This document shows positions 1-54,524 of a stretch of 54,524 bases of DNA, one piece after another. The stretch lies in IMG/VR virus record IMGVR_UViG_3300034357_000647, positions 1 to 54,524 of that record; one strand, 5' to 3'. The stretch is from a virus (taxonomy: Duplodnaviria; Caudoviricetes). Position numbers and translations under genes: made by a program. The notes beneath the pieces were generated by a model. The model searched no databases. It had not been told where the DNA came from and saw only the letters and a list, made by a program, of their open reading frames with translations. Numbering within the stretch: position 1 is the first letter of the stretch; every line of letters starts with the position of its first letter.

Positions 1-1
1 T

Positions 2-163
2 AAACCAAATGAAAGCCAGCAAGCTCCAATTGAACGTGTAACTCCAGATGCAATAATTACACCACCAAGACAAGAAGATCCATTAACAGAAATGGAGGTT
101 AAAGTTGCAACAGCAAAAGTAGTTTCAGTAGAAGATATAGAAGCTTCAATGATGGAAGATTAA
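2..163 (+). CDS. 3' end of a hypothetical protein (truncated by window start)
   Basis: Open frame KPNESQQAPIERV...EASMMED* ending just before the ATPase. Confidence 0.7.
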   Translation, partial: KPNESQQAPIERVTPDAIITPPRQEDPLTEMEVKVATAKVVSVEDIEASMMED

Positions 164-182
164 TAATTAAAACAAAATATAA

Positions 183-1034
183 GTGGCTAGAGAAGCAACA
201 TTAGGAATAGCAATCGGTAAAAAAGGTGTTGGTAAATCATATTCAACACTTGCAATGATTCAAACAGTATTAAGACACCCAAAGAAACCTAGAAAGGTTT
301 TAATTTTGGATGTAAATAATGAATTTGGGGATGTTCAAAAAGATCAAAACAAAAACTTTGCTAATATTAGAGCAATTTCATTATCCGAAATTAAAAAATG
401 GTGTTATAATGGAATAATAGAAGCTAGAAGAGTAACTGTAATGAAAGAAGGTGGTGGTAAAATGACCTTAAAAGAAACAGCAGATGCTTTAGCTGTAATA
501 TTAGAAAACTTTCAAAATGGTGTATTACTTATTGAGGATATTACAAAATTCGTATCAGATTCTTTGCCAGGAGATTTAATAGGTGCTATTTGTACACAAA
601 GGCACGTTTCATGTGATGTGATACTTCATTTTCAATCAGTTGGTAAAATGGCTAATCCAAAACTATATGCCAATACTAATTGGTTACGTGTACACAAAAC
701 GGATGATACAGTTAAACGCCACGAATCAAAGTTTGGTGAAGATGTAACTCATTTATATTTAGCTGAAAAATTGGTTGAGTTACAATATGAAAAGGGTAAC
801 ACAAGATTTTTTGTTTTTGTAGATAAAGACATGAAAAATATAAAAGGAGCGTTTACAAAAGCAATGTTTCAAGAAGCAGTAGAAGCTTATTTAGTTGACA
901 ACTATAACTTGGTTGAAAAAGAATTGAAAAAACGTGTTTTAAGAACTGGTAATTTGCTTCATCAAGATAGAACAAAAGCTACAGAACATATTATAGCAAA
1001 ATATATGAAGGAATACTATGGAAATCAAAAATAA
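183..1034 (+). CDS. FtsK/HerA-superfamily genome packaging ATPase (A32/P9-like)
   Basis: Walker A GKKGVGKS near N-terminus, ILDVNNEF strand, Walker B LLIED, arginine-finger QRH followed by HFQS; 283 aa; GTG start. Confidence 0.85.
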   Translation: MAREATLGIAIGKKGVGKSYSTLAMIQTVLRHPKKPRKVLILDVNNEFGDVQKDQNKNFANIRAISLSEIKKWCYNGIIEARRVTVMKEGGGKMTLKETADALAVILENFQNGVLLIEDITKFVSDSLPGDLIGAICTQRHVSCDVILHFQSVGKMANPKLYANTNWLRVHKTDDTVKRHESKFGEDVTHLYLAEKLVELQYEKGNTRFFVFVDKDMKNIKGAFTKAMFQEAVEAYLVDNYNLVEKELKKRVLRTGNLLHQDRTKATEHIIAKYMKEYYGNQK

Positions 1035-1157
1035 TCTTTAACTTTACATATTGAATTAATAAAGTGTGTAAATTCTATGTGTATAGAATACTGATATTGT
1101 AAACCAATAAAAGTTAAAACATACAATTGTTTTCATTATTATCATATTTTAAGTTTT

Positions 1158-1191
1158 AAATCCCGATTATTAAAAATAGTTGGGATTTTTT
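1158..1191 (+). terminator. Intrinsic terminator hairpin
   Basis: aaatcccgattat-loop-atagttgggattt followed by T run. Confidence 0.75.
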
Positions 1192-1212
1192 ATTGTGTGT
1201 TAAATTTATTGT

Positions 1213-1220
1213 TATATTTG
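1213..1220 (+). promoter_or_regulatory. Bacteroidota -7 promoter element
   Basis: TATATTTG matches TAnnTTTG. Confidence 0.6.
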
Positions 1221-1270
1221 CATATAAGTTTAACATTCATAAACTTTTTTTTATTTATATTTAGGTAAGG

Positions 1271-1302
1271 AAAATCCCGATTAATATTTAATCGGGATTT
1301 TT
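1271..1302 (+). terminator. Intrinsic terminator hairpin (near copy of 1158-1191)
   Basis: aaaatcccgattaa-tat-ttaatcgggatttt perfect inverted repeat plus T. Confidence 0.8.
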
Positions 1303-1328
1303 GTTTTTATAATTTATTATATAAATAT

Positions 1329-1336
1329 TATCTTTG
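1329..1336 (+). promoter_or_regulatory. -7 promoter element, probably giving a leaderless mRNA
   Basis: TATCTTTG ends 4 nt before ATG at 1341. Confidence 0.55.
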
Positions 1337-1340
1337 TACT

Positions 1341-2306
1341 ATGAGTACAGCAATAACTGGTAATTTAATTTCATTAGACTTCACAAATATATCGAATCAA
1401 ACAAACGATGTAAACATATTTTCTTTTGAATCAAGTGCTGGATCTACAGAAACTATATTTGTAACTGAATTTGCTTATTATCCAACCGTTCAAATAAATA
1501 ATTTATCATTTGGATCACCAACATTAGATACATTTTTCAATGCAACAATGTTTGGTTTAGTTAAGGAATTTAATGATTTTTATATAGGTATTTACTCTTT
1601 TACTTATGAATTAATTTCTGGTGTGGGTATTGGTGCTATTTATAGACTTTTTGTTAAGCAATTAAATTCTAATTATATACCAGTTTCAATATATAGTGAT
1701 CAATTTTATTATTTTACTGAAAAACAAGTTATTTCTGGTTCAACAGTAGCTGTAACATCTAATTCTGAATTAAGTTATAATGAAATTTCAAATGATTTAC
1801 AAGTACAACCATATATAATTGATTCAATTAATGTATATGCCAATACGCTTTCACAAGTAGATATTAGATGGAAAAAAATAATTAAAAATGCAAATGGAGT
1901 TTCAGCTACAGATTTTAACCAACCTAGAGTTGATCCAATGCAAAAGCAATTTGCAATTGAAAATATACCATTAAATTTTACACCAAGTTCAATAAATATT
2001 TTAGGCTACCGTTTGAATGGATTACAAACAGTACGTGTATTTTTCTATTATAGAACAAAAGATCAATTTGATTTAGCAAATAAAAATTGTTTATCAAAAG
2101 AAAACTTTGATTCAAATACTAAATTTATAAACCCAGAAATTATGATTCATAAAAAACAAATAAACATACCTTTAATTGATTTAACTAAACCAACAATAAA
2201 AGCTGTTTCTATTAAAGAAAAAATAGCAAAAGAAATTAAACCTAGAGAAATTTCTGAAGCTGAAGTTTTTAGTGCATTTGATGGTGTTGATTATAAAGAA
2301 ATGTAA
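1341..2306 (+). CDS. Capsid-protein paralogue (second or minor jelly-roll protein with inserted domain)
   Basis: LSYNEISNDLQVQPYIIDSI...NANG...PRVDPMQKQ aligns by eye with ITYAEFLQDIKSSPFKVGQI...ESNG...PRLDPMQNQ of 4591-5262. Confidence 0.6.
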   Translation: MSTAITGNLISLDFTNISNQTNDVNIFSFESSAGSTETIFVTEFAYYPTVQINNLSFGSPTLDTFFNATMFGLVKEFNDFYIGIYSFTYELISGVGIGAIYRLFVKQLNSNYIPVSIYSDQFYYFTEKQVISGSTVAVTSNSELSYNEISNDLQVQPYIIDSINVYANTLSQVDIRWKKIIKNANGVSATDFNQPRVDPMQKQFAIENIPLNFTPSSINILGYRLNGLQTVRVFFYYRTKDQFDLANKNCLSKENFDSNTKFINPEIMIHKKQINIPLIDLTKPTIKAVSIKEKIAKEIKPREISEAEVFSAFDGVDYKEM

Positions 2307-2308
2307 AT

Positions 2309-2339
2309 AAAAAAGCGAGAATTAAACCTCGCTTTTTTT
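2309..2339. terminator. Bidirectional intrinsic terminator
   Basis: aaaaaagcgag-aattaaac-ctcgctttttt between convergent genes. Confidence 0.8.
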
Positions 2340-2340
2340 A

Positions 2341-2610
2341 TTAATCAATCCATCTACGAACACTACGCTCTTGAAGCTCTTTACCATATTGCTTTTTACC
2401 GTATTTTAAATTTTCAATTTGTTTTTCTAAATTAGAAATATCAATAAATAAAATATTTCTATTTCTAATTGCACCCTCCACGAATTCAGAAGGTGCTTTA
2501 TCTTTTATATATTGCATTAAAATAGCTGTTTCAGCAGTAAGTTGTGTTTTTTTTAAATTAAGCTCTTCAACAACTACATTTGATTGTTTTTCATTAAATG
2601 GAGTTTTCAT
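2341..2610 (-). CDS. Hypothetical coiled-coil protein
   Basis: 89-aa ORF, last of a tight 3-gene minus-strand operon. Confidence 0.7.
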   Translation of the reverse strand: MKTPFNEKQSNVVVEELNLKKTQLTAETAILMQYIKDKAPSEFVEGAIRNRNILFIDISNLEKQIENLKYGKKQYGKELQERSVRRWID

Positions 2611-2611
2611 A

Positions 2612-3457
2612 TTAAATAGGATCAGTTAAATATTGAAGTTCTTTTAACTGAACTTTATCTTTTTTTATTTCTTCAATAATACCATTAACCCTATTTTTTA
2701 AAGAAGTATAGTACAGCCATAATTTTTCTTCATCATTTACATGTTCAGAATATTTATCTAAAATAAATTGCAGTTGAACATCAATACCAGTTTTAGCAAT
2801 TAAATTACCACGTTTATAATAATCTTCAACTTTTTCTTTAGCTTCAGCAAGTTCTACTTCATAAACTGGCAAAAATTGTTCAACGTAATATTCATTCCTA
2901 GAATTTAAACGTTTGTTTAAAGTTTTTAAATGAAGTTCTTTTTCAAATATTTCTAGCTTTAATTTTGAGCTTTCATAAAATGTTAATCCACCTTCAGATA
3001 AAACATTATTTCCTTCTTCAATAAAACTTTTAATGTATTCAATATTTTTTTCAAGATTATCAATTACAAAAGGGTGTTCAATATTAGCTGGTAATTTAAC
3101 AGCCTTACCAAAAATTTCATATTCAGATAATTTTTCAGCTTCTTTTTGGTGATTAATAAATTCAATCGTTTCTTTTTCTTCTTTAGTTGCAATTTTATCA
3201 ACTTGTGGTATAACGTAATGTTGGTAATCTCTTCTTGTTAATTTAAAACGTTCAGACAACTGGCGAGCTTTCCATTCATTTTCATTTAATTCAATTTGAA
3301 GTTGAGAACTTTCTAACTTTGAAAGTTTTTTACTTTCCAATTTCATTTTGATTTCTTTAATAAGATCTGAATGTAACGCTACACCTTTTGCATAGGTTTC
3401 CATTAATTTTTCAGACATATCTTTTTTGTACAATAATGTTACTAATTTTTGATCCAT
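2612..3457 (-). CDS. Hypothetical alpha-helical protein with internal duplication
   Basis: 281 aa; LSKLESSQLQIELNE...YVIP resembles LTFYESSKLKLEIFE...QFLP. Confidence 0.75.
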   Translation of the reverse strand: MDQKLVTLLYKKDMSEKLMETYAKGVALHSDLIKEIKMKLESKKLSKLESSQLQIELNENEWKARQLSERFKLTRRDYQHYVIPQVDKIATKEEKETIEFINHQKEAEKLSEYEIFGKAVKLPANIEHPFVIDNLEKNIEYIKSFIEEGNNVLSEGGLTFYESSKLKLEIFEKELHLKTLNKRLNSRNEYYVEQFLPVYEVELAEAKEKVEDYYKRGNLIAKTGIDVQLQFILDKYSEHVNDEEKLWLYYTSLKNRVNGIIEEIKKDKVQLKELQYLTDPI

Positions 3458-3468
3458 TTTATTTTGTT

Positions 3469-4188
3469 TTAATTTAATTTACCAAACCAAGTTGTGTTAT
3501 AATGCTTACATTGAATTGTTGTATCAACATAAATAGGTATTTGCAAATAGAAACAATCATTTGCAAACCAAGTATCAGAATGAAAGTTTACATTTTCAAC
3601 AGCTCTAAAAGGAATTTTTTCAAATACTGAACGGTGAATTAATACACAACCTAATCCAGCGTGATAAACTTGTTTTAATTGTCCATTAAAAAAAGTAGGT
3701 TCTTCATCTGTTAAAAATAAGGGAGTTCTATATTCACGAATATTTTTATCATACGGTTCATCAATCTGAATCATAGGAGTTCTTTTTGATCCAAAAAATA
3801 AATCATAAACACCAGCACAAACCTTTTTATTATTATTTAATAAACGTTCAATAACATCAAAAGGAGGTATAATATCAGTTTCTAAATGAAATATAAAATC
3901 AAAATCATGTTTTAAAGCATATAATCTACAAGCTTCATGTGAATCATTAATCGTAAAAATAATCCCTTTTTTATTTTGAGGGATATGTTTTACTTTAATA
4001 CCTAGATTTTTAAATTTTTTGTAATTTTCTTTTGAAATAGAATTATCGGCTAAAAAGACTTCATATCTATGAGCTGGATAAGTCAAGTTTTTTACTCGTT
4101 CCCACCAAATTTCCCAAGCATAATTTTTACTTTCATGTTGGGGCGCACAAATCAATACTTTTGGTAATTGTATTTTTTCGTTTTTCAT
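3469..4188 (-). CDS. Glycosyltransferase, GT2/GT-A fold
   Basis: KVLICAP start, FLADNS, FIFHLETD (DxD-like), GLGCVLIHRSVFEKI, SDTWF, IYVDTTIQCKH. Confidence 0.85.
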   Translation of the reverse strand: MKNEKIQLPKVLICAPQHESKNYAWEIWWERVKNLTYPAHRYEVFLADNSISKENYKKFKNLGIKVKHIPQNKKGIIFTINDSHEACRLYALKHDFDFIFHLETDIIPPFDVIERLLNNNKKVCAGVYDLFFGSKRTPMIQIDEPYDKNIREYRTPLFLTDEEPTFFNGQLKQVYHAGLGCVLIHRSVFEKIPFRAVENVNFHSDTWFANDCFYLQIPIYVDTTIQCKHYNTTWFGKLN

Positions 4189-4429
4189 TCTTTTAAATAT
4201 TTTCGTCTAAATTATATATTATAAATACCTAAAAAACAGTTATTCGTTAACATTGTTTAACGTTGCAATTAATTGATAATAAGCAAGTAAACCTTTAATA
4301 TATAACTAAATGTTATTGCTAGATTTTATAAAACCTATCAAACAACACAACTTTGTAACAATTAGCGAAACAGTGAGTGTTCGCTGTTAGCATTAAAAAA
4401 TTTGTGTAAATTTTAAAAAACAAAAAAAA

Positions 4430-4552
4430 ATGAAAACAATTAATCCATTAGTTCAAATTTTAAAAGAAGCTTTACCAGTAGTTATTGGTGTTGCTGGTGG
4501 TATGTTCGTTTATGAGTTCGCCAAAAAGCAAATGACAAAAACAACAATGTAA
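4430..4552 (+). CDS. Small membrane protein (40 aa), not in ORF track
   Basis: MKTINPLVQILKEALPVVIGVAGGMFVYEFAKKQMTKTTM*, A-rich start context, directly before capsid gene. Confidence 0.7.
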   Translation: MKTINPLVQILKEALPVVIGVAGGMFVYEFAKKQMTKTTM

Positions 4553-4590
4553 TCTTCAAAAAAGAAGTTTAATTTAAAAAAATCAAAAAA

Positions 4591-5262
4591 ATGAATTATT
4601 TTGAAACAGCAGAGAGTTTCGCAAACGAAAACTACTCTAATTATAGTGGAAGCGAATGGAATAATTTCGTAGATGCTTATGCTTATGCAGATGGTGGAGC
4701 AGAACAAGACATTGCATCTTCTTTGCCTTTCGTAATCAATATTAACAACTCTACTACAAATGACGTTAGTTCAGTAGTTGTTTTAAATGCGAATACAGCT
4801 GGAAACGCTTCAGCACCAGCATTCGGTAACAATGCAGCAATTACTATTACTATGGACAATGGTGATATTACTTATGCAGAGTTCCTACAAGACATTAAAT
4901 CTTCTCCATTTAAAGTTGGTCAGATTTACTTGCAATCAGCAAACGCTTCACAACCGTTTAAAGCATTAACAATCAAACATAGAGAATCAAATGGTATCGT
5001 AAGATCTATTCCAGTATCTCCACGTTTAGATCCAATGCAAAATCAATCTGGTGTTACTATCGTGAAATACCAATTCCCAGTAAACGCTTACACATCAATC
5101 ACAACAACAATTTTAGCAAGTGCTACATTGACTATGTCATTATATCCTTCTGAACAAATTAACGTTGCTCGTTCATTATCTGGACAAGATGTTACTAAAG
5201 CTTACGCTAGACCAAGTTTATCTCAATTACAAATTCCTAACGGAAGACCATTAGTTGGATAG
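4591..5262 (+). CDS. Putative major capsid protein, single jelly-roll-like
   Basis: 223 aa with about 8 alternating beta-strand segments; codons typical of high expression (aac, ttc, tac, atc); followed by strong terminator; acidic/aromatic N-terminal arm. Confidence 0.65.
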   Translation: MNYFETAESFANENYSNYSGSEWNNFVDAYAYADGGAEQDIASSLPFVININNSTTNDVSSVVVLNANTAGNASAPAFGNNAAITITMDNGDITYAEFLQDIKSSPFKVGQIYLQSANASQPFKALTIKHRESNGIVRSIPVSPRLDPMQNQSGVTIVKYQFPVNAYTSITTTILASATLTMSLYPSEQINVARSLSGQDVTKAYARPSLSQLQIPNGRPLVG

Positions 5263-5287
5263 TCTTACAAGATAAGTAAAATACCAT

Positions 5288-5325
5288 AAAAGGGTAGGTG
5301 GTTTAACTACCTACCTTTTTTTTTT
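5288..5325 (+). terminator. Intrinsic terminator after putative MCP
   Basis: aaaagggtaggtgg-ttta-actacctacctttt plus long T run. Confidence 0.85.
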
Positions 5326-5344
5326 GAAACCAAAATAGAAAATA

Positions 5345-5749
5345 ATGAATGTATATCAATATACAGCTTTAAACAATCCACAAGGTTCAACCAATATGGT
5401 TGAAAGTTATGGTATTAGAGCAATTAGACACCCAAAACATTTAGCGAAACAATTAGCGTTGGTAGTTGCTAAACATAGAGATAGTGCTTTGGGGAAATTA
5501 GCTGAAATTCATCCAGACGTTCCATTGTTTCAAAAACAAATTGATGATTTCAAAGTGAAAATAAAATCAGAAAGCGAAAAAAACAACTCTTCATTTTCTA
5601 ATTTTATTGATGGACAAACGATAAAATCTGATATAGCTTCACTACAAGATAAAGTTTCAACAACTCCAGAAACTGGTAAAAGCAAAACAGAATTATTAAT
5701 TATCGGTGGGGTAATAGTTATTGGTTTAGCTATCATTTTCAAAAAATAA
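5345..5749 (+). CDS. Virion membrane protein, C-terminal anchor
   Basis: Ends LLIIGGVIVIGLAIIFKK; carries FSNFIDG. Confidence 0.75.
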   Translation: MNVYQYTALNNPQGSTNMVESYGIRAIRHPKHLAKQLALVVAKHRDSALGKLAEIHPDVPLFQKQIDDFKVKIKSESEKNNSSFSNFIDGQTIKSDIASLQDKVSTTPETGKSKTELLIIGGVIVIGLAIIFKK

Positions 5750-5762
5750 AAAAAAAATAAAG

Positions 5763-6386
5763 ATGATATACGGTGGTGATATAATGAGTAATTTTTCTGG
5801 ATCAATCATGTCAAATGATAAAGAAATGCAAAAGGATATTTTATTGTCTGAAATTCATAAGATTTTAGATAAAAACCCTAAATCATTAATTGATGCCTTA
5901 AAAAATTCTGGTGTAGATGTTCCTTCAGATATATCAAAAAAACATTTAATTCATTTGGTGGTTGAAGCTGTTTATGAAAATACTAAATTTAGAGAAAATA
6001 TAGCATTTTTAATAGCTCAAAATCAAAATTCAAATTTCTCAAATGCAAATGGTGAATTAATTGATAAAATAAAAGGTTTTTTCGCCAAATCTGGTGATGG
6101 TTCATCGGATTCAACAGCTGAAGGTGCTGGTGGAAAAATTTTAGGTGGAGCTTCAAGTGGTGGTGTTGTAGGTGCTGTATCTGGAGCAGTAAATTCAATT
6201 TTTGGATTTGCTAAATCTAAAACAGATGCAAAAACACAAAAAGAAGCTGATAAACAAACATTAATATTAGCTCTTACCCAAGACGAAGAAAAAAAGAAAA
6301 GTAATTTAATGCCAATCATAATAATTGCAACTGTTTTATTAATCGGTGGTGCAATTGCAGTTGTTTCATTAAGAAATAAAAAGTAA
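5763..6386 (+). CDS. Virion membrane protein, Gly-rich segment and C-terminal anchor
   Basis: Ends IIIIATVLLIGGAIAVVSLRNKK; carries MSNFSG and FSNANG. Confidence 0.75.
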   Translation: MIYGGDIMSNFSGSIMSNDKEMQKDILLSEIHKILDKNPKSLIDALKNSGVDVPSDISKKHLIHLVVEAVYENTKFRENIAFLIAQNQNSNFSNANGELIDKIKGFFAKSGDGSSDSTAEGAGGKILGGASSGGVVGAVSGAVNSIFGFAKSKTDAKTQKEADKQTLILALTQDEEKKKSNLMPIIIIATVLLIGGAIAVVSLRNKK

Positions 6387-6389
6387 AAA

Positions 6390-6905
6390 ATGAATAATAA
6401 CGCTACTTATTACAATTGCCAAATAACGAGGGATTTTAAAGCTCCAAAACGTAATGGTGGTTCAGTAATGTACAAAGAGTTAAAAAAAAACAATGTTATT
6501 GTAGCAACACCAATAAATGCAAGCAGTACACCAAATTCTGTATTGAAAGTATTTAAAACACAAGATGGTTATATGATACCAGAAAATTGTGTTCATATAT
6601 TATCGAAAGTAAAACAACATTCAAACGTGAATGGTTCAGAAGAAATTGAATATGCAGAAATAGTTGAAGATAAGCCAAAAACAATGGCTTTACCAACACC
6701 TACTTCAATTAAAACTGGATTAACACAATCAATTCAAACAAAAAGCAAAATTGCAGTAAATGGAGCTTTAATTGGATTAGGCGTAGGATTAGTTTATGCT
6801 ATGATGAAACAGAAAAATAAATTAATGTTTTCAGCTTTAGGATCTGTAGGAGGATTCTTTATTGGAAACTTATATAATAACTATATAAACGAAGATAAAA
6901 AATGA
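6390..6905 (+). CDS. Membrane protein with two C-terminal hydrophobic helices
   Basis: GALIGLGVGLVYAMM and FSALGSVGGFFIG; carries HSNVNG. Confidence 0.75.
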   Translation: MNNNATYYNCQITRDFKAPKRNGGSVMYKELKKNNVIVATPINASSTPNSVLKVFKTQDGYMIPENCVHILSKVKQHSNVNGSEEIEYAEIVEDKPKTMALPTPTSIKTGLTQSIQTKSKIAVNGALIGLGVGLVYAMMKQKNKLMFSALGSVGGFFIGNLYNNYINEDKK

Positions 6906-7360
6906 TTACAAGAACTCAATGGAAGCCTTTAGATGCTAGGGGAATAGTGCCATTTACAGTAAATAAATCTATTACACTTGATTTATACACATGTGATAAA
7001 GATAAAGAAGGCACAAAACAAACGTTCATGAAAGATTCAAAGTTTGAAGGTCAATTAGTAAGAGCTAGAATTTCAAAACGTTTATTAAATGGTGCTTTTG
7101 TTCCACATACAGAAACAAGTGGTTTAATGGTTACTACTCCAGATAAATCTGGTTATTATTTAATTCCAACTTCTGTAGCCCAACCAATCGAAGAAGTTGA
7201 AATAGATGAAACTATTTCACCTATGAATAAATCATTAACATCAGATATTCAAACTGGATTAAAAGATATTAATGAAAACCCAGAAAAAAAATACTTTGGT
7301 TTTACTGTTAAGCAATTATTAGTAATCGGAGTAGCATTATTAATCGTAAGAAAACTTTAA
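6902..7360 (+). CDS. Membrane protein, C-terminal anchor
   Basis: Ends LLVIGVALLIVRKL. Confidence 0.7.
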   Translation: MITRTQWKPLDARGIVPFTVNKSITLDLYTCDKDKEGTKQTFMKDSKFEGQLVRARISKRLLNGAFVPHTETSGLMVTTPDKSGYYLIPTSVAQPIEEVEIDETISPMNKSLTSDIQTGLKDINENPEKKYFGFTVKQLLVIGVALLIVRKL

Positions 7361-7364
7361 AAAA

Positions 7365-7850
7365 ATGTCAAGATCTCATTACTATCATATAGATGCAATG
7401 GTTAACAATGTTGCAACAGCACCTTTAGAACCAGTATTAAGTCCAGAAACACAGCCTACATCTTCAAGACCAACAAGAGGAACAGCTGATGTCTTAACAA
7501 CTAGTCCAGTATTTACTATGCCAACTTACACACCTACAATGTCAATTGACGAAGGGGATAGTAGAGGTAATGTTTTAACAACTCGCCCAGTATTTACTAT
7601 GCCAGTTTACACGCCAACAGTAACCGTTCCGATTTCAGATGTTGTACCAGTTGCACTTGCTACGCCAACAGCAATTAAACCAATGCCTACTTATGGTGGT
7701 GGAGGTGGTGGTGGTGCTATGAGTACACCAAAACCACAAACAAAAGAATTTATGGAAGCACCAAAACCAAGTTTTTTGAAAAGAAATTGGTTGCCAATTT
7801 TATTAATTGGATCAGCAGTTTTCATTTTAATTAAAAAACCAATAAAATAA
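7365..7850 (+). CDS. Pro/Thr-rich membrane protein with poly-Gly and C-terminal anchor
   Basis: Duplicated VLTTxPVFTMPxYTPT, GGGGGGG, ends WLPILLIGSAVFILIKKPIK. Confidence 0.75.
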   Translation: MSRSHYYHIDAMVNNVATAPLEPVLSPETQPTSSRPTRGTADVLTTSPVFTMPTYTPTMSIDEGDSRGNVLTTRPVFTMPVYTPTVTVPISDVVPVALATPTAIKPMPTYGGGGGGGAMSTPKPQTKEFMEAPKPSFLKRNWLPILLIGSAVFILIKKPIK

Positions 7851-7855
7851 GCAGT

Positions 7856-8230
7856 ATGAATACAAATATGCAATTAGAATTAATCCAGAATCAACAAGAT
7901 AACCTTTCGGCTAACAAAGTTTACAGAGGTTGGTTAAATGCTGGTGGAACTGGTTCATTTAAAGACTTTATGACAAAAGCACAACAAGAAGGTTGGTTAG
8001 ACCAAGGGTTGAACGCTTTAAGTGCATTAGCATATACTAAATACGGTACAGAGGGAACAAAAGGTGATATTATTGGTGATACTCCATGTGATGAAGGTTA
8101 TGCAAAAGATGAAAATGGAATTTGTCAGCCAATCAAAAAAGGAATGTCAACTATAGCTATGGTTGGTATTGGCGTTGCTATAGCTGGGGTTATTACTGGA
8201 GTTATTATATTAATGAATAAGAAAAAATAA
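7856..8230 (+). CDS. Membrane protein with small Cys loop and C-terminal anchor
   Basis: CDEGYAKDENGIC before IAMVGIGVAIAGVITGVIILMNKKK. Confidence 0.75.
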   Translation: MNTNMQLELIQNQQDNLSANKVYRGWLNAGGTGSFKDFMTKAQQEGWLDQGLNALSALAYTKYGTEGTKGDIIGDTPCDEGYAKDENGICQPIKKGMSTIAMVGIGVAIAGVITGVIILMNKKK

Positions 8231-8236
8231 GAAATT

Positions 8237-8587
8237 ATGGGATTTAACGAAGAACTATACACAATGGGATTAAAACCAAGTGTATCTAAAAAAGGATATA
8301 ATAATTTTAATACTGGTGATGAAATACCGACATTAGCATTAAAACCAATTAATAATACAATTACACCAGAATTAACAGCGTTTAAATCAAACGCTGGATT
8401 AATGGCGTTAAAAGCAAACGAAGTATTCAAAGATTCTTTTGGTATTCCTGATTTAACTTCAACTAATACTGAAGATGAAGAAATGAAAGAAAAAATGACT
8501 ACTAAAACAAAACAAATTGTTGTTGGATCAATGGTTGCTTTGGCATTAGGTGTGGTAATTTTTATAGTAATTAAAAACAGAAAATAA
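8237..8587 (+). CDS. Membrane protein, C-terminal anchor
   Basis: Ends IVVGSMVALALGVVIFIVIKNRK; carries YNNFNTG. Confidence 0.75.
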   Translation: MGFNEELYTMGLKPSVSKKGYNNFNTGDEIPTLALKPINNTITPELTAFKSNAGLMALKANEVFKDSFGIPDLTSTNTEDEEMKEKMTTKTKQIVVGSMVALALGVVIFIVIKNRK

Positions 8588-8589
8588 TT

Positions 8590-9093
8590 ATGGGATCAAT
8601 ACCTTATTTATACGTAGTAGATGAAGCAAAAACGCTTCAAGCGAAAAACGATGAAATCATAAAAGAAGTTTGTTTTACTGAAGATTACGCGAACTTCGAT
8701 TCTAGTGATATAAGTAAAATTTGTGATGGTTTAGGTACTAAATCTGGAGATTGTACAGACCAATTAGATGGAACTGAATCTACTGGTTATGATTTAGACT
8801 TCAATATTAAATATTGGAAAGCAGTAAAAAAAGGGTATAAAGGTACAATTAAAGAATTTGATGATCGTCAACAAAAAGTTGGTAAAGCATTCGGTTACGC
8901 AACAACAGCTGGTACTTTTTTAGCTGGTTTGTTATCAAAAAAATCTAATCAAGGTGAATCAGTAAGTTATGACAAAACAACGGAAGAAGATATTAAACCA
9001 AAAATGAGTATTGGTTCAATATTAGGTTTAAGTGTTGGTGTAATAGCTTTAATAGGTGTAGGTTTATATTTTGCTTTAAGAGATAAAAAATAA
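8590..9093 (+). CDS. Membrane protein, C-terminal anchor
   Basis: Ends ILGLSVGVIALIGVGLYFALRDKK; carries YANFDS. Confidence 0.75.
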   Translation: MGSIPYLYVVDEAKTLQAKNDEIIKEVCFTEDYANFDSSDISKICDGLGTKSGDCTDQLDGTESTGYDLDFNIKYWKAVKKGYKGTIKEFDDRQQKVGKAFGYATTAGTFLAGLLSKKSNQGESVSYDKTTEEDIKPKMSIGSILGLSVGVIALIGVGLYFALRDKK

Positions 9094-9099
9094 TAATTA

Positions 9100-9861
9100 A
9101 TGAACGAATTTAAAATACCTTGTAACGGAGAGCCAAGCAAAATACTTTTAAAAGTGAGTGTAAATTCACCAATAAAAGTACGTGTAATGGCTTTTAATCC
9201 AAATGTGCCAAATACGTACTATACTAATAGAGTAAAAACAGTTAATGGTCAAGGTGAGTTTGAAGTTCGTATGCCACAAAATTGCGAAAATGTAATTGTA
9301 AGAGTTATACCTTTAAATGGAGCAAGTAATCAATTAAAAATTGTTTCAGTTGAAAAACAAAAACTAAATCAATTTTCAAATTGTTTTTCAGATAAAAACA
9401 TAATGAGCTTTGTTAAGTTCGCACAAGAATTTAGTGAAAAAGCTTCAATTTTATCAAAAGGAACTTATTATAGTGATGATCGTAAATATAGAATTGATTA
9501 TTTTGATGTAATTACACAAGAGGGAAGAACAATACCAACTCCAGCACGTATAAGTAACATAAATGGTAGAATGGAAGTTGCAAAAAGAAGTTTTGTAAAC
9601 TATACAGTACCAATGAGAATGGCAATTTTGTTGCATGAATATTCACACTTTAACTTGAATAAAATTCAGCACGATGAAATTGAAGCAGACTTAAACGCGT
9701 TAAGAATCTATTTGGGGTTAGGCTATCCAGTAATTGAAGCACATAACTCATTTTTAAATGTATTTAAAAATACACCAACACAACAAAATAAAGAACGCTA
9801 TCAATATATAAAAACGTTCATTGATAATTTTGAAACGTTAAAATATAAAATTTGTTTATAA
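9100..9861 (+). CDS. Zincin metallopeptidase with N-terminal beta domain
   Basis: AILLHEYSH (HExxH) followed by EIEAD...GY, an M48-like ligand pattern. Confidence 0.75.
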   Translation: MNEFKIPCNGEPSKILLKVSVNSPIKVRVMAFNPNVPNTYYTNRVKTVNGQGEFEVRMPQNCENVIVRVIPLNGASNQLKIVSVEKQKLNQFSNCFSDKNIMSFVKFAQEFSEKASILSKGTYYSDDRKYRIDYFDVITQEGRTIPTPARISNINGRMEVAKRSFVNYTVPMRMAILLHEYSHFNLNKIQHDEIEADLNALRIYLGLGYPVIEAHNSFLNVFKNTPTQQNKERYQYIKTFIDNFETLKYKICL

Positions 9862-9874
9862 TAAATCCAGTAAA

Positions 9875-10036
9875 ATGAAAATCTACGTAAGAAAACACAC
9901 AAACAAAACAGCTTTTGAAAAACATAAAGCTGGACTAAAAAAAAGAGGTGCAAAAATTGATAAAATTGAAGGAATGACAATTACTTATCGTTTCCCAGTT
10001 TCTCCATCAAAAAACACTTCAAGATACGAAAATTAA
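9875..10036 (+). CDS. Small basic protein (53 aa), not in ORF track
   Basis: MKIYVRKHTNKTAFEKHKAGLKKRGAKI...YEN*; possible DNA-binding core protein. Confidence 0.6.
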   Translation: MKIYVRKHTNKTAFEKHKAGLKKRGAKIDKIEGMTITYRFPVSPSKNTSRYEN

Positions 10037-10061
10037 TAAATAACAAATAAACCCAAAAACG

Positions 10062-10199
10062 ATGAACAAAAAAGTATTAATCGGAATCGGAGTTGTAGCA
10101 ATCCTAGGATATTTATGGTACACAAACGATAAAAAAACAAAAACCACAAAAGTAACTACTCCACCAGCTGTATTAGCAGAAGAAGTAAAAGTAGCTTAA
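10062..10199 (+). CDS. Small membrane protein (45 aa), not in ORF track
   Basis: MNKKVLIGIGVVAILGYLWYTNDKK...*, followed by terminator. Confidence 0.7.
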   Translation: MNKKVLIGIGVVAILGYLWYTNDKKTKTTKVTTPPAVLAEEVKVA

Positions 10200-10207
10200 T
10201 TTATTTT

Positions 10208-10235
10208 AAGGCAAGTTTTCGGATTTGCCTTTTTT
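10208..10235 (+). terminator. Intrinsic terminator
   Basis: aaggcaagt-tttcgg-atttgcctt plus T run. Confidence 0.75.
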
Positions 10236-10255
10236 ACATTTTAAATATAAAGAAA

Positions 10256-10375
10256 ATGGAATTAAAAGAAGAAGAAAAAAAGAAAAAAAGAATGTATCAA
10301 ACATTTTTAATCGGTGGAAGTTTTATAATTCTTTCAACGTTAGTTATATTTGCAATTAAAACACGTAAAAAATAA
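10256..10375 (+). CDS. Small membrane protein (39 aa), not in ORF track
   Basis: MELKEEEKKKKRMYQTFLIGGSFIILSTLVIFAIKTRKK*. Confidence 0.65.
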   Translation: MELKEEEKKKKRMYQTFLIGGSFIILSTLVIFAIKTRKK

Positions 10376-10381
10376 TAAAAA

Positions 10382-10888
10382 ATGGCAGTATTACAAAATT
10401 TACCCCCAAGAGCAAGAGGAATAATCGCAGTTGTCGTTACGGTTAGTGTCGTTACTGGTGCTGTTTTTGGAATTATAGCTATTAGAAATGCAGTTAAAAA
10501 AAAACAAGCTGGAACTAGCACTGGGCAAAAAGAAGAACAAAAGCAAGTAGAAAAAGAACTTGATGTTTTAAATAAAGATGCAAAAACAAAACAAAAATTA
10601 ACAAAATCACAAGCTGAAGCTATTGCAAATATATTTGATGCCTCAATGCAAGGTTTAGGAACAGACGAGCAATCTATTAAAGATCAATTTTACAAAATGC
10701 AAAATGATGCAGACTTTGCAGCTGTTGATAAAGCGTTTGGTAAAAGATTAATTTATTCTGGTTCATGGCTTTTTGTTTCTGATGTAGAGTTAACAATGAT
10801 ACCAGCTTTACACAATGAATTAAGTGATTGGTGGATTAACGAAATAAATGGAATTTTAAAAGCAAGAAATATTACATATAGAATCTAA
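10382..10888 (+). CDS. N-anchored membrane protein with annexin-like motif
   Basis: TM IIAVVVTVSVVTGAVFGIIAI; SMQGLGTDEQSI resembles annexin GxGTDE. Confidence 0.65.
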   Translation: MAVLQNLPPRARGIIAVVVTVSVVTGAVFGIIAIRNAVKKKQAGTSTGQKEEQKQVEKELDVLNKDAKTKQKLTKSQAEAIANIFDASMQGLGTDEQSIKDQFYKMQNDADFAAVDKAFGKRLIYSGSWLFVSDVELTMIPALHNELSDWWINEINGILKARNITYRI

Positions 10889-11562
10889 TGAAAACAATAG
10901 AAAAACAATTAGGAGGTTTAGTTACTAGACATTTAGGTTCTGGAAACGCATTTGGAGAATTTGATAATTTTTCTGGAAATGATTGGAACAACGCTATAGG
11001 TGATGGCTTTACTTTAGATGGTTTAAACAATGAAATAGCACGTTTAGAAGCTGATCATCGTTTAGAAATGACAAAAAGAGCTGAATTAATTGCGAAACGT
11101 GATAGTGTACAATCAAAATATAACGCTTGTCAAAACATTAAAAAAAATAAAGACAAAGAAAGTTGTAAATCGCAATATTATCAATCATATTTAAGTTTAG
11201 AAAACCAAGTAGCAACAGCTTATACAGATACACAAAATGCTGGTGATTATATCACTAAAATGAAGGAAGCTTATAACGTAAAACTTCAACAAGCAAAAGA
11301 AGCTGAAGATAAGCGTATTGCTGATGAAAAAGCAAAAGGTAATATTGTAGCTAGAGATCCTAAATTAGAAGGTGCAACTCCAAAAGATTTAGATAAATTA
11401 AATAATCCTCCAGTTCCACCAATTAATGCTTCATCAAGTGAAGTTGAAAAAGCAACAAAAATCCCAGAGAAAAAAAATACTGGTAGAAATATTGCTTTAA
11501 TAGGAGGTGGTTTACTTTTGGTAGTAGGTGTGTTTTTGTTTATTAGATCAAGAAGAAAATAA
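10888..11562 (+). CDS. Coiled-coil membrane protein, C-terminal anchor
   Basis: FDNFSGNDWNNAIG at N-terminus, long helix, ends IALIGGGLLLVVGVFLFIRSRRK. Confidence 0.75.
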   Translation: MKTIEKQLGGLVTRHLGSGNAFGEFDNFSGNDWNNAIGDGFTLDGLNNEIARLEADHRLEMTKRAELIAKRDSVQSKYNACQNIKKNKDKESCKSQYYQSYLSLENQVATAYTDTQNAGDYITKMKEAYNVKLQQAKEAEDKRIADEKAKGNIVARDPKLEGATPKDLDKLNNPPVPPINASSSEVEKATKIPEKKNTGRNIALIGGGLLLVVGVFLFIRSRRK

Positions 11563-11565
11563 TTT

Positions 11566-11766
11566 ATGAGTTTACTTATAGATTTAACAAAAAGTGTACG
11601 TGGCAAGTCTATTGAAAAAGTATCAATAGACTTGCACAAAAAGAGAGTTGAAATTTGCAACTCATGTGAAAATAAAATGATAACTGGTAATTGTTCATTG
11701 TGTGGCTGTTTTACAAACGACAAAGCAAAATATGTAAATGAAGAGTGTCCTATTAATAAGTGGTAA
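11566..11766 (+). CDS. Small Cys-rich protein (DUF6171-like)
   Basis: RVEICNSC...CSLCGCF...CPINKW. Confidence 0.65.
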   Translation: MSLLIDLTKSVRGKSIEKVSIDLHKKRVEICNSCENKMITGNCSLCGCFTNDKAKYVNEECPINKW

Positions 11767-12080
11767 TGGTTAATTGGAAAAAAGCAAGTGCAATATTAGT
11801 AACAATTGGAGTAACAGCAACAGTCTTGTATGTTTCTTACTCGGTTGTTTTTTTAGCTAATAAAAAAGATTTAGCAATTATAAAAACAGCAGAACCTAAT
11901 AATCGTTTGTTTCAAAAACTAATGACTGGCGAAGCTGAAAAAATGGAAAAAAAGATTTCAAACATTACCAAAAAACAATTAAAACGACTTCATGAATTGA
12001 GTTTAAAAGAAGAGTTTACAGATGAAGAGCTTAAAGAATACGATTCAATTATAAAGAAGTGGGATTATAAAAATAAATAA
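11760..12080 (+). CDS. N-anchored membrane protein (likely start 11766)
   Basis: TM ASAILVTIGVTATVLYVSYSVVFL then charged helix. Confidence 0.7.
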   Translation: MVMVNWKKASAILVTIGVTATVLYVSYSVVFLANKKDLAIIKTAEPNNRLFQKLMTGEAEKMEKKISNITKKQLKRLHELSLKEEFTDEELKEYDSIIKKWDYKNK

Positions 12081-12081
12081 T

Positions 12082-12681
12082 ATGAAAGTAAATTACGTTA
12101 AAGTAGGAATTTTTTCAGTTTTAGGTGTGGCTACCATTTATGGAGGTTATAAACTGCATAAATATTTTAAAGAAAAAGCTGAAAAAGCTCGTTTAGAAAA
12201 ATTATTAAAAGAAAGCACCTCACAAATAGCTGTTACTGAAGTTCTTTCTTCTAACAACGCTGAAAAAGAAATAGTTGTAACCCCAGCATTTGATGGGAAT
12301 AAAGTTGTTTCAAAAGGTTCAAAAGGTGTTGAAGCAAAAACAATTCAATTAGCATTTAATAATATTATTGAAGATGCTAAAAAAGTTAATTTATTAGCAA
12401 TACCAAGTAATTATAAACCTTCTGAAGAAAAATCAGCTTCATCATGGCTTTTAGAGCCTTTTAAGGCATCAATTGCAGTAGGTAATCTTGTAAAAGTTAG
12501 TGAAAGAGTTAAACAAATTGCTTCTTTACAAAAATTAGCAACAGATGGTAATTTTGGTGCAAAATCAGAAAGTGTTTGTCAAGTAATTATGGGTAAAAAA
12601 TCAACTACTTATAATGAAGTAATGCAAAAAAGAGTTAACTTTTCTAAAGCATACGGTTTGCCAAATCCATATAACAAATAA
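12082..12681 (+). CDS. N-anchored protein with split peptidoglycan-binding-like motif
   Basis: VSKGSKGVEAKTIQLAFN ... LATDGNFGAKSE matches both halves of PG_binding_1 pattern. Confidence 0.6.
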   Translation: MKVNYVKVGIFSVLGVATIYGGYKLHKYFKEKAEKARLEKLLKESTSQIAVTEVLSSNNAEKEIVVTPAFDGNKVVSKGSKGVEAKTIQLAFNNIIEDAKKVNLLAIPSNYKPSEEKSASSWLLEPFKASIAVGNLVKVSERVKQIASLQKLATDGNFGAKSESVCQVIMGKKSTTYNEVMQKRVNFSKAYGLPNPYNK

Positions 12682-12696
12682 AATAAAAACTAAATT

Positions 12697-13002
12697 ATGA
12701 ATCAAGAAATATTACACGATAGTTACGATTACGCTGGAGGAGTTCAATTAGATGGATGTTGGTTAAAATATCCGGGCAAAAAAAACAAAACAAAGCGTGA
12801 AGAGTGCCATGCCTTATCAACAAAACAAAAAGAATCGAGTTTAGAAACTGATAAAATGTTAGCACAAGCTGTTTTAGCTAAAAGCACAAAAACAACAAAA
12901 GAAGAGGGTTTGTCAGCAATGGCTATAACTGGTATTATTGTAGGTTCATTACTTGCAATAACGTTAATGGTTGTTGTAATTAAAAAAGTAAAATCAAAAT
13001 AA
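12697..13002 (+). CDS. Membrane protein, C-terminal anchor
   Basis: YDYAGG near N-terminus; ends AITGIIVGSLLAITLMVVVIKKVKSK. Confidence 0.75.
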   Translation: MNQEILHDSYDYAGGVQLDGCWLKYPGKKNKTKREECHALSTKQKESSLETDKMLAQAVLAKSTKTTKEEGLSAMAITGIIVGSLLAITLMVVVIKKVKSK

Positions 13003-13009
13003 TTAGATC

Positions 13010-13495
13010 ATGACTTTAAAAAAAGGATTAATATTAGCTGGTATTGGAAGTTTAGTAGTTGGAATAGCTTTATGGGTAAAATACCAAATGGAATTGAGTT
13101 ATAAGTTAATTTATAACACAAAAAATGCTCGTTTAAAAAAGTTTACAGCAAATGAACTTGTTGTAGAATTTGATATGACTATTGATAATCCAACAGAATT
13201 AAAAGTAGGCATCAATGGAATGGACATAGATGTATATGCAAATGGCGTTAAAGTTACAAATATATATAGTCAAGTTCCAATTACACTTTCACCGAATACA
13301 ATGGTTGCTCTACCTTTAAAATTATCTTTAAATCCACAATCATTAATCCAAAATACTGGAGTTTTATTAAGTACTGGAACGGATATTAAGAAAGTGCTTT
13401 TAACATTAAAAGGTACACTTAAAATTAAGAAATTTGGTATTTCGTTCCCAGTACCATTTGTGTACACAGCAACTTATGGAGAATTAATGGGATAA
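13010..13495 (+). CDS. LEA_2/WHy-like beta-sandwich membrane protein
   Basis: N-terminal TM then FDMTIDNPT...MDIDVYANG...LTLKGTLKI pattern. Confidence 0.7.
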   Translation: MTLKKGLILAGIGSLVVGIALWVKYQMELSYKLIYNTKNARLKKFTANELVVEFDMTIDNPTELKVGINGMDIDVYANGVKVTNIYSQVPITLSPNTMVALPLKLSLNPQSLIQNTGVLLSTGTDIKKVLLTLKGTLKIKKFGISFPVPFVYTATYGELMG

Positions 13496-13555
13496 TGCCT
13501 TGAATCTTTTACTTTTTTTACTATATTTATGCCTTGAAATTAAAAACACAAGAAA

Positions 13556-13984
13556 ATGATAGTAGGAAAAGTAAAAGGAATCATGACAAATTGTTTAATA
13601 AGATTAGCAAGCAATGAACAAAAGCACGAAACGAGCGTTTCAATTGGCATAAGAACAACAGAAGAGGATTTTACACCTTCATATTTTTACACAGTCAACG
13701 GACAACCAGTAATGAATGAAGAGAAAACAGAATTTAAAGAATTAGATTTTAACAGAGATATATTAGGCGTTAAATTTGATTTATTAGGTCAAAAATATTT
13801 AACTGCAAATTATATTAAAAATCTAATTAAATCAGTTGTTGAGGTAGAAAAAATACCTTCAAAAGAACTGTTTTATTTAATTAGATTTATAGATTCTGAT
13901 TCAAAAGTTTTAACAGTTGGAATGTATCAAAAAGGTAAATTTTTAAGATCAATGTCAATAAATGACTTTTTAGGAGATAATTAA
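13556..13984 (+). CDS. Hypothetical protein
   Basis: 142-aa ORF with A-rich start context. Confidence 0.7.
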   Translation: MIVGKVKGIMTNCLIRLASNEQKHETSVSIGIRTTEEDFTPSYFYTVNGQPVMNEEKTEFKELDFNRDILGVKFDLLGQKYLTANYIKNLIKSVVEVEKIPSKELFYLIRFIDSDSKVLTVGMYQKGKFLRSMSINDFLGDN

Positions 13985-14004
13985 ATAAAAAAAAAATACA
14001 AGAA

Positions 14005-14283
14005 ATGAGTACAATTTTAACGGAAACTTTCACTACAGAATTAACAAACAATTCTATAACATTAACAGAAGGCATGGGGGTTAGGGCAATTACAGTTTAT
14101 TGTACCACAACTACAAGTGGAACAGTAACTGGTTCTCAACCATTAGGTTCAATATCTTCATCAGCAATTACAATTACGCAAAATACTTCATTTAATCAAT
14201 CTGCAATTGGAACTGGAGTTTTAACTGGTTTAACAATTACAGCACCAGCAAGTTGTACATTAATAGTTGTAGCACAAATTTAA
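14005..14283 (+). CDS. Small all-beta structural protein (vertex or spike base candidate)
   Basis: 92 aa, Thr/Ser/Gly-rich alternating strands, directly before spike genes. Confidence 0.55.
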   Translation: MSTILTETFTTELTNNSITLTEGMGVRAITVYCTTTTSGTVTGSQPLGSISSSAITITQNTSFNQSAIGTGVLTGLTITAPASCTLIVVAQI

Positions 14284-14292
14284 TTTTAAGAA

Positions 14293-16026
14293 ATGGGAAT
14301 TATAGGAAATGGTGGTTTAACAATTTTTAATAGTGGTTCGTCTGGTACTATTACAGCACAAAATTTACCAGTTAAATTTGTAGATACTGTTACGGGAATG
14401 GCAACACCATCAAGTGTTTACGTAAGTGGTTCAGATCCAACACAACCAGCACTGGGTGCAACATTAACAGCCTCAATTAATAGTACATTACCAAACTACA
14501 ATGGAGTAACTTCATTTGTAGGTATGAAAATTTTATTAACTAATCAATTTACACCAGCACAAAATGGTGATTATGTAGTTACTTCAATTGGTAGTGCTTC
14601 TTCTAAATGGTCAATGACTAGAATTACATATAGTTCTGAAGGTTTTTATCCTTCTTTATGGGAAGTCTATCAAGGCACATTAATAGGTAATTTTTATGAA
14701 CAAACAACTTCTACTTTAAACACTTCAACTATAGGTACTGTAGGAAGTATAGTTTTTCTTAACGTAACGCCAACTTCAGCAAGTGGAATTTGGGGTATAT
14801 CAAATTCAAGTGGAGTTTATACTTATTATACAACTTATGCATTAGCAAGAGCAGCAGCTACATCTGGACAAACAATTGAATTATTTGCAGATGTTACTGA
14901 AACAACTGATGTATCAATTATATTAAAAGATGGTGTAAATATTAATGGTAATGGTCATACTTACATCTTATCTCAAGCTAGTACATCATCAACAATAACT
15001 GATAATGCAGTAGCTGTTACTTGTGATGTTTCAGATATAATTTTAAAACGTAGTGGGGGAACTGCATCATTATCAAATACTGCTACTATATTATTAAGTG
15101 GTGCATCTAAAGTTACTGGTACAGCAATTTGCTATAGTTCTTGTGGAGTAAGTATTTTAATTACAAATGCTTCTGCTGAATTAAATGGTTTTAAAGGTAT
15201 AACAACAACAAATTATCTTGGTGTTTATTCTAATGGAATATTAAAAAATATACATGGAGAATCATATTCAAATGATTACCATTATTCAATCTTTTCAACT
15301 GGAACCTCTATAAATTGTCATGCTTTAGGTTTTGGATTATATAATTACGCATTTTATAACGGTGGGATATCAACTAATTGTACTGGAACAGTAACTGGAA
15401 GTTTCGGGGGTGGTTTTTTTAATGATGGTGGTACTGCAATTGCAACTAATTGTAGTGGAAAATCAGTTGGTAATATTGGTTTTAGATCAGGTGGAGCTGC
15501 TATTAACTGTGTAGGTGTTTCAACGTCAGGTAGAGGTTTTTCTGGTCAAGGTTCAGGAAATATTTTAGAAAAATGTTCTGGTTATAGTTCTTCAAATGTT
15601 GGGTTTTATTCTTATGGTTCTAGGGCTATTGATTGCACTGGTGTATCGATGTCAAACATAGGGGTAACAATTGAAAATGGTAATGATAGTCAAGCTGGAT
15701 GTATTAATTGCACTGGTGTATCTTATGCAAATGTAGGAATGTTTTGTAATTTCGCACCAAATAACCTTGGTGTTGTAACTCCTAAAGCGATTTCATATTA
15801 TAATAACGCAGCTGGTCATGCTTTACAGATTGGTTCATTTGGAAATACAGTTATTAATGGTTATTTAGCAGCTGGAGCTACTACTGCTAATTGTATATAT
15901 AGTGCATCAGTAATTTCAACTAAATACGCTCAAAATACTTATGTAATAGCAACCACCCCAGTAAATGCAAACATAACCCAATCAATGGTTAATACACAGG
16001 ATAATTACGGTAATATTTTATTATAA
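14293..16026 (+). CDS. Spike/receptor-binding protein with beta-helix repeats
   Basis: 577 aa; ILLTNQFTPAQNGDYVVT fibre-type motif; recurring NCxG repeats (TNCTG, TNCSG, INCVG, IDCTG, INCTG). Confidence 0.75.
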   Translation: MGIIGNGGLTIFNSGSSGTITAQNLPVKFVDTVTGMATPSSVYVSGSDPTQPALGATLTASINSTLPNYNGVTSFVGMKILLTNQFTPAQNGDYVVTSIGSASSKWSMTRITYSSEGFYPSLWEVYQGTLIGNFYEQTTSTLNTSTIGTVGSIVFLNVTPTSASGIWGISNSSGVYTYYTTYALARAAATSGQTIELFADVTETTDVSIILKDGVNINGNGHTYILSQASTSSTITDNAVAVTCDVSDIILKRSGGTASLSNTATILLSGASKVTGTAICYSSCGVSILITNASAELNGFKGITTTNYLGVYSNGILKNIHGESYSNDYHYSIFSTGTSINCHALGFGLYNYAFYNGGISTNCTGTVTGSFGGGFFNDGGTAIATNCSGKSVGNIGFRSGGAAINCVGVSTSGRGFSGQGSGNILEKCSGYSSSNVGFYSYGSRAIDCTGVSMSNIGVTIENGNDSQAGCINCTGVSYANVGMFCNFAPNNLGVVTPKAISYYNNAAGHALQIGSFGNTVINGYLAAGATTANCIYSASVISTKYAQNTYVIATTPVNANITQSMVNTQDNYGNILL

Positions 16027-16316
16027 TGTTAGAAAAATTAGATATAATAGATCAGGATGTATGTTGCTATAATGAACAATACAATCTTGAAAAAGTTTTA
16101 AAATTATCTCAATTTGTGGGAATTGATTTTAGTTATTTAGAAGGTGCAAAATTATTTACATTAAATATTACTCAACCAATAAAAAGAGTAGTTAAATTTA
16201 CTGATTTAAATGGTGCAACTCTTAATGATGAATTTGTTATATTCCCATATGATGATATGACACCTGAACAAAAAGCAGATTTTGATTCATTTGTAGAACA
16301 AGCAAATACTTTATAA
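16026..16316 (+). CDS. Small acidic protein, probable spike chaperone
   Basis: Coupled directly to preceding spike gene. Confidence 0.55.
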   Translation: MLEKLDIIDQDVCCYNEQYNLEKVLKLSQFVGIDFSYLEGAKLFTLNITQPIKRVVKFTDLNGATLNDEFVIFPYDDMTPEQKADFDSFVEQANTL

Positions 16317-16317
16317 A

Positions 16318-17952
16318 ATGGCAGTTATAACATTAACAACACAAATGGCTGGTGCTATTAATTACACAGCTACAACTGCATCTTCAGCTGATTGGTCTTC
16401 AGTATCGAACAGTACATATTTTTATGATTTAACAGATAAATTAGTTCATTATAAAAATTCAACTGGAGCAGTATTAGAAATATATGGTTCAGCTGGAGGG
16501 TTAACATACTTTACGGAAGCTCAAAACACTTCAGCACCAAATGCAACAGTAAATGTTGATTCATTAACAGCAATAGCAAGTACAACAAATGCTGATATTT
16601 CTATTGTGCCTAAAGGTACTGGAGCATTTCAATTAGCTGTTCCAGATAATACTACAACTGGTGGAAATAAAAGAGGTCAATATGCAATCGATTTGCAAAG
16701 GATAAGAAGTGCAGCTGCTGGTGCAGCAAGTGGTGATTATTCTTGTATCGTAGGAGGTAGAAATAATACTGCTTCGGGAGAAAGAAGCATGATTTTAGGA
16801 GGTTCTGAAAATACAACAAGTGGGGCAGTAGCAGTAGCAATAGGAGGTTCAAATAATTCAACTGCTGTTTATGCTGTTACAATTGGGTATCAAAACACAG
16901 CAAGTGGAAACTTTTCTGTTGCTATGGGTAATTCTTGTGCAGCAAGTGGATCTAGCTCAACATCATTAGGGATAAGTAATAATATAAGTGGAACAGCAGG
17001 TTTTGGGGCAGGAAGTACAAACACAAATTCTGGTAATTACTCTGCTGTATTTGGACTATCTAATTCAATATCAGGTGCATATACTATTAGAGCTGGTAAT
17101 GGTAATACTGGCAATGCTGCTTATTCAGTAACAACTGGTTACAATAATGTTGTAAGTGGTTCTGAAAATGGTTGTTTCGGTTCTTCATCAACTGTTAGTG
17201 CTAATTATGGTTTTAGTTTAGGTTATCAAAATTCTGTTACTGGACTTTATGGTTTAGCATTAGGAAAAGCGTGTACATCATCACTAGATAGTGCTACTGC
17301 AATAGGTTTACGTTGTAAAGCTACTGGAGAAACTTCTTTAGCTATTGGTGGTTATTTTTATTCTGATTCAACAGCAAGTGGTGGTAATAGTATTATTGTA
17401 GGTTTTGGAACAGCTAGTAGTTCGTTTTCTTCTATATTTGGAAGTGGTACGTGTGACGCACCTTATTCAACTGTTTTAGGGTATCAAGGAAATGCTTTTG
17501 GTTTAACATCAAAAGTTTCTATTAGTACAAATATTTTCACGTCAGCAGGAGATTCTCAAAAAGGTATTGCAAGATATGGAAGAAGAACAACAGATGCAAC
17601 AGTTTCAACGTTAACAGCAAACGGAAATGCTTTAGTTAATCAATCAACTATTTTAGGTTTACAAAACCAACAAATGATTAGGTTTAAAGGTTCTATTACT
17701 GGTAAGCAAAGTGGTTCAACAAATGTTGGAGTATGGGATATTGATGGAGTTATAGTAAGAGGTGCTAATGCAGCTTCAACAACATTAACAATATCTAACA
17801 TTAATTTAGTAACAAATGCTAGTGGGTGGGGATCGCCAACAGTTTCAGCAGACACAACAAATGGAGCTTTAAAAATAGATGTTCAAGGGTTAGCTGGAAC
17901 TAATATACAATGGTTAGCAATTTTAGATACAGTAGAAAATTTATACTTATAA
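16318..17952 (+). CDS. Fibre/spike adhesin with YadA-head-like 14-aa repeats (may be chimeric)
   Basis: Repeats such as ASGNFSVAMGNSCA, ASGSSSTSLGISNN; shares segments with 52407-54524. Confidence 0.8.
   Translation: MAVITLTTQMAGAINYTATTASSADWSSVSNSTYFYDLTDKLVHYKNSTGAVLEIYGSAGGLTYFTEAQNTSAPNATVNVDSLTAIASTTNADISIVPKGTGAFQLAVPDNTTTGGNKRGQYAIDLQRIRSAAAGAASGDYSCIVGGRNNTASGERSMILGGSENTTSGAVAVAIGGSNNSTAVYAVTIGYQNTASGNFSVAMGNSCAASGSSSTSLGISNNISGTAGFGAGSTNTNSGNYSAVFGLSNSISGAYTIRAGNGNTGNAAYSVTTGYNNVVSGSENGCFGSSSTVSANYGFSLGYQNSVTGLYGLALGKACTSSLDSATAIGLRCKATGETSLAIGGYFYSDSTASGGNSIIVGFGTASSSFSSIFGSGTCDAPYSTVLGYQGNAFGLTSKVSISTNIFTSAGDSQKGIARYGRRTTDATVSTLTANGNALVNQSTILGLQNQQMIRFKGSITGKQSGSTNVGVWDIDGVIVRGANAASTTLTISNINLVTNASGWGSPTVSADTTNGALKIDVQGLAGTNIQWLAILDTVENLYL
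16974..17673 (+). repeat. 700-bp direct repeat, copy 1
   Basis: Matches 53825-54524 except A17058 vs T53909 (CTA/CTT, synonymous), read by eye. Confidence 0.95.
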
Positions 17953-17955
17953 AAC

Positions 17956-18303
17956 ATGAAAATACAAACATTAATACCAGTAACATATAATTCTGGAATA
18001 GCAAGTCAACAAACAGCAAAAGTTGAAGGAGAAATAATAATTGTAAGACAAGATTATTTAAGAGATAATTACAACTTCATGTTTACTTACAAAACAGAAG
18101 CAGGTGAACAAATTCAAACACCTTCTTCAGATTTTACATTAACAAAAGATGAAATCAATGCTTTTTATAATGTTGTAAAAGTAGGAGTACCAACAGATAT
18201 GCAATATTTTGAAACAACTCAATATGTTTATTATCTAGGCTTCAAAGTAGAAATGGCAAAAACTTTTGGTATTGAGCCAAGTGATATTGAGATAATTTTA
18301 TAA
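17956..18303 (+). CDS. Probable fibre assembly chaperone
   Basis: 115 aa directly after fibre gene. Confidence 0.6.
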   Translation: MKIQTLIPVTYNSGIASQQTAKVEGEIIIVRQDYLRDNYNFMFTYKTEAGEQIQTPSSDFTLTKDEINAFYNVVKVGVPTDMQYFETTQYVYYLGFKVEMAKTFGIEPSDIEIIL

Positions 18304-18305
18304 TT

Positions 18306-18461
18306 ATGGAAAAAGAATTAACAGAAGTTGAAAAAGCACAACAATTAATTGAACAAGAAAAACAAGAACGTGCTGAAGCATTCAAACAAGAATTAAATGC
18401 TTTATGTGAAAAATATAAATGTTCATTATATTCTGGTCAAGTAATGATCCAAGTTAACTAA
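18306..18461 (+). CDS. Small helical protein (51 aa), not in ORF track
   Basis: MEKELTEVEKAQQLIEQEKQERAEAFKQELNALCEKYKC...*. Confidence 0.65.
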   Translation: MEKELTEVEKAQQLIEQEKQERAEAFKQELNALCEKYKCSLYSGQVMIQVN

Positions 18462-18466
18462 CTGAC

Positions 18467-18497
18467 AAAAGCCAAGCATTAATCTGTTTGGCTTTTT
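18467..18497 (+). terminator. Intrinsic terminator
   Basis: aaaagccaagca-loop-tgtttggctttt. Confidence 0.8.
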
Positions 18498-18527
18498 GTT
18501 TACATTTGTTCAATAAGCGATTAAAGG

Positions 18528-18884
18528 ATGAATGCAGAAGATTATATAAAATTAGTAATTGGATTAGTTGTTGCTATAATAGGTTACTTTGTAAGAGATT
18601 TAGTAAAACAGTTAAAGGATTTGAATAATAATGTCAATTCTAAAACAATTAAATTTCATGATGAAGTAAGTGTTTTAAAAAGTAAAGTAAGTGCATTAGA
18701 ACAAGCCCACGATACTAAATTTGATAATCTGGAAAAGATAATCGATCTGAAGTTTACACAACAGAATCAAAACATTGAGGAATTAAAGAGTGCTGTTCGC
18801 CATGCTGAAAGAACTATTAACATGAATGCCACTGCCTTTGTTGATCTTTTAAAGGAATTAAAAAAAAATAATATAAATTTATAA
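18528..18884 (+). CDS. Lysis-module membrane protein (holin/antiholin-like)
   Basis: N-terminal TM LVIGLVVAIIGYFV plus coiled coil; TACATTTG promoter at 18501-18508. Confidence 0.6.
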   Translation: MNAEDYIKLVIGLVVAIIGYFVRDLVKQLKDLNNNVNSKTIKFHDEVSVLKSKVSALEQAHDTKFDNLEKIIDLKFTQQNQNIEELKSAVRHAERTINMNATAFVDLLKELKKNNINL

Positions 18885-18886
18885 CT

Positions 18887-18916
18887 ATGAAAATAATTGA
18901 AAATTTCAAGAAATAA
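18887..18916 (+). pseudogene. Remnant 5' end of the gene now starting at 19550
   Basis: MKIIENFKK* versus MKLIENLKDK; the two flank the HNH cassette. Confidence 0.6.
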
Positions 18917-18927
18917 CATAATTTTTT

Positions 18928-19032
18928 TATATTTGTAACGAGGATAGATAGGAGGTAATTAGCCTATTGACAAGTCGAAGCGTTTACGATTTCCTCATTC
19001 ATTTTTAAACGCAATTATTTAAACGCAAAATT
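18928..19032 (+). promoter_or_regulatory. Promoter plus structured 5' leader of HNH gene
   Basis: TATATTTG 18928-18935; gagga/tcctc outer stem; loop gcgttta complementary to taaacgc at 19006 and 19020. Confidence 0.6.
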
Positions 19033-19563
19033 ATGCTAAAAGAAGTATGGAAAGATGTGCCTGATTATGAGGATTTATATCAGGTTAGTAATTTAGGTAA
19101 TATCAAATCTTTATCAAAATTAGTTAAAATGCCAAATAACGGCTTTAGAGTGCAAAATGAAAAATTATTAGTGTTAAGTAAAGATACAAAAGGATATTAT
19201 TCAATTAAATTATGTTTAAAAGGTAAAGCAAAGTCATTTAGTGTTCATAAATTAGTAGCGATGGCTTTCTTAAACCACAAACCTGATGGGACACAAAAAA
19301 TAGTAGTTGACCATATTAATAATATAAGAACAGATAATAGAGTTGAAAATTTACAATTAATAAGTCAACGTGAAAACACTTCAAAAACAAAAAGAGGAAA
19401 CTCAATTTATACTGGTGTTTTTTACAGTGAAAAAAATGAAAACTATAAATCATCTATAAGATATAAAGGCAAAAGAATAAATTTAGGTACATTTAAAACA
19501 GAATTAGAAGCCTATAATGCTTATCGATATAAATTAAAACAAATAAATAATGAAATTAATTGA
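19033..19563 (+). CDS. NUMOD4-HNH homing endonuclease with AP2-like C-terminus
   Basis: WKDVPDYEDLYQVSNLG; VHKLVAMAF; VDHINNIRTDNRVENL; NLGTFKTELEA. Confidence 0.9.
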   Translation: MLKEVWKDVPDYEDLYQVSNLGNIKSLSKLVKMPNNGFRVQNEKLLVLSKDTKGYYSIKLCLKGKAKSFSVHKLVAMAFLNHKPDGTQKIVVDHINNIRTDNRVENLQLISQRENTSKTKRGNSIYTGVFYSEKNENYKSSIRYKGKRINLGTFKTELEAYNAYRYKLKQINNEIN

Positions 19564-19756
19564 AAACTTAAAAGATAAAACTCCAAGAAAACACAAAATT
19601 GCAGGAAGAATTGCAACTGCTTTATCAATCGCATCTTTGTCAATTGCTGAAAGTGGTATTGTAGATTCAAAACCATTAATTAAAATAGGTTTACAAACTG
19701 TATCTGTATTATTTGGAGGACAAGCAATGTATCATGGAAATAAAGTATTAAAATGA
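19550..19756 (+). CDS. Putative holin
   Basis: 68 aa with two hydrophobic segments, upstream of endolysin. Confidence 0.5.
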   Translation: MKLIENLKDKTPRKHKIAGRIATALSIASLSIAESGIVDSKPLIKIGLQTVSVLFGGQAMYHGNKVLK

Positions 19757-19836
19757 TTGATGTAACTCTTTTTTTTCTTGGATGTTTAATTGTTATATTT
19801 ATACTTTCAAAAATTGATATAGATGAGCAACGTTAA
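19753..19836 (+). CDS. Tiny membrane peptide (27 aa) in lysis module
   Basis: MIDVTLFFLGCLIVIFILSKIDIDEQR* overlapping both neighbours. Confidence 0.4.
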   Translation: MIDVTLFFLGCLIVIFILSKIDIDEQR

Positions 19837-20371
19837 AAAATACACCGATCAACAAATATTAAATCAAGTCAAAGAATTAAAAGGATTCAAACATTTCCCA
19901 TCTAATTTCTGGATTGTTGGGATAAGATCAAATGAAGATGCAAATGATGTTTATGATGATAAGTTTTATTTCTTTAAAGGAATAGAATTTATTTGTGTAA
20001 CTTCTGGAACTACCAACAAAGGAAATAAGGGAACAGCTGTAATGTTGGAAGGAATTTATTATGATTCTTATTCATATGGATTGCATAGAGGGAAAATGCC
20101 TTCATTAAAACAAGTGAAAGGAATTAGCTATAAAAGAGATTTCACAAACGATTTAAAAACTAATCCAACAACAGAAACTTTTTCAAATATTATAGGATTG
20201 AATATCCACGCTTGTTCTTATGATCTTACTTTAAATGTAGTAAAGAAAAATATTGGAGGATGGTCCGAAGGTTGTCAAGTGATGAATGACATTAAATTTT
20301 ATTCAGAAACTTTTATTCCCATGATTAAAAAGAATGGATTTACAACTTATGTTTTATTAAATGAATTTTGA
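19823..20371 (+). CDS. Putative endolysin (His/Cys, L,D-transpeptidase-like)
   Basis: IVGIRS...YDD, GLHRGK, GLNIH and WSEGCQV pattern; lysis-module position. Confidence 0.7.
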   Translation: MSNVKKYTDQQILNQVKELKGFKHFPSNFWIVGIRSNEDANDVYDDKFYFFKGIEFICVTSGTTNKGNKGTAVMLEGIYYDSYSYGLHRGKMPSLKQVKGISYKRDFTNDLKTNPTTETFSNIIGLNIHACSYDLTLNVVKKNIGGWSEGCQVMNDIKFYSETFIPMIKKNGFTTYVLLNEF

Positions 20372-20388
20372 TATTAAATAAAAAACAC

Positions 20389-20480
20389 TACATTTGTCAT
20401 GAAGCGACTTTTCTAGCAATTAGCTTTTTGATTTTTTTTTGATTCCGAATAGCACTTTATTAATTTAGAGTGCTATTTTT
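20389..20480 (+). ncRNA. Candidate small RNA (promoter, ~80 nt, terminator)
   Basis: TACATTTG 20389-20396, U-rich body, hairpin aatagcact...agtgctatt plus T run at 20448-20480. Confidence 0.4.
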
Positions 20481-20485
20481 GTTAT

Positions 20486-20689
20486 ATGAGATTGGATCAA
20501 TTAGAAATGGAACTTAAAAAGATTGAAATACCTAAATCAATCAAAATTAAAAGCGACTTAAATATTATAGATTGCCAAAAGTTTATTGATTCTCATTTAA
20601 CTATTCTGAAGGCAAATTCTGGAAACAAACGCTTCATTCCTTATTATAATAGATTGATATTATTTTACGAAAAAATAAAAAATATTTAA
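20486..20689 (+). CDS. Hypothetical protein (DUF6965-like)
   Basis: KFIDSHLTILKANSGNKRFIPYYNRL pattern recalled from Bacteroidota proteins. Confidence 0.55.
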   Translation: MRLDQLEMELKKIEIPKSIKIKSDLNIIDCQKFIDSHLTILKANSGNKRFIPYYNRLILFYEKIKNI

Positions 20690-20728
20690 TTATTTTTAAT
20701 AAATAGTTTTTATATTAAAATAAATGTT

Positions 20729-20736
20729 TATATTTG
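20729..20736 (+). promoter_or_regulatory. Early promoter; same TATATTTGT context at 22633, 24067, 25197, 29044
   Basis: Repeated TATATTTGT, in four cases followed by an A run and a start codon. Confidence 0.7.
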
Positions 20737-20751
20737 TAAAAAAAAACAAAT

Positions 20752-20997
20752 ATGAAAAGAGTTAAAATATCAATGAACAAACAATACTGGATCGAAGGTG
20801 TTGTTGCAGGATTCAATCCAATTACAGAAAGATTCTTAATTGCTTCGCCACAAGATGGAAGGTTGTTAGCTTATAACTTTATTTCAGATTTAGATGAAGA
20901 AATTATTTCAGAATCAGAACTTGAACAAATTAAAAAAGAACAGAAGGAAATCGCTGTTCAATCATTAAGTAATTTACGATCTAAATTTTCAGTATAA
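20752..20997 (+). CDS. Hypothetical protein
   Basis: First ORF after promoter. Confidence 0.7.
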   Translation: MKRVKISMNKQYWIEGVVAGFNPITERFLIASPQDGRLLAYNFISDLDEEIISESELEQIKKEQKEIAVQSLSNLRSKFSV

Positions 20998-21155
20998 TGT
21001 TAGAACTAATCAAAGAAGAAATTAATTACTTGGAAGAAAAATTAAATCATTTAGAATGCTTCCTTCCAGAAATGGAGGGAGCAGAAAGAAGGGAAGCAAT
21101 TTATGTTGCACAAGTCTACAAAGAAACAATTGAAAAACTTAAAAACAGATTATAA
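20997..21155 (+). CDS. Small hypothetical protein (52 aa), not in ORF track
   Basis: TAATG coupling at both ends; MLELIKEEINYLEEKL... Confidence 0.6.
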   Translation: MLELIKEEINYLEEKLNHLECFLPEMEGAERREAIYVAQVYKETIEKLKNRL

Positions 21156-21319
21156 TGAAAAAAGGATTTGACATATTATTTTGTGAGAAAATTAAAGAGA
21201 AATCACAAACAACTGATTCATGGGATGGAAACAGTTATAAACCAAAGAAAGAATTTGGATCAAAGTTTTTGAAAAATAAATTAAAAGAAATTCAAAATGA
21301 AAAAAGTCGCATTAATTAG
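21155..21319 (+). CDS. Small hypothetical protein (54 aa), not in ORF track
   Basis: TAATG coupling; MKKGFDILFCEKIKEK... Confidence 0.5.
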   Translation: MKKGFDILFCEKIKEKSQTTDSWDGNSYKPKKEFGSKFLKNKLKEIQNEKSRIN

Positions 21320-21527
21320 TTTTATTCTTTCAACTGGTTTACTTATTTATTTATCGATTCTAAACAGTCAAAAAGAATACCATTATAAAATAGTACACTT
21401 CAAAGAAGAAACAAGCTTAAATCAAAGCTTTGCTATCAAAAAAGAAAAAGAAATGATTGATGTTTACTCTTTTGATGAATGTAACCAAAAAGAACATCAT
21501 GGGAATTGTTTAAAATGTAATAATTAA
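21297..21527 (+). CDS. Hypothetical protein with N-terminal TM
   Basis: VALISFILSTGLLIYLSIL; C-terminal HHGNCLKC. Confidence 0.6.
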   Translation: MKKVALISFILSTGLLIYLSILNSQKEYHYKIVHFKEETSLNQSFAIKKEKEMIDVYSFDECNQKEHHGNCLKCNN

Positions 21528-21540
21528 AAATCAAAATAAA

Positions 21541-21762
21541 ATGAAAATCGAAATCAAAGCAAAAGAACTGGTGGAACAATTCAGAATGGACAACACTAGT
21601 GAAGGAGAAATGAGAGCTGTTAAGTGTGCTTTAATATGTATTGATGAGATCATTCAAACTTGTGCATTAGATGAAGATTATAAAGGTTGGGATAGATTAA
21701 ATTCAACACATCGTAAATATTGGGATGAGCTTTATAATGAAGTTGAAAAATTGAATAAATAG
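21541..21762 (+). CDS. Hypothetical phage protein
   Basis: KAKELVEQF...CALICIDEII...YW pattern. Confidence 0.7.
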   Translation: MKIEIKAKELVEQFRMDNTSEGEMRAVKCALICIDEIIQTCALDEDYKGWDRLNSTHRKYWDELYNEVEKLNK

Positions 21763-21786
21763 TAATAAATATAAAATCAAAATAAA

Positions 21787-22233
21787 ATGAAAAAAGTAAT
21801 TTTAAACATCGCATCTGTATTATTAGTAAATATATCATTTGCACAATGGATCAATAAAACTGTAGATAATGGATTTGATGATCCTTACAGAATTTGTTAT
21901 TCAAAACCTAACAATGGAGCAATTCTTAAATTAGAAAATGTAGAAGGACAAATTTCTTTCTATATTCAAGGGACTTATTTTTGTAGTGATTCTCCAATAG
22001 TTGACATTTCCTTCCTGGTGAATAATCAATGGATTAAATATAGCATTATGGGAATCAAAAATGAACAAAGTGATGTTTTATTTTTGGTTGATGATTTTGA
22101 AAATAATGAAATGTTTGTTGACTTTCTGAAATCAAATTCTGTTAAATTAAGAGTAAATGAAGAATATTGTGATACGGATTATTTCCAATTTAATATGGCA
22201 GGAAGTACTTCTGCTTTTAAGTTTTTAAAATGA
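21787..22233 (+). CDS. Exported hypothetical protein
   Basis: Sec-type signal MKKVILNIASVLLVNISFA-QW. Confidence 0.7.
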   Translation: MKKVILNIASVLLVNISFAQWINKTVDNGFDDPYRICYSKPNNGAILKLENVEGQISFYIQGTYFCSDSPIVDISFLVNNQWIKYSIMGIKNEQSDVLFLVDDFENNEMFVDFLKSNSVKLRVNEEYCDTDYFQFNMAGSTSAFKFLK

Positions 22234-22487
22234 AAATAGAAGATGTAATTTTGGAAATACATTTGTATGAATGTAAACATATAAATCATGAAATTGATTT
22301 TATTTTAGTTTCAGAAGATAATTATGTTAGTCTAAAAAGAGAAATGGTAAGTGAAATAAGATACGGTTTTCTTGAAAGTATAGATATTATGAAAAGACCA
22401 ATAATGAAAATTAAAGGAATTGATTTTTCTTTTCATGAATTAATAAAAGGTAATAGTATTATCATATGTGGAAAAAATAGAATCTAA
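22230..22487 (+). CDS. Hypothetical protein
   Basis: ATGA overlap with previous gene. Confidence 0.55.
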   Translation: MKIEDVILEIHLYECKHINHEIDFILVSEDNYVSLKREMVSEIRYGFLESIDIMKRPIMKIKGIDFSFHELIKGNSIIICGKNRI

Positions 22488-22655
22488 TTAAAATGAAATG
22501 TAAAGGATTAAAACCAGGATCAGTAATTGCGAAATGTATTGAACCAAAAATAAATTCAGACTTTATAATCAACAATTTAAAAGAAAAATTAAAAAATTAT
22601 AAAAGAATGTTTATTTAATTAAAATAAATAGTTATATTTGTAAAAAAAAACAGCA

Positions 22656-22883
22656 ATGAAAAAATTAACATTAAAGGACTTCTTTAAAAGCGTAATTGCT
22701 CAAAAAGGAATGTCAATAAAAGATTTAGCAGAGGCATCTGGAAAATCAGAAGCAAACGTTTCAACTATCCTTTCAAAAGGAAAATTAAGCATGACTACAT
22801 TTGAACAGTTAATGAATGGATGTGGTGAAGAAGTAACGATCATCTTAAAGGATGGAAATAAATATTCGTTAACAATTAAATAG
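22656..22883 (+). CDS. XRE-family HTH regulator
   Basis: GMSIKDLAEASGKSEANVSTIL. Confidence 0.8.
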   Translation: MKKLTLKDFFKSVIAQKGMSIKDLAEASGKSEANVSTILSKGKLSMTTFEQLMNGCGEEVTIILKDGNKYSLTIK

Positions 22884-22905
22884 TAATCTTTAAATACAAA
22901 TAAAA

Positions 22906-23304
22906 ATGGAAAGTCAAGAAAATCAAATCGAAAAATTAGCAGGAACAAAAGTTAGTTTTGTAATGCCAGACACGGAATCACTTGGTCAATTAGATTCAAT
23001 GGAAAAGCAGTTTAATCTTACAATGAAGTATAGAACAACAGATGATTGGGCCGTTCTTAAAGATATTCCAGTTCGTGCTTTTTACATGGGTGTTAAATCA
23101 ATTCCAAATGAAAATGGTGAACTTGTAAATTGTGGAGTATTCATTACTCAAAAAGAATGCTTTATTTCTGGTCAAATGTTGCTTCTGGATGCGGTTCAAA
23201 ACTTGATCCCAAAAACTCCGATTGAAATTATCTACAGAGGTAAAACAAAAAACAAAACCACAGATGGAATGACTTGTGTTTTTGAAGTTTCTAAATTAAA
23301 TTAA
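22906..23304 (+). CDS. Hypothetical, possibly OB-fold ssDNA-binding or recombination partner
   Basis: Beta-rich, directly upstream of exonuclease. Confidence 0.5.
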   Translation: MESQENQIEKLAGTKVSFVMPDTESLGQLDSMEKQFNLTMKYRTTDDWAVLKDIPVRAFYMGVKSIPNENGELVNCGVFITQKECFISGQMLLLDAVQNLIPKTPIEIIYRGKTKNKTTDGMTCVFEVSKLN

Positions 23305-23309
23305 TAGAA

Positions 23310-24038
23310 ATGTTTAGCGAGATTTTAAAACAAATTGAGCAAGAAGTTGGGGAGTTAGATTTTAACTCCCTTTCTTCTTATGAATCACCTTCTGATTTGA
23401 AAAGAACTGAATGGTTGATTAAAAGACGTGGAAGGTTTACAGCGAGTGAATCTGTTCGATTAATGGGGTATGAAGATAAACTTGAATTTCCAGAAGGTGC
23501 AATGACTTATGCAACTGAAAAAGCACTTGAAGTTTTAACCGAGTTCGGACAAGATCGAAAGATTAATTCTAAATCAGTTGAATGGGGAAATCTAACAGAA
23601 TCAGAAGCTTGTGAAGTGTTCATGGAAAGATTCAATATTACAGTTGAAAACTATGGAAGCAATCAAGAACTATTTGAAAAAGGTGAACATTTATCTTGTA
23701 CTCCAGATGGAATAATTAAAGATGAAAATGGATTTATTGAAGCAGGAATTGAAACTAAATGCCCAGATTCAAAAACTCATTTATTTTACATGGATCAATT
23801 GACAAATGAAACTTTCAAAAAACTATGCACAAAGTATTACTGGCAAATTCAAACTTGTATGTATGTAACAAATGCAAAGTTTTGGTACTTCATTTCATAT
23901 GATCCTGCCTTCAAAAAAGAATCGAATCGTTTATTCGTTTTAAAAATAGAACGTAATGAAGAAGATATTGCGAAATTTAGAAGAAGATTAGGCCAAGCAA
24001 TAAAACAAAAACAAAGAATATTAGAAAAATATAATTAA
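23310..24038 (+). CDS. YqaJ/lambda-exonuclease family protein
   Basis: WLIKRRGRFTAS, WGNLTE, CTPDG, ETKCP, YYWQIQ, FISYDP. Confidence 0.9.
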   Translation: MFSEILKQIEQEVGELDFNSLSSYESPSDLKRTEWLIKRRGRFTASESVRLMGYEDKLEFPEGAMTYATEKALEVLTEFGQDRKINSKSVEWGNLTESEACEVFMERFNITVENYGSNQELFEKGEHLSCTPDGIIKDENGFIEAGIETKCPDSKTHLFYMDQLTNETFKKLCTKYYWQIQTCMYVTNAKFWYFISYDPAFKKESNRLFVLKIERNEEDIAKFRRRLGQAIKQKQRILEKYN

Positions 24039-24106
24039 ATAATATTATTAATTAAATAATTATTTATATATTTGTAAAAATTATTAACATTTAAAAACAA
24101 ATCAAA

Positions 24107-25189
24107 ATGCAAGAGTTAGAAAAAGCACAAGAAAAGAAAATTTCAATTAAAGAAATTATCAAAGGATCAAAAGGGGAATTAATTTCATTACTTGATTTCA
24201 ATGAAACATCTGAAGTGTTAACTTCAATAGCTAAAAAATATGAAGCTTATGAAGTAACGGATGAAAACTTTAAAGAATCAAAAGAAATTAGAGTTGAGAT
24301 TCGCGAATTTAGATATTCGATCCAGAACATTGAAAAGCATAATACAAAACTTTTAAATGATGCTAAAAAAATACAAAAGGATGCTTCAGAAAAATTGATT
24401 GAGATTATTTCTCCAGTAGAAAATAAAATTGATTTGCAAATAAAATTAATCGAAAACAAAAAACAACTTGAAAAGGAAGCAAGAGAAAAAGCAGAAGCAG
24501 AAAGAATTGCTAATATTTCAAGAAGAATTGCAGATGCAAGAGCAGGAATGGAAATCAAGTTCCAGATTGGAAAAACAGAAGAAGATTTGAAATTGTTTGA
24601 TGCTTACATTCAAACTTTAAATGAAACAAAAGAATCTTTTGAAGAATTTGAATTTGAAGCTGAAGATTTGATACTGGAGTTCACAGAAAAAAGACAAGTG
24701 ATTGTTAATCGTATTAATGAACAAATTCAACTTGAAGCTGAAAAAGTAAAATTAGAAACTGAAAAATTAGAACAAGAAAAACTTCAAGAACAATTAAGAC
24801 AACAACAAGAAGAGATCAATAAGCAAAGAGCTGAATTGGAAGCTGAAAAACAAAAAGCTAATGAAGAACGCTTGGCAAAAGAAAAAGCAGAGCAGGATCA
24901 AAAAGAAGCTGAAGAGAAAGCAAAGCAACAATCCGAACTTGAAGCCAATCAAAAAGCAGAACAAGAAGAAAGAGAAAGATTGAAAGCTGAACGATTAGCT
25001 ATTGAACAAAACATTGCTGAACTTTCAAAAGATGCCTTTAAAGTTCTTAAAAACAATATTGAGAATGAAGTTGAAATTTCGGATTTAAAACTTCATGAAA
25101 ATCAAATCATTTCAAATTCATTTGTAATATTCTATGCAGATATTAATAATGCAATAGAAAGTTTAAAAGAAAGATTATTTATTAAATAA
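24107..25189 (+). CDS. Long coiled-coil protein (DUF1351/Gam-like)
   Basis: E/K/Q-rich helices next to recombination genes. Confidence 0.6.
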   Translation: MQELEKAQEKKISIKEIIKGSKGELISLLDFNETSEVLTSIAKKYEAYEVTDENFKESKEIRVEIREFRYSIQNIEKHNTKLLNDAKKIQKDASEKLIEIISPVENKIDLQIKLIENKKQLEKEAREKAEAERIANISRRIADARAGMEIKFQIGKTEEDLKLFDAYIQTLNETKESFEEFEFEAEDLILEFTEKRQVIVNRINEQIQLEAEKVKLETEKLEQEKLQEQLRQQQEEINKQRAELEAEKQKANEERLAKEKAEQDQKEAEEKAKQQSELEANQKAEQEERERLKAERLAIEQNIAELSKDAFKVLKNNIENEVEISDLKLHENQIISNSFVIFYADINNAIESLKERLFIK

Positions 25190-25196
25190 TAATTTG

Positions 25197-25305
25197 TATA
25201 TTTGTCAAACAGAAGCGTAGGAAACTTCAAAAGACTTTATTTTAACAAACAAATAAGCAGAGTTTAAATTGGTAATCCTACGCACCAATTTAGCTCTGCT
25301 TTTTT
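25197..25305 (+). promoter_or_regulatory. Promoter plus structured leader/attenuator of replication operon
   Basis: TATATTTG; gaag-cgtaggaaa-cttc hairpin; long hairpin with loop aatcctacgc ending in T run. Confidence 0.65.
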
Positions 25306-25351
25306 ATTAATTAAACTTTTTGCTTGTTTTTAATATAAAACATTCATAATT

Positions 25352-25564
25352 ATGGCAGTACAATTAAAGTTCTACGGAACAGAAGAAACAAAAACAAATG
25401 ATAATTCATTGGAGGTTTTTGTAAATTCACACGATGAAATTACAGTTAGAATTAAAGATGAATCAGTTGATCATGACTACAATCAACAATTGGTTAGTTT
25501 AGATAAACAAACAGCCATTAGATTAAGCCGTGAAATTCGTAAACAAATCGCCTTATTAGATTAG
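25352..25564 (+). CDS. Hypothetical protein
   Basis: 70-aa ORF heading replication operon. Confidence 0.7.
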   Translation: MAVQLKFYGTEETKTNDNSLEVFVNSHDEITVRIKDESVDHDYNQQLVSLDKQTAIRLSREIRKQIALLD

Positions 25565-25566
25565 TC

Positions 25567-26433
25567 ATGAGTGGATGGATAAAAATACATAGGTCAATTA
25601 CTGATCATTGGCTGTACACCGAAAAAAGATGCTTCAGTAAGTTTGAAGCGTGGAATGATATTTTATTAACTGTAAATTATTCAGAATCAAAAATAATAAT
25701 CAAGGGCAAAATATATGAAATAAAAAGAGGTGAAAGTATATTATCATTTGAAAGTTGGGGTAAAAGATGGAATTGGGATAAATCAAAGGTTAGAAGATTC
25801 TTTAATTTGTTACAGTCTGATAAAATGATTTTGTTTAAATGTGATAATATAACGACACACTTAACTGTTTGTAATTATGGTAATTATCAATCAACTGGAA
25901 ACACAGATGAAACGCAAACGAAACACGAAAGTAACACAGATGAAACACAAATGAAACCCAAAGGAAACACAAGTGAATTTCAAACGAAACCAATTAAAGA
26001 AAGTAAAGAAGAAGAAGAACAAGAAGAAGAACAAAGAAGTAAAAAAGAAAAATTCGATTTTTTAAAATCGTGTATATCTTATGGTTTTGAAAAAGATTTA
26101 GTTTTTGAATGGTTAGCAATTAGAAAAGCAAAAGGAGGAATAAACACAAAAACAGCATTTGATCAATTTATAAAACAAGTTGAAAAAACAAATAAAAATA
26201 AAAATGAAATTCTAACAATCATTATTGGAAACTCATGGAAGGGATTCAATGCAGAATGGTTAAATAATAATACAAACAACAATGGAAAACAATTCACAAA
26301 GCTTACAGCAGATGAGCAACTTGCAAAACGATTTGCAGAAATTGACAAAAAACATGGAATTAATCAGGAGCAGGATGTTAGCAAAACCATTTCTGAACGA
26401 ACTATCTTCGACGATTACGAAGAAATCCCTTGA
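25567..26433 (+). CDS. Replication initiator / replisome organiser
   Basis: SGWIKIHRSI, KRGESILS, RWNWDKSKVRRF HTH, TVCNYGNYQ, C-terminal WKGFNAEW. Confidence 0.8.
   Translation: MSGWIKIHRSITDHWLYTEKRCFSKFEAWNDILLTVNYSESKIIIKGKIYEIKRGESILSFESWGKRWNWDKSKVRRFFNLLQSDKMILFKCDNITTHLTVCNYGNYQSTGNTDETQTKHESNTDETQMKPKGNTSEFQTKPIKESKEEEEQEEEQRSKKEKFDFLKSCISYGFEKDLVFEWLAIRKAKGGINTKTAFDQFIKQVEKTNKNKNEILTIIIGNSWKGFNAEWLNNNTNNNGKQFTKLTADEQLAKRFAEIDKKHGINQEQDVSKTISERTIFDDYEEIP
25900..25998 (+). repeat. Three 33-bp imperfect repeats in initiator gene (iteron-like)
   Basis: NTDETQTKHES / NTDETQMKPKG / NTSEFQTKPIK; aacacagatgaaac twice. Confidence 0.65.
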
Positions 26434-27085
26434 AAGTATGTTTGTTGAAAGTACACTTGTTTCGCAAAGAGTTGCAGATGCAGAAAAAACATTGATTACT
26501 TATGCTCAAATGTGGATTGGTGTTAATCCTACAAGTATTTCAGAATTATTTATTTCAAAATCAGTTGAATATTTAGTTTTAAAATTTCCAGAATTAACTT
26601 TTCAAGATATTAGAAATGGATTTGAAGAAAACAATACAGAAAAAATTCCATTTGTACAATTGACAATTGAAGAATTAGTTGCTCCAGTAAAAAAATACAT
26701 GAGCAAAAAAAGATTAGTAATAGAAGAATTAAAAAATATAGAAAAAGAAGAAATGGAAAACCAGATAAATATCCAAAAGGAAATTGAGTTCAAAGAACAT
26801 TCAAAACAAAAGTATTTGAATTGTTTAAGAACTGGTGTAATCGATATGGATGTAAATGAATGCAATGCAATAGTTCTAAACATGAAGGAAAGTTACATTG
26901 AAGAACAACTTGCTGAATTAAGACCGTTAATGCTTCAAAAGGCACAAGCAGAATACAATACTTTACTTCTGGAAGCAAAAGACAATCCTATGGAAGTTGT
27001 TTTAATTCCTTCAATCAAAAGATTATCTGGAAAGCATTTTATCATACATTGCTTACAACAGCGAAAGAATTACATTGAAATGTGA
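26282..27085 (+). CDS. Hypothetical, possible helicase-loader-like partner (true start probably further downstream)
   Basis: Overlaps 3' end of initiator; position only. Confidence 0.55.
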   Translation: MENNSQSLQQMSNLQNDLQKLTKNMELIRSRMLAKPFLNELSSTITKKSLESMFVESTLVSQRVADAEKTLITYAQMWIGVNPTSISELFISKSVEYLVLKFPELTFQDIRNGFEENNTEKIPFVQLTIEELVAPVKKYMSKKRLVIEELKNIEKEEMENQINIQKEIEFKEHSKQKYLNCLRTGVIDMDVNECNAIVLNMKESYIEEQLAELRPLMLQKAQAEYNTLLLEAKDNPMEVVLIPSIKRLSGKHFIIHCLQQRKNYIEM

Positions 27086-27110
27086 CTATCTTTACAGTTG
27101 ACGTGAATAA

Positions 27111-27368
27111 ATGCGTTTAAATCGCTTTAAAATGCAAATTAAATTAAACGAAGGCTGTAAATTATTTATTTTATCAGATAAAGGAATTGAAGAAATAGAG
27201 ATTGAAAAAGTTGAAGTAAAATTCAAAGAAGGAAAGCCAGAATACAATTTGAAAGGATCAGAAAAAAAGTATTTGATTGTTCAGTCTTTAAATAAAAAAT
27301 TTGCTTCAAAAAAATTACTAGAAATATTAATCAAAAAAAGAAATCAAAATGTTAGAAGAAATCAATGA
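27111..27368 (+). CDS. Hypothetical protein
   Basis: ORF in operon. Confidence 0.55.
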   Translation: MRLNRFKMQIKLNEGCKLFILSDKGIEEIEIEKVEVKFKEGKPEYNLKGSEKKYLIVQSLNKKFASKKLLEILIKKRNQNVRRNQ

Positions 27369-27753
27369 AATAGTAAATTGGTATGTTAGGCTTCCAAAAG
27401 ATTACAGCAATGTAAATGAATTAATGTGGAATAGACAAAGATTAGTTGGATTCTATTTTCATTATGCAACGATGCTTGGAGAATGTAGAAAGGCTTGGAA
27501 TGTGGCACAAGCACAAAAAGAAAATGAACTCGCAAAACGTGAAATGACTTCACTTGAAAAATCAAGCACAAAAGCAAGAGTAATTGCAAAGGCAAATACA
27601 AGTTCACTTCTTATAATCGAAAAAAAAGCTGAAGGAAATTATTATGCACATAAAGAAAACCTTGAAGCTATTAAAGAGGTTCTTTCTGCAATGAGTCAAT
27701 CAATAGCAGTAAGCAGAAACGAATGGATGAATAGAAATCAACAACATATTTAG
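27349..27753 (+). CDS. Hypothetical helical protein
   Basis: 134-aa ORF. Confidence 0.7.
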   Translation: MLEEINEIVNWYVRLPKDYSNVNELMWNRQRLVGFYFHYATMLGECRKAWNVAQAQKENELAKREMTSLEKSSTKARVIAKANTSSLLIIEKKAEGNYYAHKENLEAIKEVLSAMSQSIAVSRNEWMNRNQQHI

Positions 27754-27828
27754 TATGAAAAGAGATTATAAAAAAAATAAATAGGGAAATAAACGAAAGG
27801 ATTAATAAATTCAATAAATTGGATCAAG

Positions 27829-28146
27829 ATGAAAGCAAGTGAATTAAGAATTGGAAACTTTATTCATATTCATGGAAAATTAATTGAAATTCAAAAAGAG
27901 GATTTTAATTTCGATGAGAAGTTTATGACTTCAATTATAATAACTGAAAAATGGTTGTTTAAGCTTGGATTCAAAGGAACAGAAGGATATTATTATGATT
28001 CAGAAATTGGAGCTATTGAGTTTTATTATGAAGATGAAATTTTAGTTTGTGATATTTATAATTATAGAAATGAAAATGTAAAATATATTCATCAACTTCA
28101 AAACATATACTTCGCTTTAACAAATAAAGAATTAAAATTTAATTAA
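27829..28146 (+). CDS. Hypothetical Bacteroidota phage protein
   Basis: MKASELRIGN...YIHQLQNIYFALT pattern. Confidence 0.75.
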   Translation: MKASELRIGNFIHIHGKLIEIQKEDFNFDEKFMTSIIITEKWLFKLGFKGTEGYYYDSEIGAIEFYYEDEILVCDIYNYRNENVKYIHQLQNIYFALTNKELKFN

Positions 28147-28147
28147 T

Positions 28148-28759
28148 ATGCCTAGATGCAAAAATTGTAGTGAAAAGTTTGAACAAAAGCAATTTCTTCA
28201 AAAATATTGTGATAAAAAAGAATGCCAGATTGAGAGCAAAACCCAACTGGCATTAAAAAATCTGGAAGGAATAAAGAAAAAGAAGTTTACTGAAATGAAG
28301 ATTAGCGCTCATGTGAAAAAGCACAAGAACGAACTTCAAGACGAAATAAATAAGTTGTCTAGAATGATTGATCTGAAATTTTACTCAACTTGTATTGATT
28401 GTGGAAGGGCTTTAAAAGATGATATTCATGGATCACATTTTAATAATGTTTCTGGGAATGAAAATATCAGATATAATTTACATAACATTCATGCTTCACT
28501 TGGTGCTTGTAATAAGTGGCAAGGCGGAAATAAGAAAGGTTATATTATAGGACTTGAAGAAAGGTATGGAAAAGAATATGCAGATTATGTTGAATTTGAA
28601 TTAAGATTAAAATATAAATCAATGCACTTTACTGAAAAGGAAATTTATGAAGCCATTCCAGTTGTAAGGAAGTTAATAAGAGATTTTGAAACATTCATCT
28701 TTAATGATCCAATACAAGCCAGAAATCAAATGAATCAAATAATTAATCTTTATAAATAA
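28148..28759 (+). CDS. ninG: NinG/Rap-family recombination endonuclease
   Basis: RCKNC...YCDKKEC, CIDCG, HGSHF, RYNLHNIH, CNKWQGGN, GLEERYG. Confidence 0.85.
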   Translation: MPRCKNCSEKFEQKQFLQKYCDKKECQIESKTQLALKNLEGIKKKKFTEMKISAHVKKHKNELQDEINKLSRMIDLKFYSTCIDCGRALKDDIHGSHFNNVSGNENIRYNLHNIHASLGACNKWQGGNKKGYIIGLEERYGKEYADYVEFELRLKYKSMHFTEKEIYEAIPVVRKLIRDFETFIFNDPIQARNQMNQIINLYK

Positions 28760-28999
28760 ATGGAATCTAAAAAATGTTTCACTTGTAAAATAAAAAAGCC
28801 TCTGGATCAGTTTGATATTGACAGAATGAAATACCAACTGAAAACAGATAAAGGAACTTGCAAAGTTTGTAAAGATTGTGAACTAAATAAAGCATTGAAA
28901 ACTCTTTCTGTTATTAGATACAACTTTGAAATAATGAAATTTGAAGTAATTAATTTTAATAATACAGATGAAGTTTTAAATTACTTTGATAAAAAATAA
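28760..28999 (+). CDS. Small Cys-rich protein
   Basis: KKCFTCKIKKPLDQF...CKVCKDC. Confidence 0.7.
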   Translation: MESKKCFTCKIKKPLDQFDIDRMKYQLKTDKGTCKVCKDCELNKALKTLSVIRYNFEIMKFEVINFNNTDEVLNYFDKK

Positions 29000-29070
29000 A
29001 TAAAAATATTTATTAAAATGCTTTTTATATAAATAAGTTTATTTATATTTGTAAAAAAAAATCAAAAGTT

Positions 29071-29508
29071 ATGTATAATATTCCAGAAATCGAAATCAAG
29101 TACAAAAGTACAGATATTGAAAAAACCAAAATAACTTCTTCTAAAACTGCAGAAGAATGTTTTAGAAAAATGTTCAATAGTGATACCATTGAATATATTG
29201 AATCTTCAATTGTTATTTTCTTAAATAGAGCAAATAAAACAATTGGGTGGTACAAATTAAGTCAGGGAGGAATCAATGGGACAATTATGGATCAAAGGAT
29301 TATTTTTGCAGTAGCTTTAAAATGTGGTGCAAGTGGAATAATAATTTCACATAATCATCCTTCTGGACAACTTTTCCCAAGTAGTGAAGATAATCTAATT
29401 ACAAATAAAATTAAGGAAGCAGGAAAAATTTTAGATGTAACATTACTTGATCATATAATAATAACAGAAGATGGATATTATTCTTATGCAGATAATGGAA
29501 GTCTTTAA
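29071..29508 (+). CDS. radC: RadC-like JAB domain protein
   Basis: SHNHPSGQLFPSSED and LLDHIII. Confidence 0.9.
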   Translation: MYNIPEIEIKYKSTDIEKTKITSSKTAEECFRKMFNSDTIEYIESSIVIFLNRANKTIGWYKLSQGGINGTIMDQRIIFAVALKCGASGIIISHNHPSGQLFPSSEDNLITNKIKEAGKILDVTLLDHIIITEDGYYSYADNGSL

Positions 29509-29535
29509 ATAGTAATAATTTAAAATCAAAATCAA

Positions 29536-29934
29536 ATGGCAAAAAGTTTAAACAAAGTTCAGTTAATTGGAAATGTAGGATTAATTGAAACAAAAAGAAA
29601 TGATCAAAGCGTATTCACAAAAATATCCATAGCAACAAGTTATGGATATAAAACAACAACTGGAGAGTTCAAAGAAGAAACAAGTTGGCATTCGGTAGCA
29701 GTATATGGAAAACTTGCTGAAACTTGTGAAAAGTATGTTAATCAAGGATCAAAATTATTCATTGAAGGAAGGTTAAGAAATTCAAAATACATGAAGGATG
29801 GAATTGAAAGATTTTCAACTGATATTGTTTGCGAAAATATTATTTTCCTTTCTCCTGCAAAAAGTTTTACGGAACCAAATCCAAATGCTCCAGAGGTAAA
29901 TGCTGAAGATTTAGATGACAGTATTCCATTTTAA
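29536..29934 (+). CDS. ssb: Single-stranded DNA-binding protein
   Basis: LNKVQLIGNVG, WHSVAVYGKLAE, EGRL, acidic tail DDSIPF. Confidence 0.95.
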   Translation: MAKSLNKVQLIGNVGLIETKRNDQSVFTKISIATSYGYKTTTGEFKEETSWHSVAVYGKLAETCEKYVNQGSKLFIEGRLRNSKYMKDGIERFSTDIVCENIIFLSPAKSFTEPNPNAPEVNAEDLDDSIPF

Positions 29935-29944
29935 TTTTTGAATT

Positions 29945-30436
29945 ATGTGTGAGGAGTGGAAAGATGTGCCAGGTTACGAAGGATTTTATGAAATAAGCAA
30001 TTATGGTAGAGTTAAAAGTTTATTTTTTGGAAAAGAAAAAATATTAAAACCACAAATTAACATTCATGGATATTATGGAGTTGTATTATGTAAAGAATTA
30101 AAAAAGAAAAGATTTGATATTCATAAATTAGTGGCTATTGCTTTTCTCAATCATACACCTGCAGGATATAAATTAGTAATAGATCATATAAATGAGATTA
30201 AAATTGATAATAGATTATGTAATTTAAGATTAATTTCAAATAGAGAAAACTCAAGAAGAAATAGAGATAATTATAAAAGTAAATTAAGAGGTGCGACATT
30301 TGACATAAGTTGTGATAGGTGGGTTTCAAGAATCTTAATTGATGGTAAAAGATATTTTTTAGGTAAATATAAAACAGACATAGAAGCACACCTAGCTTAT
30401 CAAAATAAATTAAAAGAACTAGAAGAAAAATGTTAA
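29945..30436 (+). CDS. NUMOD4-HNH homing endonuclease
   Basis: WKDVPGYEGFYEISNYGRVKS; IDHINEIKIDNRLCNL; paralogue of 19033-19563. Confidence 0.9.
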   Translation: MCEEWKDVPGYEGFYEISNYGRVKSLFFGKEKILKPQINIHGYYGVVLCKELKKKRFDIHKLVAIAFLNHTPAGYKLVIDHINEIKIDNRLCNLRLISNRENSRRNRDNYKSKLRGATFDISCDRWVSRILIDGKRYFLGKYKTDIEAHLAYQNKLKELEEKC

Positions 30437-30789
30437 TAAAACAAATGAGTGTTCATTATAGGATAATGGAATTATTCGGGAACAAAAGACCTTTAACTCA
30501 ATCATTTGAAAAAGTTAAAGAATTAATTGCTGAATATGATTTAGCGAGGAATTGCAGGAAAAGAGAAATAGTTTATAGAAGATCATTGCTTTGTTGGTAC
30601 TTGTGTAATAATACTAGAATGACATTAAGCGAAATTGGTCAGATGTTTGGAAAGGATCATTCTAGCATCATCCATGCAAGAAAAACAATTGATGATTTCA
30701 TTAAGTTTAGAAACAAAGATTTCAATGTTGTTGTTTATGATATTGATACAGAATTAAGAAGTATTTTCAAAGTAACTCCAAATATTTAG
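30430..30789 (+). CDS. DnaA C-terminal-like HTH protein
   Basis: RKREIVYRR...MTLSEIGQMFGKDHSSIIHA. Confidence 0.8.
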   Translation: MLIKQMSVHYRIMELFGNKRPLTQSFEKVKELIAEYDLARNCRKREIVYRRSLLCWYLCNNTRMTLSEIGQMFGKDHSSIIHARKTIDDFIKFRNKDFNVVVYDIDTELRSIFKVTPNI

Positions 30790-30793
30790 AAAG

Positions 30794-31267
30794 ATGCAAA
30801 GAATAGCAATAAACAAAGATAATTATCATTTCAGAATAAAAGTAAGTCATGTTGGACAAAGAGAGTTTGCAGGAGTGGTAATCGAAAGTAATAGAACAGA
30901 TGTAAAAGTTGGAGAGCATTCAAATAGGTGGTTACTAAAATTGTTTGATATATTTGAAGAAGAAAAAGTGAAAGAAATGGATGCGATTCAAAATCCAAAA
31001 CCAAAATTAAAAAGTATTCTTACAGAAGCAGAAAGCATTGTAAACGGTGATAGAGATGTTCAGTACGGAAATCCAAACGAAGCATTTAAAGAATATTCAA
31101 ATATCTTGGAAACTACCTTTGGAATCAAATTAACTCCTGCAGAAATTTGCAAAGTTCAAATAGCAATTAAGCTTGGAAGGTTAAAGTATAAACACAAAAG
31201 AGATTCAGTTGTTGATCTTTGTGGATATGCTGAAATATTAAATCGATTAGAAGATGGTGGGTTGTAG
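30794..31267 (+). CDS. DUF6378-like (all-alpha nucleotide pyrophosphatase-related) protein
   Basis: ILTEAESIVNGDRDVQYGNP...KLGR...DSVVDLCGYA. Confidence 0.75.
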   Translation: MQRIAINKDNYHFRIKVSHVGQREFAGVVIESNRTDVKVGEHSNRWLLKLFDIFEEEKVKEMDAIQNPKPKLKSILTEAESIVNGDRDVQYGNPNEAFKEYSNILETTFGIKLTPAEICKVQIAIKLGRLKYKHKRDSVVDLCGYAEILNRLEDGGL

Positions 31268-31661
31268 TTTTGTTAAAAAAGAACCTTTAAATGATATTCA
31301 TAAATATCGTGAACATAAATTTGAAATCAGAAGAGGTTGGAATAATGGTTTTTTAGTTTTAAGAAATGAAAAATCCGAATATCAATTTGAATGTTCATTT
31401 AAACATTTTAATGAAATGGAAGGCGAAGTTTATGAACTAGATAAAGTTTTGAAAGTTTTAAGAATAAATAAAGAGGATGCTAGTTCAAATTTCACGCTAT
31501 CATTAGTTGATTTTGATATTAATTCAAGTAAGTGCCAGGTTGTTTTTTCAAATAAAATAGGTTTATATCATAATTTAATCAGTAAAGAAGAAGCTCAAAA
31601 AATAGCATTTGACAAAAGATATAAATTAGATCAAGTATTAAAAATTTTAAATCTAAAATAA
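31254..31661 (+). CDS. Hypothetical protein
   Basis: Internal repeat YELDKVLKVL / YKLDQVLKIL. Confidence 0.6.
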   Translation: MVGCSFVKKEPLNDIHKYREHKFEIRRGWNNGFLVLRNEKSEYQFECSFKHFNEMEGEVYELDKVLKVLRINKEDASSNFTLSLVDFDINSSKCQVVFSNKIGLYHNLISKEEAQKIAFDKRYKLDQVLKILNLK

Positions 31662-31859
31662 ATGGAATTTAGAACATTATTAAAAACAATAATGAGAGAG
31701 CAGGGATTGAACCAGAGAGAATCTGCAGAACTATGTGGAATCTCTCCAGTTCAATTTGGGATGTATTGTCAAGGTAAAGTTGTACCGAAATTTGATAATG
31801 CTCTTAAAATCATTGAAGCGTTAAATTGGAAATTAATACCAACTTTGAAATGCGATTAA
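31662..31859 (+). CDS. XRE-family HTH regulator
   Basis: GLNQRESAELCGISPVQFGMYCQGKVVP. Confidence 0.85.
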   Translation: MEFRTLLKTIMREQGLNQRESAELCGISPVQFGMYCQGKVVPKFDNALKIIEALNWKLIPTLKCD

Positions 31860-31890
31860 CTTTTATTATTATAGACCTGGTAATCATTGC

Positions 31891-32154
31891 TTGTTATATC
31901 GGAATGATTATTCACATAAAAAAAATGAAATGAAAATATTAGTTTTAACAATAATAGTTGTTTTGTTCATTCTGTTTATCAGTATATTTGCTTACTTATA
32001 TGTTTTGTATAACAGCATTAGTGATTACGAAAACGAACACAACTTCAGAAGAAGAGAAAAAGAGTACAAGGAAAACAATTCGTTTGTAGAAGATTTGTAT
32101 CATGAAGAAAAATATCAAAACTTTTTAAAACATGGCAAGAAGAAAAATAAATAA
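31891..32154 (+). CDS. Small membrane protein (likely start ~31930)
   Basis: MKILVLTIIVVLFILFISIFAYLYVLY. Confidence 0.55.
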   Translation: MLYRNDYSHKKNEMKILVLTIIVVLFILFISIFAYLYVLYNSISDYENEHNFRRREKEYKENNSFVEDLYHEEKYQNFLKHGKKKNK

Positions 32155-32269
32155 AGATCATTCAAAAGCCATGATTAAAAAACAAAGATGGTTTAGAATT
32201 ATAAAGAAAGCACATTCAACTGCTTTAAGTCAATGTAATTATTATTCAAATAACGAAGAAAACGATTAA
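32132..32269 (+). CDS. Small basic protein (45 aa), not in ORF track
   Basis: MARRKINKDHSKAMIKKQRWF...* fills gap between genes. Confidence 0.45.
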   Translation: MARRKINKDHSKAMIKKQRWFRIIKKAHSTALSQCNYYSNNEEND

Positions 32270-32270
32270 A

Positions 32271-32492
32271 ATGAAATCAATTATATTTTTATTATTGCTT
32301 ATTACTTCATGCCAGAAGTGTAAGGAATGCACAACGACAACAGTTGTAAAAACAAAAACTGGAGCGTTTCTTGAAAAAGACGAAAGAAAAGATTTAGTAT
32401 GTGGGCGAAAGCAAATTAACTACATAGATCAAACACACACAAAAGAAGTGAAAGGTGATTATATTATTGAAACGTATGTAAAGTGTAATTAA
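32271..32492 (+). CDS. Small lipoprotein
   Basis: MKSIIFLLLLITSC lipobox-like. Confidence 0.65.
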   Translation: MKSIIFLLLLITSCQKCKECTTTTVVKTKTGAFLEKDERKDLVCGRKQINYIDQTHTKEVKGDYIIETYVKCN

Positions 32493-32493
32493 T

Positions 32494-33855
32494 ATGTTTC
32501 ACAGCGAATTTTTTCCAACAAACGAAGAAACATTGGATTTAATGCAACTAGATGCTGAAGGTAAAATAATACTTGATCCTTCAGCAGGTTCTGGAAGCAT
32601 TCTTGATTATTGTTTAAGATACGGAGCAAAAAGAACATTAGCAATTGAAATTACAGATGAATTAAGAAGTATTGTAAAAGAAAAACACGAACTAATTGGA
32701 AAAGACTTTTTCGACACAAAAGAAGAAGATATTTCACACGTGAATGCAATCTATATGAATCCACCATTCAGCAATGCAGATAAACATATTCTTCATGCCT
32801 GGAGAATTGCTCCAGAAGGTTGTGAAATAGTTTCAATATGCAACTTTGAAACAATAAATAATACTTATAGTGGAAGTAGAAGGCAGTTAGATTGTGTGAT
32901 TAGAGATTATGGATATAGTCAAGGATTAGGGAATACGTTCATAGATGCAGAAAGAACAACAAGCGTTGAAATCGGATTGATAAAACTATTCAAACCAATT
33001 ACAAGTTCATCATTTAATTTTGATAATTACTTTTTAGATGAAGAAGAAGTTCAAGAAGAAGGAGAAGGAATTCAACAATACGATGAGGTGAAAGCATTAG
33101 TGAATAGATATGTTGGTTGTATGAAACAATTTGACAATCTATTACAATCAGTTGAAAGTATTAACTATCAATTAAAAGCAATCGGATCAAGTGGTATTGA
33201 AATGACTTTATCTAGGAATGAAAATATCATGAACAAGCAAAGTTTTTCAAATTCAATTCAAAAACGTTCATGGAAATATATCTTTGATAAAATGAACATG
33301 GAAAAGTATGTTACTTCTGGAGTGATGAAGGACATAAACAAGTACATTGAATCACAATCAAAGTTTCATTTTACAATGAAAAACATTTACAAGATGTTTG
33401 AAGCTATACTAGGAACGAAAGAACAAACTTTCAATAGAGCATTAGAAGAAGCAATTGATAATTTTACAAGACATACACATGAAAATAGATATAGTGTTGA
33501 AGGTTGGAAATCAAATTCATCCTATATGCTAAATAAAAAATTCATAGTTGATGGATTAATGGAATTGTCTATGGGGTTTAGAGTTCGATACGATAGTTAT
33601 AATGGAAGAAAAATAAACGATTTAACAAAAGTATTATGTAACTTAACTGGAATAAATTACAATACAATAGGTGATATTTATCATTTTAAGCAAGGGGAAC
33701 AGATTATTCCAAATGTTTGGTATGATTGGGGGTTCTTTGAGATTAAAGCATTTAAGAAAGGAACTATGCACTTGAAATTTAAAAGCAATAAAGATTGGTA
33801 TTTATTAAATCAAGCATACGGTAAACTAAAAGGATTTACATTAAAAGAAAAATAA
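32494..33855 (+). CDS. Amino (N6-adenine-type) DNA methyltransferase with DUF4942-like C-terminal domain
   Basis: ILDPSAGSGSI, MNPPF; C-terminal WGFFEIKAFKKGTMHLKF. Confidence 0.85.
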   Translation: MFHSEFFPTNEETLDLMQLDAEGKIILDPSAGSGSILDYCLRYGAKRTLAIEITDELRSIVKEKHELIGKDFFDTKEEDISHVNAIYMNPPFSNADKHILHAWRIAPEGCEIVSICNFETINNTYSGSRRQLDCVIRDYGYSQGLGNTFIDAERTTSVEIGLIKLFKPITSSSFNFDNYFLDEEEVQEEGEGIQQYDEVKALVNRYVGCMKQFDNLLQSVESINYQLKAIGSSGIEMTLSRNENIMNKQSFSNSIQKRSWKYIFDKMNMEKYVTSGVMKDINKYIESQSKFHFTMKNIYKMFEAILGTKEQTFNRALEEAIDNFTRHTHENRYSVEGWKSNSSYMLNKKFIVDGLMELSMGFRVRYDSYNGRKINDLTKVLCNLTGINYNTIGDIYHFKQGEQIIPNVWYDWGFFEIKAFKKGTMHLKFKSNKDWYLLNQAYGKLKGFTLKEK

Positions 33856-33856
33856 G

Positions 33857-34264
33857 ATGGGAATTAAGAAATATATTGAAACTCCAGAAAAATTACTTGA
33901 ATTATTCATTCAATATAAAGTACAAGTAAAAAGCAATCCAAGATTGAAACACGTATTTGTAGGAAAGGAAGGTCATTCAACTTACGAAGAACTTGAAAGA
34001 CCATTAACAATGGAAGGATTTGAAAACTATGTTTGTGATAAAGGTTTAAATTCAGAATTAAGCCATTACTTCTCAAATAAGGATGGAAGATATTCTGATT
34101 TTGTCGCTGTCTGTTCACGTATTAGGCAAAATATTAGACAAGATCAGATTGAAGGTGGTATGGTTGGTCAATACAATGCAAGTATCACACAAAGATTAAA
34201 TGGATTGAAAGATCAAAGTGAAATTGAATTAAAAAAAGAACCAAGAGTTTTCAATATTGATTAA
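33857..34264 (+). CDS. terS: Terminase small subunit (P22 gp3-like)
   Basis: ETPEKL...RPLTMEGF...IEGGMVGQYNASITQRLNGL; directly before TerL. Confidence 0.85.
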   Translation: MGIKKYIETPEKLLELFIQYKVQVKSNPRLKHVFVGKEGHSTYEELERPLTMEGFENYVCDKGLNSELSHYFSNKDGRYSDFVAVCSRIRQNIRQDQIEGGMVGQYNASITQRLNGLKDQSEIELKKEPRVFNID

Positions 34265-34266
34265 GA

Positions 34267-35457
34267 ATGGCTTTTGAAGTAACAACATCATTAAAGAAAA
34301 TGCTTCGTTTAACAGCGAGGAAAAAAGTAATTCAAGGTGCAACATCATCTGGAAAAACTTATGGGATTATTCCAATTCTTTACGATAGATGTTTAGAGAA
34401 AGATAGAATTAAGGTAACAGTTGTTGCAGAAACATTAAGTTCATTAAAAGAAGGTGCAATTGATATTTTTAAAAACTTTATGTATGATGAAGGAAGGTGG
34501 AATGAGTATGCTTGGAATGCAACATCTTTTACTTATACAACTCAAAATGGTTCAAAACTACAATTTAAATCATTTGATTCAGTAGGTAAAGCAAAAGCAG
34601 GAGGTAAAAGAGATATTCTGTTCTTAAATGAAGCAAATCATATTCCTTATGAAATTGCAGATGCTTTGATGATACGTTCAAGAGAAGTGTGGATGGACTT
34701 TAATGCAGATTCTGAATTTTGGGCACATACACAAGTTCTTACAGAAAAAAATAGTGAGTTCTTAAAACTTACATATTTAGACAATGAATCAATACCAGAT
34801 GAAACACTAGAAGATTTATTGAATCGAAAGGAAAAAGCAGAAGCAGAAGAAAGAGCAGGTCAAAAAGGTTATTGGTGGAATTGGTGGCAGGTTTATGGAC
34901 TTGGCGAAATTGGTTCACTTCAAGGAGTAGTTTTCAATAATTGGAAAACAATTGACTTTGTTCCTGCTGAAGCAAAATTAGTTGGAAGGGGAATGGATTT
35001 TGGATATACAAATGATCCAACAACAATGGTTGATATTTATCAATTCAATGGAGAATACATATTCGATGAAGTTCTTTATAAAACTGGTTTAACAAATCCA
35101 GAAATATGGAGAGAGTTTAAATCAAAGAATTTAGATAATTCTATTTATACAATTGCAGATTCTGCTGAACCTAAATCAATTCAAGAGTTAACAAATTTAG
35201 GGATGAGAGTAAAAGGAGCGGAAAAAGGAAAAGATTCAATCCTTTTCGGTATTCAGAAAATGCAGGAGCACGAATTCAAAGTAACTCAAAGAAGTATAAA
35301 TTTAATTAAAGAGTTAAGAAGTTACAGTTGGGATAAAGATAGAGAAGGAAATCAATTGAATAGACCACAAGATTCAAATAATCATTTAATTGATGCATGT
35401 AGATATTTCTTTTTATCTAAACCAAATTCAGTAAAACCAAAATCAAGATTAATATGA
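34267..35457 (+). CDS. terL: Terminase large subunit (PBSX-like)
   Basis: QGATSSGKT, FLNEAN, YGLGE, GMDFGYTNDPT, ADSAEPKSI, NHLIDACRY. Confidence 0.95.
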   Translation: MAFEVTTSLKKMLRLTARKKVIQGATSSGKTYGIIPILYDRCLEKDRIKVTVVAETLSSLKEGAIDIFKNFMYDEGRWNEYAWNATSFTYTTQNGSKLQFKSFDSVGKAKAGGKRDILFLNEANHIPYEIADALMIRSREVWMDFNADSEFWAHTQVLTEKNSEFLKLTYLDNESIPDETLEDLLNRKEKAEAEERAGQKGYWWNWWQVYGLGEIGSLQGVVFNNWKTIDFVPAEAKLVGRGMDFGYTNDPTTMVDIYQFNGEYIFDEVLYKTGLTNPEIWREFKSKNLDNSIYTIADSAEPKSIQELTNLGMRVKGAEKGKDSILFGIQKMQEHEFKVTQRSINLIKELRSYSWDKDREGNQLNRPQDSNNHLIDACRYFFLSKPNSVKPKSRLI

Positions 35458-36179
35458 TAAGATTCAAAACTAAAATAGGCGACTTTAATTTGGCCACAAG
35501 TTATTCAGATATAACCTGCAGGGAGTATAAACAAATGCGAGATAATCCAGAAGATCATATTGCAATCGTAAAAATATTAACTGGATTAACAGAAGATAAA
35601 ATTTTATTTCTTGATTTGGATGAAGTTGCTCAATATTTAGAGTTTTTGAAAGTTCCTGCTTTGGATTCATTAGAAGAAGATTGTTTCATTGATTACGGAA
35701 CTATGAAGATACTTCCAGAAAAAATAAGTCAATGTTCTTATGGTCAAAAAATAGTGGCTACAAAGTATTTATTAAATAATGATATTGAAGGAGTTGTGGC
35801 TACGTATTTACAGCCTTTAGTTTTAGATGGTAAGTTTAATTCAAGTGAAGTCGAAAAAATAAAAGAAAGTCTTTTGGGAATGAATGTTTCTTCAGTTTAT
35901 AGTGCAGGACTTTATTTGATTAATCAGTTAAAAGAAATAGTTGAAAGAGAAGCTGAACTTTTAAAATCAGAAGTAACAGAACAACAAAAAAGGGCGGGAA
36001 TTGAAAGTTTTAATGTACTTGGAGAGTTCAACACTATTGATATGATAGCGAAAGATTATAAGTACACACACAAGGAAGTTGAAGAACTTGAATACGATTT
36101 AATTTTTTTGATATTGTATAAGAATAAATTAACAAGTAACTTTGAAAAGAATTACAGCGAAATAATGAAGGAGCAATGA
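35454..36179 (+). CDS. Hypothetical morphogenesis protein (tail chaperone-like)
   Basis: 241 aa; position only. Confidence 0.55.
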   Translation: MIRFKTKIGDFNLATSYSDITCREYKQMRDNPEDHIAIVKILTGLTEDKILFLDLDEVAQYLEFLKVPALDSLEEDCFIDYGTMKILPEKISQCSYGQKIVATKYLLNNDIEGVVATYLQPLVLDGKFNSSEVEKIKESLLGMNVSSVYSAGLYLINQLKEIVEREAELLKSEVTEQQKRAGIESFNVLGEFNTIDMIAKDYKYTHKEVEELEYDLIFLILYKNKLTSNFEKNYSEIMKEQ

Positions 36180-36619
36180 CAATAAAACAATTAATATCAG
36201 ACAAAGTTGCATTGATGGATGCTAATAATGAAACGTATTCATTTTTACATTCAGAAAAAGATTGGCAAAACCTAAATGCAGATGAAGAAATTCTTCCTGC
36301 TGTTTATATGGATATGCCTATCAAGTACAGAACAAAAACAAGTGTAACTGGATATAAGGAAAAAACCTATATTTTGATGCTTCTGTTTCTTTTTAAATCT
36401 GAATTAGATGATTCACCAGACCAACAAGAAGAAACGTTCTTAAAAGCAGAAAATGCACAGCAACAATTTGAAATCATTTTAGATAATGATTCAGATAATA
36501 TTTCAACATGGACTTCTGGAGAATGTATTCAAGTTTTAAATCTATTCGATTGTAACATGAGTGGAGTGATGATGCCTTTGGAAGTTACTTTGAGAAATAC
36601 AGATTCAGTTTGTTTGTAA
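36176..36619 (+). CDS. Putative tail completion protein
   Basis: Acidic 147 aa alpha/beta pattern; position. Confidence 0.5.
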   Translation: MTIKQLISDKVALMDANNETYSFLHSEKDWQNLNADEEILPAVYMDMPIKYRTKTSVTGYKEKTYILMLLFLFKSELDDSPDQQEETFLKAENAQQQFEIILDNDSDNISTWTSGECIQVLNLFDCNMSGVMMPLEVTLRNTDSVCL

Positions 36620-36659
36620 TAAATAAAAATATTAATAAAAAACCTTAAAAAGTAAACCT

Positions 36660-36884
36660 ATGAGTTTATCAAGACAACAAAAAAGAGCAATGTTTAGACG
36701 TTTAAACGATAATGCAAAGATGCAAGTAGTTCTGGATCGTATCGATAATGTAAACGATATTGAAAAATTAAACGACTTTGAAATTAAAAGAAGTAATCGT
36801 TTAAAAGATATGGCATTCGCTTTATTAGTTTTTTGTAGTGGTATTGTAATGATTTCAATTGTTACTTATTTTTTCACTAGGTGA
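36660..36884 (+). CDS. Small protein with C-terminal TM
   Basis: AFALLVFCSGIVMISIVTYFF. Confidence 0.6.
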   Translation: MSLSRQQKRAMFRRLNDNAKMQVVLDRIDNVNDIEKLNDFEIKRSNRLKDMAFALLVFCSGIVMISIVTYFFTR

Positions 36885-37339
36885 GAACTAATTCAGAAAT
36901 ATTACAGCAGTTTGCAGATGTAATCGTTCCAGAAATGAAAGCAGTTTCAAAACGATTTGCAGATTCAATCGAAGCAGAAGTAACCGACACAAGTTTGGTT
37001 ATAACTGCTTCGCCTTACATTAATGTTTTGATTGATGGTAGAAGACCAACAAGAATTGGAGCACCAAAAGGAAATCCAACGCTTCAGCAAATAATAAGAA
37101 AATGGATTGATGAAAAAGGAATAACTCCAAGAATTGATAAATCTGGAAGGCTCCCAACAAAGGATCAACTTTCATGGGCGATTTCAAAATCAATTCATTT
37201 ATACGGTGATAGACTTTACCAAAGAGGTGGAGGTAATAACATCTATGATAGCATTATTACACCTCAACGAATTGATAATTTATTATCTTTATTGGCAGAC
37301 CAATATTATACGATAATTAAAAGCATTACAGTGAAATGA
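36881..37339 (+). CDS. Putative neck / HK97 gp10-like protein
   Basis: DGRRP...IRKWIDEKGI...AISKSIHLYG. Confidence 0.6.
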   Translation: MRTNSEILQQFADVIVPEMKAVSKRFADSIEAEVTDTSLVITASPYINVLIDGRRPTRIGAPKGNPTLQQIIRKWIDEKGITPRIDKSGRLPTKDQLSWAISKSIHLYGDRLYQRGGGNNIYDSIITPQRIDNLLSLLADQYYTIIKSITVK

Positions 37340-38397
37340 GTTTACAAGTAATTAAACAGCCATTAGTTAATATCAACGGACATCTTTCTAAATGGAACAG
37401 CGTTCACCAATCAATCGAATTTCAATTACAAAGAAGTGATTTTGGTTTAACTTTTAGACAAAAAATATCTGGATTTGTAAGATTAAAAATTGCAGGAACA
37501 ATTCCTTCATCAGTTCAAGTCGGACATACTTTGAAATTCAAAACTTTGAATGTTGTTACAACTGCAAAAATAACTCAATTAATACAGCCAAATATTATCG
37601 TTACAGATTCAACACTTGCAGGAACTGTTTATGGTGGTACAGTAATCTTTACAGAATCATATAAAAATTACTATGTTGAAACTGAAATTTTCGGAGTTAA
37701 CGATTCAAATGTTTATGTAAGTTTAGGAACTTCAAGAAATACACCAACTCCAGAAGGTATTGTAAAAATAAATGTTCAAGAATGGTTAAGAACTCAAACC
37801 GAATTTGAAAATCAATTTGCTTATAACGTAATCAACAAAATGATTAGAGGTGAAGGAACAAGATTTAATATTCGATATAGGGAAAACTATAATGGAAATA
37901 CTTATGGTTATTCAACGCTATCATCTTTAAATTTATTTTATTGGAGTAATTCAGCAAAACAAATTCAAGAAGCTTACGGGCAAAATATGGGTGATTACGT
38001 TCCAACATTAGACAATGCAAGAACTCAAAAAGCAAAGTTTCAATCTGTATTTAAAAAACCGACTTACTTTCCTGGTTATCCTTTTTCAATGAACTTTATT
38101 TATTCTGATAATTTAACAAGTTACCAGATAATAAGAAAAGAAAAAACATTTAATTTGAATGGAGTTGAGATAGCAGAAACAAGTACAAACTTATTAATGA
38201 GCCAAAGACAAAACGCGAACAGGTTAATGTTGAAAGAAGGTTATACTTCAAATGTTAAAACGATTGATTTGTGGCTTGAATCTGGATCATTAAATCCAAA
38301 TGATGCTTTCAATAATAATGGAATATTTACTCCTGCAGTATTTAATCCTTTTAAACCTTTGGAATCAATTTTCTTACCTCAACAATTTGAAAGATGA
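37336..38397 (+). CDS. Putative tail structural protein
   Basis: 353 aa beta-rich, in tail cluster. Confidence 0.6.
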   Translation: MSLQVIKQPLVNINGHLSKWNSVHQSIEFQLQRSDFGLTFRQKISGFVRLKIAGTIPSSVQVGHTLKFKTLNVVTTAKITQLIQPNIIVTDSTLAGTVYGGTVIFTESYKNYYVETEIFGVNDSNVYVSLGTSRNTPTPEGIVKINVQEWLRTQTEFENQFAYNVINKMIRGEGTRFNIRYRENYNGNTYGYSTLSSLNLFYWSNSAKQIQEAYGQNMGDYVPTLDNARTQKAKFQSVFKKPTYFPGYPFSMNFIYSDNLTSYQIIRKEKTFNLNGVEIAETSTNLLMSQRQNANRLMLKEGYTSNVKTIDLWLESGSLNPNDAFNNNGIFTPAVFNPFKPLESIFLPQQFER

Positions 38398-38855
38398 TAA
38401 TTACAGAAATTAAAAAAATAAAAGTTAATCGTGAATGCGTAAAGAATCCAATCTTCGTTTCATGGTTGAATACATATGGAGGTCGTGAACATTGGTTATT
38501 TTCTGGAGTTCAAACAATAGGATTAACAACAAGCGAGAAAGGAGAGTTTGAACCTTTCATTACTGATTTACAAAATTCAAGAGGGCAAATAAAAACAACT
38601 GAAATTGGAGCAGTTCCACAATTAATTGTGAATGCCTATGTTGATATTGAAGATGTTCAAGGATTGAAAACAATTCTGTATTCAACTTGTGTTGAAATGT
38701 TAATGAACCCAAATGAATGGAGTTCAACAGTTGCACCAATTTGGCAAATTATAAGACCGAAAACTGGATCATTTAAAATTTCCAACACGAATGAAACTCA
38801 TACAACAATAGAAATATCTTTTGACTTACCATACATTTACACACAAAGACAATGA
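38394..38855 (+). CDS. Putative distal tail protein
   Basis: WLNTYGGREHWLF motif. Confidence 0.6.
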   Translation: MIITEIKKIKVNRECVKNPIFVSWLNTYGGREHWLFSGVQTIGLTTSEKGEFEPFITDLQNSRGQIKTTEIGAVPQLIVNAYVDIEDVQGLKTILYSTCVEMLMNPNEWSSTVAPIWQIIRPKTGSFKISNTNETHTTIEISFDLPYIYTQRQ

Positions 38856-40798
38856 ATCAATTAATTGTTAACGGTAAAGAAATGATTTTATCCGATCAAA
38901 CAAGGATTGGAATAACATATCAAGCGAATAACATTGGAGAGCTTCAGAATAGACAAGGAACGTTTACAAATACATTTAAACTTCCAATCGTTCGTGAAAA
39001 TATTGAAGCATTGAAACTTGTTAATCAAATGACAAGTACAACTGTTTTGCCTTATAGAAAATTATCTGCAACATATATTGAAAATGGTATTGAAATAATA
39101 GGAAATGGAACAGCTACGATTGTAAGTATTGATTCAAATTTCATTAATATGAACATCATTTCTGGAAATGTAGATTTACTTGAAGCAATTGGAGATTTAA
39201 CAGTTGGAGATTTATATTTAAATGATCAAGTTTTTCCATGGACTATTGATGTTGCTGTTTTATTAAGAAGTGGAACAGCATATCTTGTTTATCCATTAGT
39301 TGACTTTTATATTAATGAAGATAATATTTTTGATGGAGATACAATAGTTGACATTCGTAATATGTTACCATGTTGTAATGTAAAAGAAATGTTTAATAGG
39401 CTTTCAGATTATATTGGATTTAATTTTAATGGAGATTATTTGACAAGTTCAGAACATTTAAAAATGATTCTTACACCTTCAGATTTAAGTGTAAAAGAAG
39501 AAAACCTTTTATTGCTTAAAACTGGATCAACTGATACATTAGGAACGTGGTCAAAAACAATAACTACAATTCATAATGCTACAACGAATGTTGATTTCTA
39601 TACCGATCCAAGTTATAATATTTCAGATGGAGATTTTTTAGGAAATTCAGTAAATGTTTTAAATGAAGTAAATGGAACATTATCATTTGTTTCTGATATA
39701 GCAGTTATTTATGCTTCAAATGTTGTAAACGTATTAGGTCAAACATTCAATTATGAGATTACAATGGTTTATCAAATCGTTGATGATCTTGATGTTGTTG
39801 TTTCTGAATATACAGAAGCTCCTCAATATGTAACATCTTTTCCTACAACTTTAAATTATGTTGCCAATATTAATACTGGAGATATTCTTTTAACTCCTGC
39901 AAGAACATATAGAACAAGAATAAGATTAATATGTGATGCAGTTCTTGGAGATACAAATATTACAGTAAAAGCAAGTACTTCTTCAAGTAAATTTACATTT
40001 ACTCCTTCTGGAAAAATTACTCATTTAACTGATACGAATTTTTCTGATTTATACAGAATGAAGGTTAAGGATGTATTAAAAGATATTTTGAATTTAAGAG
40101 GAGTTGTAATTCAAACGAATGGTTATACCAGAAACGTTCAATTCAATTACTTTGATGATATTATAAAAAATAAATCGATTGCAGAAGATTGGAGTGAAAA
40201 GGTTCAAAAAGGAAGTTTAGCAATGAGCTTTCAATTTGGAAATTATGCACAAAAGAATTGGATGCGTTTTAAAGATAGGGATGATGTAACCGATCAATTA
40301 GGAGATTATTATTTTACTATTGATAATGAAAACTTTGAAGCTGAAAAAACAGTTGTTCAATTAAATCATCCTGCAACAGAACAAGCAGGAAAATATTTAG
40401 GATATAATATTCCAAAGGTACAAGCATTTGATAATAACTATGTATGGAACAAACCAGATTGGAGGTTGTTACAATTAGAAGTTCAGAACACTTCATTTAA
40501 TGTTGCTTATACAGATGGAACAACAACAATAAATAAAAATACTTACATTCCATTTGCAAAGTTTATTGGGTTTGAAAAAACAATACCAGAATTTTATGAA
40601 GCACTTTCTGGAATACTTGACAAAACAAAGGCAATTAAACTTCCAATTAAACTTTCAGCAAAGGAAATTTCGGAGTTGAATTTCATTATACCAAAATATT
40701 TACACGTTCCAGAAATTGGAATTGATGGATATTTTTATTTAAACAAAATTGAAAACTACAAAGGTGATATAACACTTTGTGAATTTGTACGATTATGA
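38852..40798 (+). CDS. Putative tail tip/baseplate hub protein
   Basis: N-terminal FTNTFKLP...N and C-terminal YFYLNKIENY...CEFVRL; before tape measure. Confidence 0.65.
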   Translation: MNQLIVNGKEMILSDQTRIGITYQANNIGELQNRQGTFTNTFKLPIVRENIEALKLVNQMTSTTVLPYRKLSATYIENGIEIIGNGTATIVSIDSNFINMNIISGNVDLLEAIGDLTVGDLYLNDQVFPWTIDVAVLLRSGTAYLVYPLVDFYINEDNIFDGDTIVDIRNMLPCCNVKEMFNRLSDYIGFNFNGDYLTSSEHLKMILTPSDLSVKEENLLLLKTGSTDTLGTWSKTITTIHNATTNVDFYTDPSYNISDGDFLGNSVNVLNEVNGTLSFVSDIAVIYASNVVNVLGQTFNYEITMVYQIVDDLDVVVSEYTEAPQYVTSFPTTLNYVANINTGDILLTPARTYRTRIRLICDAVLGDTNITVKASTSSSKFTFTPSGKITHLTDTNFSDLYRMKVKDVLKDILNLRGVVIQTNGYTRNVQFNYFDDIIKNKSIAEDWSEKVQKGSLAMSFQFGNYAQKNWMRFKDRDDVTDQLGDYYFTIDNENFEAEKTVVQLNHPATEQAGKYLGYNIPKVQAFDNNYVWNKPDWRLLQLEVQNTSFNVAYTDGTTTINKNTYIPFAKFIGFEKTIPEFYEALSGILDKTKAIKLPIKLSAKEISELNFIIPKYLHVPEIGIDGYFYLNKIENYKGDITLCEFVRL

Positions 40799-43581
40799 GC
40801 GAAACAAAAACAGTATTATTAAAAGTTGAACTTGATGTTGCAAGTTTAAAAAAGAATAGTGAAGAAGCTTCAAAGAAATTAGAGGAGCTTAAAGTCAAAC
40901 AAGCTATTCTGAAAAACGAAAATAAGCAGGGAACAGTTGAGTATGCCAAATTAGCAAATGAAATCAGAGCAACTTCAAAACAGCTTAAAGATAATGCAAG
41001 TGCAATTGAAATTAATGATAGATTAAGCCAAAAAAATACTGGATCAATTGTTGAGATGCGTGAAGCTTTAAAATCTGGAATAATTGCATTTAATAATTTA
41101 ACACAAGAACAAAGAGTAAATTCAGAAGAAGGAAAAAGACTTCAAGAACAAAACCTTGCATTAAAAAAATCAATTAATGAACAAGAAGAAGCAGTTGGAA
41201 ATTTTACTGGATCGGTTGGTAATTATGCAAAAGGTATTCTTGGATTGAAACAAGAATTGAAAGATTTAAAAAGTCAAATGGTTGGTCTTGATGCAGGATC
41301 AGAAGAATATCAAAAAGCAACACAAAGAGCAGGAGAACTTGGAGATAAAATAAAAGAAGTAAATGAAAATGTTAAGGCTTCTTCTGGTGGAACTGGTTTT
41401 GAACAAATGTCTAATAACATTGGATTAATAAAAGGAGATTTAGAAAATTTAGACTTTGCAGGAGTTTCAGAAAAAATGAAACAAATGGCTGTAATTTCTA
41501 AATCAATGACATTCAAAGAAGCTTTAGGTGGTTTGAAAAGCATGGGATCTGCATTAATTTCATTAGGAAAAACAATCCTTATGAATCCTATGTTTTTAAT
41601 GGTTGGAGCAATTGTAGGAATAGTTGCAGCATTAAAGATGTGGAATGATTCAGTTGAACAAGATGCAATTCTTGCTCAAGAAATGCACACGGCAGCAATT
41701 GAAAAAAACTTAAAAGCTATTGAAAGACAAAAAACAAATATGGCAACAGTTTCAGACTTAATAATTAAAAGAGCTGAACTTGAAGGGAAATCTTTAGAGG
41801 AAATAAATGCTTTAAAGATTGAAAACATGAAGAAAGATAATGCCTTACTTCAAAAATTAGCAGATGAACAATGGAAAAAAAGAGAGGACACAATAAAGCA
41901 GTTAAATATTGCTATGAAAAAAGGTACTGCGGACGAGGTAAAGGAATTAGTTGAAAGAGCAAATAATGAATTGGAAGCATATCAAAATTCTAAATTTGAA
42001 TTAGACTTATATCAAACAAAAAAATCATTAGCAGTTAAACAAGCTTACAAAGATATTGAAGAAAGAGATAAGGCACACAATGAAAAATTAAAAGCAGAAG
42101 CAGAAAAACAATATAATGATAGATTAGCAATTGAAAGACGTTTAAGTGATTTAATATTGCAGGGAAAAGAACTATCATATGAAGAAGAAAAACAGCAATT
42201 AGATGCAAAGTATGAGTTTTTAACAAATACTTCAAAAGATAATGCAAAAGAATTAGTGGATATTGAATCAGCAAAACTTATTGAATTACAAAAGCTAAAT
42301 GATAAGCATAGACAAATTGAAATAGATTCTGTAAATGAAAACTATAAAAGACAAATTGAAGATGCAAAAGGAAATAAAAAAGAAATTACATTATTAAAAC
42401 AAAATCAAGTAAAAGAAATAAAAATTATTGATGATAAATATATTAATGATTCTAAAAGAGCAGAAATTGATTTAGCTAATTTCAAACTGGAAACAGAAAA
42501 TAATATTGAAAAAGAAAAAATTGATATTAAACAAAATATTGCATTACTTGAAGCTGAAATAAATTTAGAAAAAGTAAAAGGAACAGAACAAGAGTTTGCT
42601 GCATGGAGTGAATTACAATTTGCAAAGTTTAGAATACTTGAAGAAAATTACAATTTAGATTTAGAGAAGTATAAAAACAATGAAGAAAAGAAAAAAGAAA
42701 TTGATTTAGAGTTTCAGAAAGATTCATTGGAATTACAAAAACAAACTTTTAATAAGCAGGATGATAATTCTAAAAAACAAGTTGAAAAAACAAAAGAACA
42801 AAAGAAAGATGAAATCCTGGCGATTGTTAACGCTACTCAACAACTTACAGATTCTTTATTTCAGATTCAACAAAATCAAATTCAAGCTGAATTAAATAAG
42901 GATAAAGATAAATATGATGAAAAACAAAATTTATTAAAACAGCAACTTGATGCAGGGATTATTTCACAAGCGGAATTTAATGCTCAAAAAAGTAAACTTG
43001 ATTCTGATTATGCAAAGCAAGAAGCGAAATTAAAAAAAGAAGCTTTTGAAAAAAACAAACAAGCTCAATTAATTAATGCGATTATAGCAACAGCGACTGG
43101 AGTTGCTCAATCACTTCCAAATTTAGTTTTAGCAGGAATTGCAGCTGCATTAGGTGCTGTTCAAGTTGCAACAATTGTTTCACAGCCTACACCGAAATTT
43201 GAAAAAGGTGGTATGTTTGGAGGGAAGCCACATTCAGCAGGTGGAACGAAAGGATATTTTGATGATGGAACACAAATTGAAGTGGAAAAAGATGAAGCAT
43301 TCTTCATTCTTAATAAACGATCTTCAGCAATGATTAATCAATTAAGTAGCTTGAATCAGTTAGGTGGTGGAGTTTCTTTCTTTCAGAATGGTGGTGGAGT
43401 TAAATTTGCACAAGGTGGAGCAGTTGGAACTGGAATAAGCACTTCGATTGAAAATAGAATTGAAATGCAAAACCAAATGATTAGAGCATTTCAATTAATG
43501 CCTAATCCAGTTGTTGCAGTTCAAGATATTAATGATGGAGTACGAAATTATGTTAACCTTGTTAATAGAGCAGAATTTTAA
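40795..43581 (+). CDS. Tail tape measure protein
   Basis: 928 aa helical with hydrophobic patches, VGNYA motif, C-terminal FEKGG...GKPHSAGG. Confidence 0.85.
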   Translation: MSETKTVLLKVELDVASLKKNSEEASKKLEELKVKQAILKNENKQGTVEYAKLANEIRATSKQLKDNASAIEINDRLSQKNTGSIVEMREALKSGIIAFNNLTQEQRVNSEEGKRLQEQNLALKKSINEQEEAVGNFTGSVGNYAKGILGLKQELKDLKSQMVGLDAGSEEYQKATQRAGELGDKIKEVNENVKASSGGTGFEQMSNNIGLIKGDLENLDFAGVSEKMKQMAVISKSMTFKEALGGLKSMGSALISLGKTILMNPMFLMVGAIVGIVAALKMWNDSVEQDAILAQEMHTAAIEKNLKAIERQKTNMATVSDLIIKRAELEGKSLEEINALKIENMKKDNALLQKLADEQWKKREDTIKQLNIAMKKGTADEVKELVERANNELEAYQNSKFELDLYQTKKSLAVKQAYKDIEERDKAHNEKLKAEAEKQYNDRLAIERRLSDLILQGKELSYEEEKQQLDAKYEFLTNTSKDNAKELVDIESAKLIELQKLNDKHRQIEIDSVNENYKRQIEDAKGNKKEITLLKQNQVKEIKIIDDKYINDSKRAEIDLANFKLETENNIEKEKIDIKQNIALLEAEINLEKVKGTEQEFAAWSELQFAKFRILEENYNLDLEKYKNNEEKKKEIDLEFQKDSLELQKQTFNKQDDNSKKQVEKTKEQKKDEILAIVNATQQLTDSLFQIQQNQIQAELNKDKDKYDEKQNLLKQQLDAGIISQAEFNAQKSKLDSDYAKQEAKLKKEAFEKNKQAQLINAIIATATGVAQSLPNLVLAGIAAALGAVQVATIVSQPTPKFEKGGMFGGKPHSAGGTKGYFDDGTQIEVEKDEAFFILNKRSSAMINQLSSLNQLGGGVSFFQNGGGVKFAQGGAVGTGISTSIENRIEMQNQMIRAFQLMPNPVVAVQDINDGVRNYVNLVNRAEF

Positions 43582-43593
43582 TACCTTTGAAAA

Positions 43594-43818
43594 ATGGCAA
43601 TAGATATTTTAGATAAATTACACGAAAGTGGAGAGTTAAGAGAATTGGTCCATGCGGGACTGATTTCTCACAACGTTATTTTTTGGAGGAAAATTTACCA
43701 TGCTTACCATTCACAAATGGAAAAAGGTGAAAAGAGTACTCAAGCAGTTTCAGATGTGGCAGATGTATTTGGAATATCTGATAGAATGGTTTACAGAATT
43801 TTACAAAGGTTTAAATAA
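43594..43818 (+). CDS. Small HTH protein
   Basis: AVSDVADVFGISDRMVYRIL. Confidence 0.75.
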   Translation: MAIDILDKLHESGELRELVHAGLISHNVIFWRKIYHAYHSQMEKGEKSTQAVSDVADVFGISDRMVYRILQRFK

Positions 43819-43826
43819 ATAGAAAA

Positions 43827-45803
43827 ATGAAAATTTACAAAAAAGGAAATTACATTTATATCGTTGACAATAATGGTGATATAAAGCAGGATCATGCTAA
43901 CGAAGTTAAGGTAACAAAAAGCAATGTGTCAAATGAAAAATATACTATTTATTCAGATGATTTAGGATTGAATGAAGTTGAGTTTTCAGAGATCAAAAAA
44001 GAAGATGGAAACGCTTATGCTAGTGTTTCAGCTTGGGAACTTTGGTATGCTGAAAATACGGGTTTTAATCCAGCTTCGGGAGGTAGCGGAGCAGGAACAG
44101 TAATTAATACCGTTTCAAATTTTTCAAGTTTGCCAGATGCAACATCCTATCCAAATGATTTTTATTGGGTTTCTTCTTCACAAGGTTATAGAATATTAGG
44201 AACATATAAAGCAAATGGATTATATTATTCAAATGGAACTTCTTGGGAGTTTATTGATGCTCCAACAACAGCAACACAAATCGAAGTTGATGCAGGAACG
44301 TTAACAGAAAAATATTTAACTCCTTCAACTTTTGAAAATGCAAGTAAATGGTCAACAAAACTAGATGCTAATATTTCAATAAATGCTTTAAATGATGTTA
44401 CAATTACAGATGCTACAAATGGTCAATTATTGCAATACAATTTTACCACTTCTCAATGGGAAAATAAAAGCATTACAATTGGGACTGGTGATATGCAGAA
44501 AACAACTTATGATACTGATAATGATGGAATAGTTGATTATTCTGAAACAGTACCAGTAGTTGTTAGAAATAATAGTTCAGTTGATACTTTAAGAAAAGGA
44601 ACGATTGTTTATTTAAGTGGCTCAACTGGTTATAGACCAAATGCAATAAAAGCACAAGCAAATGCAGAAAGCACATCAAGTGGAACTTTTGGAAGTGTTA
44701 TTTCAGATATTGCTCCAAATTCAGATGGTTTAGTTTGTGCAATGGGAACGCTTCATGATTTAGATACAAGGAGTGGTGCTACATATCCATTTACTGCTGA
44801 TACATTAGTTGATGGTGATGCTTTGTGGCTTGATCCGAATAATGCAGGTTATGTAACAAAAACAAAACCACAAGCTCCAAATCATATTGTTTTTATTGGA
44901 ATAGTTGCAAGGACTTCGCCAACATTAGGTAGAATTATTTATAGAATTGTTAATGGATTTGAATTAGATGAATTACATAATGTAAAAATTGATAGTGGAA
45001 CATTAGCAAATAATGATATTATTCAATATAATAGTTCAACATCTTTATGGGAAAATAAACAGCCTTCAAGTGGTGCATCATTTATACCACAGCTTACAGC
45101 AAGTGCATTTCCTGGTGGATATTATGCCAATAATGGTTCAGCTACATTTTCGGTATCTGGTAACGTATCAACTGCCGCATTAAGTGGAACGGCTGCCGCA
45201 ATTTCAATTACCAATACTTCTATTATAACAAGAACAATAAGAACGCAAATACCAACAACGGCAACAGCAGGCTCAAAGGCTGGAATTAGAACGGCTTCAT
45301 TAAGACATTCAGTTGGTCAAGGTTTTAGCTTTTCGGTTGGGTGGTGTATTCAAGATGCTGCATATGTAGTTGGTGCAAAACAATTTCACGGACTACTTCC
45401 AATTTCAACTTTAAGTACAATAAATAATTTGGTTGATGTTGTATCTCTAACAAATTTTATTGGAGTCGGTTCAGATGCAGGTGATACTAATTTACAAGTA
45501 TTTTATAATGATGCTAGTGGAACAGCTTCTAAAATTGATTTAGGTGCAAACTTTCCTGCAAATAGAACAGCAGGAGCATCATTAGATAAATTCTATGTAT
45601 TTGATTTATACAATGAACACGATTCAATGGAGGTTAAATATAGAATAACGGATAGAGTAACTGGAAATACTGCACAAGGAACATTAACAACTGATTTACC
45701 ATTAGATACTGTTTTATTAGGACCACAATCAATTAGAACAAATGGAGCAACAGCTTTAGCAACGGTTACTCAATGGTCGCATTTAATTACTTATTCTTTA
45801 TAA
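43827..45803 (+). CDS. Tail fibre / receptor-binding protein
   Basis: LNDVTITDATNGQLLQYN..QWENK and LHNVKID...IIQYNSSTSLWENK linkers, GDMQKTTYDTDNDGIVD, beta-rich C-terminus. Confidence 0.8.
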   Translation: MKIYKKGNYIYIVDNNGDIKQDHANEVKVTKSNVSNEKYTIYSDDLGLNEVEFSEIKKEDGNAYASVSAWELWYAENTGFNPASGGSGAGTVINTVSNFSSLPDATSYPNDFYWVSSSQGYRILGTYKANGLYYSNGTSWEFIDAPTTATQIEVDAGTLTEKYLTPSTFENASKWSTKLDANISINALNDVTITDATNGQLLQYNFTTSQWENKSITIGTGDMQKTTYDTDNDGIVDYSETVPVVVRNNSSVDTLRKGTIVYLSGSTGYRPNAIKAQANAESTSSGTFGSVISDIAPNSDGLVCAMGTLHDLDTRSGATYPFTADTLVDGDALWLDPNNAGYVTKTKPQAPNHIVFIGIVARTSPTLGRIIYRIVNGFELDELHNVKIDSGTLANNDIIQYNSSTSLWENKQPSSGASFIPQLTASAFPGGYYANNGSATFSVSGNVSTAALSGTAAAISITNTSIITRTIRTQIPTTATAGSKAGIRTASLRHSVGQGFSFSVGWCIQDAAYVVGAKQFHGLLPISTLSTINNLVDVVSLTNFIGVGSDAGDTNLQVFYNDASGTASKIDLGANFPANRTAGASLDKFYVFDLYNEHDSMEVKYRITDRVTGNTAQGTLTTDLPLDTVLLGPQSIRTNGATALATVTQWSHLITYSL

Positions 45804-45806
45804 ATT

Positions 45807-46043
45807 ATGGAACAATTTAACGTGGAGATTCATAGAATAGTTGATAATAATAATGGAACTTTTTATTATGAATTATCTCCAACAAATTTAGCATTAAAAG
45901 ATTTTTTACTATATGGTCATGATGATGTAATAGTTGGAACTATTGCTGAAACAGTAGCAGTTGAAATTGAAACTCATAAATCTGAAATGTTTGATGTTTT
46001 ACAAACTTATTATCCAGATATTGCAATTAATTATTATTTATAA
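45807..46043 (+). CDS. Small acidic protein, probable fibre chaperone
   Basis: Directly after fibre. Confidence 0.55.
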   Translation: MEQFNVEIHRIVDNNNGTFYYELSPTNLALKDFLLYGHDDVIVGTIAETVAVEIETHKSEMFDVLQTYYPDIAINYYL

Positions 46044-46046
46044 ATT

Positions 46047-46529
46047 ATGGAAAAATTAAAACACGGTGATATTTTGCATTGTTCTGGTCAAAGCATTATT
46101 TCAAAAGGTATAAAGTTATTTATACAAAGCGAGATTTCACATACAGCTTTATATATTGAATTAGATGGAAAACCTTTCATTGTAGATGCTCAAAAAGATG
46201 GGGTAAATTTAAGACCATTTGATAAATGGATAGCGAAGTATAAATATAAATATCTATCAAGCTCTCCAAATTGGGAGTTTGATCCATTAGAAAAAGCACT
46301 TTCAAAATCTGGAACTACTGGATATGATTTTGAATTGTTTGTTTTGCGTTACCCTTCTAAAATAATCAAGGGTTTATTCACGAAAAAAGAAATCAAACTT
46401 CGTAGAGTAAAGGATGAAAACAAAAGAATGATTTGTTCTGAATTTGTTGCATGGGTTTTGGGATTAGATGATCCACAAAACTACACTCCAAAAGATTTAT
46501 TAAAATATTGTATTCAGAAAGGTTGGTAA
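46047..46529 (+). CDS. Permuted papain-like NlpC/P60 (YiiX/YebB-type) hydrolase
   Basis: GDIL, SHTALY, GYD, ICSEFVAW, YTPKDL (His before Cys). Confidence 0.8.
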   Translation: MEKLKHGDILHCSGQSIISKGIKLFIQSEISHTALYIELDGKPFIVDAQKDGVNLRPFDKWIAKYKYKYLSSSPNWEFDPLEKALSKSGTTGYDFELFVLRYPSKIIKGLFTKKEIKLRRVKDENKRMICSEFVAWVLGLDDPQNYTPKDLLKYCIQKGW

Positions 46530-47044
46530 ACTTCTAAAAAATTAGATAAAGAACTATCTTTACTTCCGACAAATAAATTTACTCCTTTACTTTTAAAAGC
46601 CTTGTTCAGATTTTTATAATCAAGCAAGGCTTTTTCTTTTGAATTTCCTTTTATGTGTGGATGATCAATTAAATCAACTCCATGTAAAATAATTTCTTTT
46701 GCTCCAAGTTTGTAAGCTAAAATACACGCTACAAATGGAGAATTATTTGAATAACAAAATTTATCATTATCAAGTTCATGAAGAAAACCTCTTCCAATAT
46801 TAAATTCAATTAATTTAAAACTTGGAATCATCATTCCCCAGTCAACAATTTGAGAATAGAATCCTTTACATTTTGTTTTTAAAATAGTTTCAAGCCTATC
46901 TTTTGGGAATGCAAATAAATGATCAATACAAACAACATAATCAGTTTTATAATATTTATGAATATCATTTACTCCAATTGTAATATTATTATCTGGCTTG
47001 TAATATTCTAAACTATCACCTAATCCTAAAACGTGGACTTTCAT
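46514..47044 (-). CDS. Glycosyltransferase-like protein (sialyltransferase/DUF115-type fold)
   Basis: VLGLGDSL, TIGVND, DYVVCID, SPFVACILAYKLGAKEIILHGVD. Confidence 0.7.
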   Translation of the reverse strand: MKVHVLGLGDSLEYYKPDNNITIGVNDIHKYYKTDYVVCIDHLFAFPKDRLETILKTKCKGFYSQIVDWGMMIPSFKLIEFNIGRGFLHELDNDKFCYSNNSPFVACILAYKLGAKEIILHGVDLIDHPHIKGNSKEKALLDYKNLNKAFKSKGVNLFVGSKDSSLSNFLEVYQPF

Positions 47045-47098
47045 ACTGACAAAATTCGTTCATTATTAAGGGGCAAATATAATAATATCTTTGAATAC

Positions 47099-48211
47099 AT
47101 GATAGGACACGTTTATATAAAAGGACAAATCGGTAACAGTTACGATGAAAATGGAAACGTAACTGAAAGAGGTGTTGAATTGATAGATGTTGTTGAGCAA
47201 GTAGAAGGACTTGGTGAAGTTGAGCAGATAGTATTCCATATTAACTCACAAGGTGGGTATATTACAGTTGGGGAATCAATTGCAAATTTCATTAAAAGCC
47301 TTCCAAATGCTGTAACTATTGCAGAAGATTTATGTGCTTCAATTGCAACAGCTATTCATTTAGCTGCTCCATTGCAGAATCGTAAAGCAATCGAAGGAGT
47401 TTCTTATGTAATTCACAATCCTTATTTTCAGAATGTTTCTGGTGATGCTAAAAAGCTTCAAGAATATTCTGATTCGATTAAGGAGAATGAAAAAGAACTT
47501 GTTTCACTTTACGCAAATGCAACTGGAGTAAGTAAAGAAGCAATCAGTGGATTAATGGCAGTTGAAACAGCGTTAACTTCTGAACAATGTTTAAAGATGA
47601 AATTCATCTCTGAAATTTTACCAAAGGAAAGCGTGCAAATGGTTGCACTTATTTATAATGAAAAACAAAACGAAATGAAAAAACCTCTTTTAGAAAGAAC
47701 GAAAGAAGCTTTAGCAAAGTTGGGTTTATCAAAAGTTGCAGAAGAAGGAAACAATGAAGTAGCGAAAGCAATGACATTTGATACTGAAGATGGAACGATT
47801 GAAACTCCAACAGAAGAATTAGCAGTTGGTGATGTAATCACTTTAAATGGAGAACCTGCAAATGGTACTTTTAGAACTCCAGATGGAATGATTGACATTG
47901 TTGCAGTTGAAGGATTGATTACAGAATTAATTCCAGTTATGCCAGAAGATAATGCAAATGCTGAATTGGAAACATTGAAAGCAGAATTTGAAGCATTAAA
48001 ATCTGAAAACGAAACTTTGAAAGCTGAAAACAATACTTTGAAATCAGAATCAGAAGAAGTTGTTGCTGAATTGGAAAAATTGGCGAATGTAAAAAGTACA
48101 TACACACCACCTGCTCAAGCACAAGCATTCAGAAAGGTTGAAGATAACAACTCTAAAAAATCATTGAAAGAACAAGCTCAAGAAAAAAGAGCAAATTACA
48201 AACAAAAATAA
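47099..48211 (+). CDS. ClpP-type prohead protease fused to scaffold-like coiled coil
   Basis: HINSQGG, CASIAT, IHNP; acidic C-terminus; start moved to ATG 47099 just after TATCTTTG (47086-47093). Confidence 0.85.
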   Translation: MIGHVYIKGQIGNSYDENGNVTERGVELIDVVEQVEGLGEVEQIVFHINSQGGYITVGESIANFIKSLPNAVTIAEDLCASIATAIHLAAPLQNRKAIEGVSYVIHNPYFQNVSGDAKKLQEYSDSIKENEKELVSLYANATGVSKEAISGLMAVETALTSEQCLKMKFISEILPKESVQMVALIYNEKQNEMKKPLLERTKEALAKLGLSKVAEEGNNEVAKAMTFDTEDGTIETPTEELAVGDVITLNGEPANGTFRTPDGMIDIVAVEGLITELIPVMPEDNANAELETLKAEFEALKSENETLKAENNTLKSESEEVVAELEKLANVKSTYTPPAQAQAFRKVEDNNSKKSLKEQAQEKRANYKQK

Positions 48212-48225
48212 TTTAGAAAAAAGTT

Positions 48226-49308
48226 ATGGCATTAATTACACCAGCAGACTTGACTTTCAACGGAGAAGAAATCAAGCAATTAAGTGAAGCAGTTTTCGAG
48301 AGTGGATTCTCGAAACCAGAATTAAGCAAGTTCCACACAATAGTGAATGGAGTTGTTGCAAAAAAACAAATCGCTATTTTAGGTCGTTTATCTGGAATGG
48401 TTGGAAAAGGTTCTGGAGGTTGTACTCCTGCATCTGGAACAAATACAATTTCTTTATCAGAAAAATCTTGGAATCCTGCTCCAGTTTCTGATCGTTTAGA
48501 AGCTTGTTGGACTGACTTACAAGAATCATTCTTTTTATATGGTTTAAAAGCAGGAGTTCAAAAACAAGATTTGACTTCAACAGATTTCTTTAATTTCGTT
48601 TCTGATTTATTAGCAGATGCAATTCAAGAAGCAATTTACAGAATCGCATGGTTCGGTGATGTTGATGCTGCAACAACAACTGATTCTCCTGCAGGAGTTT
48701 TATTTGCAGGAACAGATGTTACTTATTTCAATAAAATTGATGGATTCTGGAAACAAATTTTTGCAATTGTTTCTGCAGATGCTACAAGAAAAACAACTGA
48801 TTTAGCTTCTAAAAATGGTCAATCTACTTATGCACTTCAAGAGTTCAATTCTACTGATACAACAAATAAAGTAGTAACAAATGCGTTACAAAATATGCGT
48901 TATGGAGCAGATTACAGATTACGTGAAAAAGCTAATTTAGTTTATGTTGTAACTCAATCAGTAGCTGATCAATATGAAAGAGAATTAACTTCTGCAAATA
49001 TTGCTTTCACAACTGAAAGATTAGAGAATGGAATTACATTATTGAAATCTGGAGGAATTGAATTATATGCTTTCAATTTATGGGATAGAATCATTCGTTC
49101 TTACTACAAAAATGGAACAAAATACTTCTTACCTCACAGAGCTGTTTTGGTTACTCCAGAAAACTTACAAGTTGCAACAGAAGAAGCAGGATCAATGGGA
49201 GAATTAGATGTTCATTTTGATAGAACAACGAAGAAAAATTACATTGATTTCTTATTTAATATCGATGCAAAAGTTGTATTGGATTACGAAATTCAAGTAG
49301 CTTACTAA
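48226..49308 (+). CDS. Major capsid protein (HK97 fold inferred)
   Basis: 360 aa after protease, followed by terminator; RIAWFGD, FNKIDGFWK. Confidence 0.8.
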   Translation: MALITPADLTFNGEEIKQLSEAVFESGFSKPELSKFHTIVNGVVAKKQIAILGRLSGMVGKGSGGCTPASGTNTISLSEKSWNPAPVSDRLEACWTDLQESFFLYGLKAGVQKQDLTSTDFFNFVSDLLADAIQEAIYRIAWFGDVDAATTTDSPAGVLFAGTDVTYFNKIDGFWKQIFAIVSADATRKTTDLASKNGQSTYALQEFNSTDTTNKVVTNALQNMRYGADYRLREKANLVYVVTQSVADQYERELTSANIAFTTERLENGITLLKSGGIELYAFNLWDRIIRSYYKNGTKYFLPHRAVLVTPENLQVATEEAGSMGELDVHFDRTTKKNYIDFLFNIDAKVVLDYEIQVAY

Positions 49309-49311
49309 TTT

Positions 49312-49343
49312 AAAAGGGGAGCATAAAAAACTCCCCTATTTTT
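49312..49343 (+). terminator. Intrinsic terminator
   Basis: aggggag-loop-ctcccct plus T run. Confidence 0.8.
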
Positions 49344-49363
49344 CACTATTAAAATTTAAAAAT

Positions 49364-49936
49364 ATGTCAACAGTATGTGGAGAGATTAGTGCTAACATTT
49401 CAAAAAGTTGTACTAATCCATTACAAGGTGGAACAAGAGATAGAGCAGTTGTAATAAACTATGAGGATGTTGCTTCAGTTGTTTACAATGGAACAAATAC
49501 AGAAGTTATTGAAGATATCGTTCTTGTTTCTGGTGCGGTTGCTTACCAAATTGATGGTAAAAACAACTCTATTGCACCAAAAGCTTCAATGGTTAAAGTT
49601 GGATTTAATAAAATGTTTGATCATACAGTAATGATGAAAGGTTTTGATATTTCACCTGCAACAAAAGCTCAATTGAATGCAATGAAAGACGGAAAATTCA
49701 TTGTGATTACTGAAAACTATTTCAGAGGTACAGCAGGAGAATCTGCATTTGAGGTTTATGGTTTAACAACTGGACTTGAAATGACAGTTATTGAACGCGA
49801 TCCAAATAATGCAGATACACAAGGTGCATTTGATTTCACTTTCTTTACAGATGTGAACAAAGAACCGCGTTTACCAAATTCATTATTTATTACTTCTTAT
49901 GCTTTATCGAAAGCAGTAGTTGATGGATTGTTATAA
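49364..49936 (+). CDS. Putative major tail (tube) protein
   Basis: 190 aa beta-rich, FEVYGLTTGL; own terminator suggests high expression. Confidence 0.6.
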   Translation: MSTVCGEISANISKSCTNPLQGGTRDRAVVINYEDVASVVYNGTNTEVIEDIVLVSGAVAYQIDGKNNSIAPKASMVKVGFNKMFDHTVMMKGFDISPATKAQLNAMKDGKFIVITENYFRGTAGESAFEVYGLTTGLEMTVIERDPNNADTQGAFDFTFFTDVNKEPRLPNSLFITSYALSKAVVDGLL

Positions 49937-49959
49937 TTCAAAATAAATCATTAATTTTG

Positions 49960-49990
49960 AAAGGGAAAGCATAAATGTTTTCCCTTTTTT
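49960..49990 (+). terminator. Intrinsic terminator
   Basis: aaagggaaagca-taaa-tgttttccctttttt. Confidence 0.8.
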
Positions 49991-49993
49991 ATT

Positions 49994-50524
49994 ATGAGTG
50001 AATTAGAAGAATTAATCGACAGAGTAAAAAGTTATGAATGCACGAAGCATTTATGGAGAACAAAACACGATTCAATTGAATTTATTGAAGCAAGTAAATT
50101 AAACAGATTATTAACTGGCATTCCATTAAACAAAGCTTTAAAATGTGAATGCGTTGAAGATTTATTTTTTATGTTAAAATTAGATAATACAAAACAAAAA
50201 GCTATGGAAAAGGCAAACAAACAATTTCACTTACAAAAAGGTAAAGTGATTCAAAGTTATGGAAACGATATTATTTCCGAACATTCAAGTGATGAACAAT
50301 TAATCGAAGCTTTAAGAAGTAATCCTGCATTAATTAAATTCTTTGAAAAAGTTCCAGATAATTGGGAACAAATAATAAAAAAAGGTGTTAGAGTTGTACG
50401 TAAAGCAAAAGAAATTGTTTCTGAAGTAAAGGAAATTGTATCTGAAATAAAAGATGCAGTTGAAGATGTAAAAGAAAGCACTACATTAGTAAAGAAAAGA
50501 AAGCCAACAGCAAAAAAATCTTAA
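49994..50524 (+). CDS. Hypothetical protein
   Basis: CECVED motif; KEIVSEVKEIVSEIK repeat. Confidence 0.7.
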   Translation: MSELEELIDRVKSYECTKHLWRTKHDSIEFIEASKLNRLLTGIPLNKALKCECVEDLFFMLKLDNTKQKAMEKANKQFHLQKGKVIQSYGNDIISEHSSDEQLIEALRSNPALIKFFEKVPDNWEQIIKKGVRVVRKAKEIVSEVKEIVSEIKDAVEDVKESTTLVKKRKPTAKKS

Positions 50525-50527
50525 TAA

Positions 50528-51874
50528 ATGGCAAAGGTAAAAGCGACAGCCGACAAGGTAGAAAAAAGAATTACAGCAGTAGACAATAAATCGCTTGGTA
50601 TTATCAATTATGATTTTGATAATCTTTACCCTCAAAGGATCAATGATATTGTAAACAATTCTGGAACAGCAGTTACTTGCCTACGTATGTATTCAAAATA
50701 TGTAATGGGTGGTGGTGCAAAAGATGAAACTTTCTATAAAGCAAAAGTAAATTCAAAAGGATTAACAGTTGATAAACTAATCCGAAAAATGACTTACAGC
50801 AAAGGAAAGTATCAATCAATTGTTCTTCATGTTAATTACAATGGATTGCTTCAAATTACTGAAGCTTCAATCGTTCCTTTTGAGTATTGTAGATTAGTTC
50901 CACAAGATGATGTTGATAATGCGGGAAAAATTGCAGTCTATGATGATTGGGGAAAGGTTAAGAAAAAAAGTATTGATAAAAAGAAAGTTGATTTTATAAA
51001 TATTTACAATCCTTCAAACGTTTTACAAGAAGTTGAAGAAGTAGGAGGTTGGGAAAATTACAAAGGTCAAATCCTTTATTGGACTCCAGAAGGTTTAGAA
51101 TATCCACTTGCTCCATATGATTCTGTTCTTGAAGATATGATGACTGAAGGACAATTGAAATTCTTTAAAAACAATACAGCTTCAAAAAACTTTCTTGCTT
51201 CACATTTATTGATAGTTGGGAAATCTGAATCGGAAGATGATGCAGAAGAATTTGATGAAAATTTAAGAAGGTTTCAAGGTGGTGATGGAGCAGGAACATT
51301 GCTTGTATTGGAAAGAGAAAATAATGATGAACAAATTGAACTTAAAAAAGTTGACATTCAAAATTATGATAAACTTTACGAATACACAGAAAACAGTTCA
51401 AGAGATTCAATTATTAAAAACTTTTTAATTCCACCAGTCTTATTATTAAGAACAGCAGGAAGTCTTGGAACAAGTAAGGAAATTTCAGATGCTTCGGATC
51501 ATTATAATACAATTACATATGATGATCGTTTAGTAATTGAAGAAATATTAAAAGAAATATTTAGTAAATTTTATTACAATATTTGTCCTTCAGATGATTA
51601 TTCAATTTTACCATTGAAATATCGTAAAGCAATTGAACCAGATTATTTCCAATATTACACTAAAAATGAAATTCGTGAAAGTAATGGTGATGCTCCTGCA
51701 GATGATTTAAAATCTGATACAACTTTACTTGCAGTAACTCTTGGAGTTGGTGGAACACAAGCATTGACTTCTTTGCTTTCTGATCCACTTTTAACAAACG
51801 AACAGAAGAAAGGTTCAATGATGGTATTATTTGGATTATCTGAAGCACAATCAAATCAAATGTTAGGATTATAA
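50528..51874 (+). CDS. Portal protein
   Basis: 448 aa; DNLYPQRI...SGTA, YPLAPY, F-L-IPPVL patterns of Bacteroidota phage portals. Confidence 0.75.
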   Translation: MAKVKATADKVEKRITAVDNKSLGIINYDFDNLYPQRINDIVNNSGTAVTCLRMYSKYVMGGGAKDETFYKAKVNSKGLTVDKLIRKMTYSKGKYQSIVLHVNYNGLLQITEASIVPFEYCRLVPQDDVDNAGKIAVYDDWGKVKKKSIDKKKVDFINIYNPSNVLQEVEEVGGWENYKGQILYWTPEGLEYPLAPYDSVLEDMMTEGQLKFFKNNTASKNFLASHLLIVGKSESEDDAEEFDENLRRFQGGDGAGTLLVLERENNDEQIELKKVDIQNYDKLYEYTENSSRDSIIKNFLIPPVLLLRTAGSLGTSKEISDASDHYNTITYDDRLVIEEILKEIFSKFYYNICPSDDYSILPLKYRKAIEPDYFQYYTKNEIRESNGDAPADDLKSDTTLLAVTLGVGGTQALTSLLSDPLLTNEQKKGSMMVLFGLSEAQSNQMLGL

Positions 51875-52404
51875 TGGAAACAATGATTAACATAAATGAT
51901 ATTAAGTTATACAAAAGTATTTCTTCAAATATCAACACTATAAAAGAACTTGATCCTTTTATTCTTGAAGCACAAGATTTTGATTTACGTGCCTTCATGG
52001 GAGAATCTTTTTATCTTGACTTTATAGATGATTATTTTGCTTCTCCAAGTTTGGTTAAGTATTATGATTTATGGGAAGGTCAAGAATACGAATATGGAGG
52101 TTATAGATATAAGCATGAAGGATTGAAAGCAATTTTAATTCATCATTCTTATGCACGTTTTCTTTCTCATACGAACGTTACTTCAACTCCTTATGGTATT
52201 GTATCAAAAACAAATCAATACAGCGAGAAGGCAGACGAAAAAACAATGTCAAGACTAATCCAACAAGCGAGAAGTTCAGCAAGTGTGTTCGAAGAAAGAG
52301 TTGAAAAATATTTGAACTGGCATTCTTCAGATTTTCTATTATGGAGAAAGTTAAAAGGACAAGAACAAAAGTATAGAAGTGGTGTAAAATTTAGACAAGT
52401 ATAA
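51874..52404 (+). CDS. Head-tail adaptor-like protein
   Basis: FILEAQDFDLRAFMG...GLKAIL...YARF...TPYG; after portal. Confidence 0.6.
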   Translation: METMININDIKLYKSISSNINTIKELDPFILEAQDFDLRAFMGESFYLDFIDDYFASPSLVKYYDLWEGQEYEYGGYRYKHEGLKAILIHHSYARFLSHTNVTSTPYGIVSKTNQYSEKADEKTMSRLIQQARSSASVFEERVEKYLNWHSSDFLLWRKLKGQEQKYRSGVKFRQV

Positions 52405-52406
52405 AA

Positions 52407-54524
52407 ATGAATACAGACAATTTAATTTTAAGGCAAACAGATTATCCACCATTAATAAATAAGGATGATTTTTTAGACAATGCCGACTTTGATAGTAACA
52501 TGATCAATATTTATGATGATCTAGTTGCTTTATGTTTGACAAATGGAGTTATTGCATACGATATTTCAACTGAATATGATGATTCAGTAATTAATTATGC
52601 AACTTATGATGGAAGACTTTGGAAATTCGTGAATGCTGTTCCTTCTGTAAATGTAACACCAGGAACAAATGAAGCGTATTGGATTGAAGTATTTCCAACT
52701 GAACTTGCTCATAGAAAAAATTCAGATACAATTCTTGATGAAGGTGGAACGAATGAAGTTACAGCTTCAGAAATTCGTGCTTTCATTGATGCAGGATTAA
52801 CTTCAACAACTAATCTTTCTCTATCAGAACAAACAGATGTTTCTTTAAAAATAAATAGTTCAACTGGAAGTGATGTTACCTTATTAGGAGCAACAGAAAC
52901 AACAGCAGGACTTCTTATTTCAGAAGATAAACAAAAGTTAAATCAATTATCTGGAATTAATAGTGGTGATCAAACTCTTGAATCATTAGGGGCAGAAGCA
53001 ACAGCAAATAAAGTAATTGATTTTTCAGTAATTGATAATATTACTTTTCCAACAACAGAAGCAGTTGCCAATAAAATTACTTCAGATGTTGTTGCTCTTG
53101 TGGATGCTGAACTTACAAATTATGTAAGTTTAACTTATGTAAATGAAGCTTTATCTGCAAAAGAAGATAGTTCAAATAAACAAACTGATCTTACAGCAAG
53201 TGCAACTAAATTTCCAACTGTAAATGCTGTCAATACTGGTTTGTCAACAAAGGAACCTACAATTTCAGTAGGAACAACTTCCCAATATTGGAGAGGTGAT
53301 AAGTCATGGCAAACATTAGATAAAACATCAGTAGGACTTGGAAATGTTCCAAATACGGATGCAACAAACGCTTCAAATTTAGCTTCTGGAACGGTTGGGA
53401 CAGCACGTTTAGGAAGTGGAACAGCAAATTCAACAACTTATCTACGTGGAGATAATACATGGGCAACAATTTCTGCAGGTGGTTTAACATACTTCACAGA
53501 AGCACAAAACACTTCAGCACCAAATGCAACAGTAAATGTTGATTCATTAACTGCAATAGCAAGTACAACAAATGCTGATATTTCAATTGTACCTAAAGGA
53601 ACTGGAGCATTTACATTAGCTATACCAGACAATACTACAACTGGTGGAAATAAACGTGGCACTTATGCTGTAGATTTACAGATGTTTAGAAGTGCTAATA
53701 CACAAGTAGCAAGTGGATCTAGTTCAGTATCGTTAGGAGCAAGTAATACTGCAAGTGGATCTAGTTCAGTATCGTTAGGAGCAAGTAATACTGCAAGTGG
53801 ATCTAGTTCAATAGCAATGGGAGCAAGTAATAATATAAGTGGAACAGCAGGTTTTGGGGCAGGAAGTACAAACACAAATTCTGGTAATTACTCTGCTGTA
53901 TTTGGACTTTCTAATTCAATATCAGGTGCATATACTATTAGAGCTGGTAATGGTAATACTGGCAATGCTGCTTATTCAGTAACAACTGGTTACAATAATG
54001 TTGTAAGTGGTTCTGAAAATGGTTGTTTCGGTTCTTCATCAACTGTTAGTGCTAATTATGGTTTTAGTTTAGGTTATCAAAATTCTGTTACTGGACTTTA
54101 TGGTTTAGCATTAGGAAAAGCGTGTACATCATCACTAGATAGTGCTACTGCAATAGGTTTACGTTGTAAAGCTACTGGAGAAACTTCTTTAGCTATTGGT
54201 GGTTATTTTTATTCTGATTCAACAGCAAGTGGTGGTAATAGTATTATTGTAGGTTTTGGAACAGCTAGTAGTTCGTTTTCTTCTATATTTGGAAGTGGTA
54301 CGTGTGACGCACCTTATTCAACTGTTTTAGGGTATCAAGGAAATGCTTTTGGTTTAACATCAAAAGTTTCTATTAGTACAAATATTTTCACGTCAGCAGG
54401 AGATTCTCAAAAAGGTATTGCAAGATATGGAAGAAGAACAACAGATGCAACAGTTTCAACGTTAACAGCAAACGGAAATGCTTTAGTTAATCAATCAACT
54501 ATTTTAGGTTTACAAAACCAACAA
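52407..54524 (+). CDS. Fibre/adhesin with YadA-head-like repeats, truncated at window end (not in ORF track)
   Basis: Starts MNTDNLILRQ and ends in frame at ...LQNQQ (706 codons); C-terminal part shared with 16318-17952. Confidence 0.85.
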   Translation, partial: MNTDNLILRQTDYPPLINKDDFLDNADFDSNMINIYDDLVALCLTNGVIAYDISTEYDDSVINYATYDGRLWKFVNAVPSVNVTPGTNEAYWIEVFPTELAHRKNSDTILDEGGTNEVTASEIRAFIDAGLTSTTNLSLSEQTDVSLKINSSTGSDVTLLGATETTAGLLISEDKQKLNQLSGINSGDQTLESLGAEATANKVIDFSVIDNITFPTTEAVANKITSDVVALVDAELTNYVSLTYVNEALSAKEDSSNKQTDLTASATKFPTVNAVNTGLSTKEPTISVGTTSQYWRGDKSWQTLDKTSVGLGNVPNTDATNASNLASGTVGTARLGSGTANSTTYLRGDNTWATISAGGLTYFTEAQNTSAPNATVNVDSLTAIASTTNADISIVPKGTGAFTLAIPDNTTTGGNKRGTYAVDLQMFRSANTQVASGSSSVSLGASNTASGSSSVSLGASNTASGSSSIAMGASNNISGTAGFGAGSTNTNSGNYSAVFGLSNSISGAYTIRAGNGNTGNAAYSVTTGYNNVVSGSENGCFGSSSTVSANYGFSLGYQNSVTGLYGLALGKACTSSLDSATAIGLRCKATGETSLAIGGYFYSDSTASGGNSIIVGFGTASSSFSSIFGSGTCDAPYSTVLGYQGNAFGLTSKVSISTNIFTSAGDSQKGIARYGRRTTDATVSTLTANGNALVNQSTILGLQNQQ
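53709..53831 (+). repeat. 42-bp tandem repeat (2 exact copies plus 1 degenerate)
   Basis: gcaagtggatctagttcagtatcgttaggagcaagtaatact encodes ASGSSSVSLGASNT. Confidence 0.95.
53825..54524 (+). repeat. 700-bp direct repeat, copy 2 (runs to window end)
   Basis: Matches 16974-17673 with one mismatch. Confidence 0.95.

Follow-up and report, generated by a model that had tools for sequence, protein, structure and literature searches.

A tailless-virus gene block, probably from an internal-membrane virus, joined to a complete siphovirus in a lake-water contig

The IMG/VR record analysed here over its full length of 54,524 nt (the window) is a lake-water contig that falls into two parts, a block of tailless-virus genes from position 1 to ~17.6 kb and a siphovirus at 17,674-54,524. 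This raises the question of what kind of virus the block derives from, and how it came to stand beside a tailed phage. We put the probability at roughly 75% that the block is the morphogenesis region of a tailless icosahedral virus with an internal membrane, joined in assembly to a complete siphovirus (Table 1). A preliminary description had proposed that positions 1-16973 belong to a separate virus, and this is upheld by the closure of the siphovirus part into a circle, by a complete phage relative without the block and by recurrence of the block without phage genes. The block is not, however, a whole virus, being cut mid-gene and having one relative of 64 kb; the virus that it represents is much larger than the 17-kb fragment.

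Joining 54524 to 17674 gives a circle that is colinear with the IMG/VR genome G003 (36,552 bp, 123-nt direct terminal repeat, CheckV 100%), in which the block is absent. The siphovirus part is also colinear with a second siphovirus, G002 (97.6% identity over 17 kb), and in both genomes homologues of window 17956-18884 come after the fibre gene. The 34-52 kb region of the window contains the genes for the large terminase subunit, tape measure, ClpP-type protease, capsid protein and portal, and comparison of the 10 largest block ORFs with Pfam and PHROGs agreed with the earlier statement that the block has no terminase, portal or tail genes. Conversely, a 223-aa block protein was encoded in none of the five tailed-phage relatives searched.

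The contig starts inside a conserved gene, whose truncated product is 57% identical (E 4e-11) to the C-terminus of a 328-aa protein encoded just upstream of the ATPase gene in G001, a 64,176-bp contig and the one fully read relative of the block; this family was found in 36 of 83 sources. At the other border, repeat copies A and B (53793-54524) align over 733 columns with 6 mismatches and 2 gaps, the last 615 nt being exact, and the contig terminates there, within copy B. The end proposed earlier, 16973, was thus near the true border, but the border is a zone formed by the repeat, and 16973 lies near its start. Since the contig ends inside a repeat common to the second block spike and the phage tail fibre, which have an almost identical segment, the record is most likely a chimera, made in assembly from two lake-water viruses that occur together (a "lasso" assembly), as judged from the sequence. 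A circular 54.5-kb contig was also considered and rejected, as terminal repeats are absent and the last ORF does not read through into base 1.

We consider it very unlikely that the window is a single real genome, whether a siphovirus carrying the block as its cargo or a cointegrate of both viruses formed in nature. Such a genome would fit the presence of both parts on one contig, their near-equal GC content (0.297 and 0.293) and the differences between the repeat copies, which indicate two distinct loci and not one collapsed sequence. Against a single genome, tetranucleotide profiles place the block closer to G001 (0.95-0.97) than to the phage part (0.92-0.96). The contig opens mid-gene and its end coincides exactly with closure of the 36.85-kb circle; moreover, the complete phage relative lacks the block, while 81 related loci and G001 have the block without phage-part genes, swapped spike domains excepted. 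A genome of 54.5 kb would also be expected to be too large for the capsid, given that related phages package 36.5 kb.

Table 1. Features of the window, with positions and the basis of each assignment
Position	Strand	Feature	Basis or remark
2-163	+	3' end of gene for acidic, mostly helical protein with GRP (AT-hook-like) motifs	Cut by window start
183-1034	+	Genome-packaging ATPase, viral FtsK-HerA type (P9/B204-like), 283 aa	DUF87 E 3e-5; profile matches
1341-2306	+	Paralogue of capsid candidate, 321 aa: second capsid or vertex protein	
2341-4188	-	Three opposite-strand genes: 89-aa protein, 281-aa helical protein, GT-A-like glycosyltransferase (3469-4188)	
4591-5262	+	Major capsid protein candidate, 223 aa, single jelly-roll-like beta sandwich	
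5288-5320	+	Terminator-like hairpin	Directly 3' of capsid candidate gene; 15-bp stem and T run
5345-9093	+	Run of eight small proteins with a single C-terminal membrane helix and basic tail each	Hydropathy scan
9100-9861	+	HExxH metallopeptidase-like protein	No Pfam or PHROG family
10382-13495	+	Further small membrane proteins, N- or C-terminal helix	Same order as G001 homologues
13556-14283	+	Two conserved small proteins ahead of spikes	G001 homologues, 42% and 50% identity, same position
14293-16316	+	Spike 1 (577 aa) and 96-aa downstream ORF	Likeness to G002 fibre region
16318-17952	+	Spike 2, 544 aa as written in contig	YadA-head and beta-roll repeats
16942-17673	+	Repeat copy A, likely assembly switch point	98.9% identical to 53793-54524
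17674-54524	+	Complete siphovirus, unrelated to block virus	36,851-bp circle

The ATPase points to a type of virus. The motifs GKKGVGKS, LLIED, TQRH (QRH in the first description) and HFQS are present as first described and show little or no variation among 28 relatives, and the Walker motifs G.KGVGK[ST] and LL(I/V)ED, the latter with the catalytic glutamate, are (near-)invariant in sets of 28 and 49 sequences. Clustering at 50% identity gave 628 representatives of the family; among 150 relatives listed, most are 267-342 aa long, besides a few shorter fragments, and the reference single domain is ~210-290 aa. Pfam DUF87 was matched by the window protein and by 22 of the 28 relatives. A profile built from 49 sequences was compared by hhalign with the ATPase of P23-77 (probability 93%, E 2.8e-7, 153 columns) and with PM2 P9 (77%, 137 columns), while the window's own terminase, used as a negative control, gave 0.4%. 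Against the PDB, the best matches were B204 of STIV2 and STIV (E 1.2e-4 and 4.7e-4, residues 8-176 against 6-161). HerA chains aligned at residues 9-68 only, that is at the P-loop, and PRD1 P9 and the Bam35 ATPase likewise matched at the P-loop only. The whole-domain matches to P23-77, PM2 and STIV/STIV2, with HerA restricted to the P-loop, support the earlier assignment of this ATPase to the DNA packagers of membrane-containing icosahedral viruses.

The 223-aa protein had been put forward as a single-jelly-roll capsid protein, and this stands in part: its model is jelly-roll-like at medium confidence, but fold scores are at background level. The predicted structures of this protein and of its 321-aa paralogue are both jelly-roll-like sandwiches. 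The paralogy itself, also suggested previously, was recovered weakly by BLASTP (E 1e-5, 26% identity over 77 residues); the two proteins have the motif PR[VL]DPMQ in common and fall into one cluster in an all-against-all comparison. Relatives of the paralogue share its C-terminal ~200 aa but differ in the N-terminal extension, which measures 0 to ~640 aa. In Foldseek searches of PDB and BFVD, no TM-score exceeded 0.35, and the matches, to jelly-roll, C1q or collagen-associated folds, were weak and generic. The top fold match of both paralogues was the penton-like base domain of the PR772 spike protein (P5), so that a vertex role fits as well as a capsid role, and on the modelled fold the 223-aa protein may be a penton instead of a shell protein. 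Compared at the sequence level only, the capsid profile gave hhalign probabilities of 0.1% and 0.5% with VP16 and VP17 of P23-77, and it showed no similarity to PRD1 P31 or to any PDB sequence. Fused or longer forms of the protein were absent among 1856 candidates, which is weak evidence, and a predicted complex of the capsid core with the conserved domain of the paralogue scored 0.00, which carries no weight either way. The hairpin following the gene tops a list of 13 terminator-like sites, for which 5.7 +/- 2.5 were expected by chance.

These results bear on an alternative in which the block belongs to an ordinary double-jelly-roll virus (Tectiliviricetes-like), the 223-aa protein and its paralogue being penton and spike base as in PRD1 P31/P5. 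The spike-like variability of the paralogue extension, the match of the ATPase profile to PM2 P9 and G001 ORFs of 303, 411 and 770 aa that remain without annotation would all agree with this. We nevertheless regard it as unlikely, given that the 223-aa protein is similar to the ATPase in its degree of conservation (mean column identities of 55% and 64%, respectively), that no other conserved beta-rich protein of at least 250 aa was found within 10 kb of its gene in 81 loci, and that the nearest ATPase belongs to P23-77, whose capsid has two single-jelly-roll proteins. Pfam and PHROGs recognised no double-jelly-roll protein in the block, in G001 or in the scanned ORFs near the relatives' genes. 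A conserved 355-aa gene upstream of the ATPase was considered as a hidden capsid gene of this type and rejected: its product is acidic, of low complexity, carries GRP motifs, is judged to be helical and falls into no Pfam or PHROG family. Less plausible still, and in our view extremely improbable, is a plasmid-like element whose membrane-associated machinery for transfer or secretion is powered by a HerA/Zot-like ATPase. It would accommodate the numerous membrane proteins, the confinement of Pfam matches to the P-loop region (DUF87, AAA_25, and Zot in one of 28 members) and the mention of Zot in automatic protein-atlas cluster names. The whole-domain ATPase matches are, however, to viral packaging ATPases and not HerA, G001 encodes an endolysin, tailspike-like spikes, RecT and SbcC, and the block spikes have receptor-binding domains in common with tail fibres. 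Moreover, among the genomes of 185,579 species the sole match was a 12.5-kb contig, indicating that the element rarely resides in chromosomes or plasmids of sequenced cells.

The remaining block genes can be accommodated in an internal-membrane virus. The preliminary description had counted about 17 single-pass membrane proteins, which is too many, as a Kyte-Doolittle scan gave 13-15. Ten are small proteins with a single C-terminal hydrophobic helix followed by a basic tail (starts 5345, 5763, 6390, 6902, 7365, 7856, 8237, 8590, 10888 and 12697), three have an N-terminal helix (10382, 11760 and 13010) and two are borderline (12082 and 14005). The eight consecutive members of the first type are, by their predicted topology, candidate proteins of the internal virion membrane, and the first four of these genes are conserved in 25-65 of 83 sources. 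The protein encoded at 13010-13495 has a LEA_2 domain (E 2.2e-9). The zinc protease noted earlier was recovered, its HExxH motif being kept in 30 of 30 relatives within the conserved block PMRMAI..HE..H..LN....DE.EAD. Between the two paralogues, the 281-aa helical protein is conserved in 49 sources and the glycosyltransferase in 54, the latter with weak matches to Pfam Anp1 and a PHROG glycosyltransferase and with a conserved HLETD motif.

Both spikes predicted at the end of the block were found as spike-like ORFs (14293-16026 and 16318-17952). Residues 148-577 of spike 1 share 84% identity with the C-terminal portion of the G002 tail fibre, and the 96-aa ORF that follows is 47% identical to the ORF 3' of that fibre. 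Spike 2 resembles a 413-aa spike of G001 over nearly its full length (36% identity) and, in an alignment of 395 columns, the tail fibre encoded in the window itself (82% identity); from ~17059 on, its sequence is not assignable to one virus. The two viruses appear to swap receptor-binding cassettes. The near-identical segment of spike and tail fibre is a concrete case of host-recognition modules crossing between structurally unrelated viruses, and such sharing shows how chimeric "viral genomes" arise in public catalogues.

In the virus that we propose, the protein of which only the tail is present would be a DNA-binding accessory protein, the 223-aa protein the major capsid protein and the variable paralogue a second capsid or vertex protein. 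The capsid proteins would assemble on a virus-modified membrane patch, with the tail-anchored small membrane proteins populating the inner lipid vesicle. The ATPase would then fill the membrane-lined procapsid with dsDNA by way of a unique vertex, and host binding would fall to the two vertex spikes.

A search of metagenomes for the block without tailed-phage genes, as suggested previously, was successful. In G001, 24 block ORFs lie in synteny, and no terminase, portal or HK97 capsid gene was found among 15 scanned ORFs of at least 250 aa outside the conserved core (Pfam and PHROGs for 10, PHROGs alone for 5); Terminase_6N is also absent from this contig. Neither inverted nor direct terminal repeats were found in G001, so that the contig may be incomplete and further capsid genes may lie outside it. 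All 81 related loci encode the 223-aa protein, 59 the glycosyltransferase and 38 the ATPase, and none of the 64 window ORFs from 14005 onward was matched in them. The 10 largest non-core ORFs near the relatives' capsid genes belonged to no tailed-phage structural family. In IMG/VR, one contig besides the window's own record has the module, compared with at least 101 loci in metagenomes, where the capsid family occurs in marine and freshwater samples. As for the host, the Bacteroidota proposed earlier are plausible. Of 27 block genes, none is preceded by a Shine-Dalgarno-like motif, and among 57 phage genes two are; 146 of 149 phage records matched by the portal of the phage part are named for Bacteroidota genera. 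The lack of such motifs and the receptor modules common with a Bacteroidota-type siphovirus thus indicate a Bacteroidota host, and both viruses appear to infect the same one. The 12.5-kb contig mentioned above, however, comes from a MAG labelled Candidatus Saccharibacteria and does not fit this host unless it is mis-binned.

More tentatively, and at slightly less than even odds, the block may represent a large and widespread lineage of dsDNA viruses, undescribed and of at least family rank, that lack a tail, have an internal membrane and infect aquatic bacteria, probably Bacteroidota. These viruses would have a shell of two single-jelly-roll paralogues, a packaging ATPase nearest to that of Halopanivirales and genomes of 64 kb or more, and would trade cassettes with siphoviruses. 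In agreement with the earlier view that the block falls outside described families, no classified or cultured phage was found to carry it. A full-text literature search, with supplementary contig lists (e.g., PMC5894146) outside its scope, found no published description of the lineage, and 10.1101/2025.08.03.668216 concerns an unrelated 4.6-kb element. If this wider reading is true, genomes of such size, with RecT, SbcC, RusA and anti-restriction genes, would be ~3-4 times larger than those of any known member of that architecture, and cassettes of up to 100% identity over 615 nt would reflect recent gene flow between two realms. The single additional IMG/VR contig, set against the metagenome loci and hundreds of ATPase clusters, suggests that sampling of tailless membrane-containing phages is very poor, since virus-finding tools rely on genes of tailed phages. 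Confirmation of a two-jelly-roll shell would place a Helvetiavirae-like architecture, at a genome size new for it, in common mesophilic aquatic bacteria, and would bear on how single- and double-jelly-roll capsids relate.

Among known systems, STIV/STIV2 (Turriviridae) provide with B204 the best solved-structure match to the ATPase, over the whole domain and with a modest E-value; these are archaeal viruses with a double-jelly-roll capsid protein. The capsid of the archaeal virus SPV1 (Portogloboviridae) combines a single-jelly-roll major protein with a paralogous single-jelly-roll penton protein, in a genome of ~20 kb that is not known to encode a packaging ATPase. Finnlakeviridae (FLiP, phiCjT23) differ from the block in having ssDNA genomes of ~9 kb, a double-jelly-roll capsid protein and no packaging ATPase (PMC5894146). 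PM2 (Corticoviridae) and PRD1 and Bam35 (Tectiviridae) are tailless with an internal membrane, as predicted for the virus of the block; according to their annotations they also resemble it in encoding a small packaging ATPase beside the capsid proteins and several small membrane proteins in succession. Unlike in these families, a double-jelly-roll protein was not identified in the block by Pfam or PHROGs, and G001 has no inverted terminal repeats and no terminal protein or protein-primed polymerase among its scanned ORFs; their genomes measure 10-15 kb, compared with 64 kb for G001. The closest parallel in the ATPase is P23-77 (Halopanivirales, Matshushitaviridae), in whose annotation the ATPase gene is closely followed by two capsid-type genes (~170-290 aa) and many small structural or membrane proteins lie downstream; the 13-15 predicted single-pass proteins of the block recall this Halopanivirales-type trait of small virus-encoded membrane proteins. 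The block differs from P23-77 in its three opposite-strand genes between the paralogues, in the very variable extension of one paralogue and in capsid proteins without sequence similarity to VP16/VP17. Moreover, the P23-77 genome is 17 kb, and Halopanivirales infect Thermus and haloarchaea, whereas the relative G001 reaches 64 kb and the host of the block is probably a member of the Bacteroidota.

The final 733 nt of the window (53793-54524) matched 16942-17673 at 98.9%, and a second segment (53471-53695) matched 16488-16712 at 87%. Since the repeat copies are exact over the final 615 nt, the contig stops inside the repeat, and joining 54524 to 17674 gives 36,851 bp. A portal search of IMG/VR retrieved relatives of the phage part: siphovirus G003 (36,552 bp; unique sequence 36,429 bp) carries direct terminal repeats (123 nt by our own check) with a CheckV completeness of 100%, while siphovirus G002 (32,190 bp) is 97.6% identical to the phage part over 17 kb. 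Read as a circle, window 17.2-54.5 kb was colinear with both; downstream of the fibre gene, these have homologues of window 17956-18303 or 18528-18884 and, after these, of 19823 onward. None of five tailed relatives of the phage part encoded the 223-aa capsid candidate of the block (window 1 to about 17.6 kb). At the other end, the contig starts mid-gene: ORF 2-163 encodes the C-terminus of a conserved protein whose gene lies ahead of the ATPase gene in relatives.

Positions of the main features in the window
Feature	Position	Part
FtsK/HerA-type ATPase	183-1034	block
Paralogue (321 aa)	1341-2306	block
Capsid candidate (223 aa)	4591-5262	block
Zinc protease	9100-9861	block
Spike 1	14293-16026	block
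Spike 2	16318-17952	block
Large terminase	34267	phage part
Tape measure	40795	phage part
ClpP-type protease (prohead protease)	47033	phage part
Capsid protein	48226	phage part
Portal	50528	phage part

As judged from these sequence comparisons, the window is most likely a fragment of one virus and a complete siphovirus, joined during assembly via their common repeat. The assembly path would have led from the fragment of the tailless virus into the repeat common to both viruses, through one full round of the siphovirus genome, and stopped upon re-entry into the repeat. A real cointegrate of both viruses is possible but unlikely; the phage part closes without the block, and the block recurs in relatives without the tailed-phage part, in line with the preliminary description, which took the block for a separate virus. 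The phage part (17674-54524), a complete siphovirus with a 36,851-bp circle, also encodes a DUF4942 methyltransferase and a tail fibre, and its size is inflated by 17.7 kb in the public record. The window makes up the entire record, a single 54,524-bp virus contig with a G+C content of about 29% throughout, nearly all genes on the + strand and no tRNA genes over its full length.

Most of the gene content proposed for the block was recovered. The motifs GKKGVGKS, LLIED, TQRH and HFQS all lie in the ATPase ORF, the capsid candidate and its paralogue are weakly paralogous (BLASTP E 1e-5), the HExxH motif of the zinc protease is kept in 30 of 30 relatives, and both spike-like ORFs are present. Single-pass membrane proteins were likewise found, but their number had been put too high at about 17, as a hydropathy scan gave 13-15: ten small proteins with a C-terminal single helix and basic tail, three with an N-terminal helix and two more that are borderline. 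The block had been described as free of terminase, portal and tail genes, and its 10 largest ORFs indeed gave no match to terminase, portal, HK97 capsid or tail families in Pfam and PHROGs. The membrane protein gene 7365-7850 contains an internal 50-nt direct repeat (7489-7538 and 7570-7619, 86% identical) coding for a repeated TSPVFTMPTYTPT-like motif. The membrane-anchored protein 13010-13495, whose homologue in contig G001 is 61% identical, has a LEA_2 domain (E 2.2e-9), which is unusual for a virion module.

Searching IMG/VR with the ATPase or with the 223-aa protein led in both cases to a single contig, G001, which was examined over its full 64,176 bp. Homologues of 24 block ORFs (183 to 18303) occur there in the same order, the sole difference being a 16.5-kb insert between ATPase and paralogue (G001 31.3-47.7 kb, loci L003/L004). 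Among its genes are those for a 1680-aa split DarB-like methylase/helicase that includes a Zeta-toxin-like kinase domain, for a 719-aa ddrB-ParB-domain protein and for a 410-aa Eco57I-type methylase, and the insert is a large anti-restriction island inside the morphogenesis region. Further G001 genes encode RecT, an SbcC-like protein, RusA, a DnaA-C-type DNA-binding protein, an endolysin and a tailspike-like spike. Terminase, portal and HK97 capsid were not matched by any of 15 scanned G001 ORFs of at least 250 aa outside the conserved core (10 with Pfam and PHROGs, five with PHROGs alone), nor did G001 match the window's terminase or Pfam Terminase_6N.

The 223-aa family comprised 116 clusters at 90% identity (158-243 aa) on contigs reaching 93,865 bp. 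From the 101 loci detected by scanning metagenomes, 80 were retained, and one from a 12.5-kb MAG contig brought these to 81. The 223-aa protein was present in all 81, the membrane protein at 5345 in 67, the glycosyltransferase in 59, the ATPase in 38, the peptidase in 29 and the paralogue in 25, while the 64 window ORFs from 14005 on were all without a match. Just 21 non-core ORFs of at least 330 aa (11 clusters) lay nearby, and representatives of 10 clusters matched no tailed-phage structural family. The conserved order runs RusA, DnaA-C-like protein, acidic GRP-motif protein, ATPase and paralogue, followed by three opposite-strand genes including the glycosyltransferase, the 223-aa protein, membrane proteins and peptidase. 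Upstream of the ATPase (G001 48659-50556, equal to L004 8659-10556), RusA (E 3.5e-19) and a DnaA-C-type helix-turn-helix protein (E 4.9e-12) were identified, and the third conserved upstream gene, whose 3' end is window 2-163, encodes an acidic protein that carries GRP (AT-hook-like) motifs at one end or at both; the three may be genome-recognition or packaging accessories.

As a single query, the window ATPase matched the P-loop part of HerA/DUF87 alone (E 3e-5; DUF87 was matched by 22 of 28 relatives) and nothing significant in the PDB. An exhaustive profile search yielded 628 representatives at E <= 1e-3 (243 at E <= 1e-30), from which a 49-sequence profile was drawn. To this profile, the P23-77 packaging ATPase could be aligned across 153 columns (probability 93%, E 2.8e-7) and PM2 P9 across 137 columns (77%), while alignment to PRD1 P9 was limited to the P-loop. 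Its best PDB matches were STIV2 and STIV B204 (residues 8-176, E 1.2e-4 and 4.7e-4), whereas HerA chains aligned at residues 9-68 only; as a control, the window's own terminase reached a probability of 0.4% against a narrower 28-sequence profile. Alignment of P23-77, PM2 and B204 beyond the P-loop is good sequence evidence for a packaging ATPase of membrane-containing icosahedral viruses, as originally suggested.

The model of the 223-aa protein (pLDDT 72, pTM 0.63) has 42 disordered N-terminal residues and a well-predicted core at residues 45-205. The jelly-roll fold suggested earlier stands in part: the capsid candidates' predicted fold is single-domain and jelly-roll-like, but match scores fall within the aligner's stated background and point to no specific relationship, and Foldseek of the 223-aa model against the PDB gave nothing at E <= 1e-3. 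PR772 chain O, the top fold match of both paralogues, is spike protein P5, whose resolved part is a penton-like domain homologous to P31. We favour the 223-aa protein as candidate major capsid protein because it is about as conserved as the ATPase and of constant length, its gene is followed by a terminator-like hairpin, and the neighbourhood contains no further conserved beta-rich candidate. The variable paralogue (201 to 839 aa in relatives, with the C-terminal ~200 aa alone in common) could by analogy be either a second capsid protein that bears towers, as in Halopanivirales, or a penton/spike base as in PRD1.

In its body, spike 2 is 82% identical to the window's own tail fibre across 395 aligned columns and 36% identical to a 413-aa spike of G001; spike 1 matches the distal part of the G002 tail fibre at 84% identity over residues 148-577, and siphovirus protein 43827-45803 matches a 739-aa spike of G001 in two segments. 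Downstream of each spike lies a small ORF, like the assembly helpers downstream of tail fibres. These matches indicate that receptor-binding cassettes, with the small downstream ORF, are swapped between unrelated virus types, and such exchange would imply a shared host. Siphoviruses about 98% identical elsewhere differ in their fibre tips, each tip matching another spike of the tailless virus (window 14783-16286 with G002 13395-14898; window 16318-18303 with G003 13971-16596).

The near-absence of Shine-Dalgarno-like motifs is typical of Bacteroidota, and such motifs precede 0 of 27 block and 2 of 57 phage genes. Moreover, the siphovirus portal matched 149 phage records, 146 of which bear the names of Bacteroidota genera. 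Together with the common receptor modules, this favours the Bacteroidota host proposed before, but a relative in a MAG labelled Candidatus Saccharibacteria speaks against it: L007, a 12,548-bp contig with 53% identity to the capsid family, was the only capsid-family match in a set of 185,579 species represented by one genome each. Either L007 is viral DNA wrongly binned with this MAG, or part of the lineage has hosts in other phyla. Runs containing window sequence are labelled lake-water metagenomes, three of them (X1-X3) containing at least 0.95 of sampled words; two of these three may be the source of the contig.

Neither block DNA, ATPase nor 223-aa protein matched any of 50,697 deposited phage genomes, and a literature search found no description of such a lineage, in agreement with the view that it belongs to no described family. 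The closest known system is Halopanivirales, with a similar morphogenesis core of an ATPase and two small capsid proteins. In contrast, their capsid proteins lack sequence similarity to the block's candidates, the fully read relative G001 has a genome some four times the size, and the probable host is a different one. Because of these differences, we file the block virus, on sequence grounds, as a putative tailless internal-membrane dsDNA virus with a P9/B204-type packaging ATPase, outside any existing family.

Follow-up and report, generated by a model that had tools for sequence, protein, structure and literature searches.

Paralogous putative jelly-roll proteins in a chimeric viral contig, candidate shell and vertex proteins of an apparently tailless virus

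Gene content and make-up of the window

The window analysed here is the whole stretch of 54,524 nt in IMG/VR record IMGVR_UViG_3300034357_000647. Two proteins encoded near its start, A (321 aa) and B (223 aa), were investigated together with their neighbouring genes (Table 1). Both ORFs lie where the initial annotation had placed them, and they are, as it said, non-adjacent and separately transcribed, with three minus-strand ORFs in between.

Table 1. Features of the window, with the strand and the basis of each assignment
Positions	Strand	Feature	Basis
2..163	+	3′ end of gene truncated by contig start	Homologue of 328-aa ORF preceding the ATPase in relatives
183..1034	+	P-loop ATPase, HerA/FtsK kind, candidate genome-packaging motor	Pfam DUF87, hhalign
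1341..2306	+	Protein A, 321 aa, putative jelly-roll paralogue with insert and tail	BLASTP, hhalign, family spacer
1353..1430	+	A residues 5–30, conserved N-terminal strand(s) of A family	N-strand HMM
1431..1742	+	A residues 31–134, variable inserted region	Spacer variation, low conservation
1743..2060	+	A residues 135–240, C-block common to B	hhalign; C-block HMM matches B genes
2061..2303	+	A residues 241–321, lysine-rich tail, conserved acidic/aromatic end	Alignment
2341..2610	-	89-aa ORF, kept in close relatives	45 % identity to G001 copy; synteny
2612..3457	-	281-aa ORF beside glycosyltransferase-like gene, conserved	50 % identity to G001 copy; seen in most of 36 loci
3469..4188	-	Glycosyltransferase-like protein, 239 aa	Weak Pfam/NCBIfam matches; 66 % identity to G001 copy
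4591..5262	+	Protein B, 223 aa, conserved predicted jelly-roll paralogue, candidate shell protein	Homologues, AF2 model, synteny
5345..13495	+	16 ORFs, mostly small membrane-anchored proteins	Hydropathy scan, synteny
9100..9861	+	Conserved 253-aa HExxH protein	In 16-ORF run
13010..13495	+	LEA_2-domain protein	Pfam LEA_2, 2.2e-9
13556..14283	+	Two conserved ORFs (142 aa, 92 aa) closing module ahead of fibre genes	Positional homologues
14293..17952	+	Fibre-/spike-like genes (577 aa, 96 aa, 544 aa)	Beta-roll Pfam match
16942..17673	+	Internal repeat copy	Matches contig's last 732 bases
17674..53792	+	Tailed-phage remainder, outside the A/B virus	Pfam and PHROG matches; self-closing relatives
53793..54524	+	Terminal repeat copy	Contig ends there

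The ATPase scores 24.7 bits against Pfam DUF87 (cut-off 23.2), a family matched by 15 of 20 of its homologues. It aligns with the ORF13 packaging ATPase of P23-77 (hhalign, 75 %, E 2.5e-5, 164 columns) and matches PRD1 P9 at the Walker A motif only; controls gave 0.2–3.6 %. Its identity to the copy in a related genome, G001, is 74 %. For the 281-aa ORF there was no match in Pfam or PHROG; it has many charged residues and by eye has the look of a coiled coil. The glycosyltransferase-like protein matches Pfam Anp1 below the cut-off (E 4e-4) and NCBIfam GT2 (E 0.028), and its gene is found in most of the 36 related loci. Downstream of B, a simple hydropathy scan of the 17 ORFs starting at 5.3–13.6 kb (the 16-ORF run and the 142-aa ORF at 13556) identified a hydrophobic segment in 13, C-terminal in nine of them, compared with 9 of 55 ORFs in the rest of the window. 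The 142-aa and 92-aa ORFs have homologues at matching positions both in G001 and in distant loci.

The window is a chimera of a closed tailed phage and about 17 kb from another virus type. The two repeat copies are 98.8 % identical, with eight of nine mismatches in the first 32 bases, and are identical over their last 615 bases, the contig end being an exact copy of 17059..17673. Between the copies, 16942..53792 forms a closed tailed-phage unit of 36,851 bp; the part from 17674 onwards encodes replication genes, TerS/TerL, a tape-measure-like gene, a ClpP-type protease, a capsid candidate, and a portal. Two relatives of this phage, L072 (97 % identical) and L074 (91 %, a 36,552-bp contig), are self-closing and lack 1..14.7 kb of the window; in both, the fibre gene leads directly into the 14.8–18.5 kb stretch and the block is absent. 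At its other end the contig begins within a gene of the other virus, the truncated product being 57 % identical to the last 47 residues of the 328-aa ORF of G001 (BLASTP, E 1e-12), a homologue of which stands ahead of the ATPase in related loci. The join falls within the gene for the 544-aa fibre-like protein, the last of the three fibre-like genes, parts of which are held by the tailed-phage relatives; this protein also has a homologue in G001. An assembler would have fused a fragment of the A/B virus with the complete 36.85-kb phage via this common fibre-gene segment.

It is very improbable that the window is instead a genuine 54.5-kb hybrid, a tailed phage carrying the ATPase, jelly-roll, and membrane-protein genes as an accessory module. 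The record is a single contig with a CheckV completeness of 100 %, both parts have a GC content of 0.294, and three lake-water runs contain 95–99 % of sampled words from 12001..21000, although two co-occurring viruses would give the same outcome. Against a hybrid genome stand the exact terminal copy with one phage length between the repeats, the close phage relatives that skip the block, the start of the contig in mid-gene, and the absence of the tailed-phage genes of the window from all 36 related loci and from G001.

Paralogy of A and B and the insert in A

On sequence comparison, A and B are true paralogues, apparently diverged copies of one jelly-roll protein. The similarity blocks quoted in the initial annotation occur in the translations, including the common DPMQ loop, and the similarity of the C-terminal blocks is far above chance. 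With BLASTP the C-blocks are 26 % identical over 77 aa (E 1e-5). In hhalign, eight A-type against 39 B-type sequences gave 94.8 % (E 4.9e-8, 110 columns), and with 53 A-type sequences the pairwise profile alignment reached 98.5 % (E 3.2e-15, 141 columns). An HMM of the A C-block alone retrieves the B gene of related loci at E 1e-17 to 1e-5. The common N-terminal strand that had also been proposed is present in the translations, but by itself is not significant (BLASTP, E 6.5; alternative hhalign, E 0.34), and the best profile alignment places B 44–66 on A 98–120 rather than on the A N-terminus.

The suggestion that the longer protein carries an extra domain between the common blocks is backed by the architecture of its family. 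The N-strand HMM and the C-block were found together in 72 proteins, in which the spacer between them is 4, 28, approximately 100–117 (in most), 125–162, 309–364, or 490–513 residues. The member with the 4-residue spacer (P0151, 213 aa) aligns with the B family at 97.1 % (E 5e-11). Among the five closest homologues of A, mean identity is lowest in the insert (66 %, compared with 85 % in the N-strand and 91 % in the C-block); the G001 copy is 36 % identical for A and 71 % for B. Beta-propeller Pfam matches were present in three of 21 long members of the A family. The model of A was unusable (pLDDT 43.7), its tail being modelled without confidence, so the jelly-roll fold put forward for both proteins is predicted for B and could not be modelled for A. 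From the homology of the C-block, A would have the same core, split after the first strand or strands by a fast-changing insert.

Fold of B, related loci, and probable roles

B has 116 homologues (35–98 % identity), a core at residues 44–190, and a flexible N-terminal arm. The AF2 model (pLDDT 72; core blocks 74–95) predicts a jelly-roll sandwich, and its matches are jelly-rolls, many from viral capsid or penton proteins: PR772 P31 (Z 5.9, rmsd 3.2, 96 of 124 residues), the FLiP MCP (Z 5.4), and STMV (Z 5.4). Equally good matches were the carbohydrate-binding module of AlgX (Z 6.0), podovirus tail-nozzle domains (Z 5.5–6.0), and TNF/C1q knobs; BFVD matches include collagen-linked knobs. The fold matches of the model are generic rather than to a specific known structure, the best being Z 6.0 with no chain at Z 8. 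Foldseek of the model against PDB gave nothing at E 1e-3 or better, and the B profile search retrieved no PDB sequence.

The conserved block consists of the HerA-type ATPase, B, the HExxH protein, and numerous proteins with membrane anchors. It was found again in 80 viral contigs, the longest of 101 kb, and in 36 metagenome loci. The ATPase was seen in 28 of the 36 loci of at least 6 kb, and none of the 36 had a match to the terminase, portal, protease, or capsid candidate of the window. Of 79 further viral loci, 65 have the ATPase followed by B and then the membrane proteins; the 14 without B stop 2.5 kb or less after the ATPase. A second paralogue accompanies B in 23 of 27 metagenome loci of at least 12 kb, and 32 of the 44 whole viral records contain at least two separate paralogue matches; these include 14 of the 17 records with a completeness of 90 % or more. 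In the wider group, based on three genomes read, the second paralogue is small (approximately 147–173 aa) and lies 10–35 kb from B; in three complete genomes it is close to large or beta-propeller proteins. B is 217–254 aa long in loci of at least 12 kb and is second only to the ATPase in conservation.

Four whole relatives were searched for tailed-phage genes. In G001 (64,176 bp; completeness is a CheckV estimate, end repeats having been looked for and none found) terminase, portal, HK97 capsid, and protease were not matched (48 ORFs with PHROGs, 35 also with Pfam). Three complete relatives are linear with inverted terminal repeats of 123–127 nt, and among 107 of their ORFs of at least 190 aa, a scan that left out one 1241-aa ORF of G007, there was no match to these four families. 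PF04860 matched only the portal of the window itself over 45 records; searches with PF03237 and PF05065 say little, being silent even on the phage in the window. These absences were judged with Pfam and PHROG, whose profiles may overlook proteins that have diverged strongly. The set of neighbouring genes suits a tailless, membrane-containing virus, with the ATPase, hydrophobic anchors in 13 of 17 ORFs, and no detectable tailed-phage head genes in the four relatives.

A different particle, such as a very divergent HK97 head or a pleomorphic or enveloped virion in which A and B have an accessory, membrane-associated, or decorating role, is improbable. The many large ORFs without any family match in the four genomes leave room for an unrecognised capsid gene, and the unspecific fold matches of B would suit such a particle. 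However, the head-gene families are unmatched in all four, the conserved P-loop ATPase, a HerA-type protein, can be aligned with the packaging ATPase of P23-77 rather than the TerL of the window, and inverted terminal repeats are usual in tailless membrane viruses (PMC12643093).

It is also unlikely, if less so, that A and B serve in host recognition or carbohydrate binding, as TNF/C1q or CBM knobs or adhesins, or are minor virion parts, with another protein forming the shell. The AlgX, tail-nozzle, C1q/TNF-type, and collagen-linked matches of the B model agree with such a role, as do the hypervariable insert of A, with a beta-propeller in some members, and the position of the small paralogue in the complete genomes. 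B itself, however, has a constant length and is one of the best conserved proteins, while receptor binders are usually the most variable; it sits after the ATPase and ahead of the membrane proteins, not the fibre genes; and, as weak evidence, no fused form was found among the longer proteins searched.

We favour, with moderate confidence, the reading that A and B are single-jelly-roll copies in the particle-building block of a large tailless membrane virus, with B in the shell and A at the vertex or in a turret. The first 17 kb or so of the window would be a fragment of an uncultured dsDNA bacterial virus of approximately 50–100 kb, probably tailless and with an internal membrane, apparently of an undescribed, large, membrane-lined kind; its hosts are probably freshwater and marine Bacteroidota. 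For the main shell protein, B is the strongest candidate, given its constant length, its conservation, and its position adjoining the ATPase in most of the group. A would most likely be a vertex (penton-like) or turret protein meeting the host, in which a rapidly changing outward domain interrupts the core after the first strand or strands and a tail of about 80 residues follows. The ATPase would pump DNA in, and the downstream membrane-anchored proteins would populate the inner membrane. The capsid role is suggested by this gene context. Of the two arrangements originally proposed, a two-protein lattice or a shell protein with a vertex paralogue, the second fits better with an insert as extremely variable as this one.

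Comparison with known tailless viruses

The analogy drawn in the initial annotation was with Halopanivirales, here Matshushitaviridae (Thermus phages P23-77 and IN93) and Sphaerolipoviridae (SH1, HHIV-2, HCIV-1), the likeness being that each genome encodes a related pair of single-jelly-roll proteins, of which one bears an added outward domain. P23-77 is described as having two capsid protein types (PMC6356626). Further likenesses are the 164-column ATPase alignment with ORF13, the many small membrane proteins, and linear relatives with inverted terminal repeats; such repeats, with genomes of ~30 kbp, are described for Sphaerolipoviridae in PMC12643093. In contrast, A/B-virus genomes are 64–101 kb, compared with 17 kb for P23-77 and ~30 kbp for Sphaerolipoviridae, the A and B genes lie apart rather than side by side as in Halopanivirales, the A-family insert varies more than 100-fold in length, and the probable hosts are Bacteroidota rather than thermophiles or haloarchaea. 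Paralogy, the predicted B jelly-roll, the variable extra domain, and the gene company are supported, whereas a likeness to the P23-77 capsid proteins is not: profiles of A and B against P23-77 VP16/VP17/VP11 and PRD1 P31/P3/P5 were all <1 %, and no Halopanivirales capsid protein is among the 50 best B-model matches listed.

Sulfolobus polyhedral virus 1 (SPV1; Portogloboviridae) is an archaeal virus of ~20 kb that builds shell and penton from single-jelly-roll proteins over a membrane. To our knowledge it is without a packaging ATPase, unlike the A/B virus, in which one is conserved, and the 50 best fold matches of B listed include no chain from SPV1.

SSIP-1 is a phage that has no tail but does contain a membrane; at 43,788 bp its genome is large among such phages, and its host is related to Bacteroidota. 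The SSIP-1 genome is circular, whereas the complete A/B-virus relatives are linear with terminal repeats. Among the 37 annotated SSIP-1 proteins scanned, none matched the module proteins at E <1e-3; the only match at this level came from the tailed-phage part of the window. SSIP-1 is said to encode two capsid protein types (PMC6356626).

The PRD1-type vertex of Tectiviridae (penton P31, spike P5, receptor-binding P2; gene order P2-P31-P5) differs in belonging to a virus with a double-jelly-roll shell protein, whereas A and B each have one C-block. The ATPase of the A/B virus matches P9 at Walker A only, and the A/B-virus genome is 4–7 times larger. In this vertex, a small single jelly-roll with a shell-related fold is encoded beside spike genes; likewise, PR772 P31 is among the best B-model matches, and in three complete relatives the small paralogue adjoins large or beta-propeller genes.

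Paralogy and variation of the two proteins

Two ORFs at the positions given in the initial annotation encode the 321-aa protein (A) and the 223-aa protein (B), and the genes are, as had been described, not adjacent, being separated by three ORFs on the opposite strand. Their proposed paralogy is supported. BLASTP aligns A and B with 26% identity over 77 aa (E 1e-5), covering the sequence blocks on which the proposal was based, and hhalign of 8 A-type against 39 B-type sequences gives 94.8% (E 4.9e-8, 110 columns). With 53 A-type sequences, collected by searching 1.84 billion representatives with a profile (85 matches at E <=1e-3), this rises to 98.5% (E 3.2e-15), with A 98-239 paired with B 44-188. 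In addition, an HMM of A residues 135-240, the C-terminal block common to both proteins (C-block), retrieves the B gene of related loci at E 1e-17 to 1e-5. Of the two shared blocks originally proposed, the C-terminal one is highly significant, whereas the N-terminal strand on its own is not (E 6.5 by BLASTP, E 0.34 by hhalign); in the best profile alignment the first strands of B sit on A 98-120, not on the N-terminus of A.

Positions of the features in the window and in related loci (L) and related viral records (G)
Feature	Record	Position	Strand	Remark
P-loop ATPase	window	183..1034		283 aa; upstream of A
A	window	1341..2306	+	321 aa
First strand of A	window	1353..1430		holds Asn N16
Three ORFs	window	between A and B	minus	89, 281, 239 aa
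B	window	4591..5262	+	223 aa
N-terminal arm of B	window	4591..4725		residues 1-45
First strand of B	window	4720..4790		holds Asn N53
Small-ORF run	window	downstream of B	+
HExxH protein	window	9100..9861		253 aa
Shared fibre segment	window	14783..16286
Repeat copy, shared fibre segment	window	16942..17673		internal; 98.8% identical to the contig's last 732 bases
Repeat copy, shared fibre segment	window	53793..54524		contig end
Split or shortened A gene	L038	6733..7751
Split or shortened A gene	L035	4795..5421
Polyvalent protein genes	G001 (L068, L069, L071)	34504..43156
Polyvalent protein gene	L165	5280-7637
Polyvalent protein gene	L173	11355-14873
Polyvalent protein gene	L169	4161-6923
Intein-containing ORF	L165 (G008)	2186-4783		866 aa
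PAP2 or SPFH gene	L165	17581-18228
PAP2 or SPFH gene	L169	14964-15605
PAP2 or SPFH gene	L174	12221-12883
PAP2 or SPFH gene	L164	3167-3952

The suggestion that the longer protein carries an insertion is backed by its family. In 72 proteins with both the N-terminal strand and the C-block, the spacer between them ranges from 4 to 513 residues, with lengths of 4, 28, about 100-117 (most of the proteins), 125-162, 309-364, and 490-513 residues. The 213-aa member with the 4-residue spacer (P0151) matches the B family at 97.1% (E 5e-11), and three of 21 long members have beta-propeller Pfam matches within the spacer. Between A and its five closest homologues, the C-block (91% identity) and the N-terminal strand (85%) are more conserved than the tail (78%) and the insert (66%). 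No family in Pfam, PHROG, or NCBIfam was matched by A or B, and tblastn of A, B, the ATPase, and a conserved HExxH protein against 50,697 phage records found nothing.

Two close relatives have an A gene that is either split or reduced to a C-terminal half of about 208 aa; similar forms of 203-211 aa also occur as database representatives. The first strand of both families has an invariant Asn, frequently with Ser/Thr at +2, and between A and B there is a glycosyltransferase-like gene. A glycosylation sequon was considered and rejected, as the Ser/Thr is missing in many members; N-glycosylation of this strand is only a thought, and is not relied upon. Separately, an HMM of the N-terminal arm of B was searched against the 177 ORFs of the window and of a 64-kb relative (G001). 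Its five best non-self matches (E 0.003-0.38) are all tail-anchored proteins of the gene block around A and B, with the N-terminal parts of the ORFs at 5763, 10888, and 12697 involved. These matches have in common a short aromatic-x-(N/G)-x-DG-like motif, similar to one at the end of A, which may be a common docking signal, the statistics being weak.

Composition of the window

The remainder of the window encodes small and large terminase subunits, a tape-measure-like protein, a ClpP-type head protease, a capsid candidate, and a portal whose relatives are all in phages of Bacteroidota. This part lies between two repeat copies, the last 615 bases of which are identical, with a unit of 36,851 bp between copies. 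Two relatives of the tailed phage, L072 (97% identical) and L074 (91%, on a contig of 36,552 bp), continue directly from the last fibre gene into sequence corresponding to window 14.8-18.5 kb and beyond, and both lack window 1..14.7 kb. The contig also starts inside a gene, since it opens with 53 codons for the C-terminus of the ORF preceding the ATPase in relatives (57% identity, E 1e-12). Neither in 36 related loci of at least 6 kb nor in G001 was there a match to the window's terminase, portal, protease, or capsid candidate. Based on the repeats, the two phage relatives, the cut gene, and the unmatched loci, 16942..53792 is a closed tailed phage and 1..~17.0 kb is part of another virus. By sequence comparison, not read depth, the window is therefore a chimera, joined in a fibre segment common to both viruses; the word shares of the sequencing runs support 'lake water' only. 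A single tailed phage with an odd accessory block was dropped on the related loci, L072 and L074, and the repeats. On the same comparisons it is very improbable that the window is a real hybrid genome in which the two parts belong together. The lesson for such data is that a record rated 100% complete can be two viruses joined via a common fibre segment.

The join through this segment suggests that the two viruses have a common host. Fibre segments are shared between the tailed phage and the tailless-type virus at both repeat copies and at a third site in the window, and in a close phage relative the 577-aa fibre is represented by its C-terminal part, at 85% identity. Such sharing points to unrelated virus types on one host having exchanged receptor-binding parts.

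The gene block and its relatives

The gene block in the first ~17 kb of the window, hereafter the module, has the same gene order in G001 and in syntenic metagenome loci: an upstream ORF, the ATPase, A, two to three reversed genes including the glycosyltransferase-like one, B, membrane-anchored proteins, the HExxH protein, LEA_2, two small conserved ORFs, and fibre genes. The window and G001 copies are 74% identical in the ATPase, 71% in B, 67% in the HExxH protein, and 66% in the glycosyltransferase-like protein, against 36% in A. By hydropathy scan, 13 of 17 plus-strand ORFs at 5.3-13.6 kb have a hydrophobic segment (C-terminal in nine), compared with nine of the 55 ORFs elsewhere in the window. 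The HExxH protein is among the best conserved module products and present in nearly all loci, and has no Pfam, PHROG, or phage-record match.

Searching viral contigs with the ATPase alignment gave 90 relatives; the 80 loci retained from these lie on contigs as long as 101 kb. B follows the ATPase in 65 of 79 viral loci, and the 14 without B stop no more than 2.5 kb past the ATPase. The A-family profile matches all 44 whole records. Two or more separate matches occur in 32 of these, which include 14 of the 17 with a completeness of 90% or higher. In the three genomes examined for it, the second copy is a 147-173-aa protein consisting of the C-block alone, 10-23 kb from B and near large or beta-propeller genes. 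Among metagenome loci of at least 12 kb, a second paralogue is present in 23 of 27; in the other four the available sequence stops 1.9-4.7 kb away from B, in the direction in which the second copy lies in relatives.

The ATPase matches DUF87 (HerA) above cut-off, as do 15 of 20 homologues, and hhalign pairs it with the P23-77 packaging ATPase (ORF13) at 75% (E 2.5e-5, 164 of 224 residues). Control comparisons gave 0.4% for the window's TerL, 3.6% for an SbcC-like ATPase, and 0.2% for SSB, and with PRD1 P9 only the Walker A motif aligns (18 columns). Against the PDB there are P-loop matches alone, at E >=0.03. A HerA/FtsK (A32-like) ATPase related to the packaging ATPase of P23-77 is thus present, with support that is modest because the P23-77 template is a single sequence.

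The relative G001 (64,176 bp, CheckV 100%) has no end repeats. Its genes match endolysins, a holin, a tailspike-like protein, giant DarB-like proteins, RecT, and SbcC; no terminase, portal, HK97 capsid, or head protease was found among 48 ORFs compared with PHROGs, 35 of them also with Pfam, its module ORFs being covered via their window homologues. Four records are classed as 100% complete with inverted terminal repeats, and G007, G008, G011, and G036 (L164-L176) are complete linear genomes of 68-84 kb with such repeats of 123-127 nt; perfect repeats were confirmed in G007 (127 nt, 68.8 kb), G008 (123 nt, 67.8 kb), and G011 (123 nt, 72.5 kb). In these three genomes, none of 107 ORFs of at least 190 aa (one 1241-aa ORF left out) matched a terminase, portal, capsid, protease, or tail family. 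The families found instead are glycosyltransferases, sugar-modifying enzymes, PAP2, SPFH, MoxR-type ATPases, polyvalent proteins, lysozymes, and RecT. A further 36 large ORFs from the flanks of the metagenome loci likewise gave no match to tailed-phage head families. Across 45 records PF04860 finds the window's own portal only; the absence of PF03237 and PF05065 matches in the same records is of little weight, as both also missed the window's own phage. By Pfam and PHROG, HK97 capsid, portal, and large terminase are therefore not found for the virus owning A and B, the window's set belonging to the joined 36.85-kb phage.

Further genes were recorded in these relatives. A PAP2 lipid phosphatase and several sugar-modifying enzymes are present in all three complete genomes and an SPFH/Band-7 protein in one, which fits a virus handling lipid and glycans. 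Giant polyvalent proteins with DarB-like methylase/helicase, Zeta-kinase, ADP-ribosyltransferase, and ArdA domains, whose genes lie between the ATPase and A in G001, are probably anti-restriction cargo. One 866-aa ORF contains an intein with a LAGLIDADG endonuclease, in a host protein that Pfam does not name. No DNA polymerase family was matched by the ORFs of at least 190 aa in the complete linear relatives.

Predicted fold, proposed roles, and known systems

A model of B from the 39-sequence alignment has a mean pLDDT of 72 and a pTM of 0.63, with residues 45-195 mostly at 74-95 and both ends disordered. Every fold search with it returned jelly-roll sandwiches and no specific relative. Foldseek against the PDB gave no match at E <=1e-3. 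A wide VIA search reached Z >=5 with 12 chains and Z >=8 with none, led by a phage tail domain (Z 6.0), an AlgX module (Z 6.0), and the PR772 penton P31 (Z 5.9), followed by the FLiP capsid protein and STMV (both Z 5.4); a repeat search gave a similar list. Matches in BFVD have a TM-score of no more than 0.35, the ESM Atlas, whose own model is poor (pTM 0.26), gave no usable match, and the B profile found none among PDB sequences. The jelly-roll fold is therefore predicted, for B only. The model of A (8-sequence alignment, mean pLDDT 43.7) is unusable; in predicted secondary structure, A from residue 135 repeats B from residue 84.

The best guess for the particle is a tailless, membrane-containing one, given the gene company, the terminal repeats, and the lack of tailed-phage gene matches. 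B, constant, well conserved, and beside the motor, fits a shell protein and would be the candidate shell protein of such a particle. A, with its hypervariable outward insert, long tail, and, in the wider group, spike-like neighbours, fits a vertex or turret protein meeting the host, and would be the candidate for that contact. This reading of the virus and its two proteins is considered somewhat more likely than not, the fold matches being generic. The initial annotation offered two arrangements, a two-protein lattice, or a major capsid protein with a penton or decoration paralogue; we infer the second, as shell and vertex, and do not favour the lattice.

Domains of the TNF/C1q-like and carbohydrate-binding kinds and capsid proteins fit the B model about equally well, and A and B could accordingly be receptor binders or lectin-like parts. 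Such knobs are compact jelly-rolls ending a fibre or enzyme and are usually trimeric. No fused form of B among longer proteins was found, which is weak evidence, and B has the constancy and position expected here of a shell protein; this explanation is considered unlikely. It is less likely still that the particle is of another type with a capsid gene that was not recognised.

The nearest known kinds are Halopanivirales, the PRD1-type vertex, and SSIP-1. Portogloboviridae are also among them. Halopanivirales (Singelaviria) have two single-jelly-roll capsid proteins, one with an extra upper domain; here there are two paralogues, with a jelly-roll predicted for B. By sequence, the A and B families match P23-77 VP16 and VP17 at less than 1% in hhalign, and neither VP16/VP17 nor VP4/VP7 of the SH1 group is among the best 50 fold matches listed. 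P23-77 has its ATPase followed by two small ORFs and then VP16 and VP17, whereas the ATPase of the window is followed by A, three reversed genes, and B, so that A and B are not adjacent; in the wider group B follows the ATPase and the second paralogue is 10-35 kb away. An internal lipid membrane, as in Halopanivirales, would be suggested here only indirectly, by the hydrophobic anchors of the module proteins and by PAP2 and SPFH in complete relatives. The abstract of PMC12643093 describes Sphaerolipoviridae as linear, with inverted terminal repeats and ~30 kbp; relatives G007, G008, and G011 have such repeats but are 68-73 kb, G001 is without them, and the fragment in the window lacks genome ends. 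The double jelly-roll of Tectiliviricetes (PRD1-type) is not seen in A or B, each having one C-block and the B core about 146 residues. Neither protein has profile likeness to PRD1 P31, P3, or P5 (less than 1% to P3), and there is no sequence relation to SSIP-1.

A giant bacterial sister branch of Halopanivirales (Singelaviria) is a tentative possibility: widespread in lakes and seas, tailless, with an internal membrane, and linear 50-100-kb genomes with inverted terminal repeats, and connected to Halopanivirales by the packaging ATPase. In it B would form the shell and A the vertex, with a receptor-binding domain in a loop of its own jelly-roll. Members of the group, with genomes of 64-101 kb, were found in lakes and seas, on 80 viral contigs and in 65 metagenome loci. 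Judged by titles and the openings of abstracts, no literature was found on large tailless jelly-roll viruses of Bacteroidota. If real, the lineage would offer a natural series for the duplication of a jelly-roll gene, after which one copy became a host-recognition protein. Cultured phages that lack a tail and contain a membrane are small. The records compared here are 15 kb for PRD1, 17 kb for P23-77, and 43.8 kb for SSIP-1, the largest among these, and a lineage of 64-101 kb would, if true, widen the size and gene range of tailless membrane phages several-fold.

Follow-up and report, generated by a model that had tools for sequence, protein, structure and literature searches.

A six-residue motif, aromatic-Ser-Asn-x-acidic/small-Gly ([FYW]-S-N-x-[DEGSN]-G), recurs in otherwise dissimilar proteins encoded by the structural module of a virus; it is conserved, occurs in this module only and is enriched in an order-specific way. 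The motif may be a short linear recognition motif that has a common reader, the HExxH zincin-like protein, and serves in particle assembly; the probability of this reading is put at about 0.38.

The window, that is, the whole stretch of DNA analysed, comprises positions 1 to 54,524 of the IMG/VR record IMGVR_UViG_3300034357_000647, labelled Caudoviricetes (54,524 nt). It very likely joins two viruses via a repeat, a 36.9-kb siphophage and a portion of a second virus, which is apparently tailless and rich in membrane proteins.

16942..17673, plus strand: 732-nt repeat, internal copy, within the beta-roll fibre gene 16318-17952
53793..54524, plus strand: terminal copy of the repeat, which closes the window on its 3' side

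The two copies are 98.8% identical; all nine mismatches fall within 16956-17058, and from 17059 to 17673 the copies match throughout. The internal copy in the fibre gene is the likely junction of the two viruses, and contigs from public runs end or fork at 17975-18023. The lineage that bears the motif is uncultured and comes from aquatic (lake and marine) settings.

The recurrence noticed in the first-pass annotation is real, and all 13 strings quoted there are present in the named genes and places. The limits given for the finding run from the first codon of FSAFDG (2268) to the last codon of YDYAGG (12740), within one base. The regular expression used in that reading, [FYW][SNAD][NYA][FAYV][DSN]G, is met by only five of the 13 strings, the rest requiring an insertion or a relaxed position, and the fuller consensus across proteins is [FYW]-[S>D,N,A]-[N>S,Y]-x-[D,E,G,S,N]-G. 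The proposed enrichment over background is borne out: window genes 183-16316 (30 proteins, 5035 aa) contain five matches to the regular expression against 0.06 in 1000 whole-protein shuffles, none of which reached five, and against 0.12 and 0.07 in block shuffles of 10 and 20 residues. The siphophage genes 17956-54524 (60 proteins, 11655 aa), used as an internal control, contain one match against 0.13, which is the chance level. For G001, a relative of 64 kb, the counts are five matches against 0.05 in the module and none against 0.19 in the remaining genome.

When the window alone was scanned without bias in a reduced alphabet, the motif did not stand out (the best pattern, p = 2e-4, was equalled by 88 of 100 shuffles), and the proof therefore rests on relatives. 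Among the downstream families of related loci that have no BLAST homologue in the window, the regular expression is found in 5 of 134 against 0.41 expected (300 shuffles, maximum 3), and among the upstream families in 0 of 84 against 0.26 expected. With local-block shuffles, the relatives contain 64 matches against about 2 for the earlier expression and 175 against about 14 for a loose one. The motif is conserved over sequences down to 35% identity, and positions 1-3 and 6 are tightly constrained in at least 20 BLAST-unrelated families. Only the aromatic residue and the Gly are fixed, the Gly being imposed by the search pattern itself; family-weighted, Ser stands at position 2 in 55% and Asn at position 3 in 62%, and position 4 is most commonly Ala (42%), not an aromatic residue. 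Acidic or polar residues precede the motif, and the residues after it follow no general pattern across families.

Both putative capsid-like proteins of the module carry the motif in their terminal parts.

1341..2306, plus strand: big capsid-like protein, paralogue of the small one; motif FSAFDG at nt 2268-2285
4591..5262, plus strand: small capsid-like protein, with three motif copies in the putative N-terminal arm; 116 homologues
4633-4650, 4657-4674 and 4678-4695, plus strand: YSNYSG, WNNFVD and YAYADG of the small capsid-like arm

By profile comparison in hhalign (Prob 96.8%, E 2e-10, 105 columns), the big and small proteins are paralogues; the labels “virion protein” and “capsid N-arm” are putative. 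The conservation expected of homologues holds for the small protein, where the first site lies within residues 1-35 in 113 of 115 full-length homologues. Zero, one, two and three matches were counted in the first 70 residues of 2, 45, 56 and 12 of these proteins, respectively, and no motif was found after residue 70 in any of the 115. The big capsid-like family ranges from 269 to 839 aa, with a variable middle, and its motif copy lies 1-7 residues from the C-terminus (FSAFDG, 6 residues). The last 16 residues of the 18 big homologues contain the motif in five cases by the strict and ten by the relaxed pattern, and eight have none.

The other copies are found mainly in small proteins with a predicted C-terminal membrane anchor, of which the window encodes 9-10 by hydropathy.

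5345..5749, plus strand: 134-aa C-anchored membrane protein; FSNFIDG at nt 5594-5614, then a conserved helix; homologues in 47 loci
5763..6386, plus strand: 207-aa C-anchored protein; MSNFSG at nt 5784-5801 and FSNANG at nt 6036-6053
6618..6635, plus strand: HSNVNG in a 171-aa protein, a chance instance
7931..7948, plus strand: WLNAGG in a 124-aa C-anchored protein, a degenerate copy additional to the 13 quoted strings
8297..8317, plus strand: YNNFNTG in a 116-aa C-anchored protein, located in the sequence
8686..8703, plus strand: YANFDS in a 167-aa C-anchored protein, weakly conserved
10960..11001, plus strand: FDNFSG and WNNAIG in tandem close to the N-terminus of a 224-aa C-anchored protein
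12724..12741, plus strand: YDYAGG near the N-terminus of a 101-aa C-anchored protein (gene 12697)

The statement that the motif sits mostly in C-anchored proteins survives as a tendency: it is carried by 18 of the 63 families that have a C-terminal membrane helix, versus 10 of 97 others (Fisher p = 0.005). The 134-aa family has the consensus F-S-[NS]-x-[DE]-G, in which the Gly is invariant, and mean column conservation is 0.65 in the motif and 0.51 in the helix, versus 0.32 and 0.28 in the flanking linkers. Members of the 207-aa family widely retain the second site, as [FY]SN[AL]xG, and only a subset has the first. The loose expression matches 7 of 22 members of the family of the 124-aa protein, and WLNAGG seems, by eye and in unaligned sequences, to correspond to FSNVFG and WSNGDG of its homologues. 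The N-terminal parts of the homologues of the YANFDS protein, also unaligned, contain NSNIIG, SFENMT and WSNMTS. Both homologues of gene 12697 keep the motif, as FNNADG and YSNAMG. No homologue of the YNNFNTG protein was found among the retrieved related loci. HSNVNG, missing from 27 aligned homologues, was rejected as a motif copy. Tandem arrangements of three to five copies occur, with three in the small capsid-like arm and, in one G001 protein, FNNVDG plus four copies of YSY[AL]GG with a 9-residue period; the G001 protein positioned as gene 10888 has the tandem pair MSYADG and WSNFVTG.

The proposed reader is encoded within the same cluster.

9100..9861, plus strand: HExxH protein; HEYSH at nt 9634-9648; a part of about 90 aa at the N-terminus, then a zincin-like C-terminal part

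This is a core gene of the module, found in all 15 loci that have enough downstream sequence. Residues H179, E180, H183, E193, E195 and D197 are invariant in 16 sequences. Relatives form 833 clusters at E<=1e-3, and among the 150 representatives listed HExxH is kept in 150 and ExExD in 120. The protein reached no curated peptidase family threshold and matched no solved structure; the weak Pfam matches, all below threshold, are all to zincin families (M48 in 7, PhageMetallopep in 3 and SprT-like in 2 of the 16 proteins).

A complex model of the HExxH protein with the 134-aa membrane protein scored 0.74 (0.74, 0.77 and 0.73 in three runs), versus 0.00 for the best of three controls, among them one in which the HExxH chain was swapped out. 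Of 80 solved complexes, 58 attain this score mark, as do 2 of 110 mismatched pairs; this job departs from that calibration in having three chains, unpaired alignments and a shortened partner. The runs share at least 75% of contacts, and the pLDDT of the partner is 56-59. Confident contacts involve residues 87-94, 96-98 and 100-101 of the 134-aa protein and residues 98, 186-189, 192, 194-195, 198-199, 202 and 235-252 of the HExxH protein, where the predicted contact region directly follows the HExxH helix. The modelled segment, residues 87-101, consists of FIDG of the motif and the next helix, and coincides with the conserved island of the 134-aa family flanked by variable linkers. Only the last four motif residues, about half of the motif, are inside the confident interface; the remaining contact is made by a helix specific to this family. 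Invariance of the HExxH protein is no greater in the interface (6 of 20 residues) than in the rest of the domain (49 of 154).

The earlier proposal that the motif acts with the HExxH protein thus gains support as to the link itself, from the core status of the gene, the retention of HExxH in the listed relatives and the modelled contact with one motif-bearing segment; we infer the same contact with the other motif bearers, their being virion proteins, and any cleavage. According to this reading, the motif would sit in flexible regions of structural proteins, with one to three copies in the arm at the N-terminus of the small capsid-like protein, a copy in the C-terminal tail of the larger paralogue and, in roughly three out of ten C-anchored families, copies outside the membrane part; a single common partner would read it during particle assembly. 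The partner, presumably the conserved HExxH zincin-like protein of the lineage, would bind the segment that carries the motif next to its active-site helix, after which the segment would be trimmed (maturation) or would tether the HExxH protein to the membrane. Tandem copies and a copy near a C-terminus fit binding (avidity) better than cutting. It counts against this reading that only 18 of the 63 C-anchored families bear the motif.

It is also possible, with a somewhat lower probability, that the motif docks capsid and membrane by plugging into a pocket at the capsomer base, for which the big capsid-like paralogue is the likeliest site. The arm of the small protein would then pair both capsid-like proteins, motif-bearing membrane proteins would tie the vesicle to the shell, and the HExxH protein would do other work, for example as a cell-wall or entry peptidase. 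Such docking is consistent with the motif in terminal arms of both paralogues, the tandem copies, the association with C-anchored proteins and a precedent in HCIV-1 and HHIV-2 described in the parts of PMC6414509 considered here, but the motif is present in just 29% of C-anchored families, and the jelly-roll fold and capsid role of both capsid-like proteins are putative.

An improbable explanation is a self-associating or structural element, an aromatic/Asn/Gly turn, helix cap, set of zipping copies or lipid-interface seat, working without a dedicated reader. The order of an aromatic residue, Ser/Asn and Gly after acidic or polar residues, together with the repeats of 9-residue period, would suit it, and the motif may resemble low-complexity aromatic-rich kinked segments and aromatic-rich membrane-proximal regions. 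However, the constraint on positions 1-3 and 6 in so many unrelated families exceeds what a generic turn or interface needs, and the other proteins of the same genomes (1 vs 0.13; 0 vs 0.19) are not enriched in the motif.

Modification of the motif Ser or Asn on many structural proteins by a neighbouring glycosyltransferase-like protein is more improbable still.

3469..4188, minus strand: glycosyltransferase-like protein, encoded by a core gene some 1.1 kb upstream of that for the small capsid-like protein

Homologues of this gene adjoin the small capsid-like gene at a constant offset in 39 loci, and capsid glycosylation by virus-encoded enzymes occurs in chloroviruses and mycobacteriophages. 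Against this, there is no invariant acceptor, as the frequencies at positions 2 and 3 indicate, the conserved YAYADG and YDYAGG have no Ser, Thr or Asn, and the assignment is below family cut-offs (Anp1, E 3.9e-4, below the cut-off; GT2-type TIGR03111, E 0.023). That the motif has no function, being due to chance or local composition or a relic of common descent, was already disfavoured and is very improbable: the motif is loose and was defined after the fact, the window-only scan misses it and one of the 13 examples is chance, but the enrichment is order-specific against local shuffles, window-independent families match with a clean upstream control, and both the conservation at low identity and the two internal genome controls at chance speak against it.

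Among known systems, the adenovirus protease (AVP) cuts many virion precursors at one consensus of the (M/I/L)XGX-G type, and adenovirus belongs to a jelly-roll capsid lineage. The likeness lies in one Gly-ending consensus across unrelated structural proteins, often near termini, and in a dedicated enzyme encoded with structural genes, which here is a candidate. AVP, however, is a cysteine protease rather than an HExxH zincin-like protein, its consensus is another one, cleavage in the present system is only putative, and AVP sites do not typically come in tandem or lie 1-7 residues from a C-terminus. In phage T4, which is tailed and has an HK97-fold capsid, N-terminal capsid-targeting sequences direct internal proteins to the particle and are removed by one protease, the serine protease gp21, which cuts after Glu (LxE-type site). 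The short N-terminal signals on several head proteins are similar in kind, whereas T4 has no membrane and no sequence likeness to the motif system; a target-then-remove scheme of this type would reconcile docking with cleavage.

In HCIV-1 and HHIV-2 (Sphaerolipoviridae), according to the parts of PMC6414509 considered here, the small capsid protein VP7 extends its N-terminal residues under the base of the large VP4, and VP10 and VP13, with C-terminal membrane helices, lie beneath capsomers and vertices. The two capsid proteins, with the N-terminus of the small one docking beneath the large, and the position of proteins with C-terminal membrane helices recall the arrangement proposed here, but those parts report no shared motif or protease, and the genomes are about 30 kb, with haloarchaeal hosts. 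Thermus phage P23-77 (Matshushitaviridae, NC_013197) is alike in its morphogenetic block, where a short ATPase precedes two capsid proteins (small VP16, large VP17) and a series of small structural or membrane proteins. Its genome is 17 kb, versus at least 64 kb for G001; its capsid proteins have no detectable sequence likeness to the capsid-like proteins of the window, its proteome is not enriched in the motif (1 vs 0.21), and its record has no annotated HExxH protein.

Three further genes lie near the capsid-like ones.

2..163, plus strand: 3' end of a conserved gene, cut at the contig end, which precedes the ATPase in relatives
183..1034, plus strand: P-loop ATPase, candidate FtsK/HerA-type packaging ATPase
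2612..3457, minus strand: 281-aa protein with homologues in 33 loci

The 281-aa protein had no Pfam, PHROG or NCBIfam match and looks helical or coiled-coil on reading its sequence. The ATPase, present in 16 of the 17 loci that extend 7.5 kb or more upstream, matches Pfam DUF87 at 24.7 bits (cut-off 23.2) over residues 12-63 only. By hhalign, it aligns with the P23-77 packaging ATPase at Prob 71% (E 3.7e-5, 181 columns), versus 10.7% with PRD1 P9 and 0.5% with the TerL of the window, used as a control. The product of 2..163 shares 57% identity across 47 aa with the C-terminus of a 328-aa protein, which in G001 is encoded upstream of the ATPase.

The window is probably made up of two viruses joined at a repeat. 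Its G+C content is 25-34%, nearly all of its genes lie on the + strand, and family matches are nearly absent among the genes from 183 to 16316. The stretch from 18.5 to 54.5 kb carries ordinary siphophage genes, and the relatives of its portal are found in phages of Bacteroidota with genomes of 33-37 kb. The arrangement is as follows.

183-1034, + strand: short P-loop ATPase
1341-2306, + strand: big capsid-like protein, 321 aa
next, opposite strand: three genes, one of them glycosyltransferase-like
4591-5262, + strand: small capsid-like protein, 223 aa
5345-5749: C-anchored protein of 134 aa (FSNFIDG at residues 84-90)
5763-6386: C-anchored protein of 207 aa (MSNFSG, FSNANG)
between the small capsid-like and HExxH genes: run of small proteins
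9100-9861, + strand: HExxH protein
from there to 16316: further small membrane proteins and spike-like proteins
16318-17952: beta-roll fibre gene
16942-17673: first copy of a 732-nt direct repeat, inside the fibre gene
18.5-54.5 kb: siphophage genes for HNH endonucleases, RecE-like exonuclease, DnaD/O-like initiator, NinG, methyltransferase, TerL, tape-measure-like protein, head protease, capsid protein and portal
52407-54524: beta-roll fibre gene
53793-54524: second copy of the repeat (98.8% identity), at the 3' end of the window

The nine mismatches between the repeat copies all fall within 16956-17058, and 17059-17673 (615 nt) is identical to the end of the window. When circularised, 17674-54524 gives a genome of 36,851 bp, in which the beta-roll fibre gene runs on into 17674-17952. 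Contigs from public lake-water runs end at 17975-18004 or diverge from the window at 18023, and one of them matches it without a difference from 17975 past 36000. This contig raised the idea of one genome with two capsid systems, an idea set aside in view of the 732-nt terminal repeat. At its 5' end the window begins within the gene that precedes the ATPase in relatives, of which it has the C-terminal part; the first part is therefore truncated rather than closed. This is explained most simply by a complete siphophage genome to which some 17 kb of a second virus is attached, with the 3' part of a fibre gene common to both nearly nucleotide for nucleotide. Positions 1 to about 16.9 kb probably come from a non-siphophage virus, and the label of the record, '100% complete', probably reflects the siphophage. 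Since two viruses are probably joined here, the tailed-phage genes, which the first-pass annotation had proposed as the control for its motif, are an apt control set.

The two fibre genes differ at their 5' ends, are 82% identical further on and then 99-100% identical (protein residues 58-452 versus 356-706), which suggests that two very different viruses with a common host have recently swapped a receptor-binding module. A second host-recognition domain is common to the siphophage and a relative of the membrane virus: the C-terminal 238 aa of the 658-aa tail-fibre-like protein (43827-45803) are 39% identical to a 739-aa spike-like protein (L059:14560-16779, minus strand) of G001, a 64-kb relative that carries the same module. 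The replication region of the siphophage also holds two paralogous HNH endonuclease genes, 19033-19563 and 29945-30436.

The virus of the first part belongs to an abundant lineage. Homologues of its 223-aa small capsid-like protein form 116 clusters at 90% identity in data sets from lakes and the sea, where their contigs reach 93 kb, and the HExxH family comprises 833 representative clusters at 50% identity. Gene order was compared in 56 fetched loci with a homologue of the 223-aa protein, three of which (L023, L025 and L045) come from contigs of 48-77 kb. The conserved order is an upstream gene, the ATPase, the big protein, an opposite-strand pair, the small protein, membrane proteins and the HExxH protein. 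The ATPase is present in 16 of the 17 loci that reach far enough and the big protein in all 17, and in each of the 15 loci extending that far the HExxH gene follows the small capsid-like gene at a distance of 4-8 kb. In the window, 9-10 proteins of the small-protein run carry one membrane helix, at the C-terminus, with Lys/Arg after it.

The big and small capsid-like proteins are paralogues (hhalign probability 96.8%, E 2e-10, 105 columns), and from gene order and abundance we infer their capsid role, the term virion protein being used in the same sense. Their profiles showed no likeness to VP16 and VP17, the small and large capsid proteins of Thermus phage P23-77. The Atlas gave no usable match for the small protein, and its own model of that protein was poor (pTM 0.26). 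A profile search of solved structures returned nothing relevant for the small protein or the ATPase. The ATPase matches Pfam DUF87 barely above the cut-off and in the P-loop part only. Its profile aligns with the packaging ATPase of P23-77 (hhalign probability 71%, E 3.7e-5, 181 columns); with PRD1 P9 the probability is 10.7% over the P-loop only, and with the TerL of the window, taken as a control, it is 0.5% with no alignment. A Get3/ArsA-like factor for tail-anchored proteins was hinted at by the Walker A sequence alone, and this candidate was dropped for want of a supporting family match.

G001 holds the entire module in the same order. It gave no match to three TerL Pfam families that do detect the TerL of the window, and the 10 of its ORFs that were compared with PHROGs include neither a terminase nor a portal; the same comparison gave nothing informative for genes conserved upstream in relatives. 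As judged from sequence, the lineage would fit a tailless virus that has an inner membrane and a pair of single-barrel capsid proteins.

Several features of these genomes deserve mention in their own right. The big capsid-like protein and its homologues range from 269 to 839 aa; both ends are conserved, and the hypervariable insertion between them, which accounts for the range, may be a surface tower or a host-facing domain. In G001 (L002:13158-19099 and onward) some 16 kb encoding proteins of 770, 410, 719, 1680 and 686 aa, with DarB-like or methyltransferase PHROG matches, separates the ATPase gene from the big capsid-like gene, so the module tolerates a very large insertion. A search of 185,579 species genomes gave one match, contig L058 (12.5 kb, from a metagenome-assembled genome). 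This contig carries the small capsid-like, 134-aa, 207-aa and HExxH genes and seems to be viral sequence placed in the genome by binning, not a prophage. The membrane-protein module of the window also encodes a membrane-anchored LEA_2 domain protein (13010-13495, E 2.2e-9) and a DUF6171 Cys-rich protein (11566-11766, E 1e-6). The N-anchored protein at 10382-10888 contains GLGTDEQSIKDQF, which we take to resemble an annexin repeat signature; the protein has no Pfam match to the annexin family.

The first-pass annotation had pointed to a short motif recurring in dissimilar virion proteins, with 13 quoted strings, and each string is found where it was placed. The pattern [FYW][SNAD][NYA][FAYV][DSN]G occurs five times in the first part against 0.06 expected from shuffles, and once in the siphophage part against 0.13. 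Shuffles within blocks of 10 or 20 residues, which keep local composition, gave expectations of 0.12 and 0.07 for the window; in relatives, local shuffles gave about 2 against 64 observed, and for a looser pattern about 14 against 175. This pattern had been adjusted by eye, and the window by itself was not enough to prove the motif: a de novo search of the window with a reduced alphabet returned transmembrane patterns and, once these were masked, nothing above shuffles. The relatives settle the matter. Among downstream families without a BLAST homologue in the window, 5 of 134 contain the pattern (0.41 expected), and among upstream families of relatives none of 84 does. The module of G001 has five occurrences against 0.05 expected, and its remaining 15,480 residues have none against 0.19. 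The motif is not enriched in the P23-77 proteome.

A motif copy is present in 34 of 325 BLAST families. The proposed link to C-anchored proteins holds as a tendency among downstream families, where 18 of 63 C-anchored families carry it, compared with 10 of 97 others (p = 0.005). The family-weighted logo reads F/Y/W; S (55%); N (62%); A (42%) or another small or hydrophobic residue; G/D/E/S/N; and G, with acidic or polar residues before the motif and no general pattern after it. The motif is real, and one consensus, [FYW]-S-N-x-[DEGSN]-G, is common to several structural proteins; it is very likely that it acts as a functional short linear motif.

Conservation in homologues, which the first-pass annotation had named as a check, varies with the carrier, and it is clear for the small protein, the 134-aa family and the second site of the 207-aa protein. 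In the small protein, in an alignment spanning identities down to 35%, the first site lies within residues 1-35 in 113 of 115 full-length homologues; within the first 70 residues most homologues carry two or three copies, and no copy lies beyond them. The C-terminal end of the big protein is the motif in 5 of 18 sequences strictly and in 10 loosely, and it is absent in 8. The 134-aa family keeps F-S-[NS]-x-[DE]-G, with the Gly invariant and hypervariable linkers on either side. YANFDS is weakly conserved, HSNVNG is not kept in homologues, and the protein with YNNFNTG has no homologue in the fetched loci. Copies also occur in tandem, three in the small protein, and FNNVDG followed by four YSY[AL]GG with a 9-residue period in one protein of G001.

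The HExxH protein had been described as a metalloprotease. Its motif and its place in the morphogenetic module (15 of 15 loci) hold; the threshold of a curated peptidase family was never reached. H179, E180, H183, E193, E195, D197, E213 and H215 are invariant among 16 sequences, as are Cys95 and Cys252, and the acidic and histidine residues downstream of HExxH (E193, E195, D197, E213, H215) are candidates for the third zinc ligand. HExxH is present in 150 of 150 listed representatives and ExExD in 120 of them; the representatives listed by the profile search are close full-length relatives only, with no bridge to a named peptidase family. The protein of the window has no Pfam match at E<=0.1 and none in NCBIfam, and a profile search of solved structures returned nothing relevant to it. 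Sub-threshold Pfam matches among 16 family members were to M48 in seven (best E 0.057), PhageMetallopep in three and SprT-like in two, and all of these weak matches are to zincin families; the Atlas lead was DUF4344 at 0.87, below 0.9. The protein is probably an active zincin, and we infer that it is a protease.

Which partner reads the motif is a separate question, and the first-pass annotation had offered two answers, a cleavage site for the HExxH protein or a docking signal for the capsid. Three chains went into a complex model: the HExxH protein, residues 46-223 of the small capsid-like protein (its core) and, as the partner, a segment of the 134-aa protein (residues 70-110). The complex score was 0.74 (runs 0.74, 0.77 and 0.73), and the best of three controls, one of which replaced the HExxH chain, reached 0.00. 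As a calibration, which holds only roughly for three chains and our own alignments, 58 of 80 solved complexes reach this score, as do 2 of 110 mismatched pairs. At least 75% of contacts recur between runs, and the pLDDT of the partner is 56-59. The confident contacts are all on the HExxH protein, at residue 98 and, starting three residues past H183, at 186-189, 192, 194-195, 198-199, 202 and 235-252. On the partner they involve residues 87-94, 96-98 and 100-101, that is, FIDG of FSNFIDG and the next helix, and this stretch is exactly the conserved island of the 134-aa family. Of motif residues 84-90, only 87-90 are in the confident interface, the first three lying outside it, and the helix that follows is specific to this family. 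Interface residues of the HExxH protein are no more often invariant than the rest of its domain (6/20 versus 49/154), and covariation between them and the 134-aa segment was confounded by phylogeny and drew on too few loci. The model supports binding of the 134-aa segment to the HExxH protein, with half of the motif taking part. The capsid side was represented by the small core only, which made no confident contact; by the rules of the modelling tool this does not count against capsid docking.

The HExxH protein is tentatively ranked first as the predicted reader of the motif, because of the complex model and its status as a core gene. Zincin substrates usually lie along the active-site cleft, and if the segment did so, the small or hydrophobic fourth residue of the motif could be P1', a speculation based on zincin specificity. 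Reading of the motif by the capsomers ranks second and is somewhat doubtful. Both capsid-like paralogues carry the motif on their arms, and its tandem copies point the same way. There is also the precedent of solved single-barrel viruses, for which PMC6414509 describes capsid proteins that pair via the N-terminus of the small protein and C-anchored proteins under the capsomers. Recognition by the HExxH protein and capsomer docking could both be true, as in phage T4, where targeting peptides at the N-terminus do their work and are then taken off. It is unlikely that the motif is a glycosylation sequon for the neighbouring glycosyltransferase-like gene, since it contains no invariant acceptor residue.

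The boldest reading, a rather unlikely one, concerns a widespread uncultured lineage with Bacteroidota-type hosts. Its viruses, apparently tailless and with genomes of 64 kb or more, would contain an internal membrane as well as two paralogous capsid proteins, and would mature or assemble their particles by means of a dedicated zincin that reads one six-residue consensus on capsid arms and many tail-anchored proteins. We give it a probability of about 0.2. The principle itself is known: adenovirus, poxviruses and T4 each have many structural proteins that carry one consensus. The likeness to adenovirus lies in maturation or targeting at a consensus site; in contrast, the candidate enzyme here is a metallopeptidase. 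The motif, its bearers (tail-anchored proteins and capsid arms), the zincin as candidate reader and the virus lineage are new relative to the libraries and literature searched. Searches of PHROGs, GenBank phage records and solved structures, each run with one or more of the two capsid-like proteins, the ATPase and the HExxH protein, gave no match to any of them. The GenBank comparison (tblastn) used the big capsid-like protein and the ATPase, and a viral_contigs scan with the big protein was likewise empty. A non-exhaustive full-text literature search returned no account of the lineage, of the motif or of a maturation metalloprotease in tailless prokaryotic viruses.

To our knowledge, little is known of how some twenty small membrane proteins are assembled with the capsid shell in tailless membrane-containing phages. 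One conserved peptide signal on capsid arms and membrane proteins would constitute a simple addressing code that lends itself to testing. Were the HExxH protein to read or cut this signal, these viruses would possess a kind of maturation step for which, within this structural lineage, the only known examples are eukaryotic viruses. If the zincin reading is true, this would be the first case of maturation or targeting at a consensus site among prokaryotic viruses that contain a membrane.

The HExxH protein itself contains a motif-like stretch, FSNCFSD, at residues 92-98 (nt 9373-9393) around the invariant Cys95; the consensus of its relatives at this place is Y-L-P-C-L-S-G.

Follow-up and report, generated by a model that had tools for sequence, protein, structure and literature searches.

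The IMG/VR "genome" considered here is one contig of 54,524 bp (the window), whose final base is also the final base of the second copy of a 700-nt repeat, R. The two ends of the contig do not match, and its start cuts a gene. The parts to the left and to the right of the first copy of R are treated below as virus A and virus B. The left module (1-16973) and the fibre gene into which it runs comprise the following features:

2..163, plus strand: 3' end of a gene truncated by the start of the contig and open at its 5' end
183..1034, plus strand: HerA/FtsK-type P-loop ATPase, candidate genome-packaging ATPase (Pfam DUF87, E 3e-5)
1341..2306, plus strand: capsid candidate, larger paralogue, 321 aa (from paralogy to the 223-aa protein)
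2341..4188, minus strand: three-gene block conserved in relatives (89 aa; 281 aa, coiled-coil-like; 239 aa, glycosyltransferase-like)
4591..5262, plus strand: capsid candidate, smaller paralogue, 223 aa, highly conserved across homologue clusters
5345..9093, plus strand: array of eight small proteins, seven of them with a C-terminal hydrophobic anchor (hydrophobicity scan)
9100..9861, plus strand: conserved 253-aa protein with an HExxH motif (LLHEYSH, read from the translation)
10382..14283, plus strand: further small structural or membrane proteins (hydrophobicity scan), most with homologues in the relative G001
14293..16026, plus strand: virus A spike (or receptor-binding) protein 1, 577 aa, with distal cassette X (sequence comparison)
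16026..16316, plus strand: 96-aa gene travelling with cassette X, predicted to be chaperone-like
16318..17952, plus strand: virus A fibre, 544 aa, made up of a 55-aa anchor, a conserved neck, a variable middle, segment R and 92 C-terminal aa
16974..17673, plus strand: R copy 1 (700-nt repeat comparison)

The left module is found in the same order in G001 (64,176 bp), where 20 of its 25 ORFs have homologues, compared with none in G003 and two in G002, relatives of virus B; both G002 matches concern the spike cassette only. Over 47 aa, the truncated first product shares 57% identity with the C-terminus of a 328-aa G001 protein encoded upstream of the ATPase, and the ATPase itself is 74% identical to its G001 homologue. 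DUF87 is matched by 33 of the 70 members of the ATPase family, whose profile also matches HerA (8xau, 4.4e-4) and STIV2/STIV B204 (2.4e-3 and 3.7e-3). The two capsid candidates align with each other in hhalign (94.3%, E 9.7e-8, 104 columns), which identifies them as paralogues. The smaller one has 116 homologue clusters (identity 35-98%), drawn from freshwater and Tara records whose contigs reach 93,865 bp, and is 71% identical to its G001 homologue; sequence searches matched it to no known family. Seven clusters were found for the larger one (36% identity in G001), with no sequence match in Pfam, PHROG, NCBIfam or PDB. The opposite-strand block is kept in G001 (45-66% identity), its 239-aa gene also in L029 (46%), and its sole family match is a weak one to Pfam Anp1 (E 3.9e-4, below the cut-off). 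Gene order in the eight-protein array is kept in G001 and L029, and the HExxH protein, which family searches left without a match, is 67% and 50% identical in these two relatives. A LEA_2 domain protein lies at 13010-13495 (E 2.2e-9).

No terminase, portal, tape measure or other tailed-phage hallmark was detected in 1-16973, and the contigs of 60-94 kb that carry relatives of virus A lack tailed-phage genes. Near relatives of its proteins occur on contigs of 42,820, 60,652, 62,876 and 71,507 bp. G001 additionally encodes RecT, RusA, an SbcC-like ATPase, an endolysin and a 1,680-aa SNF2/methylase-type protein, and the genes 3' of its fibre lack any homologue in the window. The left part, called a tailless virus in the original prediction, is only a fragment, from the packaging-type ATPase through the spikes, and belongs to a genome that would measure about 60-70 kb or more.

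Virus A is probably a tailless, membrane-containing virus of an unclassified lineage, and its host probably belongs to the Bacteroidota. Among known tailless phages, Salisaeta icosahedral phage 1 (43.8 kb, JN880423) contains a membrane, bears vertex spikes and infects a Bacteroidetes-type host, given in its record as Salisaeta sp. SP9-1. Virus A resembles it in having spikes and a genome large for a tailless phage; the A1, A2 and A3 profiles had no match at E <0.89 among its 415 six-frame ORFs. P23-77 (Matshushitaviridae) and SH1, HHIV-2 and HCIV-1 (Sphaerolipoviridae as used in PMC5332951) lack tails and contain a membrane, two capsid proteins and a packaging ATPase of the HerA/FtsK type; according to that paper, conservation is lowest in the vertex or spike genes, with a sharp difference between HHIV-2 and SH1. 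The layout of virus A is similar, with an ATPase, two unequal paralogous capsid-candidate genes, small membrane proteins and variable spikes, and its ATPase is homologous to the P23-77 packaging ATPase (hhalign 92.5%, E 5e-7, 154 columns). However, its capsid candidates share no sequence similarity with P23-77 VP16 and VP17, the genomes of its relatives reach 60-94 kb compared with 17 kb for P23-77, and its host is probably of another group. Furthermore, unlike in the P23-77 group, its capsid-candidate genes are separated by the three opposite-strand genes, and in G001 the ATPase gene lies 16 kb away.

The right part of the window contains the following features:

17674..53824, plus strand: virus B unit outside R (36,851-nt repeat spacing; homologues in G002 and G003)
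17956..18303, plus strand: 115-aa gene travelling with the fibre tip, predicted to be chaperone-like, with homologues after the G003 and G001 fibres
18467..18496, plus strand: terminator-like hairpin (12-pair stem, then a T run) bounding the exchangeable fibre cassette on its right
19033..19563, plus strand: NUMOD4/HNH homing endonuclease (Pfam; repeat family D8)
23310..24038, plus strand: YqaJ-type recombination exonuclease (Pfam 1.5e-18)
29945-30436: second NUMOD4/HNH homing endonuclease copy (repeat family D8)
33857..34264, plus strand: small terminase subunit, TerS (Pfam GP3_package 3.8e-8)
34267..35457, plus strand: large terminase subunit, TerL (PHROG 7.9e-40; Pfam Terminase_3C 1.4e-15)
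40795..43581, plus strand: tape measure protein (PHROG 18891, E 3.1e-6)
43827..45803, plus strand: distal tail or receptor-binding-like protein, 658 aa (similarity to a G001 protein)
47033..48211, plus strand: head maturation protease (PHROG 133, E 5.8e-25)
48226..49308, plus strand: candidate for the virus B major capsid protein (placed after the protease gene; PHROG 38780, 1.9e-33)
50528..51874, plus strand: portal protein (PHROG 11226, E 4.1e-80)
52407..54524, plus strand: virus B fibre, cut off by the contig end at 706 aa (798 aa once the unit is closed; 355-aa anchor)
53709..53843, plus strand: tandem array of 14-aa beta-roll units (42 nt x 3.2; repeat family D4) across the left edge of R
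53825..54524, plus strand: R copy 2, coinciding with the contig end (700-nt repeat comparison)

The 36,851 bp between the repeat copies thus hold the full tailed-phage gene set that had been claimed for them, with TerS, TerL, tape measure, head protease and portal, and the capsid candidate has a further match to "virion structural protein" at 1e-5. Circularisation completes the fibre gene as predicted: joining 52407-54524 to 17674-17952 yields 798 codons (706 + 92 aa) and one terminal stop. Homologues of 28 of the 40 right ORFs are present in G002 and in G003, and of two in G001. Virus B is 98% identical to G002 at the nucleotide level over 17 kb, and G003 (36,552 bp, from a different sample) has an exact 123-bp end overlap that closes it to a circle of about 36.4 kb devoid of left-type genes. 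Members of the 90%-identity clusters of seven virus B proteins lie on no contig longer than 37,291 bp, aside from the present record and a 55-aa TerL-cluster fragment on a 63,522-bp contig. TerL itself has no match in G002 or G003 (0 of 3 records), which makes virus B a mosaic relative to its relatives. The portal matches 149 phage records, of which 146 are named for Bacteroidota genera. Judged by its sequence, virus B is complete, a tailed phage with a Bacteroidota host and a circular unit of about 36.85 kb.

The two copies of R (16974-17673 and 53825-54524) differ at a single position, A17058/T53909, and such a repeat in 54.5 kb of DNA of about 30% GC is far beyond chance; the second-best pair, 246 nt at 84%, lies within the same two fibre genes. 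At an offset of 36,851 nt, identity is at background (10-21/50) to the left of about 16900 and 49-50/50 from 17000 to the contig end, whose terminal 20 and 30 bases are found again only at 17654 and 17644. The codon phase is equal in both fibres (16974-16318 = 656 and 53825-52407 = 1418, both 2 mod 3). As originally described, the repeat therefore lies in the same frame of two fibres with different N-termini, 55 and 355 residues preceding the conserved neck in A and B, respectively. The necks of the two fibres are 91% identical (67-91% across anchor types), and Pfam recognises beta-roll repeats in the virus A fibre (LbR_Ice_bind, 1e-9). The left edge of R falls inside the 42-nt tandem array, which favours recombination and graph tangles alike.

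Fibres of this kind also occur apart from the window. An A-anchored 544-aa fibre with three substitutions is carried by a separate 16,781-bp contig, and its last 92 residues are identical to those of the window. P0245 and P0246, separate fibres of type A, depart from the window at aa 347, 356 and 363 (about nt 17356-17406), inside R, being identical at 231 of 234 residues across R and 92 of 92 across the C-terminus. A-like anchors with the same distal type are also found in P0125 and P0126 (75% and 54% overall identity). Given the shared last 92 residues, the step at 17673/17674 is natural for virus A too, and the site of a false join is not fixed by it; the stretch common to A and B need not stop at 17673. 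The claim of different anchors carrying an almost identical distal segment holds. Downstream, the 115-aa gene is 84% identical to the gene 3' of the G003 fibre and 44% to that 3' of the G001 fibre, and 99% identity to G002 picks up again at 18454, by which point the sequence is that of virus B.

A second cassette links the two virus types. Residues 148-577 of the virus A spike are 84% identical to residues 304-737 of the fibre of the tailed phage G002 (84.9% nucleotide identity across 1,509 nt), and relatives of this spike occur at 17 IMG/VR loci. The adjoining 96-aa gene accompanies cassette X in 13 of these 17 loci and is 47% identical to the 97-aa gene that follows the G002 fibre. G002 and virus B are 98% identical outside the fibre cassette and unrelated within it. 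Parts of the 658-aa virus B protein are also 39-50% identical to a 739-aa G001 protein in spike position. Two different spike cassettes are thus shown to be shared, genuinely and repeatedly, by the A and B virus types. The proposed receptor-binding swap between the two virus types has support that does not depend on the present contig, from the separate A-type fibre contig, the other A-like anchors and the similarity of the A spike to the G002 tip. Common fibre tips would imply a common host receptor. The swap may be cross-realm, and the capsid of virus A of jelly-roll type, as originally proposed.

Modular tail-fibre exchange is well known in tailed phages, from the distal fibres and chaperones of T-even phages to lambdoid side tail fibres and the S-U genes of Mu, P1 and P2. 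As in these modules, a small gene downstream travels along with the distal receptor-binding part, a conserved joint (here the neck) serves as recombination site, and near-identical phages, such as G002 and virus B, differ only in the cassette. Unlike in these exchanges, no terminase, portal or tape measure could be detected in one partner, virus A, which instead possesses a HerA/FtsK-type ATPase, many membrane proteins and a short fibre anchor.

With regard to the join, the record most probably represents two separate viruses of one lake community, strung together by the assembler via the common fibre stretch. Both fibres share one plan, namely, their own N-terminal anchor, the conserved neck, an exchangeable distal part and a small downstream gene. 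The distal parts would be identical or nearly so in the sample over at least a few hundred bases, possibly all 700 and beyond, through recent homologous recombination, probably in co-infection. The assembler would have run from A into the shared stretch, out into B, made one lap of B and halted at the shared stretch. The disjoint relatives, the differing contig size classes, the left part cut within a gene and the end in the repeat make an assembler join the likelier reading, as anticipated. The link from A to B would then be an assembly path and not a molecule, with the switch between 17059 and 18454. A search for a near-identical second assembly of either junction, in which records very near the window may be absent, found none.

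The near-identity may be overstated, in that the A fibre would equal B exactly only from 16974 to somewhere past 17058, the rest of copy 1 being B sequence or a collapsed consensus of about 99%-alike alleles. This is a minor possibility, consistent with the lone copy difference lying 84 nt from the left edge, with the three R residues at which P0245 and P0246 deviate while copies 1 and 2 agree, and with the exact 544-aa fibre being recorded from one contig only, compared with 4 to 9 for adjoining A proteins. However, the close agreement of these other alleles across R and the C-terminus means that recent exchange holds either way.

A true single-crossover cointegrate, in which the left part of A, R, the whole of B, R and the right part of A form one molecule from co-infected cells, with the contig a correct piece of it, is improbable. 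One crossover would yield exactly the order A/R/B/R, and a one-base difference is expected if each copy retains the flank allele of its parent. Nevertheless, the assembly graph would be the same for two separate genomes, so the shape of the contig lends no support. It counts against an assembler join that the bases at 17058 and 53909 were kept distinct: the assembler separated the copies at least near the left edge and may have had pair support for its path. In three sequencing runs, 95-99% of the words sampled from 12000-21999, a region covering A, R and B, are present; at least these three runs thus contain both viruses, as suits a cointegrate, but this fits a real and a false link alike. 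Against a cointegrate, a molecule of 60-70 kb plus 36.85 kb would probably be too large for either capsid, judging from genome sizes, the seven virus B clusters occur on no larger contig save the two cases mentioned, and G001 lacks the genes of G003 and vice versa. A single phage with two virion systems, combining tailed-phage genes and the A module, is very improbable: both modules lie on one contig and their tetranucleotide profiles are alike (r 0.92-0.97 between parts, 0.95-0.99 within), but the contig start cuts a gene and does not meet the end, relatives of either part that are complete, or nearly so, do not contain the other part, and the tailed unit closes exactly on itself.

An assembler join of two viruses would resemble repeat-induced chimeric metagenome contigs, in which a stretch longer than reads or inserts threads two genomes and the path stops at the shared node. 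Unlike in the usual case, the shared node is here itself of biological interest.

The direct repeat R of 700 nt was present as reported in the original prediction: positions 16974-17673 and 53825-54524 differ by a sole mismatch (A at 17058, T at 53909), and outside R, leftward of about 16900, identity at the 36,851-nt offset is at background. Both copies lie, in a shared codon phase as had been claimed, inside the ORFs 16318-17952 (544 aa) and 52407-54524 (706 aa, open), and closure of the 36,851-bp unit into a circle does yield a single ORF of 798 aa with one terminal stop. Copy 2 ends with the contig because the record is one contig of 54,524 bp. R is not a terminal direct repeat of the whole record, since copy 1 is internal and neither the first 20 nor the first 30 contig bases recur; an invertible fibre segment was also ruled out, because inverted repeats flanking the fibre are absent. 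No IMG/VR contig contained an exact match to a 29-nt pattern taken at the right end of R, and megablast of both window halves against GenBank phages gave zero matches. Neither tRNAs nor Rfam families were found in the window, and tetranucleotide profiles provided no useful separation between its left and right halves.

The right part of the window is a complete tailed phage of Bacteroidota, hereafter B. The full tailed-phage gene set attributed to it was recovered, with TerS, TerL, tape measure, head protease and portal all located in this part.

Genes of the tailed phage B in the window
33857-34264, TerS
34267-35457, TerL (PHROG 5653, 7.9e-40; Pfam Terminase_3C, 1.4e-15)
40795-43581, tape measure, 928 aa (PHROG 18891, 3.1e-6)
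47033-48211, head protease
48226-49308, capsid candidate, after the protease (PHROG matches solely to 'unknown' and 'virion structural protein')
50528-51874, portal (PHROG 11226, 4.1e-80; annotated portal genes under the tblastn matches)

The product of 48226-49308 had no match in Pfam or NCBIfam. Other B genes code for a YqaJ exonuclease, NinG, two HNH homing endonucleases and a C92 amidase; the two homing-endonuclease genes, of the NUMOD4/HNH type (19033-19563 and 29945-30436), have in common a 67-nt stretch with 70% identity (repeat family D8). The portal matched 149 records among GenBank phages, every one below 60% identity, and 146 of them carry a Bacteroidota genus in their name (Bacteroides 98, Phocaeicola 24, Parabacteroides 15, Cellulophaga 7, Tenacibaculum 1 and Elizabethkingia 1), the names of the other three being without a host genus. 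With regard to close relatives in IMG/VR, G002 (32,190 bp) shares 98% identity with the window across 36088-53127, and 98-99% in parts of 18.4-31 kb. A second relative, G003 (36,552 bp), has ends that overlap exactly by 123 bp and so assembled into a closed circle. Once permuted, 17674-54524 is colinear with it, and because the G003 ends fall near window 32 kb, away from R, R was rejected as B's own terminal repeat. Homologues of 28 of the 40 right-hand ORFs are present in G002, and of 28 of the 40 in G003, while the window TerL has no match in either, so that the B lineage is mosaic at TerL.

In B, a repeated AT-rich element of about 55-70 nt occurs at 20676-20746, 22580-22650, 24025-24080, 25144-25214 and 28991-29061, and terminates in TTTATATTTGTAAAAAAAAA, directly 5' of the genes at 20752, 24107 and 29071. 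These repeats look like a Bacteroidota-type promoter family driving early B genes. The Bacteroidota -7 box is TAnnTTTG; this motif was not enriched at a fixed distance from ATG (2 observed vs 1.99 expected), and in a looser inspection strong copies were confined to the early region of B.

The left part comes from another type of virus, unclassified and hereafter A, of which it is a fragment, and ten of its proteins returned 0 matches against PHROG.

Genes of A discussed with regard to packaging and capsid
183-1034, HerA/FtsK-type ATPase, first complete gene of the contig (Pfam DUF87, E 3e-5)
1341-2306, capsid candidate, 321 aa, paralogue of the 223-aa protein
4591-5262, capsid candidate, 223 aa

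The ATPase belongs to a family with 418 representatives at E <=1e-3, of which 33 out of 70 aligned members match DUF87. The family profile, when compared with PDB, retrieved HerA (4.4e-4) and the genome-packaging NTPase B204 of STIV2 (2.4e-3) and STIV (3.7e-3). An hhalign comparison paired the A protein with the ATPase that putatively packages DNA in Thermus phage P23-77 (92.5% probability, 154 columns) and gave 20% over 25 columns for PRD1 P9, a match confined to the P-loop; DNA packaging in A would be performed by this HerA/FtsK-type enzyme. The 321-aa and 223-aa proteins are paralogues (94.3%, E 9.7e-8, hhalign), and the A1 profile matches both corresponding genes in G001, a 64,176-bp relative of A. 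The 321-aa gene follows the ATPase in the window and not in G001. Their putative capsid role is proposed from conservation, the 223-aa family comprising 116 clusters (35-98% identity) from freshwater and Tara records, on contigs of up to 93,865 bp. Profiles of the capsid candidates retrieved no PDB chain below E 0.85 and did not match VP16, VP17, P3 or P31; A profiles matched none of the SSIP-1 ORFs, and GenBank phages yielded no tblastn match to the 223-aa protein or the ATPase. The ESM Atlas offers a poor model (pLDDT 0.35) for the 223-aa protein and none for the 321-aa one. The terms 'tailless' and 'jelly-roll', as used for A in the original prediction, are inferences, and the label 'cross-realm' awaits the fold of the capsid candidates, on which it depends.

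A hydrophobic segment is present in 14 of the 30 left ORFs, 10 of these segments being C-terminal anchors, versus 4 of the 41 right ORFs, which would fit an internal membrane with many small virus-encoded membrane proteins. One tail-anchored protein of the left module (161 aa) harbours a 55-nt internal duplication (7484-7538 and 7565-7619, 84% identity), the duplicated peptide being VLTT.PVFTMP.YTPT. At the end of the A module stand two spike genes, and a small gene lies after each. The module starts with an ATPase, continues with two related capsid candidates of unequal size and a series of small membrane proteins, and closes with variable spikes. This order resembles the map of P23-77 and the sphaerolipoviruses as described in PMC5332951.

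Regarding the relatives of A, the contig start cuts a gene whose G001 homologue has 328 aa, and G001 retains 20 of 25 left ORFs with their order unchanged. Its extra genes encode RecT, RusA, a DnaA-C HTH protein, an SbcC-like ATPase, an endolysin, an N6-methylase and a 1,680-aa SNF2/Zeta-domain protein, and its 989-aa spike matches tail-spike families. No terminase, portal, HK97-type capsid or tape measure was found among the 29 of 72 G001 ORFs of at least 100 aa, including 9 of the 10 ORFs of at least 350 aa, that were scanned with Pfam and/or PHROGs. The 1,680-aa protein (L020 14501-19543, minus strand) has SNF2-type helicase domains and, at its C-terminus, a kinase-like domain of the Zeta-toxin/AAA_33 type, and the neighbours of its gene are the N6-methylase and a ddrB-ParB domain protein. 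This SNF2/methylase block of 16 kb, located between the ATPase and the capsid candidates and absent from the window's A, may represent an anti-defence island.

At 90% identity, cluster members of A proteins are found on contigs of 42,820, 60,652, 62,876 and 71,507 bp, and those of B proteins on contigs of up to 37,291 bp, save a 55-aa fragment on a 63,522-bp contig; the window is the sole record with members of both. Scans of IMG/VR with the 223-aa-family profile and with the window ATPase protein returned one record each, and the sole match of the 223-aa family in a scan of species genomes was a 12,548-bp contig (L029) binned in a Saccharibacteria MAG. This contig has the gene order of the A module (a glycosyltransferase-like gene, the 223-aa family, small membrane proteins and an HExxH protein) and is probably a viral contig swept into that bin rather than a host signal.

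How A and B came to be joined can be considered from the flanks of R, which have disjoint sets of homologues and near relatives in different contig size classes. The join is probably an artefact. A and B co-occur and share a stretch exceeding typical inserts. An assembler could enter this stretch from A, exit into B, complete one circle and halt on reaching the shared stretch again, a path that would give A-left / R / B / R precisely. At 18454 and beyond, the contig is certainly B, with 99% identity to G002, and no counterparts of the genes after the G001 fibre occur in the window, so the switch should lie between 17059 and 18454; the contig stops at the base equivalent to 17673, which, given the usual behaviour of assemblers, suggests a branch there. 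Part of copy 1 may itself be B sequence or a collapsed consensus, because other A alleles differ at three residues of R; even so, A/B identity would still be about 99%. A cointegrate, in which A and B are truly joined in one molecule, would produce an assembly graph identical to that of two separate genomes, but it is disfavoured by packaging limits and by the lack of a second contig that joins the two. The reading of one genome with two virion systems is likewise disfavoured, as the tailed unit closes exactly on itself, each relative is without the other's genes, and the left end is cut. Sampled words of 12000-21999 were present at 95-99% in three of the 24 runs compared, lake-water metagenomes according to their records, and these word shares are not used as evidence for linkage or habitat.

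The plan of the fibres was drawn from an alignment of twelve of them. The N-termini differ as anticipated, with an anchor of 55 aa in A (16318-17952) and of 355 aa in B (52407-54524); these anchors are lineage-specific, G003 sharing the 355-aa type and a third type having about 140 aa. The anchor is followed by a conserved neck, 67-91% identical to that of A (B 91%), then by a beta-roll middle that varies, by segment R and by the C-terminal 92 aa. In nucleotide sequence, the necks of A and B are 90% identical (16488-16676 vs 53471-53659), the sequences diverge 3' of the neck with a 132-nt length difference, and R follows at 99.9% identity, its left edge in B lying inside a tandem array (42 nt x 3.2). 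The exchangeable cassette of the B lineage extends from about 53,450 to 18,454, and a terminator-like hairpin (18467-18496) stands at its right end. R and the C-terminus have independent histories in the fibre family, as in P0126 (R 41%, C-terminus 84%). Scans with the fibre-tip protein matched solely G003 (56%) and a 2.7-kb metagenome contig (51%).

The proposed exchange of a near-identical segment is supported by an independent 16,781-bp contig that also carries an A-anchored fibre of 544 aa, with three substitutions in R (aa 347, 356 and 363) and an identical last 92 residues; the same three changes are found in a 448-aa partial fibre on a 1,652-bp contig. Elsewhere, an A-like anchor is combined with an R-type distal part at 75% identity (90,507-bp contig) and 54% (6,274-bp contig). 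The G001 fibre is a distant homologue of that of A, with two segments of 48% and 36% identity, and 44% for the downstream gene. Furthermore, the second A spike (14293-16026, 577 aa) and its 96-aa neighbour match the fibre tip and downstream gene of G002, a 98%-identical sister of B, at 84% aa identity and 84.9% over 1,509 nt, and with such a divergence this sharing cannot be an assembly artefact. The distal cassette of this spike, termed X, has relatives at 17 IMG/VR loci, and neither the A-type ATPase nor the capsid candidate is present in four large records bearing it (56.8-122 kb; G004-G007, searched whole). From this distribution, spike cassettes move between A-type viruses and several other phage lineages. 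That tailed Bacteroidota phages and the widespread, uncatalogued A lineage have exchanged receptor-binding cassettes, recently and repeatedly, is supported.

In practical terms, the record should be treated not as a single virus of 54.5 kb but as the likely merger of a complete tailed phage (36.85 kb) and a piece of another virus; tools for completeness and host prediction will misread it. Two A spike cassettes have close counterparts in one tailed-phage lineage (99.9% nt and 84% aa), and so virion types that differ greatly but infect the same Bacteroidota hosts have receptor-binding modules as a common currency, in which case host-range inference from fibre genes would cross virus classes. 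More tentatively, and with somewhat less than even confidence, we can propose that the A lineage represents unrecognised tailless, internal-membrane dsDNA phages of Bacteroidota, widespread in lakes and oceans, with genomes of about 60-90 kb, a two-paralogue capsid and a P23-77-like packaging ATPase, which routinely trade tip and chaperone cassettes with co-occurring tailed phages. If true, A would represent a several-fold jump in size for the tailless membrane-phage architecture, and host range would cross the deepest divide among DNA viruses through cassette trade. Judging by the single record per IMG/VR scan and the negative tblastn against GenBank phages, the lineage is almost absent from virus catalogues, making it a candidate for a sizeable blind spot of virus discovery pipelines. 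Neither an A-like lineage nor such an exchange is described in the literature searched, which is not proof of absence.

In other respects, relatives of both spike types adjoin each other in several large IMG/VR phage records of 56.8-122 kb (L036/L037, L040, L042, L046 and L048), so that the cluster of two spikes seems to move as one unit. Proteins P0244 and P0249 are each recorded on a 2,519-bp contig. One, of 92 aa, equals fibre codons 453-544 and starts at 17674, directly after R; it fixes no break point, because no other Met is encoded between codons 206 and 452. The other, of 125 aa, equals the last 125 residues of the 577-aa spike, and, if both contigs are one, the fibre between must be disrupted or differently arranged there. 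Finally, the neck of the A fibre (aa 60-198) is 52% identical to part of a putative tail fibre of cyanophage Cy-LDV1, whose host is Cylindrospermopsis, and this joint therefore occurs in phages of another bacterial phylum.
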